A program made the position numbers and the translations under genes. A stretch of 63,960 nucleotides of DNA, counting the filler, from Lenisia limosa (Eukaryota > Protista > Breviatea), in assembly GCA_001655205.1 (NCBI GenBank). It is 15 parts of 15 records of this genome, joined end to end, with 100 filler letters (N's around TTAATTAATTAA, not from the genome) between each part and the next. Parts side by side here need not be neighbours in the genome. Positions count along the whole stretch, not along the records: positions 1 to 8,814 come from LPNZ01010896.1; positions 8,915 to 10,857 come from LPNZ01011050.1; positions 10,958 to 13,213 come from LPNZ01005468.1; positions 13,314 to 15,468 come from LPNZ01008324.1; positions 15,569 to 21,867 come from LPNZ01003001.1; positions 21,968 to 25,416 come from LPNZ01007752.1; positions 25,517 to 39,775 come from LPNZ01011333.1; positions 39,876 to 44,144 come from LPNZ01000794.1; 7 more parts are not named here. One strand, 5' to 3'. The notes beneath the pieces are model-generated. The model made no database searches. It had not been told where the DNA came from and saw only the letters and a program-made list of their open reading frames with translations. Shown here one piece after another: positions 1 through 63,960 of this stretch (the first letter of the stretch is position 1; every line of letters begins with the position of its first letter).

Positions 1-563
1 ACTGGCCCGGGCTTTGTTTTGTTGTTACCAACTCTCGTGTGTTGCCATGGGCTTTTTTTGTTTCATAATTTCTCCAACTCCCCTCCCTGCCAACAGATTT
101 TTTTCTGGGAGTGTTTATTTCTTCATAAATTCCCGATTTCCTCCTCCTCCTTGGTTTTATACATAGTATACAATATATATACATATATGATATCGATATG
201 GTTTTTCTTCCAATTTTACCCCTTCCCCCTGCCGAGTACCTTTACGCCAATATTCATCGAAATTTCCTTCGTTTTATATATTATTCATCGAAATTTCCTT
301 CGTTTTTAGTTATTGTACCAGATAGATTTTATCTAACCTTTGCAGGTACGTTGGAGTGATGGGATGCGGTGCTGCAGAAGCGACTNNNNNNNNNNNNNNN
401 NNNNNNNNNNNNNNNNNNNNNNNNNNNNNNNNNNNNNNNNNNNNNNNNNNNNNNNNNNNNNNNNNNNNNNNNNNNNNNNNNNNNNNNNNNNNNNNNNNNN
501 NNNNNNNNNNNNNNNNNNNNNNNNNNNNNNNNNNNNNNNNNNNNNNNNNNNNNNNNNNNNNNN

Positions 564-3500
564 GGAGACCTTGTCATTTCCGACTACAACAACCACGCTT
601 CTATTGCAACAGGCTGCATGTCTTCCGATGCCAATGTCAAAGTGGGGGTGGTAGTATTCGGTTGAAGGCGTCTGTCAAAGTGGGGGTGAGAGTATTCGGT
701 TGAAGGCGTTTGTCTGTTGATTAACACTTTAGTCATTCACTTCCTATTTTGATTTCTTAGACCTTCAAACATAACGATGCTCTGGACCTTGAGCGAGTGG
801 TATGAGGGAATAATTGGAATTCGGGTACTATGGTCCAAAAAAGTCTGAATTTCTCGAGAAATCCCCGAAACTATCGATATTTTATCTGTCTTTTTCGGAC
901 CGGAGGGAAACCTACTGAGAACGAAGCGTAACGCTTGCATATTTGCTAGGACTCCGACTCCGTCAATTAATTTCTTCCAAAAATTAATTGATACGAGTTC
1001 TGGTTATTATATTACGTATCTCCTATCAATAAAAAATAATTTCATTGGGTCCTGGTAGTTACGTTATTTAGGTTCGTAATGCGATTGTGAGTGGACAGCC
1101 ACGCACGCATCGCCCTTGGACCCGAATTCTGATCATCATTGAAGGCATCTACTCCATGGAGGGTACACGGGGCCTTTCTTTCTTTCTTTGTTTTTTTTTA
1201 TTGTCTTTGAAACTGGGATCATAAACATTCGTCGGTTAACTGTACGATTAGATTGTCTTTTTTTATTGATAGGAATAGCAGCAAGTGTATGCCTATTCAG
1301 GTGTTGGTAATAACAAAAGAACTGTTTGTACACAAGGAGAAATATGCTTTTTTTTTTTTTTTTGCCCTAAATGCTCACGCGAATAGTGACCGGGAAAGTC
1401 TTGACCGATTTTCTTTGGGAAATCACATCGCAAATCGGTCAAGACTTATCCCAGTCACTGTAATATATACTCACTCGAACAGTATGTATTAAATCTACAA
1501 TTTATATGGCGCTTTTACTCACGTAAACAGGAGAAATGTTGAATCTTCCCTAATAATGTGATATTCCCTTATAATACAATGCAAAACAGGAGCAACATGA
1601 TATTCTCTTCTAATACTAATGCAACCAGGAGAAATGTGATTCTCTTCAAATACTAACGCAAAACAGGAGAAATGTGCGACCTTCCCGCTATTTTGGAGGT
1701 CAAGGAGAAGTACGGCTGCTATCTCTTCATTGACGAGGCGCATAGTATCGGCGCTCTTGGTCCCTCCGGTCGCGGAGTCTGTGATTTCTTCCAGGTGGGT
1801 GGGGGGAGATGGTAGAGATACTCCAAGGTAGCTCATTAGCGCAAGAAGACACTACCCCCCCACCACACACACAATCACTCACTCACTGTTCAGAGCACCT
1901 GTCCTTCCAACACCAACACCCCCTCCTCCTTTTTATTTTTATTTTCTTCGTTCATCTTTTTTCTTTGTTCTTTTGAATTAAACAACATCCGACTCACTCC
2001 TCCAGATTGACCCTAAGCGAGTTGACATTCTCATGGGCACTTTCACCAAGTCTTTCGGCTCTGTTGGAGGTTACATCGCGTCCTCTAAGGTCGGCTGGTG
2101 CTACGATGGCTCCGAAAACGACCTGTAAAATATCGATATTTATCCAAGATTTATCGAGAAATTCAGTTTATTTTGGGAACGTGGGAAGTCCCTAATTATG
2201 AAATGCTGGGGTTCCCGTTTTATTTGGCTGTCTCTTCTATTTAGGGCTCCACTTCGGTTCGAAAAAGACTGGTTAAATATCGATAGTTTTTGAGGATTTA
2301 TCGAAAAGTTCAGTCTTTTTTCGAACCGAAGTGAAGCCCTACCTCGATCCCACCAATGCACCTACATCAAGTATTTATTAAAATAAGTATGCTGAGGAGG
2401 CACGCAGAAAACTGTGTGCACAGAGTTGTAAGGCAAATGATTGGGTGAATTAATATTATACTATAATCCAGTATCTCTTATAAGACGGCTTCGGCGAGAT
2501 ACAACCTTCTTTTATTTCTCATTGCTATATATTTACGCAATCGCGAGTCATAGCACATACAGTGACCGGGATAATCGCATCACATGCATATCGATATGTA
2601 TTTAATTTTGTGGACAGCTTCGGCCAGATACAACCTTTTATTTCTCATCTCATATTATTGTCAATGATACGAATTTCTCCCTCACCATTCAGCTCGTAAT
2701 AGACAAAGTTCGCCTTGCCAGCCCCGGCCACCTTTGTTCCGAACCATTGGCCCCTGCCTGTGTTGTTCAGGTTGGTTTGGTCATTAGTTCTTCCTATGGT
2801 CCGAAGGAGACCGTCAAAATATCGATATTTATCGAGAATTTTTGTGAGATTCAGTCTTTTTTGGAAAGCAGTGGTCGCACACTGACCGAATTTCTCCATA
2901 AATCCTCGATAAATATCGACGTTTTTCGGACCGCAGGTAAACCCCTGTCTACCAACGTCTACTTTCCTACTACATTTCTAATTTCAAAGTATCTTCTTGC
3001 TAATAAAGCTGCAGAGTTGTAGCAAAGCAAATGATCCATCCTGATCCCTTAAAAGCGTGATGATGTAGACGGCTTCTGTCAGATACAACCTTTTTTTATT
3101 TCTCATCTCAAAAAGCAATGTCCACTTACCCCGATAGGCCCTGGAAGCTTTCCGAGTTATTACGGGTGCCGACGGTACAACTGATGGTGAGAGGGAGGGG
3201 TATTGACTGGATATTGGCGAGATGAGGGGACAGGGGAGGTATAAGGACGAGGGCGTCCTTATGGTCCCAAAAAACGACTGAATTTCTTGATAAATCCTCG
3301 ATAAATCCTCGATAAATATTTTACTGGTCTTTTCCGGGCCTTAGGGAAGCCCCAATAAGGAGAGGGTGAGTATGAGGCCTTAGGGCTGTGGCGTAGTATT
3401 TTTTTTTTTATTGTTTTTATTTTTTTAAAAAAGGGGGTACGCTGATGGGGGTGAGAGGGTTATGGGTAAGGGGTATTATTATCAGGGCTTCAGTTCGAAA

Positions 3501-4676
3501 AAAGACCTAATTTCTCGATAAATCCTCGAAAACTATCGATATTTTTCTGGCCTTTTTCTTACCGAAGTGAAGCCCTAGGTACTATGACCACTAGGAAGAT
3601 AATTGTTGAGAGGGGAGGGGGAGTAGACGATGGAAAGGGGAGGGTTAAGGGCTTAAGGAGGTGTACAGCAGTTTAGTGCGGTAAATTACCGAGGATTAAC
3701 TCGTCTTTTTTCGACCGAAGTGAAGTACTCTCACATTGCACAGGTGTTCGTCGTATTACAAAGCTGAGAGAAAACAGCAACTACTTCCGTCAGCGTTTAA
3801 TGGACATGGGCTTCCACGTATTCTGTGACAAGGTAGGCTCCTATACTCCTGTTGCCAAACCGTTCATGTGCATGTGATGTTCGCTCACGAGGGATTACCT
3901 TATTGATCGATTGGAACGCTGGAGTGATGAGGAAGTGATCTGTTTGGCTTTATGATCCTAGTTTCAATGAATTTGTTTTGCTAATCCTTCCCCCTATATG
4001 ATGTTCAGTTGTAGTTTTTACCTTGTTGTTGTGAATATTGCATTCCGAGCTAGTCCGAGCCGGTTTCACCAACCAGGACTCCCCGGTTGTTCTCGCTATG
4101 CTCTTCAACCCCTCCAAGGTGGCTGCCTTCTCAAGAATGTGCCTTGAAAGAGGAGTGGGAGTGGACATCTTCTTCCTGTTTAAGAACAAGAATGATCAAC
4201 TTATTAATTTTTTTGAAGCTCAGGCAAATCAAATACTACGCTCCTCGAGCCAATTTTTCAAAAATGTTGCCAGCCAACAGAGTTAATTGTGGTGTTTTTT
4301 TATTTCATAAATTTTCCTATTTCACTCCCCACAGGTTGCTATCGTTGTGGTCGGTTACCCTGCTACCCCGGTTATCCTTTCACGTGTCCGCTTCTGCCTT
4401 TCAAGGTTAGCTGCCATTACATTGAGGATTATGGTTAGGGCTTGCTCCCTAAGTTCCCAAACAAAGACTGAATTTCTCGATAAATCCTCATTAAATATCG
4501 ATATATTGGGAAGCTATAATAGCTACATTTCAATAATCAGAGTGGTAACTTTAGTCACTTCTTTGATTTTGAAAGCTGCTAACTCGCCTAGTTCGCACAC
4601 GCGCGAAGGTCTTGATGAAGCTTTGGCGGTCATTGAAGATGTTGGACGCAAATGCGCCTTGTTTTACTGCAAATAA
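564..4676 (+). CDS. SPTLC2: Serine palmitoyltransferase subunit 2 (LCB2/SPTLC2-like), 5'-partial, at least 11 exons
   Basis: Exons 564-641, 761-799, 1072-1162, 1667-1794, 2006-2089, 2693-2770, 3138-3186, 3744-3832, 4077-4154, 4335-4405, 4592-4676 splice in phase via GT-AG. They give [50 protein letters not shown] (PLP lysine)..[29 protein letters not shown]. Confidence 0.93.
1384..1462. mobile_element. M2 MITE, about 80 bp, TIR (TA)CAGTGACCGGGATAAGTCTTGACC (Tc1/mariner/pogo-like termini)
   Basis: Inverted termini ending CACTG-TA. Copies: 22624-22700, 59035-59110. A related subfamily occurs at 14295-14380, 18698-18780, 41793-41860, 49604-49681, 61935-62012. Confidence 0.85.
2392..2535 (+). 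repeat. E3 non-palindromic intronic repeat
   Basis: GCACAGAGTTGTAAGGCAAATGATTGGGTGAATTAAT..TATAAGCGTGATGG..GACGGCTTCGGCCAGATACAACC..ATTTCTCAT. Copies near 2610, 3010, 8620, 10640, 14400, 19275(-), 23930(-), 25340(-), 30985(-), 40370(-), 41335(-), 42530(-), 47000(-), 47575, 48245, 50690, 59465-59730, 63360. Confidence 0.9.
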
Positions 4677-4735
4677 TGCTTTCTTTTCCTCTCCCTCTCC
4701 CTCTTTTCTGTCTTACATATATGGTGTTTAATTCA

Positions 4736-5782
4736 ATGGCGAGAAGCTGTCCTGGCGTATGTTTGGCTGTTGGTTTGGGCAGAATTGGGGGGGGGGGGGG
4801 NNNNNNNNNNNNNNNNNNNNNNNNNNNNNNNNNNNNNNNNNNNNNNNNNNNNNNNNTATCATTCCGATCTTCCGAGGTGAATTTTTCACGCTTCCTCCAA
4901 AACCACCAAAACCCCAAACCAACTGCCAAATTCAGACCAAATAAAGAAGAACACCAAAATAATACCGTAAAGCAATTATTATAAGCAAAGAAAGGAATGC
5001 TGTGAAAGCCGCTTCACAGATGGCTACTACTCCGATTGGAATAACCTCTGGTGCAGGTGTTGATGCGCTTATTCAAAGTGCTGAGCTGAACTACCATGTT
5101 TCAAAGGAGATTTCTCAGCAGTGGCGAAAAGAAGATGTCAAAGCCGCGACAACTTCTCTTGTCATTGGCTGGTTGATGTGTCTGTTCTTTGAAGTCGCTT
5201 TTGGAGCCCGTGATGTAGGGACAATTTTTCCTATTCATTTTCCCAGAGTTCTATCGCAGTTCCAGCTGCAATATGCACAGCGACATTAGCTTACTATCTT
5301 ATGCTCTCTGCAACACCGGCTAAAATGCTTTCGGTCCCACTTCTGCTCTTTTCCTGGTCTCTTTGCGTTGGCCACTCCCAACCTGCTTCTCTCCTAACCC
5401 TCTAGTTCTTTCTCTTCATGTTGTGGACATGGCAGTCAACTTTTTGCTGGTGAGAAAGGCGTTTTAAAGATTCGCTTCTATTCCAACCACAACCACAATT
5501 AACGCCCCTTTACCATTCGCCAGGTTCACGAATCGCTACTACAATGCCTTCCTTCATCTTCTCAACTACTCCATGTGGACGGGATGTGGTGTTGAAAACT
5601 GGCAAATGCTTATTGTTCAAATGGTGAGATAGGACCTTCCCATTCTCTTGAAAACGAATCATATAACGCTATACTAGTCGGAGTATTTCATGCACCATCC
5701 TTATCCCTACGCTATTTTGGTCGTACTTCTCCCCACTATTTTGGTTGTACCTATTGTGCCACTTGTTCAAAAGGAAAATTGA
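4736..5782 (+). CDS. Hypothetical multi-pass membrane protein (spliced)
   Basis: In-phase exons give ..KAATTSL|SSIAVPAAICTATLAYYLMLSATPAKMLS|FFLFMLWTWQSTFC|WFTNRYYNAFLHLLNYSMWTGCGVENWQMLIVQM|SEYFMHHPYPYAILVVLLPTILVVPIVPLVQKEN*. The 5' exons are uncertain and the family was not recognised. Confidence 0.5.
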
Positions 5783-6066
5783 ACCATCTTTATCAAGCAC
5801 TCCATATTTTCGACATTAATGGAATGGATGGGGTTTCTGAGAAATACACCTTGTTTCCGGAACTATTTTGGGGTCATTCACTTCATCATTTAGCCGGTTA
5901 TGATCATAGTTCAGACTCCACCTTCACCATTTAGCCGGTTATGATCATTGTCCTCATTCCTCAACTCACCATCACCGACGGCCAGATGATCATGTCCGTC
6001 TTAGCTTCTGTAGGGGTATCTTGTATTTGAATTGTGAAGAATTCATTCTGGGTTTGGGCCCTTTAA

Positions 6067-6273
6067 AGCGGGTATGTCACTGAGATACCTGGCTCGTTTT
6101 TTGTCAACTTTGACGCAATTTTCACCAAATTAAAAAATTAAAAAATGCTGAAATACTCTCTAGAACTGTTTTAAAATAATTTTTTCGAAACTTTAAAAAA
6201 AAAAAAGAAATATCCGCAAAATTTCAACGATTTTGGTCCTGATGACGTGGCAGTTCTCAGTGACATACCTGCT
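6067..6273. mobile_element. Kolobok-like non-autonomous element (TTAA TSD, AG..CT termini)
   Basis: TTAA|AGCGGGTATGTCACTGAG..CTCAGTGACATACCTGCT|TTAA. Confidence 0.8.
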
Positions 6274-6499
6274 TTAAGTGACATTCCGCTTCGTTGGTGA
6301 ATACCACAATTTAATTCAGTATCAACAGAGTTGATATTGGGGTTTCTTGTTTCATATCAGATAATACACAATTTTCCAATTCATCCCCCTTCCCCTATTT
6401 TGTTGTTTTTAACCCTTGTGTTTTGTCAGCCAACAGAGTTTATTTTGGGCTTTTTTTTTTGTTTCATAAATTTTCCAATTTTACCCCCCCCCCCCCCAG

Positions 6500-8420
6500 G
6501 TTNNNNNNNNNNNNNNNNNNNNNNNNNNNNNNNNNNNNNNNNNNNNNNNNNNNNNNNNNNNNNNNNNNNNNNNNNNNAGTCAAGGGCAGAATGAAAGCGT
6601 TTTACAGACAATCAGCGGTGGGGGGAGGGGAGGGTAGTTGCTGAAGATTTGAATTCAGTAAGGCGTTTCAATCTCTATACATTTAGAATTATGTTCGCTG
6701 TTATATTTCATGTCACCAAAGCATATTCTTAATTGTTTGGTGCGATTGGCTTTTTATATTGGTATATTATATTAACAGTAAATAGAATTCTTAAAATTGT
6801 TACTCATTTTTAATAAAAAAAATAATCAATCGCACGACCCCACTACTATTTAGTGCTGTCAAAAAAATGTTCACCTATCAGCTTGCGGGCTACAACTCGA
6901 GAGTTTCCTATATTTTTTTTTTCACATATTTAAACAGTATTCACCCCTCTCAGCTTGCGGATTACTATACGAGGACAAACAGTTTGGTCGGTTCCATTCT
7001 TCCTCAGGATGCTNNNNNNNNNNNNNNNNNNNNNNNNNNNNNNNNNNNNNNNNNNNNNNNNNNNNNNATGAGCAAAGTGGGGAGGGCGATGATGGGTAAT
7101 AAGGGGGGGGTCGATGAGGTGGTTGCGGACGTTTTCGACGATATTATTGTTGAAGGGTTTGAGATCAAGAAATATTGTCATTAGATTAGAATCTTGGGAT
7201 CCCTGGTGATCCTTAACTGTCGAAAAGATTCTCACGCTTCAGGGCCAGGCTACCTTCTGTGATACCTTCGACGCGGCAACCGTGGCCTTCATTGACTCGG
7301 GTGAGACCGCCTTCTCGCCTATCCTCAAGGACGGCCCATCGGGAGAGGTTCGATGGCTCNNNNNNNNNNNNNNNNNNNNNNNNNNNNNNNNNNNNNNNNN
7401 NNNNNNNNNNNNNNNNNNNNNNNNNNNNNNNNNNNNNNNNNNNNNNNNNNNNNNNNNNNTGTCATCTTGATCATTGCCGTTGAAATGGTTTTTATTCTAT
7501 TAAGGGCTTCACTTCGGTTCGAAATACCGGTAAAATATCGACAGCTGTCGAGGATTTATCGAGACATTCAGTCTTTTTTTGAACCGAAGTGAAGCCCTAA
7601 TTCTATTGTACAAAAACAAATGTTCCGTGCAATTAATTTTTTGATGAAATTAATTTTTCAATTAATTGCACAGAGCCCTAAAAAACTAATATACTATAGG
7701 TGGGGTAATTTTAAAAACAATGACTCTTCTGAAAAATTCCGTGGATAGTTATTCATAAAGTACAACTCGATATCGATATCCTCTGTTGATAATCTTGTTG
7801 TTTCTTTAGGTCCCTAATATGTTTTATCCTGGGATCATAATATGTTCCTTGTTCCAATCATGCTCATGGATAGTTTTAACTTCGTAGCTTATGAGTGCGC
7901 TGTCTTTCAGTGACGATTCTTCCAAACCTTTAACGGTAGGACCAACATGTATATTACATATTATATATGTATGATATCCCAAATGTCGATCATCTTCCAA
8001 ATCTTTAAGACTACATGTATATACATGTTTATGTCGACTGGATACAACAAATTGGCCCCTGTTTTACAAAGCAGGGGTTCAATGTGGAGTTTTTCTTCAA
8101 ACTCAAGGAGTTGTTTGAGGCTTTGGACCAACTAATGCTGTCAATGCCGTGTATCATGAAGCTCGAAAACGTCGAGACAAAGTGAGAGGGGGGGGTGTCA
8201 CGGAAAAGTTACCTTTGAGTGGGACATTGAAAAACAAACCACAGGGCCTATCATGCAATATATCATATATATATCAGATATGCATATGATATATAGTATG
8301 TACTTTGCGTTTGTTGAAATAATACTGACACCATTGGCACACAGTATTTGACTTTTCAGCTACGTCATCATCTCAGGAGTTCCTCGTGCCACACCCAGCC
8401 ATGCCTTCTTCATGTTCCAC
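6500..8420 (+). CDS. Class III nucleotide-cyclase-like domain protein, partial, catalytically degenerate
   Basis: Exons near 7240-7350, 7885-7935, 8074-8180 and 8360-8420 give ..GFNVEFFFKLKELFEALDQLMLSMPCIMKLENVETNYVIISGVPRATPSHAFFMFH. This aligns by eye to the cyclase segment LNELFSRFD..KIKTIGDxYMVVSGVP..HA. Confidence 0.5.
7504..7597. mobile_element. M1 MITE, about 95 bp, TIR GGGCTTCACTTCGGTTC / GGGCTTCCCTACGGTCC
   Basis: Near-perfect 17-25 bp TIRs. This copy is flanked by TAA on both sides and others by TA. Copies: 2244-2339, 3486-3575, 3252-3351, 8438-8512, 8522-8612, 18797-18892, 23152-23247, 23770-23832, 47213-47298, plus degenerate copies at 825, 2100, 2790, 4437, 24530. Confidence 0.85.
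7624..7678. repeat. M3 short palindromic element (GTGCAATTAATT..AATTAATTGCAC)
   Basis: Palindrome ending AGAGCCCTA. Related sequence at 955-1000 and 40817-40850. Confidence 0.55.
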
Positions 8421-8858
8421 GTAGGTCTATTACCCAGGGCTTCCCTAATGGTCAGAAAACGACCGGTGAAAGATATTTTGACGGTCTTTTTTCGGAGCGT
8501 AGGGAAACCCTCAATAATTAACTTCACTTTGGTATGAAAAAAGACTGATTTTCTCTATAAAACTTCGAAAAATTTTGATATTTTCCGTATTTTTCGAACT
8601 GAAGTGAAGCCCTATTTATAGTGCATCCAAGAATTACTGTGAGAACTTTTTATGCAAGCAATAATAACTTTTTAGGCTATCCAGGCTATTCATAGTCTCT
8701 GTGTTCGCCTCCATTTCAACCAAGTTAAAATAGGTAAGCGTGATAGTTTTTGGGCAGCTTCGGCCAGATTTCACCTTGTTTTATTCCCACCTGGTACGAA
8801 CGGAAGACCTTTATNNNNNNNNNNNNNNNNNNNNNNNNNNNNNNNNNNNNNNNNNNNN

Positions 8859-8870
8859 TTAATTAATTAA
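8859..8870. other. Artificial contig linker TTAATTAATTAA (stops in all six frames) within N runs
   Basis: Identical 12-mer embedded in Ns at 8859, 10902, 13258, 15513, 21912, 25461, 39820, 44189, 46883, 50778, 52008, 57344, 58949, 62895. Confidence 0.95.
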
Positions 8871-8914
8871 NNNNNNNNNNNNNNNNNNNNNNNNNNNNNN
8901 NNNNNNNNNNNNNN

Positions 8915-9052
8915 ATGTGGTGCTGCAGAAGCGACTGACCTGGGCTTGGTTTGTTTTGTTGTTATCAACCCTTGTGTTGTCAGCCAACAGAGTTAATTTG
9001 GGTTTTTTTTTTTGTTTCATAAATTTTCCAATTTCACCCCCCTCCCCCGCAG
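8915..9052 (+). repeat. E1 intronic repeat (introner-like), ending at a 3' splice site
   Basis: GGTGCTGCAGAAGCGACTGGCCTGGGC..GTTGTCAGCCAACAGAG..GTTTCATAAATTTTCCAATTTTAC(C)nAG. Other copies: 1-100, 347-385, 4265-4334, 6410-6499, 14950-15026, 15178-15330(-), 15569-15668, 17408-17565(-), 20270-20385(-), 23075-23120, 24640-24699, 24775-24840(-), 39745-39775, 40140-40190(-), 51500-51625, 63820-63895. Confidence 0.9.
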
Positions 9053-10512
9053 AAAGCGAGAACTCACCGTGGGTGGGCGCGTACAAAGCCCGAGAACATC
9101 GGCTATACCATCACCAAGAAGATTGAGGCCTACATCTGCAAGAGGGAAAACGTTTTCTGTAAAACGAACACTGAGGTTGGCGGAAGATAAAAGATCTTAC
9201 GCACTATACAGTTTAATGTGTTTCTGTTGTCTTAACTCTTTTTGTTTGGAGACTAGATATTTTGATATGGTATACAAATGTCTCAAAACTAAATCCAGTA
9301 AACAGAAAACGTATCGAAGTGAAACCCAAGTGATTATCATCATATCAAAAAGGGGCATCATTATTCGTGTGAGGGTGGTTGGTGGGAGTAATATAGTTTT
9401 GAAGGTTGTTGAGAGTATGGTTGTGTGTAGTTGGTGGGAGTGTAGTTTCAAGTGGTTGGGATGGGCTTGCTGTTGATGACATTGAAATGAGATATTCAAA
9501 AGCATGACATTGTATATAAAAGTTTATAAACATATAAATAGTATCAAGTTTCTATTGGTATTCTTGGTCGAATTCTTTACCCCCCTCCCCCAGGCGTTGA
9601 AGCTTATGAAGGAAGGTGACGGTCGCGTAGTTNNNNNNNNNNNNNNNNNNNNNNNNNNNNNNNNNNNNNNNNNNNNNNNNNNNNNNNNNNNNNNNNNNNN
9701 NNNNNNNNNNNNNNNNNNNNNNNNNNNNNNNNNNNNCTGTTCTGTGAATATCAGGGCTTCACTTTAGGTCGGTATTAAATAAAATATTGGGAATTCCGTT
9801 TTTTTGGAACCAAAATCCTGCTCTTTCAGTGATGATTTTGTGCAAATCATCAATGTACNNNNNNNNNNNNNNNNNNNNNNNNNNNNNNNNNNNNNNNNNN
9901 NNNNNNNNNGTAGGGTTAATTCCTTTATAAGGAGGATTTTTGGAAACTCTCATCTGAGTTTGGAGGAATATTGTCTAACTCCCACCAGAAGCATGAAGAT
10001 GGTGAAGAAGTCCACGAGCTGTTTGACGAAGTGATTTTGACCACTGGAGGCTTCGCTGCCGACCAGCAAGGGTTCCTCTATGACTACGCTCCTGAGAAAG
10101 GTTGGTGTCTCCATTGGTTTATTCTTCTTGTTATTGCACACAGATATTCTAACTTCCTTCTCTGTGGTAAGGTGACACGTAGCGACGTTAACCACACTTT
10201 TGCAGCTCAATCGTGTTTTGTTTCTTCCTTCGTTTTGGTCTGACACAGCATGGGTTTGTTATTTCGCCTTTTTTTTCTCTCCAATCTCTCACACAGTTAT
10301 TTTTACTCTGCTAGCCCTTTGTCATATCTTATTTCTTATTCAAGACATATTGACGTGAGCAGCTAAAACCAAGTTGAATATTGTGTCCCACGTATGTCTT
10401 CTGAAATTAAACCGAAACAGCGAACCTCGCCACCACCAACGGCCAGTTTGCCAAGGGTGACGGCATCCGAATGGCCGTGGCTGTAGGGGCTGACACCGTT
10501 CATATGGACAAG
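9053..10512 (+). CDS. FAD-dependent fumarate reductase / flavocytochrome c flavin subunit (Osm1/Frd1-like), internal fragment
   Basis: Exons 9053-9175 (RTHRG..), 9594 onward, 9989-10100 (VILTTGGFAAD), 10421-10512 (LATTNGQFAKGDGIRMAVAVGADTVHMDK). Confidence 0.9.
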
Positions 10513-10988
10513 GTGGGAGGGTGTTGATCGAATGTGTGTCTTAATGGAATATTACTTTGGCTATGTCTGGTATTAATGTTTTATTACATGAAGTTATATG
10601 TATTTGTATCAGATAATACTTGTATATGATATCGATATGCTAATGATTGGGTGAATTAATATTATACTATAATCCAATATTTCTTATAAGCGTGATGGTG
10701 TGGACGGTTTCGGCCAGATACGTCTCTATTTTTTAATTTCTCAACGCTAATACTATGCAAGATAGCCGACACATCTTACAATAATGATGGTTATGCAAAT
10801 CTACTGCTCACCCCTATTTCACTTCTTTTTTGTCGTTTGATTATTTCCATATCATACNNNNNNNNNNNNNNNNNNNNNNNNNNNNNNNNNNNNNNNNNNN
10901 NTTAATTAATTAANNNNNNNNNNNNNNNNNNNNNNNNNNNNNNNNNNNNNNNNNNNNAAACAACGAAACAGACGCTTTGTTCAACCAG

Positions 10989-11084
10989 GTCCAGTCCCAT
11001 GTCCACGCCCTCTGTGCTGATATTCTGAATGATGATGGTTGGTGGTTTTACGATGGAGGGAGAGGTGAAGAGAAGAACAGCTGA
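10989..11084 (+). CDS. Terminal exon of an unknown gene
   Basis: Acceptor ccag followed by VQSHVHALCADILNDDGWWFYDGGRGEEKNS*. It lies on a different contig from the fumarate reductase. Confidence 0.3.
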   Translation, partial: VQSHVHALCADILNDDGWWFYDGGRGEEKNS

Positions 11085-11426
11085 TGAAGTTTCCGTTCCG
11101 AGTGATGTTTCTTATCATCCAGTAATATAGAAATGAGAAATAAATGTATTATTACCATTTCCCCGTCTTTATCCCCTAGGTTCTGGCCTATTCAAGCCCT
11201 CTGAACACTCCTCCCTACCCCAGCTTTCGTTAGAGTCTCGACTCTTTTTTGATTAGTTTCTATTATTTTGGTTTCTTTCTTTCTCAGTAATTTATGGCAA
11301 GTATGAATTTTTGGAGAGTGGAGGGATTTACTGTGTGTATTTTCTGATACAATATACGTGTAAAAATACATATATATATCATATACTATATGATATGTAA
11401 TTATTCATCTTAGCTATATTTGTTAA

Positions 11427-11571
11427 AGCAGGCCGCTAAACCAGATTCATTACGTCATCTTAACCGAGCCCCAAATCCATGAATTTTGGTCAAAAGTATT
11501 CAAAAGCGCTATCCCAAATCCATGGGAAAATCCTAACACTCCGAGGTTTTATTCTGGTTTAGCGACCTGCT
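11427..11571. mobile_element. Kolobok-like non-autonomous element
   Basis: TTAA|AGCAGGCCGCTAAACCAGA..TCTGGTTTAGCGACCTGCT|TTAA. Confidence 0.8.
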
Positions 11572-12396
11572 TTAATAGGAAAGACGCTATGGCTCCCTAT
11601 ACTATCTTATTTACAATCCTAAAAATCCATCAAAGACAGGGAGAAAGACAATACATTAGACGACAGGGGAGATAACCATTTTGTTGATGCCGCAGGCGGA
11701 TTTGTTGCGAACAATACGGAAGTAACCGGACTCTCCCTAAACCGTGAGGGAACACAGCGTGAGGAGTGGAATAGACGAACTACACTTACTCATCATTGTA
11801 CGAAGAGTGCGCACGAACTTATGTTTCAGTGTAGAGTGGTGGCATATGATCATATGATCTTGGGCCAACATCCATAGCAAATATCGGAATATTACTATGT
11901 ATATTATGCATATCATATAATCATCTACTCTGACACAATCCATATGACATTCAATCACTTGCCTTTTGCCCTCGATCCTCATACCCATTTGGCTCCCCAA
12001 GACTAAAAACAATTAGGAGAGAAGGGATAATTTGAGCAAGGCAAAAAAAGTGGACTAATTTGAAGATAGAATGACGAATAGGACACAGTCCACACGACAC
12101 ATCGACTTGGGATTCCACATTTCTTCGAATTAACATAAATTTTATGGGATTCCAACGTAAAATATGACGATTTCCCAAGTTATCACAAGAATTCCAAGTG
12201 GATGCGCCGAAATTCAGGGCCAGTTAACCTACGTTTCTGACGTTCCACCATTTGTGGTGCTTATCTTCACCAAAGCCAGTAATGACAACTGTGGGGTAAA
12301 CAGGGGGTTTGGATTTTCAAATGTGGGTAAATATGGATGGAATAATTTCGATATTTCTGCCAAATGAAGAAATGAGAAAAAATAAAACAACTCTAC

Positions 12397-12531
12397 GGCG
12401 CATGGACTTGGAATTCCCATGGATTATTTGGGAATCCCATAAATTTTCTCAGATTTCCATAAAATTACATGGGATTCCCATGTAAATGATGGGAATACCA
12501 ACCTTTCAATAAGAATCCCAAGTCAATGCGC
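12397..12531. mobile_element. M4 MITE-like element with internal GGGAATCCCA/TGGGATTCCC motifs
   Basis: TIR GCGCATGGACTTGG..CCAAGTCAATGCGC. Related copies at 12100-12207 and 61843-61930. Confidence 0.6.
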
Positions 12532-12699
12532 TGAGAAGAGAATTTCTCACAAATATTGTGTATCTTTTTTGATACAAATGTAAAAATGGACCCCTTTGTA
12601 AAAATGGACCCCTTTTAGGGCCTCGAGGATATATAGGCTTCATCAGAACATTCATTTCACTGTTTGTTTTGTTCTCAATGGAGCTTTGTCATCAACCCC

Positions 12700-12747
12700 T
12701 TTTTAGCCCCCTGTTTAGCCCCCTGTTTAGCCCCTGTTTAGCCCCCT
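12700..12747 (+). repeat. Tandem 12-mer (TTTAGCCCCCTG)n
   Basis: About 4 copies running into an N gap. Confidence 0.8.
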
Positions 12748-13139
12748 NNNNNNNNNNACCAGTAATGACAACTATGGGGTATCCCCCCCACAGTTTACCC
12801 CATAGATTTCCCAACCCCCCACCAGCATGGTCAATGTCTTGCAGGTCAGTGGCGCATAGGTGGCCCTCATAAACGCCGCGTTTATAGAACTGCAGAGCCC
12901 AGGCGTCCAGACCAACACTGCCGAATAAGGAAGGTTGAGTATAACATTCAAAATAACACAATGTAAATAGAGTGGAAATTGAAGACAACAAATAGACTGG
13001 GGGAAGCCCAAGAACATTAAGGATAATCTACTCCCTCGGCACAAAGCAGGATGAGAAAAATATTCAAAATAACACACTAAAAATAGACTAGAGAGTGAAT
13101 GCCCAAGAAATACATTACCGATATAATGTAACCAACAAC

Positions 13140-13212
13140 AAACAAGCCATCACACAACCATCACATCATCACCCACAAACAACCATCACATCATCACCCA
13201 CAAACAACCATC
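13140..13212 (+). repeat. Tandem repeat ACCATCACATCATCACCCACAAACA
   Basis: About 2.5 copies at a contig end. Confidence 0.75.
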
Positions 13213-13384
13213 ANNNNNNNNNNNNNNNNNNNNNNNNNNNNNNNNNNNNNNNNNNNNTTAATTAATTAANNNNNNNNNNNNNNNNNNNNNNNNNNNNNNN
13301 NNNNNNNNNNNNNATTTGTTACTGGATATCAAAAGTTGTATGCAGTTTCTTTTCGCGCAACCTCTAACACGTCTAATATCGTAG

Positions 13385-15420
13385 ATGCAGCACATATTCA
13401 GTCACCTAAACGACACCGTGGGAGAACTCCTCACAAAAACGGACCCAGGTGCCCCCCGGGCGCCGTGTTGGTTTTTGGATCCCCATTTCTCGTCTATTGA
13501 GGGTCACGTGATGAGCTGTACCGATTTCAGACCAGGTAGGGGGGGGGGGGNNNNNNNNNNNNNNNNNNNNNNNNNNNNNNNNNNNNNNNNNNNNNNNNNN
13601 NNNNNNNNNNNNNNNNNNNNNNNNNNNNNNNNNNNNNNNNNNNNNNNNNNNNNNNNNNNNNNNNNNNNNNNNNNNNNNNNNNNNNNNNNNNGGGTAATTC
13701 AGAAATTGGCTTGGATGCTGTGAGAAAATTGTTCGAAGACGCCTTCTTTGAAAAGAATTACTTTTTTGTTAATTTCAGTTTGAAAGACTCCAAGCTTTTG
13801 CGTAAATCACGTTCAATATGCACCAATCTTAGAGAAAATAAAACGAAAATCCGAGCCAATTTCTGAATTACGACCCTGCTTTAAGGAGGGGAGGATTAAT
13901 TTTTTTGTTACAGGGCTTACTTTGGTCAAAAACAAGATAAAATAGCATATCATATATTTCATCCAAATATTTGTATTTTCAATGAAAATCACCCAAATTT
14001 ACGAAATTAGCGCATGTCTACGGTCCGTGTGACTCAGCAGTTTGGCGTTGTACCAAGGGGCAGGATGTAATTGTCAAAGTTTGCTGGGTGCTCAACTGGC
14101 AGGCTGGTTGTTTCTTGTTTTTCGACCCTCATTTTTCGCTCTCTCTCTCTTTCTCTTTGTTTTATAATTAGTATATCATATTATACACTATATATATGGA
14201 TATATATCGATATATGATGAATATATATTTTATTTTATTTATTTATTTTTATGCTTCATACCCCACCCTCTACACGAAGTCTTAATTTGTACATTCGTGT
14301 CAGGCCTTATCGCGGATATTGTCAGGACTTATCGCGGATATTGAGCTTTAGCTTGTGTCAGGCCTTATCGCGAGCAGTGTACTTAATAATATTATGCATG
14401 TATGCTTGTATTTTATGATGGTCAGCCTTGGCCAGATACCAGCCTGTTGAATTTCTACATATGATATCATACACGTTTTGGTGTTACCTTGATTTATTCC
14501 TCATCCTACATGTATTTGAAGCAACGTTACTTGTGATTCCATTGCGTTTTATATCGACTTTTTTTTTGAGGATTTGTCGAGAACGTTTATCAAGGATTTA
14601 GCGAATATCCAGGCTTTTTTTGAACCTGAAAGTGTCCTAATTCCCAACCCAGGTGATGTCGCACTACAATGAAGAAACACATCGAACTTTGGCCCAGGCC
14701 GGGATGGCCCCTGTTTTGATGGATCTTGTCACTTTGGAGGATGGGTGGAAGGTCGGTATCCCATGATTCCTGTTTGTTTTATCTTCAATACACTTATTAC
14801 ATATTATATATCATATAGTGTAGTATACCCCAAGATACAATATATTAAAGCAGGCTTTCAAATGGAAACGTTGTTTCGGACGTCCAGGTCAAGTTTTTCT
14901 TTTTTGCGTCGTATTCAACGTGATTCACGCCACTTTTGGCGTGGCCATAATAACAGAGTTGATTTGTGTTTTTTTTTTTGTTCCATAGATTTTCCAATTT
15001 TACTTTCCAATTTAACTCCCCCAGGTAGCCACAATGGAAGCGTTCGAATGTGACCTCGAGAGTTTCCTGTTCCGCACTCCAGGCCGTAAGCCCTCCAAGT
15101 TCTTCAGCCCTCTCATGGACTTCCTGGAGCGTGTCAGGTGTGTTAGGGGCTTCAAAAGAACTGATACTTTTCAGTGACCACGGGGGCGAGTAAAATTGGA
15201 AAATTTATGAAAAATAAAAAAGCCAAAATCCACTCTGTTGGCTGACAACACCCGAGTGTTGATAACTACAAAACAAAGCCCAGGCCAGTCGCTTCGGCAG
15301 CACCGCATCTCATCCATCTGACATTGCTTTAACGATCTTAGGTCCGAACTGAACAACAACCTTATGGTGCATGGTGATATCCACCCCCGTCACGTGGTTA
15401 TGAATGTCACGTTGGAGGGG
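13385..15420 (+). CDS. Atypical protein-kinase-like protein (HGD catalytic loop), partial
   Basis: Exons give ..VMSHYNEETHRTLAQAGMAPVLMDLVTLEDGWK|VATMEAFECDL..FLERVR|SELNNNLMVHGDIHPRHVVM. This resembles the YxxEAHxxLAxxGLAP..GGWxMVVME..HGD kinase-like family. Confidence 0.7.
13692..13884. mobile_element. Kolobok-like element, left end in an N gap
   Basis: GTAATTCAGAAATTGGCT..AGCCAATTTCTGAATTACGACCCTGCT|TTAA. Confidence 0.7.
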
Positions 15421-15668
15421 ATTGAATCAATTACTATATAATTAATATATAATTGAGGGGGGGGGGGGNNNNNNNNNNNNNNNNNNNNNNNNNNNNNNNN
15501 NNNNNNNNNNNNTTAATTAATTAANNNNNNNNNNNNNNNNNNNNNNNNNNNNNNNNNNNNNNNNNNNNTGTTTGTTTTGTTCTCAACCCTCGTGTGTTGT
15601 CAGCCAACAGAGTGGATTTTGGGCTTTTTTTGTTTCAAAAAATTTCCAATTTACCCCCCTCCCCCCAG

Positions 15669-15772
15669 GCTCCGTGATAACAATGGCTAGTACGGTTCGA
15701 CCTGGGACAGTGCGACGGGGAATAGCAACTCCCCGCGACCGGCCCGGCAGTGCTGTCTCCAGATCTGCTAAT
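15669..15772 (+). CDS. Isolated exon of an unknown low-complexity protein
   Basis: E1 acceptor followed by GSVITMASTVRPGTVRRGIATPRDRPGSAVSRSAN and then a gtggg donor. Confidence 0.3.
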
Positions 15773-16136
15773 GTGGGTCAGGGGTTCTTATTGCTCCTTT
15801 TGTTGGCAGAAAACTTGTTTCATAACCTATCGAAGAATTTGGTGACATCTTCTTTCCCTTTTTATAGTATCTTTTCAAGGATTAGGGTTAATAATCTCTC
15901 TTCATATTTTTACAAGTTCAGCATTACTCAAGGTTTTAATTAGATTATTTATGGTTCTATTTGTTATTTAAATTTTAATTTCTTTACAAAAGGAAGGGGT
16001 GGGGGATGGAGTTATAAAATTGAAGAACTTTCTAATCTGCTGATTTTGTATTCATAAAAACAGATTTACGTGAAACAGAAAATGGATCTACAATTTGGAA
16101 AAGAAGAATAATAAAACAATCAACTACAGAAGTGCA

Positions 16137-19100
16137 TCAGTCCATGAGCGGATCAAAGTCGGCGCTGTGGATGAGTGACCGTAATCAAAAGGGGGGGGGG
16201 GTAAAAATGGAAAATCATGGCGAAACCCCAATGAGTCTGAAGGAAAGCTCAGAAATAACAGAAATCGTGTTCACTGTTTTCTTTGGCACCCGTTGCACGT
16301 GATAGGTTGTTTATGACATAAAATGGATTTGATATGGACTTTGAATGTACTTCAAGGCCCACTGGAAAGTGACGGGGTCCGGCTGGAAGAAGGCCTGTGA
16401 CGGCTCAACCGGCTCCATTGAAGGCACCATGGAGAGACATTCATCGGCTGCGGGCGCCTCTTCGTTCGCTGCAATTGCTTCAGGAAGAGGAAGCTGGATT
16501 TGTGAGATAGCAGAGTAATATCATAACTGCCTTTCAAATCAAGTACGACTGGTGAATGTGTACATTATAATGCCAAGAACTCACCAAGGCGTTTTTGGGC
16601 AAGATTTCGTAACGACAAAGGAGAAAGCGTTTCCTCAAAATCATACGAGCTGCAACGGCCACCTAAAAGAGTGAATACATTTCAGAATATAATAGGAAAA
16701 ATTCTCAAAACATGGGTCATCACTTTGATAGATACAGGCCCCCAACATTGTGAATGAAGATGTAGTTGCATCCTGCTGCTGCAAGACTGCCAAGGAGAGG
16801 CACCACCTGGACGATTAACAGAAGATGCAAAGTGACGACTCTGAATTCTATCACTACGATGCCCCACCTGGAGGATTTTCATGTTGAGCAGTCTCGGGGT
16901 GAGAGTCATAGCGATCGAAGTGATTACATCGTTCTTCTAAAAAGATAATTGTTTTTTGAGCAGTACGTTCCTTCCTTCCCAAGTTTCCATGTATAAGTAT
17001 TGTTCAGCCTGCTTCTTACGTCTTTTGGGGTGCTGTCATTGACTTGCGACTGCATAACGCGCGTAAGGTCTTCTGGGAGGAGGTAAAGATAATTCTATGT
17101 GGTTCACATACCCATCGCCTTGACTCTTTCCTTGCTGTTTGAGCCTAGAGCGCCAAGCAGCAGAATCTGTAGGACAAACTCGATGTCATTATCTGTGTGG
17201 GGATGACATGTGTGTCGGGACATTTTCAAATAAAAAAAGGACTGCTATTGTAGACAGTAAACGACAGATATCCCTCTAATGTAAAAGGTGCCAACCTAGG
17301 TCGGCCTTGACACCACCGTAGTAGTAGGACAAAAGAATGATCATTCTCAGGGCTATCCCGATGAGGACAGGAACATCGGCCAACATAAAGACGACGCCTC
17401 CAAGCCCTGGGGTGGGCGGAGTAAATATGGAACATTGATGAAACAAAACCCCTAGAATCAACTCTGTTGTTTAAGCATTTGTGAAACACAAAAGGGTATA
17501 AAAAATTTCAAGCATAGCCCAGGCCAGTCGCTTCTGCACCACCGGATCCCATCACTCCAGCGTACCTGCAGAGGTGAGATAAAATCTATCTGGGCACAAT
17601 AACCAAAGCAGGTATTTCATCAATTTTGCACTTCAGTGAAAGAAGGGCTATCGTAATGATCTATGGAGCAGAAAAATTAACGGGCAGTATTATAAAAGTG
17701 AAATGCTATTAAAAACGAAGAGTATCGTAGTTGAAAGGTATATGCATGGGGGGGGGGGGGGGGGNNNNNNNNNNNNNNNNNNNNNNNNNNNNNNNNNNNN
17801 NNNNNNNNNNNNNNNNNNNNNNNNNNNNNNNNNNNNNNNNNNNNNNNNNNNNNNNNNNNNNNNNNNNNNNNNNNNNNNNNNNNNNNNNNNNNNNNNNNNN
17901 NTAAAGAGGGAAGGAAAAGAAAGAAGGGGAAGAAGATGAGGAAAACGAAGACGAAGGAGGAAAGGCAGTTTTGAACGGGACTGGCAAAAAGAATTGAGAG
18001 TATACTATGCGGTGTCCACTTGGCACTCGTATGTCTGACCTACCTAGTCCTGAGCCTTCAAGCAGTGCAAGGACCTTGGTGGGCTGAATAACCGACTCAG
18101 ACGCATCATCAAGAAGCTAAACCAGAAAGGATCGGAAATATCTTTTTATACACACTAGTACATAATATATGATTTTATTTTTTTGTATTTAAACTCTAAA
18201 AAACAAGCATATCATCGAGCTATGGTATATAAAGTACATAAATATGAAAAATAGTAGCCATGCTTGGGACTTCAAACGTTCAAATGCCCCAATTTACTGC
18301 AAGGTTAGCGGAGTAAATTGATTCGATGGTCCCTCGCACCGGAATTATACGTTCACTCTAAACAATGATTGATTGTAAGAATACTCAAAGATTGAATCTA
18401 GCCTTCAAAATCCCGCATTTACCCTCCTCCCTTACGGAAAGATCTGTCATGATACTTTCTTGATTAGTGGTGGCGTCAGCAATGCGATACACCTGTCTAC
18501 AACGCTATGAGTTCAAGATTGTATTGAAAAAGAATATTTTTTTACTCTGATAGATAATAATATCATTATATCGATATATATATCATATCATAGTACTATG
18601 CATACAATATGTAGCTGATTTAATACAGTATATGCATATGATATATATAGTATATGATATATATATTATATCATAATATACTACATACTAATATAATACA
18701 CTGACCACGATAAGCTCGACACGGATATTGAGCGTTATTTTTGTTCAATCGTGTCAGGACATTATCGAAGTCACTACTTACTTAGTGTAATACCTTGGGC
18801 TTCACTTCGGTTAAAAAAACGCCAGTAAAATATCGATAGTTTTCGACGATTTATCGAAAAATTCGGTCTTTTTTCGAACCAAAGTGAAGACCTAGTAATG
18901 CCCAGTTCAAACTAGTTTTAATGCCCAAACTGCCAACCTGAGAGCGATTTCCACGGTATCGAGAGCTGTTTTGGTCACCTTTTTTGGCAAGACTGTGACT
19001 GCGGAGTAAGACGTTTTCTTGAGTCTACATCTCAAAGACCCCCTCCTCCCCAGCTTTCAAATCACTACATTACCTTTCCCAAAAATAAAATGTCTCACTT

Positions 19101-21478
19101 ATCAACAATCCTTCAGTTAGAAAAAGTTAAGAACAATATCCCCCCACCGGCAGCAGACGATAGGCCTGCCTTGACTGTTCCCAGCGCCCACCCAATGGGA
19201 GAAAGGGACTCTACTGTGTCAAGAAAAGCCTCAGAATTTTGGTGCATTAGAGAAGACCGTCAGTTAATATTGAATATATAGCAATGAGAAATCAAAAATA
19301 GGGTTGTATCTGGCCGAAGCCGTTCACACCATCAGACTTAAAAGAGACACTGGATTATAGTATACTAATATTAATTCACCCAATCATTTGCCTTACACTC
19401 TGTGCACACAATCCCCGCACCGGAGTCCTTCCCCAGTTCCCATGCAACAACTTCTGAGAACATGGCTGCGTCATAGGTGATAAACGCAGATGGCAGCGTA
19501 CCATAGCCAGCTTCGAGAGCCTAACATAAGGTCAAAGCTGCCTTCCAAAGATCCGAAAACCCTCCCAAAAAATACTAACAACAAGTATACACCAACAAAA
19601 AAAGTCTCAATAACACTCTGATACACTCGGGGTGTATCTCCGTTCATCATTTCAACTTAAAAGTCGGTCATCTGATCACATCACTTGTGGATAGTATATT
19701 CGAGAAACTTGTTTCCATTTCAGCCCCTATCCCTCGAACTTCGGCCAGTTTGAGAGTCAGTTTTTCGGAAGTTGCGGAGAATGAAAGTGCCATCTCATCA
19801 TCTCCGTCAACAGGGTCTTCCTCGTCTCCTTCTGCTATCTTGGGGGTAAGAATGGCCCAAATACAAAGCAATTTGGAAGAGTATAAACCATCCAAGTTCT
19901 GTGATCTGGTAAGGGGTAAAAAAAAACCATTTTAAGACAGTCACAATTACTAACTTAACCTCATCCTCTTCAAGGAACAAAAAATCCATACCTCAAATGT
20001 GATTCCTGCTTGAAAAAATCGGGCTAACATTGTGATTGCGTGATCCACTGCCTCTTCAGTGTCTGACCTGGGGGGGGGGGGAGTAAACGAAGGAAATTNN
20101 NNNNNNNNNNNNNNNNNNNNNNNNNNNNNNNNNNNNNNNNNNNNNNNNNNNNNNNNTTGAAGAATATTGGCGTAAAGGCACTAATGAATAATCTGAGACC
20201 CCAAACAAAAAACAAAAACAAAAAACAAGCAATAACACGCAAAAATGGAACAATTTATGAAGACTTGGCAGTGGGGGAGTATAACGGAAAATGTTACGAA
20301 ATAAAAAACCCCAGAAACAACTCTGTTGGCCGACAACACACAAGGGCTGAAACAACAAACACACAAAGCCCAGGCCAGTCGCTTCACCAAAGCAGGTATA
20401 TACTTCATTCACCTTTGTATCGTAATGATCTACGGAACAGCTAAATTAACCGACAGGGGTAATAAATATTTGAAATATTAGAACAATAAGATTTAAATGC
20501 TACAAAAAACATATCATTGGTAAGAAGTGTGAAAATGGAGCACGATGAAAAGAGACCCGTGATGTTGCATAATGTGGCTGAGGGGAGATGGTGCAAAATT
20601 GAGAAGCAAAATGAAGATGATGAAAAAAGAAGCCCAGTACAACCAAAATAACACACCCATGTTTTTTTGAAAGATAGTTGTTGGAGATGAAACGGCTGCA
20701 AATGAGTTTCCAGTCATTTTCAAGACCTTGTTCTGTTCGACTTCGGCTCAACTACACACCGTTACCCCTTTAATTCAACTCACACCAATATCCTCAGTAA
20801 GAGAGTGCGCAAAAAAAAAACCTGCTTTTTATCAGCCCTCATACCTCGAAATACGGTGGAATATTTGTAACAATGCGGTAGGGATAGTTTTGAAGCAGCC
20901 AATCATGATAGAACTCCTAAACAGATAATTGAAAGTCCAATAGGCAGGGAAATAGGAATCCCCTTCTATCATATAGATTTTTGATTGTAATAAGCATCCA
21001 GTTGCCACCACCTGAACAGTCTCCTCACCTTGCCATACAAGCGAAACATGAGTCTAGCTTTGACAAGTGGTGGAGTTTGGCGGCATATCCTGGACGGGTA
21101 AGTATCATAAAGTGCTTTATGATATAATGTAAATGATATATATANNNNNNNNNNNNNNNNNNNNNNNNNNNNNNNNNNNNNNNNNNNNNNNNNNNNNNNN
21201 NNNNNNNNNNNGATACATTAGAGGGGCATTTGCCTTGTACTTTTCCACTGCCGACCCCCTACCTAAAATACGGGTTTGAAGGAAACGTTCCTTTCAGTTT
21301 CTTAGCACTGAGCTCCTTGGCTTGGCCTGGCCATATCTTCTGTGGATCAACCAGCATTGTGAAATCTATTGGGAGAAAATGAGAAAGTTATGATGAAAAA
21401 CGTCACACCTCAGTTTTCAACCCAGGGATCTTCGGGCTCTTGAGCCCTCACGAGAGTGACTTCAACTGCAGTATTGAG
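16137..21478 (-). CDS. EcsC-family domain protein with N-terminal extension, many exons, 5'-partial
   Basis: Minus-strand exons from 19005 to 16137 splice to ..VLALLEGSGLGLGGVVFMLADVPVLIGIALRMIILLSYYYGG..IEFVLQILLLG..SIAMTLTPRLLNMKILQVVPLLGSLAAAGCNYIFIHNVAVAARMILRKRFLL..DFDPLMD*, which matches the EcsC pattern. Assignment of exons above 19.1 kb to the same gene is less certain. Confidence 0.75.
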
Positions 21479-22059
21479 TATTGCAATTAAGATGACAAGG
21501 TATGAGCAAGAGTGCAGCAAATACAATAAAAAGTATGATGTATGCTATGTCTCACAGGGTTTTTAAAAAATACAATGATAAACTAGCTGCTAATGAAGAC
21601 CCTCACTTATAACTTGATTCAAAAACCAAGAAAACAGCCAGCCGACTAACAAACAACTCAAAAGACCCAAAGTTGATCAATGCTATGTGATAATGGAGGT
21701 ATGCATCTTACTCTTAAGTTATATAATATACATATGATATATGATATGTATGCAATACATTAGATTTCAGATTTCAGAGATTCCGATTTCCACTTACCTG
21801 AGACTAATGATAGATGAGGTGCGCTCAATCGGGTTAATTATCAGCTCTGTGATTATTATTATTAAATNNNNNNNNNNNNNNNNNNNNNNNNNNNNNNNNN
21901 NNNNNNNNNNNTTAATTAATTAANNNNNNNNNNNNNNNNNNNNNNNNNNNNNNNNNNNNNNNNNNNNCAGCAATTAAACAAACAAAGCCCAGGCCAGTCC
22001 ATATCCAGCGTACGTGAAATTCAACTACCCTTTCTCCCATAAAAAGAACAATACCCTAC

Positions 22060-25000
22060 CATGGGCACGTTATCGTAGGAGGAGGCCACGGGGAAGAGGC
22101 GGAGAGTGCATTGCCTCCAGACCCTGAACGGAGTAAGAGTCTGCATACTAGGAGGAGTAAAACGGGGGAATTTGTGAATAAGGTACCAAGAAAGACGGAA
22201 TTTCTCCATGGTCTGTAAAATTACAAAAAAGATGGAATTAATTTCTCGACATGTTTGGTAAAATTTCACTCAGAGACTTCGTCCACTTCAACAAAAACAA
22301 AACAAAACAAAAAAATAACTCACTTGTGCTTCTTGGCAAGATGGGCAAGAGAAAGCACCAAAAACATTAAAAACAAAACAAACAAAAAAACAGCAAACAG
22401 CAAAACAAAAACAAACCATAACCCACTTGTGCTTCTTGAGAAGATGCGGCAAGAGAAGCATCAGGCCGCCCTCCTGCACCACCCAGTAAATGTCGATTGT
22501 GCCAAATTGCAGGTCTCCGTAGCGCGGGAAATTCTCAACCTGGGGATAAAACGAAGGAAATTTCGATCAAGAATATTGGCGTAATGGGGGTAAAATAGAA
22601 CAATTTATGAAACATATTATACAATGACAGGGATAAGTCTTGACCGTTTTGCAATGTATTTCCTAAGGCAAATCGGTCAAGACTTATCCCGGTCACTGTA
22701 TATCAATATAATACCCCCATTCCCCCAGGGGGGATTCGGTGCTGATGTAGAGAATTCTACACAAAGAGTGGACTTTTGTTAAGTCTTTTGTTATTCACAA
22801 TTAAAGAGATATAAGACCATACCCCCTAACTCCTTGAACGATCAAAGCAGCCTTGTCCACGGTATTGACCTTCGAAATGGTACTGAAGAACGCTTCACCC
22901 TGTGATGTTAAGGGCAGTGCGGGTTTACAATATTTGTACATATGTATAAATATATAATTATGTGTATACTACATATAATACACTAATTATGTCATATATA
23001 CAATATGGGCATGATTTGTAATATGGGTGTTAAATTGCAATATGGGTGTGGTTGAGTGCTTCAAAATAATTGATTTGGGCTTTTTTGTTTCATAAATTTT
23101 CCAATCCCCCCCCCTCTCACAGTTTCCCCTACCTTCTAAGTCATATGATTGGGGCTTTCCTACGATCCGAAAAAGACCTTTCAAATATAGATATTTATCG
23201 AGGATTTATTGAGAAATTCGGTCATTTTTAGGACCGTAGGGAAGCCCTAGATATATTACATGTAGCACAACCCCCCACCTTTTTGATATCCTCATGCCAG
23301 TCACTTGGGAGGGCCATGACAACCGTATTGGGCTGAAGCATGCCCACTCCAGCGCTTTGTACCAGTGTGGCCACAGAGGCGTCAACGTCCCTGCATTAGT
23401 TACATTTATTTATATTAGTTACTAAGTTACCATTAGTTGTGTATTAGTTCTGTTCGTTGTATTAATTGGTGTATTAGCTGCATTAGTTGTATTTTACCAC
23501 CTCACGGTACAACAATAGTCTCGTGGAAGCCGTACATATGCGCCTCTGTCATTTCATCCACAAGCGCCTTGTCTACTACGGGTCGAACTGCACTGCGTTC
23601 ACTCAGAGAGCCCTGAGTGAGGGGTGTAAAAGGCGTGTTGAGAGTTGGTCAGGGGCTGGGTATGGGTGGTAGTATTAAGTTTTTTGCAGTAAAGTCTCTA
23701 TTGAAACTGATCATAGAGATCCAGCGGTTGGAAGGTATTATCAGTGACTGCGTAGTACGGTTGTAAGTAGGGCTTCCCTACGGTCCTAAAAAGACGATAA
23801 ATTCCGTCTTTTTTGGGACCACAGGTAAGCCCTATTGTAAGGATGTGTGGGGATGAATAAGGCACGGATTATCACCCCTGGTAGAACCGTAGCGTGATTC
23901 CTAAATAATGCCACCAACCCTCAATAATATTAAGCAACGAGAAATTAAAAATATGTTAGTATCTGGCCGAAACCGTCCACCTGTGCACACAGCTTTCTGT
24001 ATGCCTCCCCAATAGTAAGTAATCATAAACAATCAAGCTAGATCCCATCACCATAACAATAATGCCCCCCAACCTCAATCACAGCCATAGCCATACAGAG
24101 CCCCTTTGATGCCTTGAGCTGGGCGGCAAAATGGATCAAATTCGAATCGGCTAACTCGCGCCTGTTTGTCACATTGCTAAGTTGTTAAGAGGTGAAAAAG
24201 TTGCTAAGCTGTTAAGAAAGCAAGCAAAGCTATTGCCACGTAGTTAAGAAGAGAAATAAAAATAGTTGCTAAGTTGTTAAGAAAGCAAAGCAGTTTCAAA
24301 ATTTTGCTAAATCGTTTTGATTTCTTACCTCTCCCCTCCAACCACATAGCTAGTAACTGAGGCCTCCAGTTTTTGGTATGCGTGTCATGGCATTCGGCTG
24401 TTTCGAGAGCAAGCAGATTGTCTGTGAAGTTATTTGGGAATGCTGAAGTTGAATTTCAAAACAGTGTTGGATAATTTTGGGTAAACAAATATAATTAGGC
24501 GTTTTCAGTGTTAAAATTACATCTTCCCTCTGGTCCGAAAAAGATCCTGAAAATATCGATATTTATCGAGGATTTATCGACAAATTAAGTTATTTTGGGA
24601 CTAGTTAAATAGATATCACGAAGACAACACACCACCCCACAGGCCTTTTATTATTGTTTTAGAAAATTTTCCAATTTTACTCCCCCCCTCCCCCCGCACC
24701 CTTAGCCCGTTGGTAGCGGAAGCCTCTGAGGGAGTCGCCCCAATCCGCAGCCACGCCCTTCAACTCAATGTACTAGGGGGGGAGGTGTAAAGGAATTTAT
24801 GAACAAAAAAAAAGAGCCCAAATCAGCATTGTTGGCTGGGGGAGGCGGGAGTGAAACGAAGGAAATTTGATGAGGTATAAGGTCACGAACCAAATTCAAG
24901 AAAATTCCAAACAAAAAACAAGCAATAACAAACACAAGCAACCAACGCTAAAACTTGACAAAAGCCAGATGACAAAATCACAAAAACAGGTAGGGGGGGG

Positions 25001-25297
25001 GGGNNNNNNNNNNNNNNNNNNNNNNNNNNNNNNNNNNNNNNNNNNNNNNNNNNNNNNNNNNNNNNNNNNNNNNNNNNNNNNNNNNNNNNNNNNNNNNNNN
25101 NNNNNNNNNNNNNNNNNNNNNNNNNNNNNNNNNNATAAATAAATAAATAATAATATAAGAATATTCCCACCTTAAACACAGCCACAGCCACACAAATGGC
25201 AATCACTGCGGTGTACCACGAAATGATAAACATCAGCCCGATGCAGAAAATGCAGCCCAGGCCGGCTGAAGCCCAATGGAAAAGGCGCCATGTGGGC
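22060..25297 (-). CDS. SLC12A: SLC12 cation-chloride cotransporter (KCC-like), internal fragment
   Basis: Exons give PTWRLFHWASAGLG..ISWYTAV..YIELKGVAADWGDSLRG..HTKNWRPQLL..FAAQLKASKGL..QSAGVGMLQPNTVVM..GTIDIYWVVQEGGLMLLLPHLLKKHKVWRQCTLRLF. Confidence 0.95.
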
Positions 25298-25760
25298 CTG
25301 GAAAATAAAAACCAATAATCAATATATACTACTAGAGAAATTTAACCCAACCATTTGCCTTACAATTCTGTGCCTCACCCCCTAAGGAGCGCGGAAGTAT
25401 GGTAATTTGTTTATGGNNNNNNNNNNNNNNNNNNNNNNNNNNNNNNNNNNNNNNNNNNNNTTAATTAATTAANNNNNNNNNNNNNNNNNNNNNNNNNNNN
25501 NNNNNNNNNNNNNNNNAGTATAATGTTAATTGAACAGCTGAGTTCTTTGGAATAAAAAGAGAGGGTGTCAGTCATTTTAAAACCTTTGTAAGTTCAGTTT
25601 CATTTGTATTCGGGTATATGCATACATAATCTTGATCCACCCTCTCATCCTCAAGCCACTTATTTAATCATAGTATCTATTTCATAGCTTTGAAGTCGTT
25701 GAGAGGAGATTTGTTATCCTCTGCTACTAATAATTCACGTGTTTTAATTGACAACTGCAG

Positions 25761-28587
25761 GTCTCGTTGGAACGTGCTATGGCTTGACCCAGATTGTCGG
25801 CGACCCTGTCATGGGTTACGTGAGGTTTGCATTNNNNNNNNNNNNNNNNNNNNNNNNNNNNNNNNNNNNNNNNNNNNNNNNNNNNNNNNNNNNNNNNNNN
25901 NNNNNNNNNNNNNNNNNNNNNNNNNNNNNNNNNNNNNNNNNNNNNNNNNNNNNNNNNNNNNNNNNNGTTAGTGCCTTTAACAATATCTCATGCTTTTGCC
26001 ACTGCATACATCGTCGATCGTCTTTTCACCACAGTTGATATTGTTTTTATTGTCAATCACCTCCCCAACCCTGTTGTTTCTACATTACAGTCTCTCCTCC
26101 TTCTTGTTTATGTCTTGATCACTTACACCCAGTTTTTTTATGAACAAAAGTACATTTAACAAAAACTAGGAACAATAGAAGAGCAATACCTGGGATATCA
26201 TAAACCAAATCACCAGATACTTCTACGCGCACGCTTTTCTGACCTCCCCCCCCCCCCCNNNNNNNNNNNNNNNNNNNNNNNNNNNNNNNNNNNNNNNNNN
26301 NNNNNNNNNNNNNNNNNNNNNNNNNNNNNNNNNNNNNNNNNNNNTACTTCCTTGTCGGCATCGCCGGATCACTGGCACTTCTTCTGATCTCGAGGCTGAT
26401 GGGTGGGACTGAAGGCTGCTGACCAAAAGAGAACATATTGTATTTTTTTCTTTTCAAAACAAGTTTTTTTCTGGATACCGCAGATGGTATCTTTTCTTAC
26501 CTCTCTTATTGTTTTCAGTTGGGCTTGTGAAACAAACAACAACAGTGGCATCGGCGTTGATTTCAGACCTTACCACGTCCAGCAGCAGAGGTATTCAGGT
26601 TGTGCTAATACTTTAGTGAATATCTGGCTACAGTCATGATTTGGCCTTTTGGTTTTGATCCACCTCTCACATTTCAGCTGTTGCCCTTGGTCGGCTTGGG
26701 ACAATGATTGGAGGAGGGTTTATTGTTGGACCCACGCTTGGAGGCTTCATTTCCCAGGAGTAGGGGGGGGGGTACTCTATCAAAGCTTATTCTGCCAAGT
26801 TATTAAAATATCGACACGCTCACAGATTAACGTTTCACAAATGTCTTCGGTCAAATAAATATTTAGCTTTATGTTCCTTACTATTTTAGGTATGGCATCA
26901 GGGCTCCTGCCTTTCTTGCAGTTCTAATCTTCCTTCTGGACTTTCTCCTTGTTTGGTCGTGTATCCATACACCCCCAGTGGTTGTTTCTGAGGAGGTTTG
27001 TGTTGGTATATAGATATGTATATCATATGTAATACTACACTAATCACATTTTTACCAACACGTCTTGAGAGGCGATTTTGAGATATGAGTTTGGCTTTTA
27101 ATTAACCATTCTTAGGTGAAAAAGGAGCGCCAAAGTGACATAGGTTAGATATTGGTGTTTTTGTGAATTGCATAAATGTCGTTAAAAGTATACTCTCATT
27201 CTGTTATAAGTACCAGCCCATAAAAGGATAAGACCAGAGTAGACCTTATAAAAGCCCTACTAATGACGATTCAGATGAATGCTCGTGTCACTCTATCGGG
27301 TTCCTAAAGGCGCTGTGTGTCATTAAGAAGGGCCTGGCACGTATGGCTGGACGGCCCATTGTCGTCGTGGTCTTGGTGTTTCGACTATTCCAAGCAATGG
27401 ACGTTTGGACTGCCATTCTTTTCACTGTGATTTACGTTTTAGGAAGTGCTTGTTGGATCATCCTATCTTCTGTTCCTTCAATATCAGTAGGGATAGGGCT
27501 CATCTAAAAATGGGGGTTTTTATATTTGTTTTAATATCAAGTGACAAAAGCGACATTTGAAAACAAGAGGCATAGGAAAAGGTTTATAGTTTTAGGTATA
27601 ACGTCACCCCCAAGGAAACAGGACTGATTACTTCGTTCCAAGCACTCATTGCTGTTTTTGCCAAGGCTTTTCTCATTGGTATCGCGAGAAAGTATGTTGG
27701 AACTGCTTTTTGGTCAATGATCTATTACATTACGTGTTCTTTCAATTTGACTATTTGTGTATGTGTGCAAAGGTCAATAATTGAATGAATGGGGTTTTTT
27801 TGCCACTAAATGAGATAAAACATTTGCAAACACAATCCTTTGCCTCCTGACACTGTAGACACTATCCGGAGCACGCTCTTGTCAAAATAATGTCAGGACT
27901 TGTAAGATATTTGAATTTAGTGATCTTTTAGCTTTCTGTGTCATACCTAATTCTGGCCCTTTCCAACTCGCTCAATGCCTACCTTGCCATGTGTGTGTTT
28001 ACCCTGTCTTTCGCTTCAATACTGGATGTTGCTATCACCTCATCTTTTACCCAGCTGTTTAAGAAAGAAGAAATTGGTAGGATTTGATGGGATTGTAGAG
28101 ATTGTATAGTATATAAGTGCATGCTATTCAGTAAAATGTGGATATTGTAGAACATCATTTTCAACTTGTATACGATAGATTTCTTTTTTTTTTTTCACAT
28201 GATTTTTGCGACTGAGTTGTATATTTTTTTTACCCAACTTAACCTCTAGGTGCTGCCCTGGGTCTTTATGGATGGATTGCAAGCTTGTGTCGCGTTGTCA
28301 TGCCAAGTATTGCTGGGTACCTCATTGAGTACAAGCCCTCAGCGCCTTATTTCCTTGTAAGTGGTTATTCAGAATGATTATTGCAACACTGTCTCTGGAA
28401 AAATCATTATTCTGCTGTAATTGAGACAATACTTGACGATTGCGTTGGTGAAATCAGTCATTTGAAGTGCTTTCCCGCTATCTTTTCCATAATAACAAAT
28501 GTAGTCTGCATTGTTGCAGCTCTGCCTGTTCTTTTTCACCGTGTCGCTGCGGTTTTTTCCAGGTGTCCTCCCTCGATCCGGTTCTTT
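25761..28587 (+). CDS. Major facilitator superfamily transporter (TetA/SLC22A18/MFSD9-like), partial
   Basis: Exons give GLVGTCYGLTQIVGDPVMGY..LLLISRLMVGLVKQTTTVASALISDLT..ALGRLGTMIGGGFIVGPTLGGFI..GAALGLYGWIASLCRVVMPSIAGYL. Confidence 0.9.
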
Positions 28588-29229
28588 GTGGGGGGGGGGG
28601 GGGNNNNNNNNNNNNNNNNNNNNNNNNNNNNNNNNNNNNNNNNNNNNNNNNNNNNNNNNNNNNNNNNNNNNNNNNNNNNNNNNNNNNNNCCCCCTCGTCG
28701 TTTTTTTATAATTTCTCTTGATCGCAACCAATGGGAACAACCTCCATTTGTATTCGTTTTGATTTCCCCAGTGAAGTCGAGGCCAAGAGGTTATGATGGA
28801 CTGCACGATGATGATGACGTTTTACAAGGTCTGGTTCAACGAAAACGGTTTTTTTAAAATGTTTTTTTTTTTTCAAAAACTATTAATTATTTAGATGTAA
28901 CCCCGATCAAATCTAATTCCGGGGTAGATCTCAATCAAATTGACTCGGTTAGAGGGGTATAGAAAGGGGGATAGACATATTAAGACAAAGTGGTCTGACG
29001 TGTATTAATCNNNNNNNNNNNNNNNNNNNNNNNNNNNNNNNNNNNNNNNNNNNNNNNNNNNNNNNNNNNNNNNNNNNNNNNNNNNNNNNNNNNNNNNNNN
29101 NNNNNNNNNNNNNNNNNNNNNNNNNNNNNNNNNNNNNNNNNTGCTCAAAAACTCATTATCCAGACCCGTCATTTTGATGAGTGTATTTAATTTGGATTCG
29201 AAATAATGTATTTAAGAACAAAACGATTA

Positions 29230-31660
29230 CACAGCGGAGGGTTGAACAAGTAGCATTGTCACAAGAACACTGCCAGTTACCCTCGATGATATTGGCTGAA
29301 ATATCAGAGTAGAAAAGAATAAATGATGATTCAAAGTAGTACCTGAACAGCGAAAAAGACCTGAGTAGGACATAACTAAGTGAAACTATAATTAAATATG
29401 CCCCAGCAATTTTCATACTTGGACAGAAGAGCCTCTTGCCAGGGGTAACGCAAGGGTGAACGCTAAATGGTAAAATTTGGGAACAGCTCACATAAACTAC
29501 AAGACCCCCCGTCCTATTCTATGACCACCAAATGAAATTAATACATACCCACTTCTCTCAGACGACCAGGTGGTGTCGGACTGGGAGTGGGCAACATGGT
29601 GATCGGTTGGGCTGCCATCGCTATCGGTCACACGAAGGCCGAATGTCACTCTTGTTCGTTACAACATGGGAGTAAATAAGCTTTATCAGTTTTGTTTCTG
29701 TTCAAAATCGAATTAAAGTCTGACCCCTCCTCACGAGGAGGTCGTCGTCGAGATCCGATAGGTAATGAGGTAAAGTCCTAAAAAATATGATGCTTAATCG
29801 CTAAAAACGTGTACAGAGCTATGCAAAATACATACAACAGGGACAATGTGCCCCTCTTACCCGATGTTTGTACCCCGAGGCTCAAGGAATGGTGATTAGT
29901 TAAGGCAGGTTTCGGAACGGTGAGCCTAGTAAATAAGTGGGAAATGAGTGCTGATTATCTCTAAACGGTTGGACTGAAGGAGGCGCAAAGCGGGGTGGGT
30001 GCTTACAGGAAAGCAGGGTTTGAGCCAGTGGGAGGACAGGTGGCACCGCCACAACTATCAATAGCGAACGACATGGCTCCAAAGTCATCTAAGTGTGAGT
30101 GGCTTCCAGAAACCTTAGGTAAAAGGTACGATATCCTATGAAATGATACATAATAAGCCTTCTACTCATGTTAAAGGTATTGGTTTACCCCCCCCCCCCT
30201 CCATTTATTTTGCGACTTGTACGGCTCTGAAAACCCATGAATAGATAGGAAGAGATAATCTAATTGAAACACTACACTAAATGTACAAGTGATATTATAC
30301 AATGAATATAAATAAGAAGTAAAAAGAAGAACAATATACTTCGTTTGGAGATAAGTTCTCTAAACCAAAGTTAACTAATGTACCAAAATTATGAAATGAA
30401 GAAGGTGCCAGCAAACTGTGAAGATAGTCGCAGCGAAGCAGCGCAATGTCCAATCTCACGGGTGCCGCAAGAACGGGATCAGTGTGTGTTGCAAAGGAAA
30501 GCTCATCATTTTTAGAGACTGGAAGGAAAAGGCCAGTATCTGAGAGGTCAATACGTGGAGTTACTTAGTGACAAAAAAGATATGTACTATATTTTGATTG
30601 AGGATTTATTAAGATAATAATTTTTATGAGGACCAAGATCTTACATTGAGACTCGGTGAGAGTTGGATTGATATCCAATTCTTCGCTGACCTAAATGGGT
30701 TAACACTACCTCACTGAATATAACAACAAACCGAGCCGCCGTTCTTAATAAGACGGAAGTAGGAGCGACCCGGTGCGAACGACGTCCCCAAAAACACCAT
30801 TGCGAGTCCGTCACAAGGCATTGTCTGCACGCCTGAAGTGGCAGTGGGGTTGACAGCGCTTTGGCCGACACTATTCGGTAAACGTGTGCTTGGTGGATAT
30901 GGTATTTTCTTCGTGCACTTCAGGCAATATTGGAGGGACGCATTTCATCACTTATTAAGGTCACTAGAGATGATAATAATAATAGGTTCTATCTAGCCGA
31001 AGCTGTCAGCACCATCACGTTAATACGAGATATTGGATGATAGTAAAATACAAATTCCAATCGTTAACCATACAACTCTCTGGACACAGCTTTCTGGGTG
31101 CCTCCCCCGTATGGTGATATTATAATATAGTACATACTATATGATAATATACTATATCATATGGTCTACCCACTTGTTATTAGAGAAGCCATTGACGTTG
31201 ATCCAGGGACTGCCGAAGTCTGAAGGAACGCCGGAAGGCGTGGTTTCGGCAGACATTACGGCCTCTGAGAGTCACTGGTTGGCGTTCATAGTGTTTTAAC
31301 ACGCATTCACCCCCTCTTCCAACCTTCTCCGATACGATAATTCATGTGTTCTCTCAAATGAACAACGTTGACAGAAATCTGAAGGGTTCAGTCAAAACGA
31401 AAGAGAAAGGAATCCGTCTTCAAAGAAAAGGACCCAAAATGTTAAAGTTCCTCACTTTTGAAGCAACAATTTTAGAACCATCAGCAGGAAGAGTGTCGAA
31501 GCGGAGGGTGCGGTAAGCTTCACTGGTGCCCCGATTGTTCCAGAAAACGTTATAGCCCGAGATGGTGATGTCGCTTCCGTTAGTAATTCTCCCACCCTCG
31601 GCAATGGGGGTATCGGGACGCACGCCGCATACTTTGAAGTAGACAGCTGATGGCAGGTCC
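29230..31660 (-). CDS. Hypothetical, probably extracellular, Cys/Gly/Thr-rich protein (spliced, partial)
   Basis: GT-AG-bounded segments with C-ending codons: GRITNGSDITISGYNVFWNN.., DFGAMSFAIDSCGGATCPPTGSNPAF, VTFGLRVTDSDG, NIIEGNWQCSCDNATC. Family not recognised. Confidence 0.45.
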
Positions 31661-32729
31661 CTAGCAAATTAACAATTAAATTAGCCAATAGGTAACGAAG
31701 AGTGTGCTGATTTGTTAAGACCGAATTAATAGGTTAAGTTGATTCCTAGAGGAAAGGAATTTCTAAAACCCAATATCGTTACAAACAATAGAAGATGTAA
31801 TTTTGTTCTGTACCTCCTTTAGCTTACCCATCAGCAACTTCGTAGGAGACAGTGACAACGTACATGCCCTCTTGTTTGATAATAATGTTCTCATTTGTCA
31901 CCTCCACATTGTGCTGGATGTGAACACCATTTCTGCAAGGTTATTGCTTTGCAAATCAAACAAAGTTGTGCTCCAAATATGTGTTTGTCAAATACAGCAA
32001 TCCTAGTTCAGGCGCTGTGAAAAATACCGGTAATGTAATATCCCTATATTTAATTATTGGTGCAAACGGGCTCCGAAATTACATTAAATAAATGCGAAAC
32101 AAAAATGCAGGACAGCTCATACCCATTTTGCTGCCACCCCGAGTAGGCAAGACGTCCACTTTCAACAGCGGTGGTGGTCGAAGACTCGCCAACAAAAATA
32201 GAGTGTTCTGGGGGTAAACATTCAAAATGGTCAAACTTGTTTTTTTGTCATTGGGGTTGAGCCAAAAAGAGCCGTCAGAGACTACGAGTCCGTACTCCTC
32301 TGAGTTTCTGAGGGGATGAGGGTATAGTAGAATAACCCAAATATTTTGAAATAATGAAGAATAAAACAAGCAATACTTTAAAAAAGCTCAAAAGCAGTGA
32401 AGAGTGCAGACCCCCTTTTATTTTCCAATATTTGATTCATGAATTTGGGAACATTATTTCCATGTAAAAAAGCTGTCTTACATAGAAACTCTTTTCTTTA
32501 TACTGTCTTTTATTTGTTACTTTTTACTTGATGTTGCAGTGTTAGCTGTTAAATGCATTGAAAGTAAACCTATTTATTTGTTGAAAGTTTGCGTATGTGT
32601 TTTATTTTGATGACAACAGGTGCTTAAACTACAGGGGTATACCTGCAAAGAAGTGCATGATTATGTAGTTTTCTCTTCAGTTTCCCCAAAATCTCGTTCA
32701 GTAATTAATATTTCATAACTCCTTTAGAA

Positions 32730-33394
32730 TCTACAGCATCTACAAGGAAAATGAGGTCCTCAGTGAACCTGCTGAATCGATTGTTATCATGGACGCCACA
32801 ATGAATGATTGCTTCAAGACCATCGGTGACATCATGTCAAAATCGGAGAAGGCTCGAAAGCCCGAACAATACCGAGTTGGTGTTCGAGGACGTAGTCACT
32901 AAAGAATTCAAGAAGCAAACTGCAATCAAAATGGATCAAAGAATTGAAAACTTGGATAATGAAGAACGCCTTTATCTTGAAGGTGCATCTGCTGGATTAG
33001 CAGTTTCCCTGTTGAGGAACCAAAATCAACTGGAAAAACTTCCACTCTTTGCGAGGACACTTAGCGAAAATCATTGTGGAGATTGAAGATTCAATTAAGT
33101 ATGTTTACTCTGTTGGTCCAGCTTGTGACTTGGTATTAAAACCTGTACACTTCTTTGTGCTCGACCGTGGTGAGCAAGTGGCAGTGATCCGTCCAAGACA
33201 GGTCGGTTGTAGTAACTGGCTAGAGATGACGTAATCTTTAGGTTATTGCAAGTAAAAGCGAGCTAAAGATGTATCGGAAGCAGGCGGAACAAAATCAGGG
33301 TGGAGTGTTACGTCCCAATTCGCATGTGATAGCGAAGATGAAGAAAGGCCAAAAAGAAGTAACCGTGTCTTCAATATATAATTTTGGACTCTAA
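32730..33394 (+). CDS. Hypothetical protein, tandem paralog copy 1
   Basis: KMDQRIENLDNEERLYLEG|HLAKIIVEIE..FFVLDRGEQVAVIRPRQ|VIASKSELK..NQGGVLRPNSHVIAKMKK..*. Confidence 0.5.
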
Positions 33395-33799
33395 TGGGCG
33401 ATTGTTTTACTCAATTCTTCAAGTATTAAAATAGAGTTTTCCAATATTCTTTACAAAAGGTGATTTTTTACAGGCTGAAACACGTTTTTTGAAAATGAGA
33501 TTGCAAAACATAAAATATTCAAAACCGTCAGTTTTGGTCCGGGAGCATTTGCATCTTGTGGATTTCGCATTACTTTTTTGTACGACGGCGAAGGCAAGTC
33601 CGTTATTCTGGACTTAAACAGTCTGCGTTAGAAGGCCCCAGCCATTTTGCATTATTATTTCCCCCGTACTTCTGTTGCTTTTCCTCAGAATATTTTATGA
33701 AGAAAGCAGTGGGAGTTTTTGGAAGATTCACAATATATGGTATGATGAAGTATCTTTTTGAATTGTCACACAGGTTCTGTTTAGGTTCGGTCCTTGTCA

Positions 33800-34508
33800 C
33801 GGACAACTGCGACCCGCAGGAAAACGGCACCAATTTCCTGATCGCTGACACCACTTACCCTTATTTACGAGCACTCTTCAATACTACAAACTTGAATGCA
33901 CCTGCAGAAGCGCCAAATCTCTATTTGGCGGTGCCAGGCCTTCCAAAATTCATGGAAAAGCCCTCTCTTCTGATACTATTGAGTTTAGGAAATCAATCCA
34001 GTTACTAAAATCAGGAGAAGACTTCAAGCAAGAGCTGCAGTCAAAATGGATTCAAGGATTGAACATCTGAATGGAGAGGAACGATCTTATCTTGAAGGTN
34101 NNNNNNNNNNNNNNNNNNNNNNNNNNNNNNNNNNNNNNNNNNNNNNNNNNNNNNNNNNNNNNNNNNNNNNNNNNNNNNNNNNNNNNNNNNNNNNNNNNNN
34201 NNNNNNNNNNNNNNNNNNNNNNNNNNNNNNNNNNNNNNNNNNNNNNNNNNNNNNNNNNNNNNNNNNNNNNNNNNNNNNNNTGTACGTTTCTTTGTACTTG
34301 AGCGTGGTAGCTGTGATTCGACCAGGACAGGTTGGTTGATGTATATGAAAAATCATATGTTCAGGTAATTGCCAGTGAAAGTGAGATCAAGGTGGATCGG
34401 GCAAGGAACAAATGTCAAAATCAAGGTGGAGTCTTGCGCCCAGATTCACATGTAATTGCCAAGATGAAGAAGAAACAAATGGCAAAGACAAAGAAAAAGA
34501 AAGAGTAA
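33800..34508 (+). CDS. Hypothetical protein, tandem paralog copy 2
   Basis: KMDSRIEHLNGEERSYLEG|(N gap)..VAVIRPGQ|VIASESEIK..NQGGVLRPDSHVIAKMKK..*. The intron positions match copy 1. Confidence 0.5.
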
Positions 34509-35410
34509 TTTTTTTTTCACAAATAGAGCATTGTATTATCCTTTCTTGTGATTTTGAAAAATAGCTATTTTGGTCAGCAACTCTAAAAATTAATACGAAT
34601 TTGGGAAACGAGAAGATATGTTTTAATGAATGGACAGAAAAAAAAAAAAGAAAAAAAAAAGGTCCCATCCGCTTACAAGACAGTCCCAATAGTTACACTG
34701 TTAGCAGAGGGCAAAACTGTCGTGACAGGTAGTGCGAGCAAGCCAGAAATGCTCAGGCCAGCAGCATCAACTTTCTAACGAGTCAAAAGATGAACAGCAA
34801 TGTATATACGTCGATATAGAAGGAGTTCTGAGGAGAAACAAAAGAACCACGTTCCGACCCTCCAACCCCATTGACACTGATATCTCCATCAAATTCCACT
34901 GCATTGTCGGGTGATATTATCAGACCGGATGTAACACTAGAGTGTGAGGGCTTCACCATCAATTCCTTTACCTCAACAAGAGTGCAATGAAGATCGTTGT
35001 CATTAAAAATACGCGGGACAACTGTCCTGCTTCATCTACTCGCATTATTTTCTTATTTTCTTTCCTTTCTTCCTTATTCTGTTGTTTGAGAGAAGAGGTG
35101 GAGAAAAGGGTGCAGAGTGCAGAGCAGGAAATTATGTCGAGGGGATATAAAACACTAGTACACTCTTGTTTGGTTGGCAAAAAAGGCTTGAAAAGGCACC
35201 AGTTTGATTTTCTATAAGCAGAGGTATTTATTTAACCAGTATTTAACACATTAAAGGAGTATATTTGGCGAGAGTTTGTATTTCTTGCTGATCACTTTCG
35301 GGGCCAACGGCTTTCCTTTCGCTCTCCCCAGGCTCACAGCTGTTCAAAGGAAAGTAGAACCGTTCCCATCGACAAAAGAGGCACATATCCCCCCACCCTC
35401 TTAGTCGACC

Positions 35411-38400
35411 ATGGTGGACATTGGTTTTATTGTCCACTCGCTTAATGCGCCCCCCTTCAACATGGACTTGACTCTGGTCGATTTTGATGAGAAGAAGCCA
35501 TTTGAACGCCTACAGGTTATGAACATCATTCTTGGTAGCCTTTCTACCACCCAGGTATGTTGTGTGAGCTCAACCGTTTCCCCCACTTTTCTTGCCTTTA
35601 TGACTAGGTGTATTGGTGCACGAATAAAATTGGATTCTCTTCACACTTGATCGATGGTGACCCGTTTTACTGTTGTTTTTGATTTGTTGTAAATTATTAC
35701 TGGGTTGTTTTCACTGCACCCAGGGCTCCTACAAGCATATTGAGGACTTGAGGGATGAAGAGCCGGAGGCAACAGTGATCAGGTGGGGGGGTAATGTTAG
35801 TTATAAGGATCTGTAAGCCTTCTTTATTTGCCAGTTCTTCCCAATTGGAGATTTGAACGTATCCTTTTGTGGTGCGAGTGTTTTGTTTTATTTTTTATAA
35901 TTTCACACAAAAATGAATGACGCTTCGTTTGTAAGATGTGGAACTACCCCATCGTTGCTCCCCCTTAACATGTCTTATCATCTTTATTTTCACTATTTAG
36001 AATGACAAGTTTCCTTCGAATTCTCAACTTCAAACCGAACTTCCCGTGGGTGGCAATATTGCAGTATTCATAGTTGTTGTCATTCTCATACATATTATAG
36101 TTATTGAGAAACCTTATCTTCCAACGATATATACCTTGTCTTTTCGCAGCAAATGCCATCTGAAACTTCTGATTTTTCCCACTAACCCACATAGAGACAC
36201 CTTCGGCGCGGACCTCTTAGAAGGCCGTCCAGACGTTCTTAATGATTGCATCATGTGGCTGCTTGCCAAATTCGAGCCGTTAAAGGTGGGGCAGAGTATT
36301 ATTTTTGGTAGAAAGACCAGTAATATTATCAATATTCTCTTGGATATTTTGAGAAAGTTGTCACCCGAATAGAAACGAGCCTACCTCGCGCAGTACCTTG
36401 TGGACGTGGAAATCCCTAATGACAAAATGGGCGACCCAAGTTGGTGGTTATACTGTCCATGTCAGGTGTTAAACTCTAGTGTTTGGCTTCCATTTACATT
36501 GGGGTTACTGGTTTAGATGTTCAGTATGTCTACAACCAGGTAAAGGAAGCACAGGTCCAGTTCAAACAGGTTGGTTTATGAGGGCTTCACTCATAAATAC
36601 ATATGTAAATGTAACATATTCGCCTCTCATAACAATTGTTCTTTTCATTTGTAATAAATCTGTCCCATATTTTTCTTGTGAGCTTTTTGTTCAGATATTT
36701 TGATTAAGTGGTTCAACTTGTATTCCATTCGGAACAACGCAGTAATAGGCCGTTTCACCAGAGTAGATTCATAAGCAAGTGGAGTTACTCCGAAATGCCC
36801 CCGTAGAAACTGGGACTTTCAGTGGCGCTGATCTGAGGGCCCAAATTGAGGTGGGCTGGTGCAATGTTGGGAAAATACATTTTATTGAGATATTATTGAG
36901 ATATTCCAGATAGAAGGCGAAGTGTCTCTTTTTTCTGAATTAATTTGATGTTTGTGGATTCATTTGGAAAGGGAGGGTCAGTATAATGTTTTGGGACCTT
37001 TGATACATCTCCGCAAGGTCTTCACTCCGACAGGCATAGGGAACGTGGAGTTTCATTTTATCAAGGATTTACAATCAGGCTTTTTTGGACTCCTCATCCT
37101 CACATCACAGGCTATGCAAACGGAAAAGGATCAGTTGGATCGAAAGATCCAAGCGGCCGAGCGGAAGGTCTCTTCAGATGTAGGTCACTGCTCATTGTTT
37201 AAAGTGATAACACGGCTATTTCATAGCATCACTCTTTTACATGTCACCAAGGGCTGCATATATTAACNNNNNNNNNNNNNNNNNNNNNNNNNNNNNNNNN
37301 NNNNNNNNNNNNNNNNNNNNNNCAGTGTATATACTACATGTATAAATCGAATACTCATCATTTTTCGATTTGCTCACAGCACTCCTTTGCCTTTTACGCA
37401 CCAGCCCAACTTTGAGGACATTTTGGACGCAGTTTCTGAGCTCAGAAAGCAGGAAGACGAGATCATGGCCAACCAGGCAAGGTATAAGGAAGATTATTTG
37501 TTTTTTGAAACGTGATAGATATCTTTTCGGTGTGGGGTAAATTTGTGGAAAATGAATGTCATTGTGCAAGATAATGACAAGTCCAGGTTACAGGATCAGG
37601 AGGGTATGTTGGAGCAGGCCCAGCAGCGACACGAAGCAATGACGAGAATGCTTGATGAGTTGAATGTGGGGGGGGGGGTATTAAACAGTTTAGNNNNNNN
37701 NNNNNNNNNNNNNNNNNNNNNNNNNNNNNNNNNNNNNNNNNNNNNNNNNNNNNNNNNNNNNNNNNNNNNNNNNNNNNNNNNNNNNNTGAGGGCATGATAC
37801 ACCATTTGGAGGAGGAGGTGTCCGAGAATAGACGTCTTGCTGAGGAGTACTTGCCAAAGGTACGCGTTAATGCTCTTGATTCATGCCTATCATTTGATCC
37901 AGCTTAATGGTTGAGATTATCGGCCATCATCAATGATTAATGGACTGTTCAGGTGGATTCAAGTGATTCGTAATCCAATATCTCTGATAAGCTTCGGCCT
38001 GATACTATAAGCTATGAGTGATGGTATCGAAGGCTTTGGCCAAAATCTTTTTTTTAATTTCGACATAGTATTATGTGAGCCAAGATCAAAAGGTTGCTGA
38101 CGCTTTAGGAAATCAGCAGGAGGGCGGACCACGTTCAAGTCCTGCAGGAGGTACTGTCAACTGGCGGCTTGGGTGAGGCTGAAATTCTACATCTTCGCAA
38201 TGAAGTTCGCAACCTCAAAGTGGGCCTTGGGTGTTGAGGCACTTTTATAAAGTACCTGATATGGTGGAATTGAGACAGCTTATCAATTTTCTATGACATA
38301 AAAAACGTTTTATTTATAAATACCGAATTTACTGTATTGAGTTGTGCAAAGTACTGCATGATAGAAGTATTATATATATACATATACTTGAACAATGATA

Positions 38401-39623
38401 TGTATCTTGTCTCTGTACTTGTACATATGAATGCATATTGAGCAACAATCTGAATGAAGAAAGAGATATAGAACTACTGTGGTTTAACTGAGTAGTTGGA
38501 AATCGACGACAAAATGAAGGCCAAGAATGAGCCTGAAAAGTGGGTGATGTTTCCAGTTCCAAATGTACTGAAATCTCGATTATTATTGATATTTTATCAG
38601 TATTCAATGATCTATTTTGTAAATAATAATATCAACATTATTTACGGTCTGTTTTGGATCCACACGCTTTTTGTGAGTAGGATTATTTATTCGTGGCAAT
38701 TTATGATAGGAATACAGAAACCCCTTATTCTTCAGGGAAAGCGGCAGTGATGCAGAGGCGTCACTTGGTCGATACCGTAGTCAAGCCAAGATGGTGGCTA
38801 AGAAAAGGCAAACTATCGAAACTCAGATCCCGTGCGTGGCTTACTTTCAGCATTCCCATAGTTTCATTTCGCTTTTATTTGGCATATTTTTTCATGCAGC
38901 TTTCTTTCCATCTTTTTCTTTTTACTTTCCAATATCCTAGTAGGTTTCATTAATTGCTCTTTTAAATAAAACAATGTTGTCACCATTTAGTGAATGTCTG
39001 GAGGAACTGGCTGAGATGGAGCGAGAAATCGAGGCGAAACGAGCACAAGGAGGAGTTAAGGTTTGAATTGTAGTGAATATCCAGCAGTGTGCCCTGCAAT
39101 GATATCAGTTGCAAATGTTGATTTTGTTACTGAAACCTCCCTTATTCTCTCATCACCGCTATCAATTTGATGGGGTGAACAGCTTTTAGTCACAATCGTT
39201 TGCTATTTTTGATTTCTGCTCAACCATAGCCATATTACACTATCCCCATCCTTTATTTCTTGTGGAAGTTTAACGTACACAGGTCTTGAAGGGTGAGGCA
39301 TTTAAGGCCTATATTGACCAATTGAGGCAAAAGTCTGCCCAGGTTAAGGTTAGAGGGGTAGCACATGTTAAGCCAGGTTTGAAGAGATATGCCTGTTGGT
39401 GGTCTATCGGTATTGATTATCGTATTCATCAATATGTCTTCTTTTTTGACAGACGTAGCGGTTGAGAAACGAGCTATCTGAGATCCGAGGTGAAATCGGA
39501 GTACTAAACTTCACTGAGCAAACACTGCGCCTTCTTGATGGCGACATTGAAGACTTTGTTGCGTCACGAGAGCGCCAACGGGGTGTTGAGGGCTTCAGAG
39601 ATGCGGAGAACCAACTTGAGGAA
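35411..39623 (+). CDS. IFT81: Intraflagellar transport protein 81, 3'-partial
   Basis: MVDIGFIVHSLNAPPFNMDLTLVDFD..LQVMNIIL..DLRDEEPEATVIRMTSFLRILNFKP..KRAYLAQYLVDVEIP..AMQTEKDQL..YRSQAKMVAKKR..VLKGEAFKAYIDQLRQKS. These match the IFT81 CH domain and coiled-coil motifs. Confidence 0.93.
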
Positions 39624-39979
39624 GTGGGTGGGGATAGCAACACATGGTACCAACAGAGAAAATACCAACCATCGTTATCAACTACAACCCTGTGGTTCTC
39701 AATTACTTTGCCAGATTTTATGTTCATAAATTGTCAATTTTCACTCAACCTAGAGTTGATTTTGGGCTTTTTTTCNNNNNNNNNNNNNNNNNNNNNNNNN
39801 NNNNNNNNNNNNNNNNNNNTTAATTAATTAANNNNNNNNNNNNNNNNNNNNNNNNNNNNNNNNNNNNNNNNNNNNAAATTAGACTTACGCTGTGTGTGAT
39901 TATGAGAAGGGCAGTGTGTTTTCAAAAGACAATTGGGGGGAGAGTAGTTTATGGGGAGTATTGCTTGACTAACCTGAAC

Positions 39980-42900
39980 GTCATTACTCCGCCTTTCTTC
40001 AGCAGGTCAGCAGCAACTCGAAGGAACCGTTTCTGGTAGTTTGCAAAAGACCGAATTGAATCATATGACTCAGTGGACTCCATTCGCGGCCGCACGCCTG
40101 GAAAATGAGAATATGCGGATTATGAGGGGGCGGGGGATGATGGGAAAATCTATGAAACAAAAAGCCCAAATAAACTCTGTTGATTCAAATCTGTACATAC
40201 AGCTTTCTGCCTCCCCAGCATGGATTATATTAGGCATACCTAGTGCGGAGCATGGAGGGTCCAGCAGAATTCGATCAAACGACTGGGGGGCAAACTGCTT
40301 CATCTGTGGCGTAAGGCACTTTCAGCATTAATAGTATTTCATGCTATGTCATATCATATACTATATGATAAAGAGATGAGAAGGTTGTATCTGGCTGAAG
40401 CTGTCCACACCATCACGCTGAGAAGAGATATTGGATTATAGTATAAAATATCACATAATCATCTATATTATTATTATTACTATTATTATTATTTATTGGG
40501 TGAAGGTGGTGAAAGCACCCAGCCAGCCCAACATTTTTGAGATTGTCAGGCAGCTCTGTTCCCTCAACCAAAAGAGTCCCATCACCAAGGTGGGCAGAAA
40601 CGTTTGACAGACCTACATTGTAGGACAATAGAAAGAAACCCTGCGGGAGGGACTCTGTCCTAGTCCAAAGTGCTTATCCTGCTTAGCACGTAGAAATAGG
40701 TTATGTTTATTCAATCAGTCAAATGTAAGTTATGAAGCTATCAGGATTCAGCGGTTCAGAGGGGGATAAAACGACATTACATTTTTTTAAACAAGTTTTA
40801 GAATAATATAGCTACAAGGGCTCCGTGCAATTAATTTGAAAAAAAATATCAAAATTTGACGTCGGACATATTGTAACGAGAACTCTATTACAGACACTTT
40901 ATTTCAGATTTTGTCAATTATTTCCTCAAAAAAAATATAGTATATTACAAGGATCCCAAATTGTTACCGTAGAAAGGCTTGACTGATAAAATTAGAACTC
41001 TGTTGAGATAAAATCGTCCAAGGCTTACCACAGCCAATGTGAATTGTCCGTCCAGATCAAATGATTAGACTTTGGGACGGACCAAAGTAAATCACTTAAT
41101 AGAAGACACAATCCTCGCCTTCGCCCCCGGCCTACCGAGGGACTTAGCAAGCTCCTCCACCCGCTGCACTTTGGCCTTGACCCGATCAACAGCCACTACC
41201 GTTCCGGACGGGCACAAGCCGGCTACATGCGTTGTTTTACCTGGGTGGTGAAGAAAGGTTTCAGTTCTACATATATGATGATAGTATATATATATGTATA
41301 TGCATATATTAATACTGTCTATATTATTAATATATAGCAATGAGAAATAAAAAATAAGGTTGTATATGGCCGAAGCCNNNNNNNNNNNNNNNNNNNNNNN
41401 NNNNNNNNNNNNNNNNNNNNNNNNNNNNNNNNNNNNNNNNNNNNNNCAACTCTGCACACAGCTTTCTGCGCGCCTCCCAAGCGTAAGATTTAATAATTAT
41501 GATATAAGATATGTAGAAATGAAAAAGGGGGTATCTTGGAAAATTTCGAATAGTAAACAACAATGCCTCACGGAGCAACTACAATGCCCATTGAATAAAG
41601 GGATCCAAGATTCTACCAACACAATTTCCAAATAAAAAGGGGCCAAGACTCTATTACTAACACAATGACCATATAAAATGGTCAAAACGCAATGCCATGA
41701 ATTTAGTCCTCCAAAAACCTCATACCCCCAGGTGCAGCACACATGTCCAAAATGTTGTCGTCTGATTGGGGCTGATATGTCAAAACGCAATATACTGACC
41801 GCGATAAGTGCTGACACGTATATTCAGATAATCAGGAGTCAATCGTACCAGGACTTATCCCGATTTTTGTACATACCGTATGTAGGATGTAATATGATAA
41901 GATATTTATTCTAACTGAAAATAAATACTTCAGTATTTAAAATGATATTGTAAATAGTATTTAATATGCACATAGTCTTTTTGGGTTCACTCATTATCTG
42001 GACTCGGTATTTTGGAATAGTTCCAACAACAACTGATGAAAAAAAAAAAAAAGCGTGAAAGAGCGAAATAATGAGGCATTCACACTCACATCGAGAGCAA
42101 CACCAACTGCAATTGATGGGAGGTTCTGAAGTGTGAGCTTTATTTAGGCTCTCAAAAGTGAAGCCCTACTCTCAAGACAAAAACCTGCAGTCAACCCAGA
42201 AATGATATTACTAAGCTTGATTATATTAAAAATATAAGATTCAGGTACAATCTTTTGATCGCTATGCTGTAAAATGAAGAGAAGATAAAAAACTTCCCGA
42301 TGCCCCCCGAAAAAATATCATAGTCTAACGGTCTTATATTTATACTGTAGGGAATTCCTGCTTCTCCCACCTGAAGGAAAGCCCCGCACCCCCTGAAGTT
42401 TTTCATCGGGGGGATGTTGACTGTTCTGTTCTTAAGGGACACGACAATCTTAACTGTCACAATATGTGGCAAAATAAGATATGTTATGAGTGATGATTTG
42501 GGTATAGGCTTACGCTTACATATATTTGATGAGAAATAAAAATGTAAATAGGTATTCTCTGGCCGAAGCCATCCACACATGAAAATAACAAGCCCAATTA
42601 CAGTACCCACCGAACTATCCGGGATGGTTCGTGTCACAAAGTCTTTTCGCCTCTAAAACATGAAAAATATAATGTGGGCGCGAAAATATGGTAATTTGTT
42701 CATGGTACCCCTATGTATTTAGTTCTTTCCCAAGATTTGTAATCTAAATAAATGATATCATATATTATATATATTTAATATATACATGTATATATCATAT
42801 AATACTATGTCTTGTTCAAAACAAAAATGAGGATGAGAATGATGAGTTTGGAAGAGAAAGAAAGGAGTACTGTGATGAAAGTTCATTCGTTGTAGTGATG

Positions 42901-43847
42901 GTGGCATGAGATCTACCCAGGATTGTAAGAACAACACTAATCGTAATGCCACGATAACACTGCATGGTAAGGCATGGTAATGTGTTTATAGTGTCCCTGA
43001 TCTTTATTTATTTGTTTCCCTAGATTTCTAATGTATGTATAGTATACTATTTCTCTTTTTCAAAAAAAGATAACTAATCACTTCCAACTACTTCCACTTA
43101 TTTCCCACATACAAAATTCAAAACACCTGCTCCGATAACTCTCTTCTCCGAGTCTTGAAGTTTCTCTTTGCTTCCTGGCAAATGAATAGTCAATTTTTGA
43201 AAGGATTACAAAAATAAAGGTCTCTTTTCCTAATACACAACAAAAATACTTCTCTCTCCTGCATCCAGCACCCACCAAAAAGCACTTTTCTCAATGGGTA
43301 GCAAACGCGCACTCGACACCCAGGCCGTGTACCTGTCGCTATCGTTGTGACATGTTTCTGGGGGGAGGGTAAACGAAGGAAATTTTGATGCCGAAAATTG
43401 GCGTAAAGATACTAATCACGAATGGAAAAAACTTTTCCAGAAAATTAACTGTATTTTTCCAGGAAAACTACTGAAAAAGTGAAAATATCCTGACTCAAGT
43501 GTTTTCCAATCGAATTCACCCTCGTTTTTTGCTCGTGGTTGTCTTCCTTTTGTTACTCGGAGTTTTCTGTTGAGGAAAACTCTCGTTCGCTTCGCAAACA
43601 CGTGTTTTCCGGCCAGAAAACTCCCAGGAAAAAAATAAAAATGAACCACTCCCAGGAAAAAAAAAAACTCGGGGTTTTCTTAGAGGAAAAAATCTGAAAC
43701 TCAAAAAAACAAAATGGGGGGCGAGAAATTCAGTCTTTTTGGGACCGAAGAGAAGCCCCAACAATGAAAAAGAGGAGGCCCCAGCAACCACGTCAATATC
43801 GGCCCCTCTCAAAGCCGCTACTGCTCCTGATGAGGTCACCAGAACGT
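39980..43847 (-). CDS. NSUN6: RNA m5C methyltransferase NSUN6-like (PUA + RsmB), partial
   Basis: Exons give AALRGADI..QNLPSIAVGVALD..ILDMCAAPGG|KTTHVAGL..VVAVDRVKAKV..FDRILLDPPCSALG|VRPR..YQKRFLRVAADLLKKGG. Confidence 0.9.
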
Positions 43848-44244
43848 CTGCAGTTCGGGTCAAATGAGATATTTTTATATTAAGTCAAATCGGATACTTT
43901 CATAATAAGTCAAATTGGCTCTTCAAAAAGTTGTCAAATCGGATACTTTGATAATAAGTCACCTTGTCAAAATGAATCTTATCCCGAGGTACCATTCTTT
44001 CAAAATTGAAATATGTCACTTCTAAGTAGAGCCCTGCCGTTTTACATAAGAAATGTATGAATCATGTAATATATGAGCCGATACACTTTATGCAACAACT
44101 TAGGGTCTTCTTCATAGTCATATATCCCCGTCCATAAAAACCGGNNNNNNNNNNNNNNNNNNNNNNNNNNNNNNNNNNNNNNNNNNNNTTAATTAATTAA
44201 NNNNNNNNNNNNNNNNNNNNNNNNNNNNNNNNNNNNNNNNNNNN

Positions 44245-44330
44245 GTTAATAAACGCCTGTCTATCCCCTCGCCACATTGTTAATAAACGCCTGTCTATCC
44301 CCTCCCCACATTGTTAATAAACGCCTGTCT
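44245..44330 (+). repeat. Tandem 35-mer GTTAATAAACGCCTGTCTATCCCCTCSCCACATT
   Basis: About 2.5 near-identical copies at a contig start. Confidence 0.8.
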
Positions 44331-44469
44331 TGCGCGCCGTTCACGTCGTGACGCCACATGTTGCCCGATAAACAGTGACTGAGAGTAAAAACCAAATCCA
44401 TAAAAGCAACACAATTGCCCCTAAACTCTTGATCAATTCACAATAAAGTAGATAAAAAAGGTACGCCAC

Positions 44470-46650
44470 CACCGAAGCAGTACAGTTTCCCACCATTGCA
44501 GCCATTGTGAACCGCATGAGAAGATGGTCACGTGGGTAGTCGCCAATGAAGAACAGGTTGCCAAATTGGCCGATGAAACTGATCAAAGAGATCTTTAGAC
44601 TGAAAGTGGTTACTAATTGCATGCTGAAGAAAATAAGAGTCTGGGCTATTATAAGCTAAAAAAAGGGGGGGTATTAAAGGGTTAGATATCTTCTTGCCTA
44701 CAAAGGGGTTACATCAATAAGGGTATCTCCCCAGATATAGATATGATTCTTCAAGGAATTGTTTATAGTACCTCCCCTCCCACGCGGTTTCAATTTTGAG
44801 ATGCGTTCCAATGAAAAGGACCACGAACGTGACGGTGTATGAGGTGGCCAGCGCCGTGTCATCATCAAACTCCTCAATGTCTCCTTCATTGTTAGGCTTT
44901 GCGAAAAACAAAAACACTTGTGTGTTTTCCCCAGAAAGCCAAAATTGCAGCCAAACATAAAGAAAAACGGGTTGGCAAATGTTTGCTGCAAACATCATGT
45001 ACATACTCGATATTGAATGTCAAAGAATCAAAGTAATACCCCCCCTCCCCCAACCTGCTACAGTGAAACCCGTAAGAACAATGAGAAGCCACAGGATCTT
45101 GTCAGAGATGATGTGCGTGCGTCTGGAAAGTAAAAAATACGGTATTTTGGCGATTGGGTTCACTAAAAGGGTAAATCTTTAGTCTTTGAATCGAGGATCT
45201 ATCGTAAGTTGTGTTGAAGCCTCCATCCTGAAAAAGTCGAGGGTGTTCTTTTTAGCTTCACAAAGCAGAATCGTCTTCGTGACCAGATACCGATAATTAA
45301 ATGCCCTTTTTAGGCCAAAAGGAAGCTGCCAGTATCATATAACACCGACTCAATGAAAGCCCTCCCTCCAACTCAGAGAAGGTGAAGCCCTTGGAATGGA
45401 TGTAGATGTGAATGACGGTCCAGCCAAGAGCGAACCAGTCAGATATCCTCCTCACCTGCAATTGAATAAATTGAAACACAAGGTTTAAGAAAAAATCTTG
45501 CTTCACCCAATCTCTTTTCAATGCTTGTTGACCCACCCATTTGTAGTCTGTTGGGTTTTGCCAGACATGAATATGGTAGTTGAGCTTCAGCATCAAGAAG
45601 AAGCAGCCGATTATGAGTGCGATCGTCTGTAGAGTGAAAACAGGTCCGCCAGAGTTGTAACATTACATAGGAATTCTCTCCGCTTCGAAAACAGCTAATA
45701 GGATATCTTATAATGTCATTTTTGCACTATTAATTAGACGATATGATAAAATAGTACCACTATACAGGAATATACATGTCCCCTACCCTGAACTCGAAAT
45801 GATAGGGGAAGAAGAACGTTTCCTCATAGTTGCGACACTCAGCAAGAATCGAAGCCTTTCCTAGTTCATCAAATTGTTGTAGCAATGTATTTTGAGACAT
45901 AATTGCGTATTGTTGTCAAGGATGAACAAAAGGCTACGGTTAATCAATAGAATAGCTCCCAAATGTTATGACATCCTACAAACCTTCAGCAGCAGTTTTT
46001 GGCTTGGTTGATGTTGGGTTATTAGTTTCAGTAATCGGTTCGGGAACTGGGCGATGAGAGAAAAGTGGCAACATATGTTACTCCAAGATTGAGAAAATAG
46101 ATCATTTTACTCGGAGTGAAAACTTGGAATACTATTCCCTCTAACCGGTAATTTCTGCTTCGGTATTCTGGGGTCTCAGGCTTGAACCTACTAAATCAAA
46201 GAAATTCCAGTATAGAATGGGGTATATTGTATCAAATACTTATCATATAAACTCTGAGAAATCTCTGAATTCTCCCAAACCTCTTGCCGCCTTGTAGCGC
46301 TGCATCGATGTTGCCGACCTGACACTGATGGAGGAGACGGACTTCTCGAGAGGGTCTGGGTTCTCATTGTACCTGGGGCTATGAGCTCAATAGTTTCGCC
46401 CCATCCTTCAAAAACAAAATCCAAATATCAGGTTCATATATCTTATTCTGCCCCCCCCTCCCCACCTCTTCTTGAGCTTGAAGCTCTGCCGATTGGTTTC
46501 CACAAAAGACCCGCCCAGAATGCCTCTCACGCGAATGCCGGTGACCTCGGCTGCCTGGTACTCCGAACTGAACCGGTTCACTGAGCTCCTGGTGCTACCA
46601 GCTGTGGTGGAAATACCGACGGCAGAATGACTGTGGTGCGTTAAGACAGC
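44470..46650 (-). CDS. Hypothetical multi-pass membrane protein (spliced, partial)
   Basis: GT-AG-bounded segments TIALIIGCFFLMLKLNYHIH, VRRISDWFALGWTVIHIYIH, THIISDKILWLLIVLTGFTVA, SYTVTFVVLFIG. Family not recognised. Confidence 0.4.
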
Positions 46651-47104
46651 CGATCGTGCCACTTCCGACATTCCTTCTGAGACTACATCTGACACGTCAC
46701 CGATTGAGAGGTCGCCTTCTTCATCATCTTCAAGATCGTCTTCGACAGCATCTGCAAGATGATCCGGCTGTGTGTATGGTGCTGTTATCGCCAGCGTTGA
46801 TTCCTTGGTACCAGTAGGGACAATAATCCATACGTCAANNNNNNNNNNNNNNNNNNNNNNNNNNNNNNNNNNNNNNNNNNNNTTAATTAATTAANNNNNN
46901 NNNNNNNNNNNNNNNNNNNNNNNNNNNNNNNNNNNNNNCCCCCCCCCCCCCGGGGTTATGGGGGCGCGGGGAGGGTGTGTGGTATCATATAATATCACCA
47001 ATCATCTGCCTTACAACTCTGTGTACACAGTTGATACATAGCTAGTATATCTTACAACTCTGTCTGCACAGCTTTTTGCGTGCGTCCCAAATAATGCAAT
47101 ACAG

Positions 47105-47729
47105 GCGAGCGCCATTATCACCACCGCTCTCACGCAGCCAATGGCAGGCCCGCTGTCCTATCAATATCGAGAGGCTTATATGGCTGCCTTGGAGGTGGGA
47201 AAAGGATATGTTGGGCTTCACAACGGTCCGAAAAAGACCGGTAAAATGACGATATTTATCGAGGATTTATCGAAAAATTCTGTTTTTTGGGAATCCCTTG
47301 GTCTTGGATGTAGGAGAGTTTATATCTTGTTAAAAAAATGAAACAACAGACCCTCTTTACTCCTTTTCTACCCCCCCCCCCCTGACGNNNNNNNNNNNNN
47401 NNNNNNNNNNNNNNNNNNNNNNNNNNNNNNNNNNNNNNNNNNNNNNNNNNNNNNNNNNNNNNNNNNNNNNNCTCTTCCACCCTCGTTACGCTAGTCTAGA
47501 GTTGTGTCGTTTCTTCTTGTGTTGCTAGAGGCTTATTTATTGGTTTTCTGATTTCACTTAAAATGATTGAGTGAATTTCCTTTACTCTTATAAGCGTGAT
47601 GGTGAAGACTGCTTCGGCCAGATGCTGTAATCCATATCTCATATCAACGTGTTGTGAATGGCTTCGGCAATTATCATCAATTCCCAGAATATCGTGAATC
47701 ATGAAATATGTACGTTGGAGCTAGAATAA
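47105..47729 (+). CDS. 3' end of an unknown gene
   Basis: Exons ASAIITTALTQPMAGPLSYQYREAYMAALE | SRVVSFLLVLLEAYLL | NIVNHEICTLELE*. Confidence 0.3.
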
Positions 47730-47814
47730 TGACAGAAAAAAAATCACAATGTCAATATTCTATTATTGTCCACTATCATCACGTAACTGTCCCATTTATC
47801 GCATATGGTATCCA

Positions 47815-49849
47815 TTACATCAATGAGTAGCTCTGCAAGTAAGTTGGCGGGACAAACTCCAGTTCAATCTTTTGGAAGAGATCGCTGGTATAGTGGTAAT
47901 AGTAGCCAGTAATCATCTTGGTGATGTTGTCGAAGTAGATGTAGTAGAACCCTGCAAAAGACGCACCATTTTCCATTTTGACCGTGTGGTCAGGCACCAT
48001 GAATAGCTCCTAGTAATGAGAACATTACAGTCTTGAGTAACTGATAAAGACATGTAACTCTGCAATAAAAACATTGAAGAATTGTATAGAAAGAGAACGG
48101 GGATCAAGTGCGTGGAAGTGTGTGTGTGAGGGGGGGGGGGCTACTTCAAGGAGTGTTGAAATGTAATACCGTTTTTATAAGAATTAGGGATAGTATTTCG
48201 TTATGAAGGAAATGATCTTGAAATAGTATCATTACACTATCATCCACTATTCGGCCAGATATCACTGTTATTTCGCATTTTATATTATACATATTATTGT
48301 TATATAAAACATAATTACACATACTACATATTTGTAAGTCAATGTTAAATAGACTCAGTATATATCCCCACCTTCCACCTCATGAAGAGGAAGTTTTGGG
48401 GGTCTGAGGGGCAACTTTTTTGGTCATCAGTACTGTGAAAGAGATGCGAAAACTCTGATGGATTAATACATAGCTAGATAATATGATTTTCGAACAAGAG
48501 GCAAGATAGAAAAACCGAGGGGGAAATATATATTTCATATGATACATACATAGTGATGCACTCATGAAGTACTGTTAGATAAAGAAAAATGCTCTCAACT
48601 TGTGAGCGGACTATGCTAATATAGTACTCAGTAAAAAAAAGGAAAATGCACATCATATGCATCAAATGGATAATAACGTGAACCGCGTATATTAGTTGAG
48701 ATGAATTTTAGGATTAGAAGTAGCGCATACTGTAGCAAGAAAACTTTTTCAGACACCTTTTCAAATCTTATCAATTAATTTCTTCGAAAAAAATCCAAAT
48801 ATTATCCCATCACAAATAGTCCATAAACAAACCTACCTTTGAACCTCGGAAATCTCTCCCAATGTTGGCGGTCTAGCTTCTCATCAGCCCCCCATTTTTT
48901 CGTCACAAATCCTACCCCTAACAAAATCAAATGTACATTCAATAAATAATGGAAATGAAATACAACACAACGAAGGAATTGGTACTTCGTACAATTAAAC
49001 AGTATTTTTATATTTTGTATAAAATGGCAACATATTCAAATTCAGCAACAGTTTTTGGCTTTATGGTCACATAAATGGTGGGATCTGAAATGGCTTTACT
49101 GTCTTGGTTACCTTTGGAACTCATGACCCCTCCCCCCACCATCTCTTCCAATGATTTCGGCTTCAAAGAAAGTGGTCAACACCTGTTGCTCCGCGGTCAA
49201 GTCATTGATGGTGAGATACCCATTGAGGAGGTTCCTAAATTTTTGTCAAATATCAATTCAACAAAACTGGTTCCAAACACATATTCTGAACAGATCTCGT
49301 ATCTCACACAATTTCAGTTAACAATTTAGTAGTTTGAGGAGTAGATTAAACCATATCATATCTCCTATTATAACAGATGTATGATAAGAAAGACAAGCAA
49401 CCCTTATTTGTCGGAGCTCTCATATTAATTAACACTCTTACTAGTAGGGTTGACAAAAAAATGGAGTTTCATATTCCCCCACACTGTGAAAGGTCTACCT
49501 GCTGCAGTTGAACTTTGACTGGGAATGTGTTGCAGCCTGATCTCTGCACCCCTTCAAAATTGGCCCTGAAGTCGTGAGACAACCAATGACTTCTGGAGAC
49601 AAGCAGTGATCGCGATAAGGCCCTACACGATTGACTCAAGATAAAGCTCAATATCCGTGTCAGGACTTATCGTGGTCACTGTATACTGTCAGCAAAATCG
49701 TCTGATGAGATGACAGAAATTACAATTCGGATGAATCTGTAGAGACAAGAAACAACATACCCAGCTTGGAGTGCGTAGGTTTCATCCGTTTTCAGATAGT
49801 CTTCGCGTTTTGCAGGGGGAATCGAAACAGAAATAGTACGCTGTGGCAT
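47815..49849 (-). CDS. GID4: GID/CTLH E3 ligase substrate receptor GID4 (Vid24), apparently complete
   Basis: MPQRT..GANFEGVQRSG..VQLQQVDLSQNLLNGYLTINDLT..LTTFFEAEII..FVTKKWGADEKLDRQHWERF..FLFMRWKELFMVPDH..GASFAGFYYI..ITGYYYH..*. Confidence 0.95.
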
Positions 49850-50256
49850 TATTTGTGTGGTGCGAGTGTGATATGAAAATACAACTAACAAAATGACAGT
49901 TACAATTGGGGACTGTAAGCCATGAATACAAAAAGTATCTTCGTATCCTCGTCAGTTCCTGGATAAAATTTGTAAATAATATTACATAATATTGGAATTA
50001 TATTTAATAAGCCAACTAAAAACCTAAAAACCCGAAAACACTGAAAAACAGTCTCCTTTCTGTCAAAACGGCTCGATACGGCTTTGTTTATAGCAATATA
50101 TCAAGGTTGTACCCCCAGATTTATTTTATCTTATTTTTCCATCCTCCTACATTTCTATTTTCCACAATAGAACAATAGATATATATCTCAGTGTATCATA
50201 TCAACAGATAAACAAGACAATAATTATTTCTCTTTTTGTAGTTTGAGAAACAGAAA

Positions 50257-50485
50257 ATGTCACCACGTAGGCCCTATCCTCTCCTTGCCACACTAACCTC
50301 CGCAGCGACTCTTAAGGATATCTTCGAAGCCGGCGAGAGAATCATTCAAGCTCCCGTCAATGGTTGTCGGACCTTTGCAACCGCTTTTCTCACGGTTTAG
50401 GCGAGCTGCCAAACCGCGAGGCTGTCGGAAAAGAAATGCTTGAGTATATCTCCAAGTTTGACTTCGCTAACAACCCTGAATGGAG
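50257..50485 (+). CDS. 5' end of a protein resembling the cysteine dioxygenase N-terminus
   Basis: Three in-phase exons give MSPPTLKDIFEAGERIIQAPVNGELPNREAVGKEMLEYISKFDFANNPEWR. Similarity to the CDO N-terminus (TLxDL..Y..xxxEW) is weak and the cupin core is not in the contig. Confidence 0.4.
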
Positions 50486-51087
50486 GTAGGATAGCCCTAT
50501 CCGTGCCTCGTTGCATTCCTTTGATCTTGCCGTGTTTTCACCATTTAAAGTTATTTTGTCATTTTTTTCTGAAATATATACATGTATATCTATATATAAT
50601 ATATATATATATATTTATTAGTCCACTGTTAGACTCATTGGTAGTTTGTACTTTTCCCTCATCATTGCCATATAACTATCATGTGAACCATTTTGCACTT
50701 ATAAGCGTGATGGTCTGGACGGCTTTGGCCAGATATGATATGNNNNNNNNNNNNNNNNNNNNNNNNNNNNNNNNNNNNNNNNNNNNTTAATTAATTAANN
50801 NNNNNNNNNNNNNNNNNNNNNNNNNNNNNNNNNNNNNNNNNNCAAATATAGCAATCCCAACGGGTAAGTTTGAGTACTCTGTTACTATATTATAAGGAAG
50901 TTTCCTCGAAGCACTTCGCATAATAGGCAACTTTCCTCGGATGTACTTTCCAAATTTGGCAGTTATTATGATACACATTAAGTAGCTTTCACCGTATTAG
51001 GCCTCTATCAGTTACCAGAAAGTTGAAAATTTCCCTATTATTCAGTTTTCTCTGACTGTATTAAGGTGCTTTTGCTTACCAAATTAG

Positions 51088-51950
51088 GCAGTTCCGCGTG
51101 GAATCCTCGGGAAGCGACACTATTAGCCGGCATTCAAGCTTTGATTCGAAGCACTTCAACAATTTTTGCGATTCCAAGATGTTTCCTTCGGCCAGCGTGG
51201 GGTGGTGGGATCAGAATAACATACTATATTATATAGATGTGGTTGGTGGTTTGTTATAGTATATCATATTATATTTAATAGTATCTTGTTTATACAATGT
51301 ATATTGTATTATTTTATTTTACAAAGTACCATTCATCCTCGCCTGGTGGCCCCCATTATTCTCCATTGAAATTTTCTTCGTTTTACCTCTCCAGAATCCT
51401 GCACCTCTCCTTCCGAGTCTGAGTGAACAAAGTCTGCCTGACTTCATATCGGGTGAGGGAATGGGTTGTGTTCATTGCACCCCCGTCCCTTATCAGATAC
51501 GGTGCTGCAGAAGGAACTGACCTGTGCTTTGTTTGTTTTGTTGTTATCAACCCTCGTTTGTTGTCAGCAACAGAATTAATTTTGGGCTTTTTTTTTCATA
51601 AATTTTCCAATTTTACTCCCACCGACTCTTCAAAGGCTGGCTCGGGCTTTTTTTTGTTTTTGTGTTTTTGTCATCTGTCTCTGTCTAGTTTTAGCGTTGG
51701 TTTCGTTTGTTATTGCCTGGTTTTGTTTTTTGTTTGTTTGGAGTTTCAGATTATTCGTTTCGTAATTTGTACCTTTTCGCCCAATATTCTTCATCGAAAT
51801 TTCCTTCGTTTTACCCTCCAGCCAATCAATTAATTCATCAGACTTGCCCGAAATCGGCAGTCGCGCGCCCTGGGCCCTCGCGTCTGGGTGGACGTGGTTG
51901 TCTGTCGCACTTAGTCGCTCCAGTGTTCTCAGGGGGACTCTCGTACATAA
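51088..51950 (+). CDS. Unknown gene fragment (three probable exons)
   Basis: GC-richer segments bounded by AG and GT(G-run). Reading frame not resolved. Confidence 0.25.
51660..51830 (+). repeat. E5 intronic repeat (TG-rich body with a conserved 3' end)
   Basis: ..TTTACGCCAATATTCTTCATCGAAATTTCCTTCGTTTTAC(C)nAG. Other copies: 236-308, 20069-20250(-), 22550-22585(-), 24840-24985(-), 43355-43415(-), 62951-63016. Confidence 0.9.
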
Positions 51951-52161
51951 GTGGGGGGGGGGGNNNNNNNNNNNNNNNNNNNNNNNNNNNNNNNNNNNNN
52001 NNNNNNNTTAATTAATTAANNNNNNNNNNNNNNNNNNNNNNNNNNNNNNNNNNNNNNNNNNNNATCATTTTGGATAAAAAATTCAAAAAACGTGTGTATC
52101 TGATATGTGCCGTAGAAAAAACAAATGACATACTCTTAACATTAATTGTCAAAATAACAAG

Positions 52162-53200
52162 TCAATGTGGCTGTCTTTGGCTTTTTATGTCCGGGTTTTC
52201 TTCTTCACTTGACGTTCCTTCTTCAGCATCACTCTCCTCGTCAACAATCGGCGAAACGACATTAGCAATCGCCTTCGCCTGAACAACAGGGTGTGACTTC
52301 GCCATGTGTTTCCTTTCACATCGAACATTTTTGAGAGGAAGAGAATGAAGAGTTGCAAGTAAATTCCCCCTCAGAATTGTAAAATCTGGCTTGTTCATTG
52401 TGAATAGAAGAGTATCATACAGGAGCTTCCATTGCACAAATTCTGACGAAAGCAAATCTGGGGACACAATTTGTCAGGATTTGCTGTGGGAATTTCGGCA
52501 AGGGTACTGCAGTAGGCCGATAAATTTGTAGACACTCCCTTCTCCGAAAGAAAATGTAATAAATTGGGAGCCATATAATAAGATGAGTGACGTCCAGCGA
52601 TAGTCGTCGTTGAATCATATCATCCAAACCAAAGCGGGGAGCAAGTCCAGCATCGGCAAAAACTATGTCTAACCGTATTAGAGGAATGATTAGCTGTACC
52701 TCTAACAACATCAAATGAGAATACTCTTCATTCTTTAATCATTTGATATAGACCGTTGAATGCCTCTTCTTGTTCCTTGCTTTGAAATGAATGAAAAATA
52801 TTGGTGACACAGGGATTAAAAAACAAACGGAATGGTTCCAGCATTCGCCAGAAGCGCATCCTCTAGCTGGCGATTATGCAGCTGCATAACCTTCGTCAGA
52901 TTTGCGAATAGATTTTTTCATAATCAANNNNNNNNNNNNNNNNNNNNNNNNNNNNNNNNNNNNNNNNNNNNNNNNNNNNNNNNNNNNNNNNNNNNNNNNN
53001 NNNNNNNCCAGATGTGATGAAGTAGGCGAGGTTGATGTTACGGCCATTTTCAACAACAAGTCCTAGGGTTACAAGCTGTATGTTCCTGTTTGAGGAGACA
53101 ACTCCATGCGTTCCTGAACTGTTACCAGTGCATAATACCGCAGCGTTAATGAGAAAGAGTATTAAATTAATTGTGATTGTTTTTACTGAATATAATAGTA
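52162..53200 (-). CDS. Hypothetical protein, 3' portion
   Basis: Terminal exon DLLSSEFVQWKLLYDTLLFTMNKP..DEESDAEEGTSSEEENPD..*. The upstream exons are only partly resolved. Confidence 0.3.
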
Positions 53201-53399
53201 CTATCACTTATTATCATATTATCATATATTACTCATGATGGGGCGGATTTCTTTTTTTTTTTGGAAATTATGCAAAATCAGAATCGAATCATAAAAATAG
53301 AAAATAGTCGTATGATATTATATTATGTATAATTTTGCAAAGCAAGTCCGTGGGCCTTTTTCATTTTCTCTGGGATTTACTCTCAGCCGTAACCTTCTT

Positions 53400-54020
53400 G
53401 AATAAAGGTTGTATTTTTATTTGTTGATTTGGGTTTCTTTCAAAAAAATGTGATTGTTTGCGAAAACAAGGTTCAAACTCAAGAACAACAATCCCATTTT
53501 GTTTTGGTCCGAACCTCACGTTCCTAGCAAATCGAGCCTTGACTCCTAGCCTACGTGTTGTGTTTCGGTTTTTTTCAATGGCTGTTATTCGAGAAAGGTC
53601 TGTACCTCATTGCCCAATGGTGGGGCCTCTCTCAAGGTCTTTGGTGGTCGGAAGGAGGAAATCACCCATGCGGCAGATTCCATAGCGAGGTAAATAGCTC
53701 GGATGAGGATGTTCTACTTCTTGTTGGGGCCAGTTAGTGGGCGAGTGCGTACGAGCTTCTGAATCTGGGAGGAGGACATATAGGGGGCCTGTTTCACTGG
53801 CTTGGACTTGTTGGCCTTATTGATGCTCAGGATCATTCTGGATAATTAGTAATGTATGGACTCGTAATCATAATACCTTTGGGCTGCATAACGTCACTTG
53901 ATGCGGTGGGCTGGCCATTTATGGCTGCGTAATGGGCGAGAGCGGAAACATAGCCTAAGCAGGTCTGTCTTCCCTTCATGGAGATGTAGGCCAACCATAA
54001 TTCAACCTTAAAAATTTTAT
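53400..54020 (-). pseudogene. Tyrosine recombinase fragment (DIRS-like)
   Basis: LWLAYISMKGRQTCLGYVSALAHYAAINGQP..SRMILSINKANKSKPVKQAPY..ILIRAIYLA, then a frameshift to YGICRMGDFLLPT. The C-terminal HxxR..Y motifs were not found. Confidence 0.7.
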
Positions 54021-54029
54021 AATGTTATC

Positions 54030-54400
54030 ATAACAATGATAAACCTCTCTTGTAGCATGTTGTAGATCTGGGTGGTTCGGTCGAGGCCGAAAGAGGCACC
54101 GAGGGTGTACTCAGAGAGGGCCTTGCCATCCAGGATCAGCCTATGTTTGACCTTGTTCAGGTGGAGGACTTCTCTTGTGGCGATGCCGAGTGGATTGGCG
54201 TGAATGTCAGTGGTGGGTGGGGGGGCGAGAATGACGGTACCGAGTCATCAATAAGCTTAGTGTGCTCATTAGCATTGGGACAGTTGCGGGTGTGGCGAGA
54301 GAAGGGGGCATTGGGGTCAATGCAGAGGTCGGCGCCGTATTCCAGGATGGCTCAGACCACTTCAATATGCTGGAAATTGCAATTGGACAGTTCATTTAGG
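54030..54400 (-). pseudogene. Reverse transcriptase N-terminal fragment (DIRS-like)
   Basis: FLNELSNC..EVV*AILEYGADLCID..RNCPNANEHTKLIDDS, then a frameshift to GTVILAPPPTTDIHANPLGIATREV..KVKHRLILDGKALSEY. The YxDD core is absent. Confidence 0.6.
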
Positions 54401-54719
54401 AAAAGGTCCCCTGTTGAGCTTACAGTTTACTCTTTCTAGCCCCTTGGTATTGAGCTGCCTTTCCCATATCTTCTCACGATCTAGGGCAGAGTCTCTCACG
54501 CTTTTGTGGCAAGGGCGGTGCATTGAGTAATCTGCCAGAGCCGGGTGCACGTTGGGGTTGTTGAATGTTGAAGCTATGTTACGTTATTTATTGCTTTGGG
54601 GGTGTAGTATTCTATTGTCGGCTTCAGATTTCTTTATTATATCCCACTTCGGTGACAGATAATTTTTTTCAGCCTGATAATGAAGAACAAGGGAGTTGTA
54701 TCAATACACCATATAGCAT

Positions 54720-54850
54720 TTAGCTTTTGCGCTTGGGGCAGTCCTGCTTGGGGTGACCCGCCTGCTTACAGAAGAAACAGAAGTGGTTGCGGGGACAGGG
54801 GTTGCAGCGGCAACCGAGATTGGAGTTGAAGTCGCGGCAAATAAGCTTGC
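54720..54850 (-). CDS. Gag C-terminal tandem zinc fingers of the DIRS-like element
   Basis: KLICRDFNSNLGCRCNPCPRNHFCFFCKQAGHPKQDCPKRKS*: a CCCH-like finger followed by an exact C-x2-C-x4-H-x4-C knuckle. Confidence 0.85.
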
Positions 54851-57400
54851 TGAATATGTTAGAATATCACATGACCGTTTCCACGACATTTCAATGACGC
54901 AGACGTACATGATTATTCAACATCCCATTAGTATATATGTAAAACCCACATACTTCTTTTTATTGGAAGAGATGGGCGCCAGAACCGGGGCGGCCGCGAA
55001 GAAGGGACTGGCCTCGAGAGTAATCGACGGAGGCGGCGGCATTGATCTGATTGGCGGCCTGAGACACGAAGCCTTCCTCAATGAGGGCACCGATAGCAGA
55101 GATGTTGGTGTCACCGAGGGTGGGGGTCTGGTCGAGGGCGCGGAAGATAGTAGAGATGACCTGTTGGATGTAGAGGGACTCGATATCCGGGAGAATGTCG
55201 TTGATAGTTTTGTGTGGGTGAGTTTGGTTCACAAAATTTCTTGAAAAATTAAGGGTAATCCACACAAATCATCTGAAAAACATACCTTCCTTATAAGAAA
55301 AGTTCTTGCTTTAGTATTACAATAAACAGATTGATTAACGTATCAGCCTTATTCGTGCCTTTTAATCTTATACTATACGACACCTTACAGTAACATACCT
55401 CAGGATAGGCTGGATAACCTCGTTGGCACGCTTAAGCTTGCATGCCGGAACGCAAGTCAAGAGCTGGGTTCCCAAGGATGAAGTGTCAGAGGACTTGTAG
55501 AGTTTACCAAAGATCTCGCGGAGCTCGGAATTGTTCTGAAAGGTGAGAATGATTTCGGCATTATTGATTTGCATTGGGTACAATGCTTGAAACATTATCT
55601 CCTATTCTTTATCTGACAATGTAAGCAAACTTTTAACTCCTTGATAAGGGCCAAGGCGAAGTCGCTACTTGAGGAGGCGGGAGCAGGAAGTTGTTGTTGC
55701 TGCTGAGAAGGAGCAGACTTGGCTGCCTTCTCGACGCGTTCTAAACCAATGAGAGAACATAAATTGGTTGGTTAACGTGAACCGCATATCACTTCTCTTG
55801 GAAGCAGGATAACCTCTTTTATGATTACATCATTACTAATGTCATATGACCAGAATCAAGAGGGTTTTATAACACACTAATACTCGTAAATATGTTCAAA
55901 GAAGCAACAAAAAAAAAAGCCCAATCATTCTTCAATTCTTCAACCAAAAACATGTCAATAACAACAGGAGACACAAAACATCTGCCAACCCAATTGAACA
56001 AGCTTTTTTCAGTCCAATAACTGTGTAAGGATATCATATGTTTTAACCATCGACTTATGGGCAAGAGCGGTAACTTCTGTCACAACAGCAGATGAGTACG
56101 AACGTTGGAACCCAGCGAAATTACAAAAGCTGACATCAGGCAGGTCAGACTTTTCACATGAGGCAGAAGAAGCTGGGCAGGAAGTTGGCAGTGGTGAAAT
56201 ACACAAGATACGCCAACGTGATGCACAAATGAAGAAAAATAAAACAACGCTCTTATGCAGGTTTGTTGCAATTGTATTCTCCAAGAGGGATTATGAAGAC
56301 GAAAGAGAGAAAACAGGACATATTGTAGTCCAACAACAAATCTTAAACTAGGATCCTCATCGCATTCCGCCTTCTGGACTGGCTTCTCCTCAATTGGATA
56401 CTACCAATTTGTATCATAGTGTATTTCGGGCTGAATAATGTTAGTTTTCACTTTTCAAGTTTAATGTAAAAAGCGTATCCATCCGCTTTAATGTATACTA
56501 TTCTTGCTCAAAAAAAATATCATATTTATCAATTAAGTTTAAAGCAGGAAGCCGGTGTCCTCTAAATAACTTGCAGATTCAGAGCAATGAGAAAAGAGTC
56601 TAATGCACTCTGTGACTGTCAATTCTGGATTAGATTCAAGAGCTAATGAAATTGGTTGAAGCAAATGTGATGCAAATCTAAAGAGTCGCATCAGAAATGC
56701 TTGAATAAAATAGCACCAACCTCAGTGAATTGTTAAAGGCAAGATCAGTCAAAAGATCAAGGTATTGTAATTTTAAACTTTCATGTTCCGATCTAATTCT
56801 GAGAATCGTTTTCAAATCTTTTCTTGGGAGCTGGAAATATTACATCTGAAAACAATAGAATGTGTAATTTTTATAATAAGTTGATATATTACTACAAAAG
56901 AAGTATAATATGATAATATCAGATCATATAATACCAAGATCCAAAATTGCTTCATCCTATAATTGAGAGATCTAAAGCGGGGTAAAAGTTAAATTGCCTT
57001 TTGTGGATTTTTCACGATATTTGTAATCCCAACAATTTTCCTTGAGCTTTCCATTTTTACTCTTTCTAAATGACCGATGAGAAGGGGGAAAAGGGGGATG
57101 TGGCAAGATCAAAGAAGAGTGATTTTCCAAATAGTGCATCTTACGGCTTGTTTATGGTACGAAAAGTTTCATATAGTATGTATATCACACCGTCCATATG
57201 TGAATTTTCCTCTGTGATTTTTTTTTGAAATATACGAATAATTTTGCTAAAAATATGGCATATAACTAAGAGAATTGTCATAACACTCTTGTTGCTAACN
57301 NNNNNNNNNNNNNNNNNNNNNNNNNNNNNNNNNNNNNNNNNNNTTAATTAATTAANNNNNNNNNNNNNNNNNNNNNNNNNNNNNNNNNNNNNNNNNNNNC

Positions 57401-58857
57401 TACGTTGAAATGCAGAAGGTATCTCAGGACGAAGCCAAGGCCGTCAAAAAGTGGCTTGATAACAAGGGTATGTTCCTAATGTTGGACTGTTTTGTTTAAT
57501 ATTTGTATGGAAGTTTTGTAAAATGCAACAGTCATTTTTTGTTTCACCTTGTTAACTTGTAGGAATGACCTTTGTCACTGGCCCAAATGAAAAGACCGAC
57601 TTGACCGAAAGGCAAATCCTTGAGCAGTGCCAGGTATCTTTGCATTTTTCTTCCCCAGATCAAAACTATTGTTTCTGTTACTTCTTTCATCACACTTTTA
57701 ACATTTAGATGTATATCGCCGCCGTACGTATGTCTCACAAGTATGGTTGCAGCGTCATTGGCATTCAGTACCAAATCGGTTGGGAATGATTTCTGATAGG
57801 TTGTGTCCTTTTGAGTTACATTACAACGTTCATAACTGCGACAGGCCTTGTGAACCTGACCGTCGCTTCCGACCTTGTCGAGGGTCTCATGAACAACGTT
57901 GACCGTCCCCCGGTGTACGACGAACAAATGAAGGAGATCTTCAAGGGCAAGGCCGTGCCCCATTTCAATGAGGTGGGCTTGATATGTTGCTTTGTTGACA
58001 ATAGTGTCTTACCAGAACATGTGTAACTATGTGTAGGTTGATGAAGGAGCTGCAGTAGACCTTTTGGTGACTAACAGAGTTTGGACAGCCCTTGGTCTTG
58101 ATCCCGCCTCCACTCTCCACGATATTCGTTGGGGTGATGATCATGATGGAAAGGTATGGTTACAGTAGAATCGGCGCCGTGCCAAGTATCCTCGTTTGCC
58201 TAACTAATGTAGTTCACCTGGGTTATGGAGATTTCTGGCTCAGCCCCTCCTTCCCACTTCCATGATGATCCTGAAATGGCTTACAAATGCGCATCTTCGT
58301 AAGCGAAGGGTGGTCACAGTTCAGGGGTTTGGTCAAAGGACAATTAGTTAACACGCAGTTTTTGGGTTGATATCAAATATTGATGTTTCTAATATTGCAG
58401 AGAGCGCCAGCCCCCCATGTACTTCCCTCTTGGTGGAGGCTCGTTGAAGGGCGAGTGTAAGACTGGTCACGTTGTGTGGTCTCGCGTCTACGTTCAGGTT
58501 CGGGGGTACCCCAATTGAGCATATTCAATCCTTTGCAAATGAGTGAATTGTTTCTGAGCTTTTTATTCTGGGGCTTCTTAATTCTCATAATTATGAAGGA
58601 AGGTCCAACCTTGTAGGATGGAAAGGTGCACTTTGACATCGGGCTTGGAGAGGCAGTAGCTGTCGGCAAGGCTGAAATGGAGAGAAGATGGAAGTGGGGG
58701 GTGCTGGGGGTATTGAAGTGTTCTCGGATTGGAAAATGACCAGTTTGTTGTTGACCTATTTAGGTCCACAACGTCCCAATGGCCTATCATGAACCTTGTT
58801 ACCAAGGGCGTGTCACGTGACCAGATGATGGCAAAACACAAGTCCAATCATGTCCAG
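57401..58857 (+). CDS. Bacterial-type L-fucose/L-arabinose isomerase-like protein, internal fragment with many introns
   Basis: [120 protein letters not shown]. Confidence 0.85.
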
Positions 58858-60481
58858 GTGGGGGCCTTTCGGTGTATTTTTTTATATAGGTGACCATACA
58901 TAACNNNNNNNNNNNNNNNNNNNNNNNNNNNNNNNNNNNNNNNNNNNNTTAATTAATTAANNNNNNNNNNNNNNNNNNNNNNNNNNNNNNNNNNNNNNNN
59001 NNNNTCAGGGGGGGGATTGGATGATAAAGTATCACAAGAACAAGTTAAGTCTTGACCGATTTGCTCTGTGGATTTCCCAAGGAAAATAGGTCAAGACTCC
59101 GGTTACTGTACAAAATAACGTATCATCATCATATGATATAGAATTCAATGTTATAAAGCTCAATTTACTTCTTTGTAGCGATTGTGGACTTTGAATCGGA
59201 AGAGGACTCGCAGTAGCTCCACTGCCTCCTTCATCACCATTGCCATCCTCCATCATCATCAACACCATCATAGCCATCTACTCTCCAACATTCCTTCAAG
59301 GAAAGGAAGGCCTGTCATTTTTTTTATTTGTTCATATTTGTGGCTTTAGTTCTTTTGTTGTTTCAGTTGTATTTCTTTTTGTTCAGGGTGTATTTAAATG
59401 TATTACTATGAGATTGAAATTTTGGTCTCGAGAAGACCCGGTGTAAAAAAATATGGTTGAGCAACTTTGCATCTGACCGAAGCCGTCTACACCATCACGC
59501 TTATGAAAAAATATTGGATTATATCATCTGGCAAAGCCGTCCAAACCATCACGCTGATAGAGATATTGGTTATATTATCTGGCCGAAGCCGTCTATAATA
59601 CGCATGAAATGTGTATATATGTGGTTATTTATCTTTCAATGTCACTTTGTACGAATGTCGGAAATTAAAGTTATTTTACTCTATCTCTTATAAGCGTGAT
59701 GAGGGCGACTTCGGCCAGATACAACCTTATTTATGATTAAGAATATTCCAAAAATAGCCCAAAACCCGCACAATGATGATGCAAAAAGTATTTGGTTATA
59801 TTCAGAAGAAATAATATATCATTCATCAAGATACTATTTCGAAAATTCGAATATTTAACATGTTACAGCTCGAGCTTAATAAGCATCATTCAATTGAGCA
59901 TCCGTCATATGACACTCAATTCTCCTATTTTCAGCCAAAAAATTCCTTGTTATTTGTTTATTACAAGTTTATTATCCTGTTTTATACTTGCTCAGAAGAG
60001 ATGATTCAGTGTGCCCTAAGATAGTGGTGAAACGGAAACAGGGGAAAAGTGAGATCTGAAGGGCTTGCACGTATACTGTCGTTTAGGCATTACTTGTTTT
60101 AGTGTCTGATTTCATATTAATTTAGCCAGGAAAGGAACATGAAGGAGGCTCCCAAAAATAGCCCAAAAACCAAGATTTTCTAAATTCGTAGTTTCCATGA
60201 AATGAACTGAACCGTGTCACCTAGTTTCTTTTTTGAAGAATCATTTTGATTTTGAAGACCCTTTTCTGAACTGTGAGTGGCTTGTTTAACGTGGAAATTT
60301 CGTGTGTGCTCTTTTTGTGTTGATTTATTAACCCATTCTTTTTCATTACTCACCTCCATCCATATTCTTCTTTGGAATCCCCTTCACCTCAATAGAATAA
60401 GGTAAGAGAGAGTTTGCTTGAGCTGTTGTAATTAAAATGACAAATTCTGTGAAATGAGCTCGCCTCTGTTTACATTTATAG

Positions 60482-61017
60482 ATGGTGGCATCCGCTCCTA
60501 AGGTTCGCGCTGGCAAGATCATCAAGAAGCACCCTAAGGTGTTCAAGCGCCATCAGTCCGATCGCTACAAGAAGCTCGATGTTTGTTTCGACATGCTTGT
60601 TTCTTGATTTACTTCCCAGGAGAACTCATGGAGACGCCCCAAGGGTATTGACAACAAGGCTCGTCGTCGCTTCAAGGGTAACGTTAAGCTCGTCAACATC
60701 GGTTTCGGTACCAACAAGCTCTACAAGCACGTCCTTCCCTGCGGAATGAAGCGCTTCCAGGTCAACAACATCAAGGATCTCGATACCCTCCTCATGCAGA
60801 ACGGCAAGTTCGCCGCTGAGATCGCCGGTACCGTTTCCCGCAAGAACCGCAAGGCCATCATTGGTTTGAGAGGATATTTTTATGTTTTGTTCTATGCAGG
60901 CTCCTACCAGTATCCTGCGTACTTATAACACTTCTAATGTGCTTAGAGCGTGCCTCTCACCTCCACGTTAAGATCATCAACGCCAAGGCTAAGATCATCA
61001 CCGAGGAGAAGAACTAA
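60482..61017 (+). CDS. RPL32: 60S ribosomal protein L32 (eL32), complete, 3 exons
   Basis: Exons 60482-60580, 60620-60863, 60947-61017 give ..[73 protein letters not shown]..*. Confidence 0.98.
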
Positions 61018-62064
61018 ATGCACTTTCTTTGCCACCACAGTTTGGTACATTTACAGGGCTTAGTGTTGGATACACTTTAGAAAATCATCCTGACCATCCC
61101 ATTCTTGTATTTCACATTTCCAGTCATTAAAACATCATATTCATGGTTATATATCGAATGAGAGGGTATTTGGTAATTGTATTCTTTGCGCAGGCTCTCG
61201 CTTCCCCTTCCCCCTTTCCCTTATTTGCCCTTTTCTTCTCAAGTGCCCCCGCAGTTTTATGAGTCTATTTGAAACCAGTTTTCTTGGAAAACTTCTTCTT
61301 GATCACAGAATCAATCCATATATTTAGAAAACAAATAACTGCAGATACAACAAGAGAAAAGTGTTCTCATAGGGTTCAATTATAACAGGGTGGGTTCCGT
61401 GGCTGTGTAAATTCACGAGAGAACGGTTGATCAATGCGAGGAGGGATCTACCATTTTCATTTCCTTTACGTCTCTGTGCACACAAGCCACAGCTTTCAGG
61501 TAACCTGACAGAAAACTGAAATTCGTGCAATTTTTGAAAGAAATTTCATTCGGACTATGAAACTCCTTGAATGATGTCAATCTAAACCATATTTGGAGTG
61601 GGGTCAATGCTTCGTGGGAAGGCGTAGTATTCTTAATTTAATATATGTATTATACATCGTATTCGGTTTGGTCACTTGGGTATAGGCTTATAAACTTGTT
61701 TGCATTTATTTTTATAGCTGAAAGAGGTGTTGTAGATTTGTTTTGTAATGTTTATATTTATCAATAGTAGAAAATTTGTGAAATCGATTTCAAAAGTTGA
61801 AAGTGTATTTTAGACACATCGTATTTTCCAATGGATCATTATGACAAGTTGGGATTTCCATGATATTATTATTGAATTCTTAGGATATGTATGGGATTCT
61901 CAAATACCATATGGGAATCCCAAGTCGATGTAATCTGACCACGACAAGTCCTGACGCGGATATTGAGCTTAATTTTCAGTCGGTCGTGTCGGGACTTATC
62001 GCGATCAGTGTATATTGGAAACCCCATATGCGTTTACTGCAACAACAACATGCATCTCATCGCA

Positions 62065-62830
62065 CTAAAGGAAGAGAGTCTTGAAATACTGGATAAAACT
62101 AAGCTCGTCGGTTTTGTGTGAGGCAGCAATCGCATTTCCCTTGTCTCCGGACTAGAAATGAGAAGTTGAAAAAAAAAAAAAAGGCAATCGAAGTAGCAAT
62201 GATACTCTAATACACTCGGGATGAACCCTTGTGTATCTTCGTTCAACTTGTTAGATAAAGCTGAATCACAACTTTCTATGTTGAAATTAAGCTATGTCGC
62301 CTTCAAGATGATAACAGGCAAAATCTCTCAATAATTCCTCGAACAATATTGAGATATGTATTAAGACATTTTTTTGAACTGGAGTGAAACCCCCAGGGTT
62401 CCATACTGATGTTTATGGAAGCCCTCAATATTATTATCCCATTTTTTTTTATATATAGTTCTGTCAGCATCCGCATCGAAAAATATTGATAAATACGCTG
62501 AAAAACATCGATAAATATCAATCTTGATACAAATTGAAACAAAAGGGAAAAATCCATTCCTACCACCACCGCCGCGTCCTGGGGGAAAAGTTGGGCTTGG
62601 AGCGAAATAGCATCTTTGTGACCCGGCATGAGGCGGCTCTCTAACCATCGGGCTGGGCTGCTGCCTTCCTAATAGGGAACAAAATTAGACTGCTATTTTC
62701 CTAATATGGAATAAAAATAGACTGCTACCTTCCTAATAGGGATGTATGATAGCCCCATCATAAGCCTACCCGCACAATGTGCATCTGGGGTACTGGGTAT
62801 CTTCCTCGGGTTAAACCGTCACATAATTTC
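62065..62830 (-). CDS. SEC23: SEC23-like protein C-terminus (divergent, plant SEC23A-type gelsolin end)
   Basis: ..GLTRGRYPVPQMHIVR|EGSSPARWLESRLMPGHKDAISLQAQLFPQ..|..DELSFIQYFKTLFL*. This matches the RFPxP..EGSSQAR..RLIPAHKD..RFPQ..DEASF pattern. Confidence 0.75.
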
Positions 62831-63016
62831 CGAGCTTCTTTCACCAGAGGNNNNNNNNNNNNNNNNNNNNNNNNNNNNNNNNNNNNNNNNNNNNTTAATT
62901 AATTAANNNNNNNNNNNNNNNNNNNNNNNNNNNNNNNNNNNNNNNNNNNNTGATTAGTACCTTTCCGCCAATATTCTTCATCAATATTTCCTTCATTTTA
63001 CTCCCCCCTCCCCCAG

Positions 63017-63497
63017 GCTCCATTGATGGTGACTCATCTGGCGACTATGTTATTCACGCCGAGGACGGTGATGACCTTATTGTCACTGGTAGCTTCGACC
63101 ACTAGTGGGGGGAAATTGATTGGGTGAATTAGTGTGAGATATTATCCATTCATTATCTCTTATGCCAACTTTGAGCACAAGTCAATATGTAAGACTATAA
63201 TTCAATATCTGCTATGGAAACTTCCAGCACTAGTGGGATATTGAAAAACTGTTTTTTTTTTTGCTTGATTGTTTCTAAATGATACGTTTTTCTTGGAGAT
63301 GAAATAAAATATTGAAACAAGCTAGCCTCTTTTTACTGTACCCCCCTCCACTAAGTAAAATGTTTGGGTGAATTAGTATTAGACTATACTTCAATATTCC
63401 TTATAAGCGTGATGGCGTGGACGCAGATACCACCTGCTGTTTTCTTTAACGTTTCAGCGACAAGGAGGGTGACACTGGTCGTCTTATGATTATCACT
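63017..63497 (+). CDS. Unknown gene, internal exons
   Basis: GSIDGDSSGDYVIHAEDGDDLIVTGSFDHY|DKEGDTGRLMIIT, in phase across a GT-AG intron. Confidence 0.35.
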
Positions 63498-63960
63498 GTA
63501 TGGCGGTGTTTGCCAATTGAAAAAAGAACATCTGTTTCATACATAATATATACATTTCCAATTTTATGCACCTTTACGCCACTATTCTTCGTCGATCCGT
63601 TTTACTCCCACCAGTATAATCATCAGTACTGATTATATGTGTGAATCTTCTATTTTACTCCTTTATAGAAGGAGGGTCAGTTCGTTCGCAGCATTGGCAA
63701 CTACGCTAGCCACTATTCTATTCCCACGAAGGTAACAGGGATATTGAAAGGCGGTGTAATCGCAATGTTTTATTTTGTATTTATTGTGAAGTTCATTTGT
63801 TTTCATCCCCTTAACTGGTTGTGTTTTGTTTGTGTTGTAGTTATCAACCCGTGTATTGTAAGCCAACAGAGCTGATACCCCCCTCCCCCCCAAAAGATTG
63901 ATATTTTGTTTATGGTACCCGGATGTAGTATTTGTTTCCCTAGATTTCTAATCCCCCCCC

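Follow-up and report, generated by a model that had tools for sequence, protein, structure and literature searches.

Repeat families E1 and E5 in the window

The window, a stretch of 63,960 nucleotides from the intron-rich protist Lenisia limosa, consists of 15 contigs separated by N44-linker-N44 spacers. It comprises genes for SPT, a cyclase-like protein, fumarate reductase, a kinase, EcsC, KCC, an IFT81-like protein and NSUN6. The introns of the window are full of MITEs.

Two families of repeats, E1 and E5, are dispersed in multiple copies across these unrelated genes (Table 1). A profile search with nhmmer gave 10 matches for module E1a, 18 for E1b, 3 for E5a and 11 for E5b, the latter representing 10 copies of which one is split by a gap, while the reversed window, used as control, gave no E1 or E5 match. 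In total, 22 independent units were identified. The similarity covers 50-160 nt, the lowest E-values reaching 1e-21, and the 3′ modules have a median pairwise identity of 73-75%. The module orders E1+E5, E5+E1 and E1+E1 described before are all present.

Table 1. Units of the repeat families E1 and E5 in the window.
Positions	Strand	Feature	Remark
1..385	+	SPT intron 1: stack of E1a-E1b, E1b, two E5b, E0 and E1 start (CAG|GTACG at 346) into gap	exon resumes at 564; acceptor within gap
4269..4334	+	E1b, acceptor of SPT intron 4155-4334	phase 0, behind residue 393
6323..6499	+	tandem pair of E1b reaching the acceptor of intron 6010-6499, cyclase-like gene	open frame only; exon partly in gap
8915..9052	+	E1a-E1b between contig start and acceptor of fumarate reductase	donor not visible
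14952..15024	+	E1b, its tail duplicated, at kinase acceptor	
15182..15317	-	antisense E1 within kinase intron 15138-15341	no terminal AG
15569..15668	+	E1, contig start to predicted acceptor	donor not visible
17407..17565	-	complete E1 (GTACG to CCCCAG, 159 nt) after inner CAG, EcsC intron 18043-17407	E0 upstream to ~17690; PF12787 match starts at exon start
20068..20460	-	stack at EcsC acceptor: E0 part, E1a-E1b, E5a-E5b	
21968..22013	-	E1 start (CAC|GTACG), ~45 nt after KCC donor 22059	contig ends inside
22540..22614	-	E1b tail and E5b at acceptor of KCC intron 22830-22540	PF03522
23064..23115	+	antisense E1b within KCC intron 23278-22900	
24654..24699	+	antisense E1b tail; reverse complement is G-rich donor of KCC intron 24699-24422	
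24773..24987	-	E5a-E5b-E1b stack at acceptor of KCC intron 25170-24773	homologs
39746..39775	+	E1b start in IFT81-like intron	cut by contig end
40122..40185	-	E1b fused behind 5′ part of famA	ends 24 nt before NSUN6 acceptor 40098
43358..43410	-	E5b at NSUN6 acceptor	
51351..51394	+	E5b at predicted acceptor	
51453..51841	+	composite intron made of a 44-nt GT..CAG unit, an E1 whose donor is dead (ATACG at 51497) and E5a-E5b to 51821	
62951..63016	+	E5b, contig start to predicted acceptor	donor not visible
63570..63614	+	E5b with CAG end	54 nt before modelled acceptor
63829..63960	+	degenerate E1, 97 nt after donor	cut by window end

E1 is shaped like an intron of ~160 nt, starting with GTACG and ending with a run of C followed by CAG, as in the copy 17565-17407. 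For E5, a donor-like start was looked for and none was seen. Among the copies of both families the 3′ ends are fixed and the 5′ ends variable. In the consensus from the DNA run, the sequence behind the C-run of E1 reads AG first and then diverges. In contigs of the same run, E1 ends, one E5 end and one MITE are joined straight to the E1 start (joints 6499 to 352, 6484 to 352, 276 to 352 and 4488 to 346), so GTACG is a sharp boundary that recurs behind different upstream modules. It may also be internal to a larger unit. At position 351 the summed read depth is 34,163 versus ~30 for single-copy DNA; this depth is not a copy number, and it suggests E1 copies of the order of 10^3.

Several known classes of elements were considered. 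A SINE or a retroposon derived from snRNA or tRNA was rejected, as Rfam gave no match on E1 or E5 within positions 1-18500 at E-values up to 1 and the tail is C-rich and not A-rich; the flanks show neither a poly(A) tail nor an excess of flanking repeats. An introner derived from a TIR DNA transposon of the MITE type was likewise rejected. Own versus cross TIR scores gave p = 0.25, and target site duplications, proposed earlier as a check, left no signal, the junction repeats averaging 2.4 versus 2.1 nt. Folding z-scores are 0.1 to 1.0, compared with -10.6 for a true MITE. A TIR-introner model derived from the G-rich donors and C-rich acceptors failed for lack of an own-pair excess, with a rho of 0.05 between G-runs and C-runs. 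An exact 24-nt E1 motif had no match in metagenome and viral contigs.

Placement at acceptors and orientation

The analysis was based on 67 complete modelled introns, for which two rows with wrong boundaries were removed from the original listing, four corrected and two added. Open frames alone support 28 of the 67. The SPT acceptor is supported by a transcript-derived protein and the acceptors of KCC and EcsC (17407) by homology; most others have an open frame only, and there the choice of the acceptor is partly circular. RNA evidence spans positions 1-8814, where the cyclase-like gene has too little coverage to judge. Splicing of SPT intron 4155-4334 is indicated by the length arithmetic of the RNA contig and by the agreement of the model with residues 156-444 of the transcript-derived protein P0001.

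Fifteen units have a visible 3′ end, and 12 of them stop exactly at the modelled acceptor AG, versus none of 23 control repeats (MITE 0/16, famA 0/7). In complete modelled introns, 7 of 17 E1b and E5b matches end at most 10 nt from the acceptor, versus 4% expected (p = 4e-6). The preliminary description had stated that the repeats end exactly there, and this was confirmed. Its acceptors 4334, 6499, 9052, 15668, 43358 and 63016 are exact; five others shift (15026 to 15024, 17408 to 17407, 20069 to 20068, 22550 to 22540 and 24776 to 24773), and 51394, absent from that description, completes the 12. Near the acceptor given as 51830, the E5 AG lies at 51821 and the modelled acceptor at 51841, 20 nt further on; both give open frames.

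The sense orientation described before holds for 19 of the 22 units (p = 9e-4), the exceptions being the antisense units 15182-15317, 23064-23115 and 24654-24699. The last of these matches donor 24699 with 17.8 bits, a score for which none of 1340 shuffles reaches even 6, in a frame checked against homologs. The control repeat famA is also in sense in 7 of 7 cases within complete introns, so selection or transcription can bias the strand.

Only 10 of the 67 introns carry E1 or E5 at or near the acceptor, leaving 57 without. Among 56 other introns, 7 likewise have a C-rich tail; GGGG is found in 20 of the 67 donors and CCCC in 14 of the 67 acceptors.

5′ ends and inner CAG|GT junctions

For 14 of the sense units the donor is visible, and none of these starts within 20 nt of it, although a model of insertion at CAG targets expects about one third of the units at donors (P = 0.003); the donors of the units at 8915, 15569 and 62951, which begin at contig starts, lie outside the visible sequence. 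None of the 67 donors begins with GTACG, and the GT of E1 is in no case the modelled donor. The donor-like E1 start reported earlier at 347 and 17565 was found, at 346 and 17565, and in both cases lies inside an intron. The intron part upstream of E1 or E5 is unrelated sequence. Ten E1/E5 introns were compared within a set of 66 introns (one with a donor off by 3 nt), and their first 60 nt show background similarity, with none of 45 pairs scoring at least 30; since the ten were picked by 3′ similarity, only this 5′ result is a test.

The surviving sense E1 starts read CAG|GTACG at 346 and 17565, CAG|ATACG at 51497 and CAC|GTACG at 22013, so that an inner CAG precedes three of the four. At three of the four starts, the inner AG is preceded by a motif resembling a branch point and by a pyrimidine tract, versus 9% of 123 inner CAGs. 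As the junctions at 346 and 17565 have a common upstream module, E0 (82 aligned columns), they represent one event, and the independent cases are therefore two CAG and one CAC.

Because 6 of the 30 contig ends lie within E1 or E5, young introns made of a whole E1 are under-sampled, and assembly breaks may hide them.

Age of the intron positions

A comparison of intron positions with orthologues had been proposed earlier as a check. In plant LCB2, introns presumably lie at the sites corresponding to P0001 155|156, 295|296, 338 and 393|394, and in human SPTLC2 presumably at the first three of these. The plant exon lengths, which we take to be 127 and 167 nt, agree with the spacing computed on a gapless alignment. 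On these boundaries, both E1-bearing SPT introns appear to be at positions common to plants, an outcome that the preliminary description had named as refuting its introner reading. The 80 loci obtained through the SPT alignment are all intronless. The KCC intron that follows residue 217 and carries E5 has no matching break among 87 homolog fragments, so some intron gains may have taken place. Word searches with one KCC exon and one EcsC exon gave no matches.

Origin of the acceptor modules

The preliminary description had offered two readings, in which much of the intron complement was built either by a family of introners or by a mobile cassette carrying a 3′ splice site. The first is not supported in view of the absent donors, the unrelated 5′ ends and the small share of introns concerned; the second fits the data. 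We give an even chance to the reading that E1 and E5 are repeats carrying a 3′ splice site, likely introner-like mobile elements, inserted at the YAG|exon junction of pre-existing introns. With E1 inserted at an acceptor, two introns would lie end-to-end as a twin (old intron AG|GT E1 AG|exon), which could be spliced in either order, so that the insertion would be near neutral. Decay or deletion of the inner AG or GT would then leave one longer intron with the acceptor of the element, repeated insertions would give stacks, and composites such as E0+E1 would move as units. The bias in strand and site would most probably stem from a hypothetical link to splicing, namely reverse splicing into nascent RNA or displaced single-stranded DNA.

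The wider proposal, that a mobile family targets and takes over existing 3′ splice sites, so that ancient introns throughout the genome exchange their acceptors via transient zero-exon twin introns, with composites becoming mobile units, is put forward tentatively, at somewhat below an even chance. Against takeover of acceptors stand the three antisense copies, one of them a donor, which misfit strict reverse splicing, the single event behind 346 and 17565, E5 without a donor-like start, the under-sampling of young E1, the KCC E5 intron without a matching break, the SPT positions being old by presumption, the gap at the acceptor of SPT intron 1 and the 28 introns modelled on open frames.

Alternatively, E1 and E5 may be classical introners that inserted into exons and created introns, after which deletion, insertion of MITEs and ectopic recombination between families removed or exchanged their 5′ halves. 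E1 appears to carry both splice sites and has roughly 10^3 copies, young copies break the assembly, NSUN6 intron 40239-40098 consists almost entirely of famA and E1b, and the KCC E5 intron has no matching break. This is nevertheless unlikely, considering that the elements own none of the 14 visible donors, that similarity is at background level in the 5′ ends and is kept in the 3′ modules, and that the SPT cases are presumably at ancestral positions.

Fixed 3′ and variable 5′ ends could also result from 3′-anchored, 5′-truncated copying primed at C/G runs, either through microhomology-templated repair or through target-primed reverse transcription, in which case the tail, being C-rich, would anneal to C-rich acceptors in sense and to G-rich donors in antisense. 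The frequency of GGGG donors and CCCC acceptors and the antisense E1b tail ending exactly at donor 24699, to which 46465 adds a weaker example, agree with this. We regard it as improbable, since a sharp GTACG boundary after different modules is unexpected from random truncation, only one of the 67 donors scores at least 8 bits, and poly(A) tails and a flanking-repeat excess are lacking.

That ordinary transposons insert anywhere and selection keeps the sense copies restoring an acceptor seems very unlikely: famA is sense-biased as well and the introns are MITE-rich, but random insertion predicts far more mid-intron than terminal copies, the opposite of what is observed, and the controls never end at acceptors. 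Convergence of splice signals and artefacts of the assembly, to which C-rich tails in other introns and the fragmented contigs might point, are refuted by long alignments absent from the reversed control, by copies on separate contigs and by single-copy DNA contigs spanning the SPT copy.

Comparison with known systems

Introners are defined by similarity at both splice boundaries, and the screen of Gozashti et al. filters out secondary insertions into existing introns (PMC9860276, PMC12130899). As E1/E5 introns are alike at one boundary only (0/14 donors), they would be excluded. These sources also describe introners that carry one splice site and obtain the other from target duplication (PMC9860276, PMC12130899); E1 and E5 resemble them as repeat families supplying splice sites, and the CAG|GT...CAG layout of E1 recalls the one-site type.

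The IE-A elements of Micromonas pusilla are similar as high-copy sense repeats with donor, branch point and acceptor, and include nested, merged and remnant copies (PMC3879977). However, they are mostly whole introns at new positions with remnants lacking both splice sites, whereas partial copies of E1 and E5 form the majority, retain an acceptor that works and are stacked 3′. The Hypoxylaceae sister stwintrons are composites of two introns and spread as one unit, and in cropped sister introns the deletion of inner splice sites fuses two units (PMC8469720, PMC12403724, PMC7138796). They lie nested within the donor, carry terminal inverted repeats and occur in tens of copies at new positions, unlike the E1/E5 units, which lie end-to-end at the acceptor, without symmetry, and are far more numerous. 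An identity with stwintrons was rejected, as E1 units abut (CAG|GT) and no inner intron interrupts an outer splice signal. Within the open literature searched, precedents for nested or merged introners were found and no case of acceptor takeover or intron replacement.

If the proposal is true, introner-like elements can not only create introns but also rewrite old ones, shared intron ends are no proof of intron gain, and families of this kind would escape introner screens that require both ends. If acceptor junctions are the target, this would implicate the spliceosome or the unspliced transcript as insertion site, and a genome with about a thousand copies would allow the long-debated route of reverse splicing to be tested. 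The inner CAG|GTACG junctions of E1 may be analogous to recursive splice sites (AG|GT zero-length exons), having the same form; to our knowledge, these occur in very long animal introns and not as parts of repeat families. The CAG|GT junctions would thus be natural, short candidate substrates of recursive splicing.

Gene Models and Repeat Families

The window comprises 15 short contigs (1.0–14.3 kb each) of an intron-rich eukaryote, separated by N44-linker-N44 spacers, and contains additional N gaps which often adjoin G or C runs. In total, 67 complete introns were modelled, with support from the transcript for 10, from homology for 29 (Pfam or BLAST for KCC, NSUN6, and EcsC, recognition of the protein by the analyst for the remainder) and from an open frame alone for 28. 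The reads that match the sequence belong to a single study, with one DNA-like and one RNA run. The translated 11-exon model of the SPT gene equals residues 156-444 of the transcript-derived protein P0001 exactly.

Self-comparison of the window yielded several hairpin MITEs and three directional families, E1, E5 and famA. E1 consists of E1a, beginning with GTACG, and the approximately 70 nt long E1b, whose end is a C run plus AG. E5 is composed of the T-rich E5a and of E5b (~55 nt), whose tail is similar to that of E1b. A profile search returned 10 matches for E1a, 18 for E1b, 3 for E5a and 11 for E5b, and none in the reversed window used as control. The median pairwise identity of module copies is 73–79%. 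In the DNA run, contig depth adds up to 34,163 at the E1 start vs. ~30 for single-copy DNA; this sum is not itself a copy number but suggests E1 copies of the order of a thousand. Neither a TIR or TSD signal nor a folding signal nor an Rfam match was found for E1/E5.

E1/E5 at the Acceptors of Unrelated Genes

After merging of stacked modules, 22 units remained, 19 of them in sense orientation to the host gene (p = 9e-4); the sense orientation stated in the preliminary description thus applies to these and not to the other three. The described ending of E1/E5 at acceptors of unrelated genes was confirmed: the 3′ end lies exactly at the acceptor in 12 of the 15 units with a visible end and 20–54 nt short of it in three, while among the control repeats no MITE (0/16) and no famA copy (0/7) ended within 10 nt of an acceptor. 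The E1-derived AG of the SPT intron 4155-4334 is used, since the 149 nt spacing between two listed pieces of an RNA contig equals the flanking exons 4077-4154 and 4335-4405 together. Joining the KCC exons across the introns that end in E5 and E5+E1b yields a collinear alignment to full-length homologs.

The 5′ side is different. In none of the 14 sense units with a visible donor does an E module stand at the donor, the first one following 39–478 nt downstream, and the 5′-terminal 60 nt of ten E1/E5 introns resemble each other at background level. Under a simple model of E1 insertion at any CAG, about one third of insertions would be expected in exons (P = 0.003 for the observed 0/14). Furthermore, 57 of the 67 introns have an acceptor free of E1/E5, and lengths of just 39–119 nt are seen for the ten introns in RPL32 and in the fucose-isomerase-like gene. 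These observations contradict the plain introner reading, in which such elements made these introns. E1/E5 are like introners in build, but the published definition requires similarity at both ends, which E1/E5 introns do not show (PMC9860276, PMC12130899). No description of acceptor takeover was found in the open-access main texts of the introner literature searched.

Four sense E1 copies have a preserved start (Table), and three of them follow an acceptor-like context, vs. 9% of inner CAGs. The copies at 346 and 17565 share an upstream segment, E0; this composite therefore spread as one unit between genes on separate contigs, and the pair is counted as a single case. A 44 nt GT..CAG unit containing a pyrimidine tract stands directly ahead of the copy at 51497 and gives the appearance of a small intron lengthened by E1. 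In contigs elsewhere in the genome, the E1 start is joined directly to E1 ends, an E5 end and a MITE.

Table. Positions of E1 starts, other repeats and further features in the window.
Feature	Position	Remark
E1 start, sense	346	CAG|GTACG
E1 start, sense	17565	CAG|GTACG
E1 start, sense	51497	CAG|ATACG
E1 start, sense	22013	CAC|GTACG
GT..CAG unit	51453-51496	44 nt
famA	2387-2533, 10639-10753, 19275-19420, 30964-31088 and others	~150 nt, 25 matches
Hairpin MITE	2244-2341, 7503-7600, 18797-18894, 23152-23249 and others	98 nt, fold z -10.6
Small MITE, first family	1385-1468, 22614-22702, 59046-59110	
Small MITE, second family	14335-14379, 49601-49684, 61935-62010	
Coding-like tandem copies	32700-33350, 34000-34500	diverged
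Nine-exon gene	57400-58857	introns short and repeat-free

Age of the Introns

None of the SPT orthologue loci retrieved for comparison carried introns. We take plant LCB2 to have introns at the equivalents of P0001 155|156, 295|296, 338 (phase 1) and 393|394, and human SPTLC2 presumably has the first three in common with it. On P0001, which aligns with Arabidopsis LCB2a without gaps, the computed spacings are the same as the plant exon lengths, assumed to be 127 and 167 nt. The acceptor of the first E1-bearing SPT intron lies inside a gap ending exactly at codon 156. If these plant and human boundaries are correct, the two SPT introns that carry E1 are both old.

KCC points the other way. Of 87 short KCC homolog fragments, given without taxa, none breaks after residue 217, where the E5-bearing intron lies, by the analyst's reading, and 42 break after the HK motif, 1 nt from an intron of the window gene. 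This intron (22426-22124, minus strand) lies one base upstream of the break. Within it, the exon end is present a second time together with another donor, and a tail weakly resembling E1b has its AG in frame with the modelled acceptor, 24 nt ahead of it; intron sliding is possible.

Proposed Mechanism

The best fit is a series of steps in which an intron-shaped element would insert at a YAG|exon junction, the resulting abutting twin introns would be spliceable in either order, and the inner AG|GT would then be lost neutrally. Insertion at YAG|exon with loss of the inner site would explain the fixed 3′ ends, the unrelated 5′ parts, the stacks and the sense bias. The merging of twin introns through an internal deletion has a precedent in Hypoxylon (PMC8469720). 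Copying of E1 by C/G-run priming is kept as a rival; the donor at 24699, formed by an antisense E1b tail, fits this route better. Classical intron gain may also run in parallel to insertion at acceptors, since 6 of 30 contig ends lie inside E1/E5 and whole-E1 introns may thus be hidden.

Other Repeats and Further Features

FamA, an intronic repeat, starts with GTATGCTGG, similar to GTACGYTGG of E1, and shares the motif ACAGAGTT with it. It is in sense in 7/7 complete introns and never terminal, forms the donor end of the EcsC intron 19420-19211 and follows an acceptor-like TAG in one RNA contig. It is possibly a related, older element. For the 98 nt hairpin MITE, the depth summed at 7565 is very high (228,105), and 16 copies lie within modelled introns, including at least seven in SPT. 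Both small MITE families have inverted ends of the CAGTG type, and TA flanks some of the copies, as in Tc1/mariner derivatives.

The nine-exon gene resembles, in our estimation, a fucose/arabinose isomerase, which we take to be unusual in a eukaryote; the one exon searched gave no Pfam match. An unknown coding-like sequence occurs in two tandem copies. Among all donors, position +5 is G in 56/67 and +3 is unusually free. GGGG occurs within 14 nt of 20 of the 67 donors (e.g., 12822, 24699, 46465), and several assembly gaps start at such G runs near donors.

Follow-up and report, generated by a model that had tools for sequence, protein, structure and literature searches.

The window, a 63,960-nt stretch of Lenisia limosa DNA, includes a 3.4-kb piece (positions 21968–25416) to which all of the tests reported here were confined. 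Six-frame reading of this piece revealed an SLC12/KCC-like gene on the minus strand that is divided into at least nine short exons, averaging roughly one intron for every 90 coding nucleotides. For the reference searches, exons were used singly rather than as one joined spliced protein. A 40-aa exon matched the Pfam SLC12 family (PF03522; E = 1.3e-5), with a score that stayed below the gathering threshold because the matching exon is short. In tblastn comparisons, the full-length SLC12 homologues P0022, P0024, P0053, and P0064 were collinear across nine exons, covering the SLC12 C-terminal region and TM12. Exon E2 (24 aa) matched PDB entries only among KCC chains, namely KCC4 (residues 673–693), KCC2, and SLC12A7, and the gene carries the KCC-type motifs HTKNWRPQLL and GTIDIYWVV, which would point towards a holozoan. 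A representative protein search with exon E9, the source of the full-length homologues, returned 68 SLC12 matches with identities of at most 64%, none of them a same-species protein, and the named clusters among these relatives were from nematodes and Closterium only. A protein-guided scan of metagenomes with the stop-free stretch 22566–22291 found no relative. A candidate micro-exon E5 within I4 was discarded, as E4 joins E6 directly, and the numbering below therefore runs without E5 and I5. In the order of transcription, the gene model comprises:

Intron I0: 25378–25298, minus strand, a short intron upstream of E1
Exon E1: 25297–25171, minus strand
Intron I1: 25170–24773, minus strand, GTGGGAAT...CCCTAG, with an N assembly gap inside that is bordered by a C11 run
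Exon E2: 24772–24700, minus strand, 73 nt, encoding YIELKGVAADWGDSLRGFRYQRAK plus G, between inverted repeat copies c and a; found by tblastn with P0022, P0064, and P0024
Intron I2: 24699–24422, minus strand, 278 nt, GT...CACAG, carrying a degenerate copy of an unrelated MITE near 24520–24605; an in-frame alternative acceptor lies at 24443
Exon E3: 24421–24343, minus strand
Intron I3: 24342–24177, minus strand
Exon E4: 24176–24074, minus strand
Intron I4: 24073–23613, minus strand
Exon E6: 23612–23506, minus strand
Intron I6: 23505–23391, minus strand
Exon E7: 23390–23279, minus strand
Intron I7: 23278–22900, minus strand
Exon E8: 22899–22831, minus strand
Intron I8: 22830–22540, minus strand
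Exon E9: 22539–22427, minus strand
Intron I9: 22426–22124, minus strand
Exon E10: 22123–22060, minus strand
Intron I10: 22059 onward, minus strand

The first-pass annotation had described a tail sequence at 24660–24699, similar to an intron acceptor, whose reverse complement would serve as the donor of a minus-strand KCC intron directly after an exon ending in QRAK. The tail is present as described, apart from one C of the second run that the annotation left out, a trivial difference: the plus strand at 24668–24699 reads TTTCCAATTTTACTCCCCCCCTCCCCCCGCAC, and the corresponding minus-strand reading is GTGCGGGGGGAGGGGGGGAGTAAAATTGGAAA. The donor assignment also agrees with both the reading frame and the contiguity of homologues, the exon being QRAK plus one base. 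Exon E2 ends in ...CAA CGG GCT AAG G (YQRAK followed by a single further base; phase 1). I2 opens directly after it with GTGCGGGGGGAGGGGGGGAGTAAAATTGGAAAATTT/GTGCGGGGGGAGGGGGGGAGTAAAATTGGAAAATTTTC, its GT lying at 24699/24698. No other GT maintains the frame into E3, where G + AC AAT CTG... is translated as D N L L A L E, and reading through past E2 leads to a TAA about 20 nt on. A GTAAAA deeper in I2 was rejected as donor, as splicing from it to any AG in the vicinity would disrupt the frame. In tblastn alignments, the step from E2 to E3 (24421) is contiguous in the homologues (P0064 residues 312–334 followed by 335–356; P0022 residues 463–488 followed by 490–510), and so is the step from E1 to E2, with P0022 residues 462/463 spanning 25171 to 24772. 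Because the donor is the only frame-keeping GT and homologues are contiguous at both junctions, the I2 donor stands as a predicted splice site. On the other side of E2, the I1 acceptor at 24773 is formed by an inverted copy of the same module, ending ...AAATTCCTTTACACCTCCCCCCCTAG| or ...CCTCCCCCCCTAG|TAC. With the boundaries set by homologue contiguity, the predicted GT of I2 comes from copy a and the predicted TAG of I1 from copy c, in line with the earlier proposal that one terminus acts as acceptor in one direction and as donor in the other. Since the C-run and TAG of copy c form the I1 acceptor, the 73-nt exon lies between two copies, c and a, that are inverted relative to each other. RNA folding across E2 paired the C-run with the G-run at an ordinary energy (z = -0.82), and neither looping nor circularisation of the exon is claimed.

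The module shared by these two junctions is about 35–55 nt long and consists of a G-run, (A)GTAAAA, GGAAAATTT, ATGAAAC, an A-run, and GCCC(AAATCA). It is short, non-coding, and present in multiple copies, with no ORF of note. Iterated nhmmer searches identified five confident copies (a, b, c, d2, and e; E-values of 4e-6 to 9e-5) in both orientations within 3 kb, along with about four weaker ones. The copies, with orientation given in gene sense, are:

Copy a: 24641–24699, minus strand, G-run first, its outermost GTGCGG forming the predicted 5' splice site of I2 (nhmmer E about 4e-6)
Copy b: 23071–23123, minus strand, G-run first, inside I7 at 155 nt from the donor (nhmmer E about 7e-6)
Copy c: 24773–24825, plus strand, C-run last, its terminus lying exactly at the I1 acceptor
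Copy c2: 24836–24870, plus strand, C-run last, with a sub-type tail (CTGGGGGAGGCGGGAGTGAAACGAAGGAAATTT), inside I1 at 63 nt upstream of the acceptor (E about 2 with the main HMM)
Copy d: 22540–22566, plus strand, C-run last, of the c2 sub-type, ending ...TTCGTTTTATCCCCAG| or ...TTTTATCCCCAG| at the I8 acceptor, with E9 starting at 22539
Copy d2: 22586–22614, C-run last, inside I8 as the right arm of the element at 22577–22727 (nhmmer E about 6e-5)
Copy e: 22148–22180, plus strand, C-run last, ending ...TTTTACTCCTCCTAG| at an in-frame alternative I9 acceptor (nhmmer E about 9e-5)
Copy g (weak): 23613–23647, plus strand, C-run last, ending ...CCTTTTACACCCCTCACTCAG| at the I4 acceptor; recognised by eye and by TTTAYHCC, not significant with the HMM
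f: a bare C11 run beside the assembly gap, internal to I1

Pairwise alignment scored 34 for copies a and b (shuffles 13.8 +/- 2.4; 300 shuffles) and 41 for copies b and c (shuffles 13.5 +/- 2.2; 300 shuffles), while the score of 23 for copies a and c was equalled by one of 300 shuffles. The c2/d sub-type pair forms a direct repeat with 86% identity over 22 nt (22542–22563 in copy d), and within copy a the 8-mer CTCCCCCC is doubled in tandem at 24680–24695. The TTTAYHCC core, a motif chosen post hoc, occurs six times against 1.4 expected, a count reached in none of 100 shuffles. A scan with the 40-nt copy a as the single query gave scores of 15, 13, and 13 at ranks 2–4, a modest excess over the dinucleotide-shuffle maxima of 13, 12, and 12. 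Because such a single-sequence scan is only modestly significant, the case for a repeat rests on the family and not on one pair. Likeness beyond the module was limited: I2 and the part of I7 from copy b to its end have only one further stretch in common, of 26 nt (2/300 shuffles), and aligning I2 to a portion of I7 with MAFFT was uninformative. Taken as a family, the tail is a genuine interspersed repeat that is present in both orientations relative to the gene.

The modest result of the single-query scan would also be expected if the sequences near splice sites shared no common descent and were simply the splicing signals of this organism, alike by convergence or low complexity. TTTAC and TTTTAC fit the yUnAy branch-site pattern, and all ten donors are GTNNGG-like and G-rich, yet just one of them matches the module profile. 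Against this account, copies a, b, and c align over 40–50 nt that include ATTGGAAAATTT, ATGAAAC, and GCCCAAATCA, elements without a known splicing role, copies are also found far from splice sites and in the wrong orientation for splicing signals, and one copy is the arm of a nested inverted-repeat element. We consider convergence improbable as the source of the likeness.

This nested element, U3 (22577–22727, minus strand), is MITE-like and lies inside I8. Its 21-nt inverted arms (81%) read TGGCGTAATGGGGGTAAAATA and TATAATACCCCCATTCCCCCA, and contain the G-run/TAAAAT module, and the element also has a 35-nt internal hairpin. The inverted repeat scored 22 compared to 12.8 +/- 2.3 for shuffled sequences, a value reached by one of 300 shuffles. 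Because U3 carries a terminal inverted repeat (TIR) that includes the family member d2, the module plausibly represents an arm of a MITE-like element in which the likeness between the arms is limited to about 12–21 nt. The introns themselves gave a different picture. Comparing, intron by intron, the first 50 nt with the reverse complement of the final 50 nt yielded no match (diagonal z of -1.2 to 1.9), and a search for a partner of the intron head within I2, I4, I8, and the b element returned none above shuffles. Significant cross-matches between ends fell instead between different introns, the 5' end of I2 matching the 3' ends of I1 and I9, and the 5' end of I6 matching the 3' end of I4. Among the ten introns of the piece, a small sample, none were alike from end to end, and likeness extended over about 50 nt at one end. 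I2 itself is not demonstrably a TIR element. The first-pass annotation had envisaged a TIR-bearing, MITE-like intron-maker. The repeat, its occurrence in both orientations, and a TIR in U3 bear out part of this view, whereas own-end comparison and head scan found no intron with matching inverted ends in the piece.

Flanks of the element at 22577–22727 and of copies a, b, and c were read for target-site duplications (TSDs), and no consistent one was found. By the same kind of reading, the 4-nt TSD rule of the Symbiodinium type fits only I8, at three of four bases (GTTA/GTTG). I8 combines a G-run donor, a module acceptor, and this 3/4 TSD-type match. An unrelated MITE at 23768–23834 shows a clean duplication of 7 bp (TTGTAAG) and is not associated with splice sites. 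Searched exactly against metagenome DNA, the unrelated MITE's arm (GGGCTTCCCTACGGTCCKAAAAA) gave zero matches, Rfam returned only sub-threshold miRNA-like hairpin matches, which fell on MITE hairpins, and ARAGORN detected no tRNAs in the piece.

The module could also be one arm of an element with perfect ends, 5'-GTGCGGGG...CCCCGCAC-3', which would present a GT whichever way it inserted and would acquire its AG either from flanking sequence or by a point mutation of GCAC to GCAG. Copy a indeed starts with GTGCGGGG, I7 carries ...AAACCCGCAC 17 nt before its acceptor and downstream of copy b, six of the ten donors start with GTG, and CACAG/CTGTG is found at the end or start of I2, I7, and copy b. 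This GTG...CAC scheme depends on a few trinucleotides read by eye, however, and neither the head of b compared with the rest of I7 nor the head of I2 compared with the rest of I2 rose above shuffles, so that we give it hardly any credence.

We then considered how the copies are placed relative to splice junctions. In two of the five confident copies (a and c), the terminus falls exactly at a splice site appropriate to the orientation, and in a third (e) it falls at an in-frame alternative acceptor. By a hand estimate, the chance that the terminus of a randomly placed copy lies within 3 nt of a fitting junction is about 1.6%, corresponding to P of about 0.003 for at least two of five copies. 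Base composition is skewed in the same regions. All 15 runs of at least five G or C lie within introns or at an intron edge. Donor positions +3 to +14 have a G fraction of 0.50, compared to 0.185 across introns (P<5e-5), and C reaches 0.36 in the 12 nt before acceptors (P=0.002). The ten donors are all GT, GTNNGG-like, and G-rich (e.g. GTGGGGGG, GTTGGGGGG, GTTAGGGGG, and GTTGGAGGGG). A profile built from the acceptor-side copies, itself weak, recognised only the I2 donor among the ten (3.7 bits; 0/100 shuffles). Since nine donors escape this profile, the broader proposal that inverted element ends account for every G-run donor and C-run acceptor is unsupported in this piece. The G-rich donors are real, and they may reflect a splicing preference rather than descent from the module.

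Alternatively, the introns could be old, with MITE-like repeats inserted later and a few of the insertions near exons having replaced or re-edged splice sites, in which case the module would have created no introns. Internal copies (b, c2, d2, and f) make up about half of all copies, and because of them the module must also be regarded as one that simply inserts into introns, where unrelated MITEs (23768–23834 and others) reside as well. The TAG of copy e lies 24 nt upstream of the I9 acceptor favoured by homology (22124; tblastn). Moreover, in the KCC fragment P0054 from another organism, an in-frame intron (V...Q) is retained exactly between HK and VWRKC, and its position agrees with that of I9 to within 1 nt. 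Because of this retained intron, the I9 position is probably old and copy e a later arrival. In contrast, the termini of copies a and c coincide with their splice junctions to the base, and the position of I8 (IVQG|VENFP) is uninterrupted in the KCC fragments P0004, P0036, P0052, and P0056. Because these four fragments are continuous there, I8 may be lineage-specific. As an account of the locus as a whole, later colonisation of old introns strikes us as rather unlikely.

We instead find it somewhat probable that 24641–24699 is a terminal-module copy of a MITE-like repeat and that some introns of this gene were made or re-edged by its insertion, which would give them an introner-type origin. 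Read with the C-run last, the module would offer a ready 3' splice region, comprising the branch-point-like motif TTTTAC, a C-rich tract, and YAG; it appears to be used in this way at the I1 acceptor, and related copies are located at the acceptors of I8, I4, and I9 or close to them. Read with the G-run first, its outermost GTGCGG, a GT with G at +5, would become the 5' splice site of I2. The elements would be DNA transposons whose short inverted ends bear the G-run/C-run, and their insertion would make or re-edge at least some of these introns. That insertion actually founded introns is conceivable, if somewhat short of probable. We are more doubtful still about a bidirectional introner family in the full sense, in which an end of about 50 nt acts as 3' splice region on one strand and as GT plus G-run donor on the other and so founds either intron boundary. 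Under the same bidirectional reading, opposite insertions next to each other could bracket the 73-nt exon with inverted repeats.

TIRs have been reported in 72 of 177 assessable introner families and TSDs in 49 of 130, and in those families the element itself may carry the splice sites, the TSD may supply them, or the two may contribute together (PMC9860276). About 82% of classified introners are attributed to TIR DNA transposons, and hosts include animals (PMC12130899), and some Polarella and Aureococcus introner classes make introns either way round (bioRxiv 10.1101/2020.10.14.339549). None of the words of the module were found in the supplement of PMC9860276. Like the introners of Micromonas, Aureococcus, Symbiodinium, Polarella, and others (PMC9860276, PMC12130899, bioRxiv 10.1101/2020.10.14.339549), the copies described here are short non-coding repeats with ends at GT/AG in both orientations; further shared features are an element end as splice site, a TIR in at least one copy, and an intron-dense gene. 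Unlike in those families, likeness at this locus is confined to one intron end and does not extend to the whole intron, no TSD was recognised, and the copies are diverged, with no near-identical pairs. The closest parallel in orientation is provided by ILE classes 6, 8, and 10 of Polarella glacialis and by Aureococcus introners, in which one family gives introns in both orientations (bioRxiv 10.1101/2020.10.14.339549). In these either-orientation classes, however, the 5' site comes from an 8-nt GHN6 TSD, and no such duplication was seen here. Donors also differ from those of dinoflagellates, in which GA and GC are common, whereas all ten donors here are GT; a dinoflagellate origin was rejected for this reason. 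Ordinary intronic MITEs, such as the one at 23768–23834, resemble the elements of this study in length (70–150 nt), TIRs, nesting in introns, and several copies per few kb, but that MITE is unconnected to splice sites, whereas termini of the G-run module coincide exactly, and more than once, with splice junctions.

Because TIR introners that act in both orientations have already been published, an intron-making TIR element is a known kind of mechanism, and the module would represent at most a new introner family in a new host, not a new mechanism. If it does found introns, this gene would provide a compact natural case of one transposon end serving as acceptor or as donor according to the strand of insertion. 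Such a case would bear on the origin of intron-rich genomes, and possibly on the unusually G-rich donors of this genome.

In two introns of the minus-strand SLC12/KCC-like gene, a second in-frame AG lies upstream of the acceptor preferred by homology, at a distance of 24 nt in the intron following exon E9 (22124-22148) and of 21 nt in the intron following E2 (24422-24443). Use of these upstream AGs would lengthen the protein by 8 or 7 residues, respectively. The AG at 22148 is the TAG of copy e of the G-run/C-run repeat module.

Exon ends and their donors are duplicated at two places. A tandem duplication with a period of 103 nt (22293-22463) spans the E9/I9 junction sequence, the copied unit comprising the final ~38 nt of E9 and the initial ~30 nt of I9; its second copy is frameshifted, yet retains a stronger-looking donor, AAGTGAGTT. 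A 22-nt direct repeat (24058-24079 and 23904-23925; ATTGAGGTTGGGGGGCATTATT and ATTGAGGGTTGGTGGCATTATT) duplicates the end of exon E4 together with its donor, 154 nt deeper in intron I4.

Most of intron I3 is occupied by a ~32-nt unit that includes TTGCTAAGTTGTTAAGA, present in about 3-5 tandem copies (24174-24320; TRF score 104), and the 115-nt intron I6 (23391-23505) carries dense, branch-site-like ACTAAT / AACTAATGCAG repeats, the last of which adjoins the acceptor. A 67-nt MITE at 23768-23834, with 25-nt inverted arms (TAGGGCTTCCCTACGGTCCTAAAAA), is unrelated to the G-run module and is flanked by a perfect 7-bp duplication, TTGTAAG (23761-23767 and 23835-23841). Further sites of this family are:

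23150-23250, 67-nt MITE family
about 24520-24605, 67-nt MITE family

Because one arm of a second copy is identical over 25/25 positions, the family looks recently active. Rfam searches of the 23768-23834 element returned only miRNA-like matches, all of them sub-threshold.

Towards the 5' end of the gene piece, intron I1 contains, in the region 24993-25134, an assembly gap (N run) that is immediately preceded by a homopolymer of 11 bases (G11 as read on the plus strand). Further upstream, the exon fragment that agrees best with homologues (25376-25416), ...TSALLRG, joins PTWRLFHW; a TAA stands in frame in this fragment at 25413-25411, and the piece examined (21968-25416) contains no AG ahead of it.

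All ten donors across 22060-25378 are GT with G at +5; most have G-runs at +3 to +10, and three have T at +3. This G-rich pattern, seen in ten donors of one gene, may represent an unusual species-wide 5' splice-site preference.
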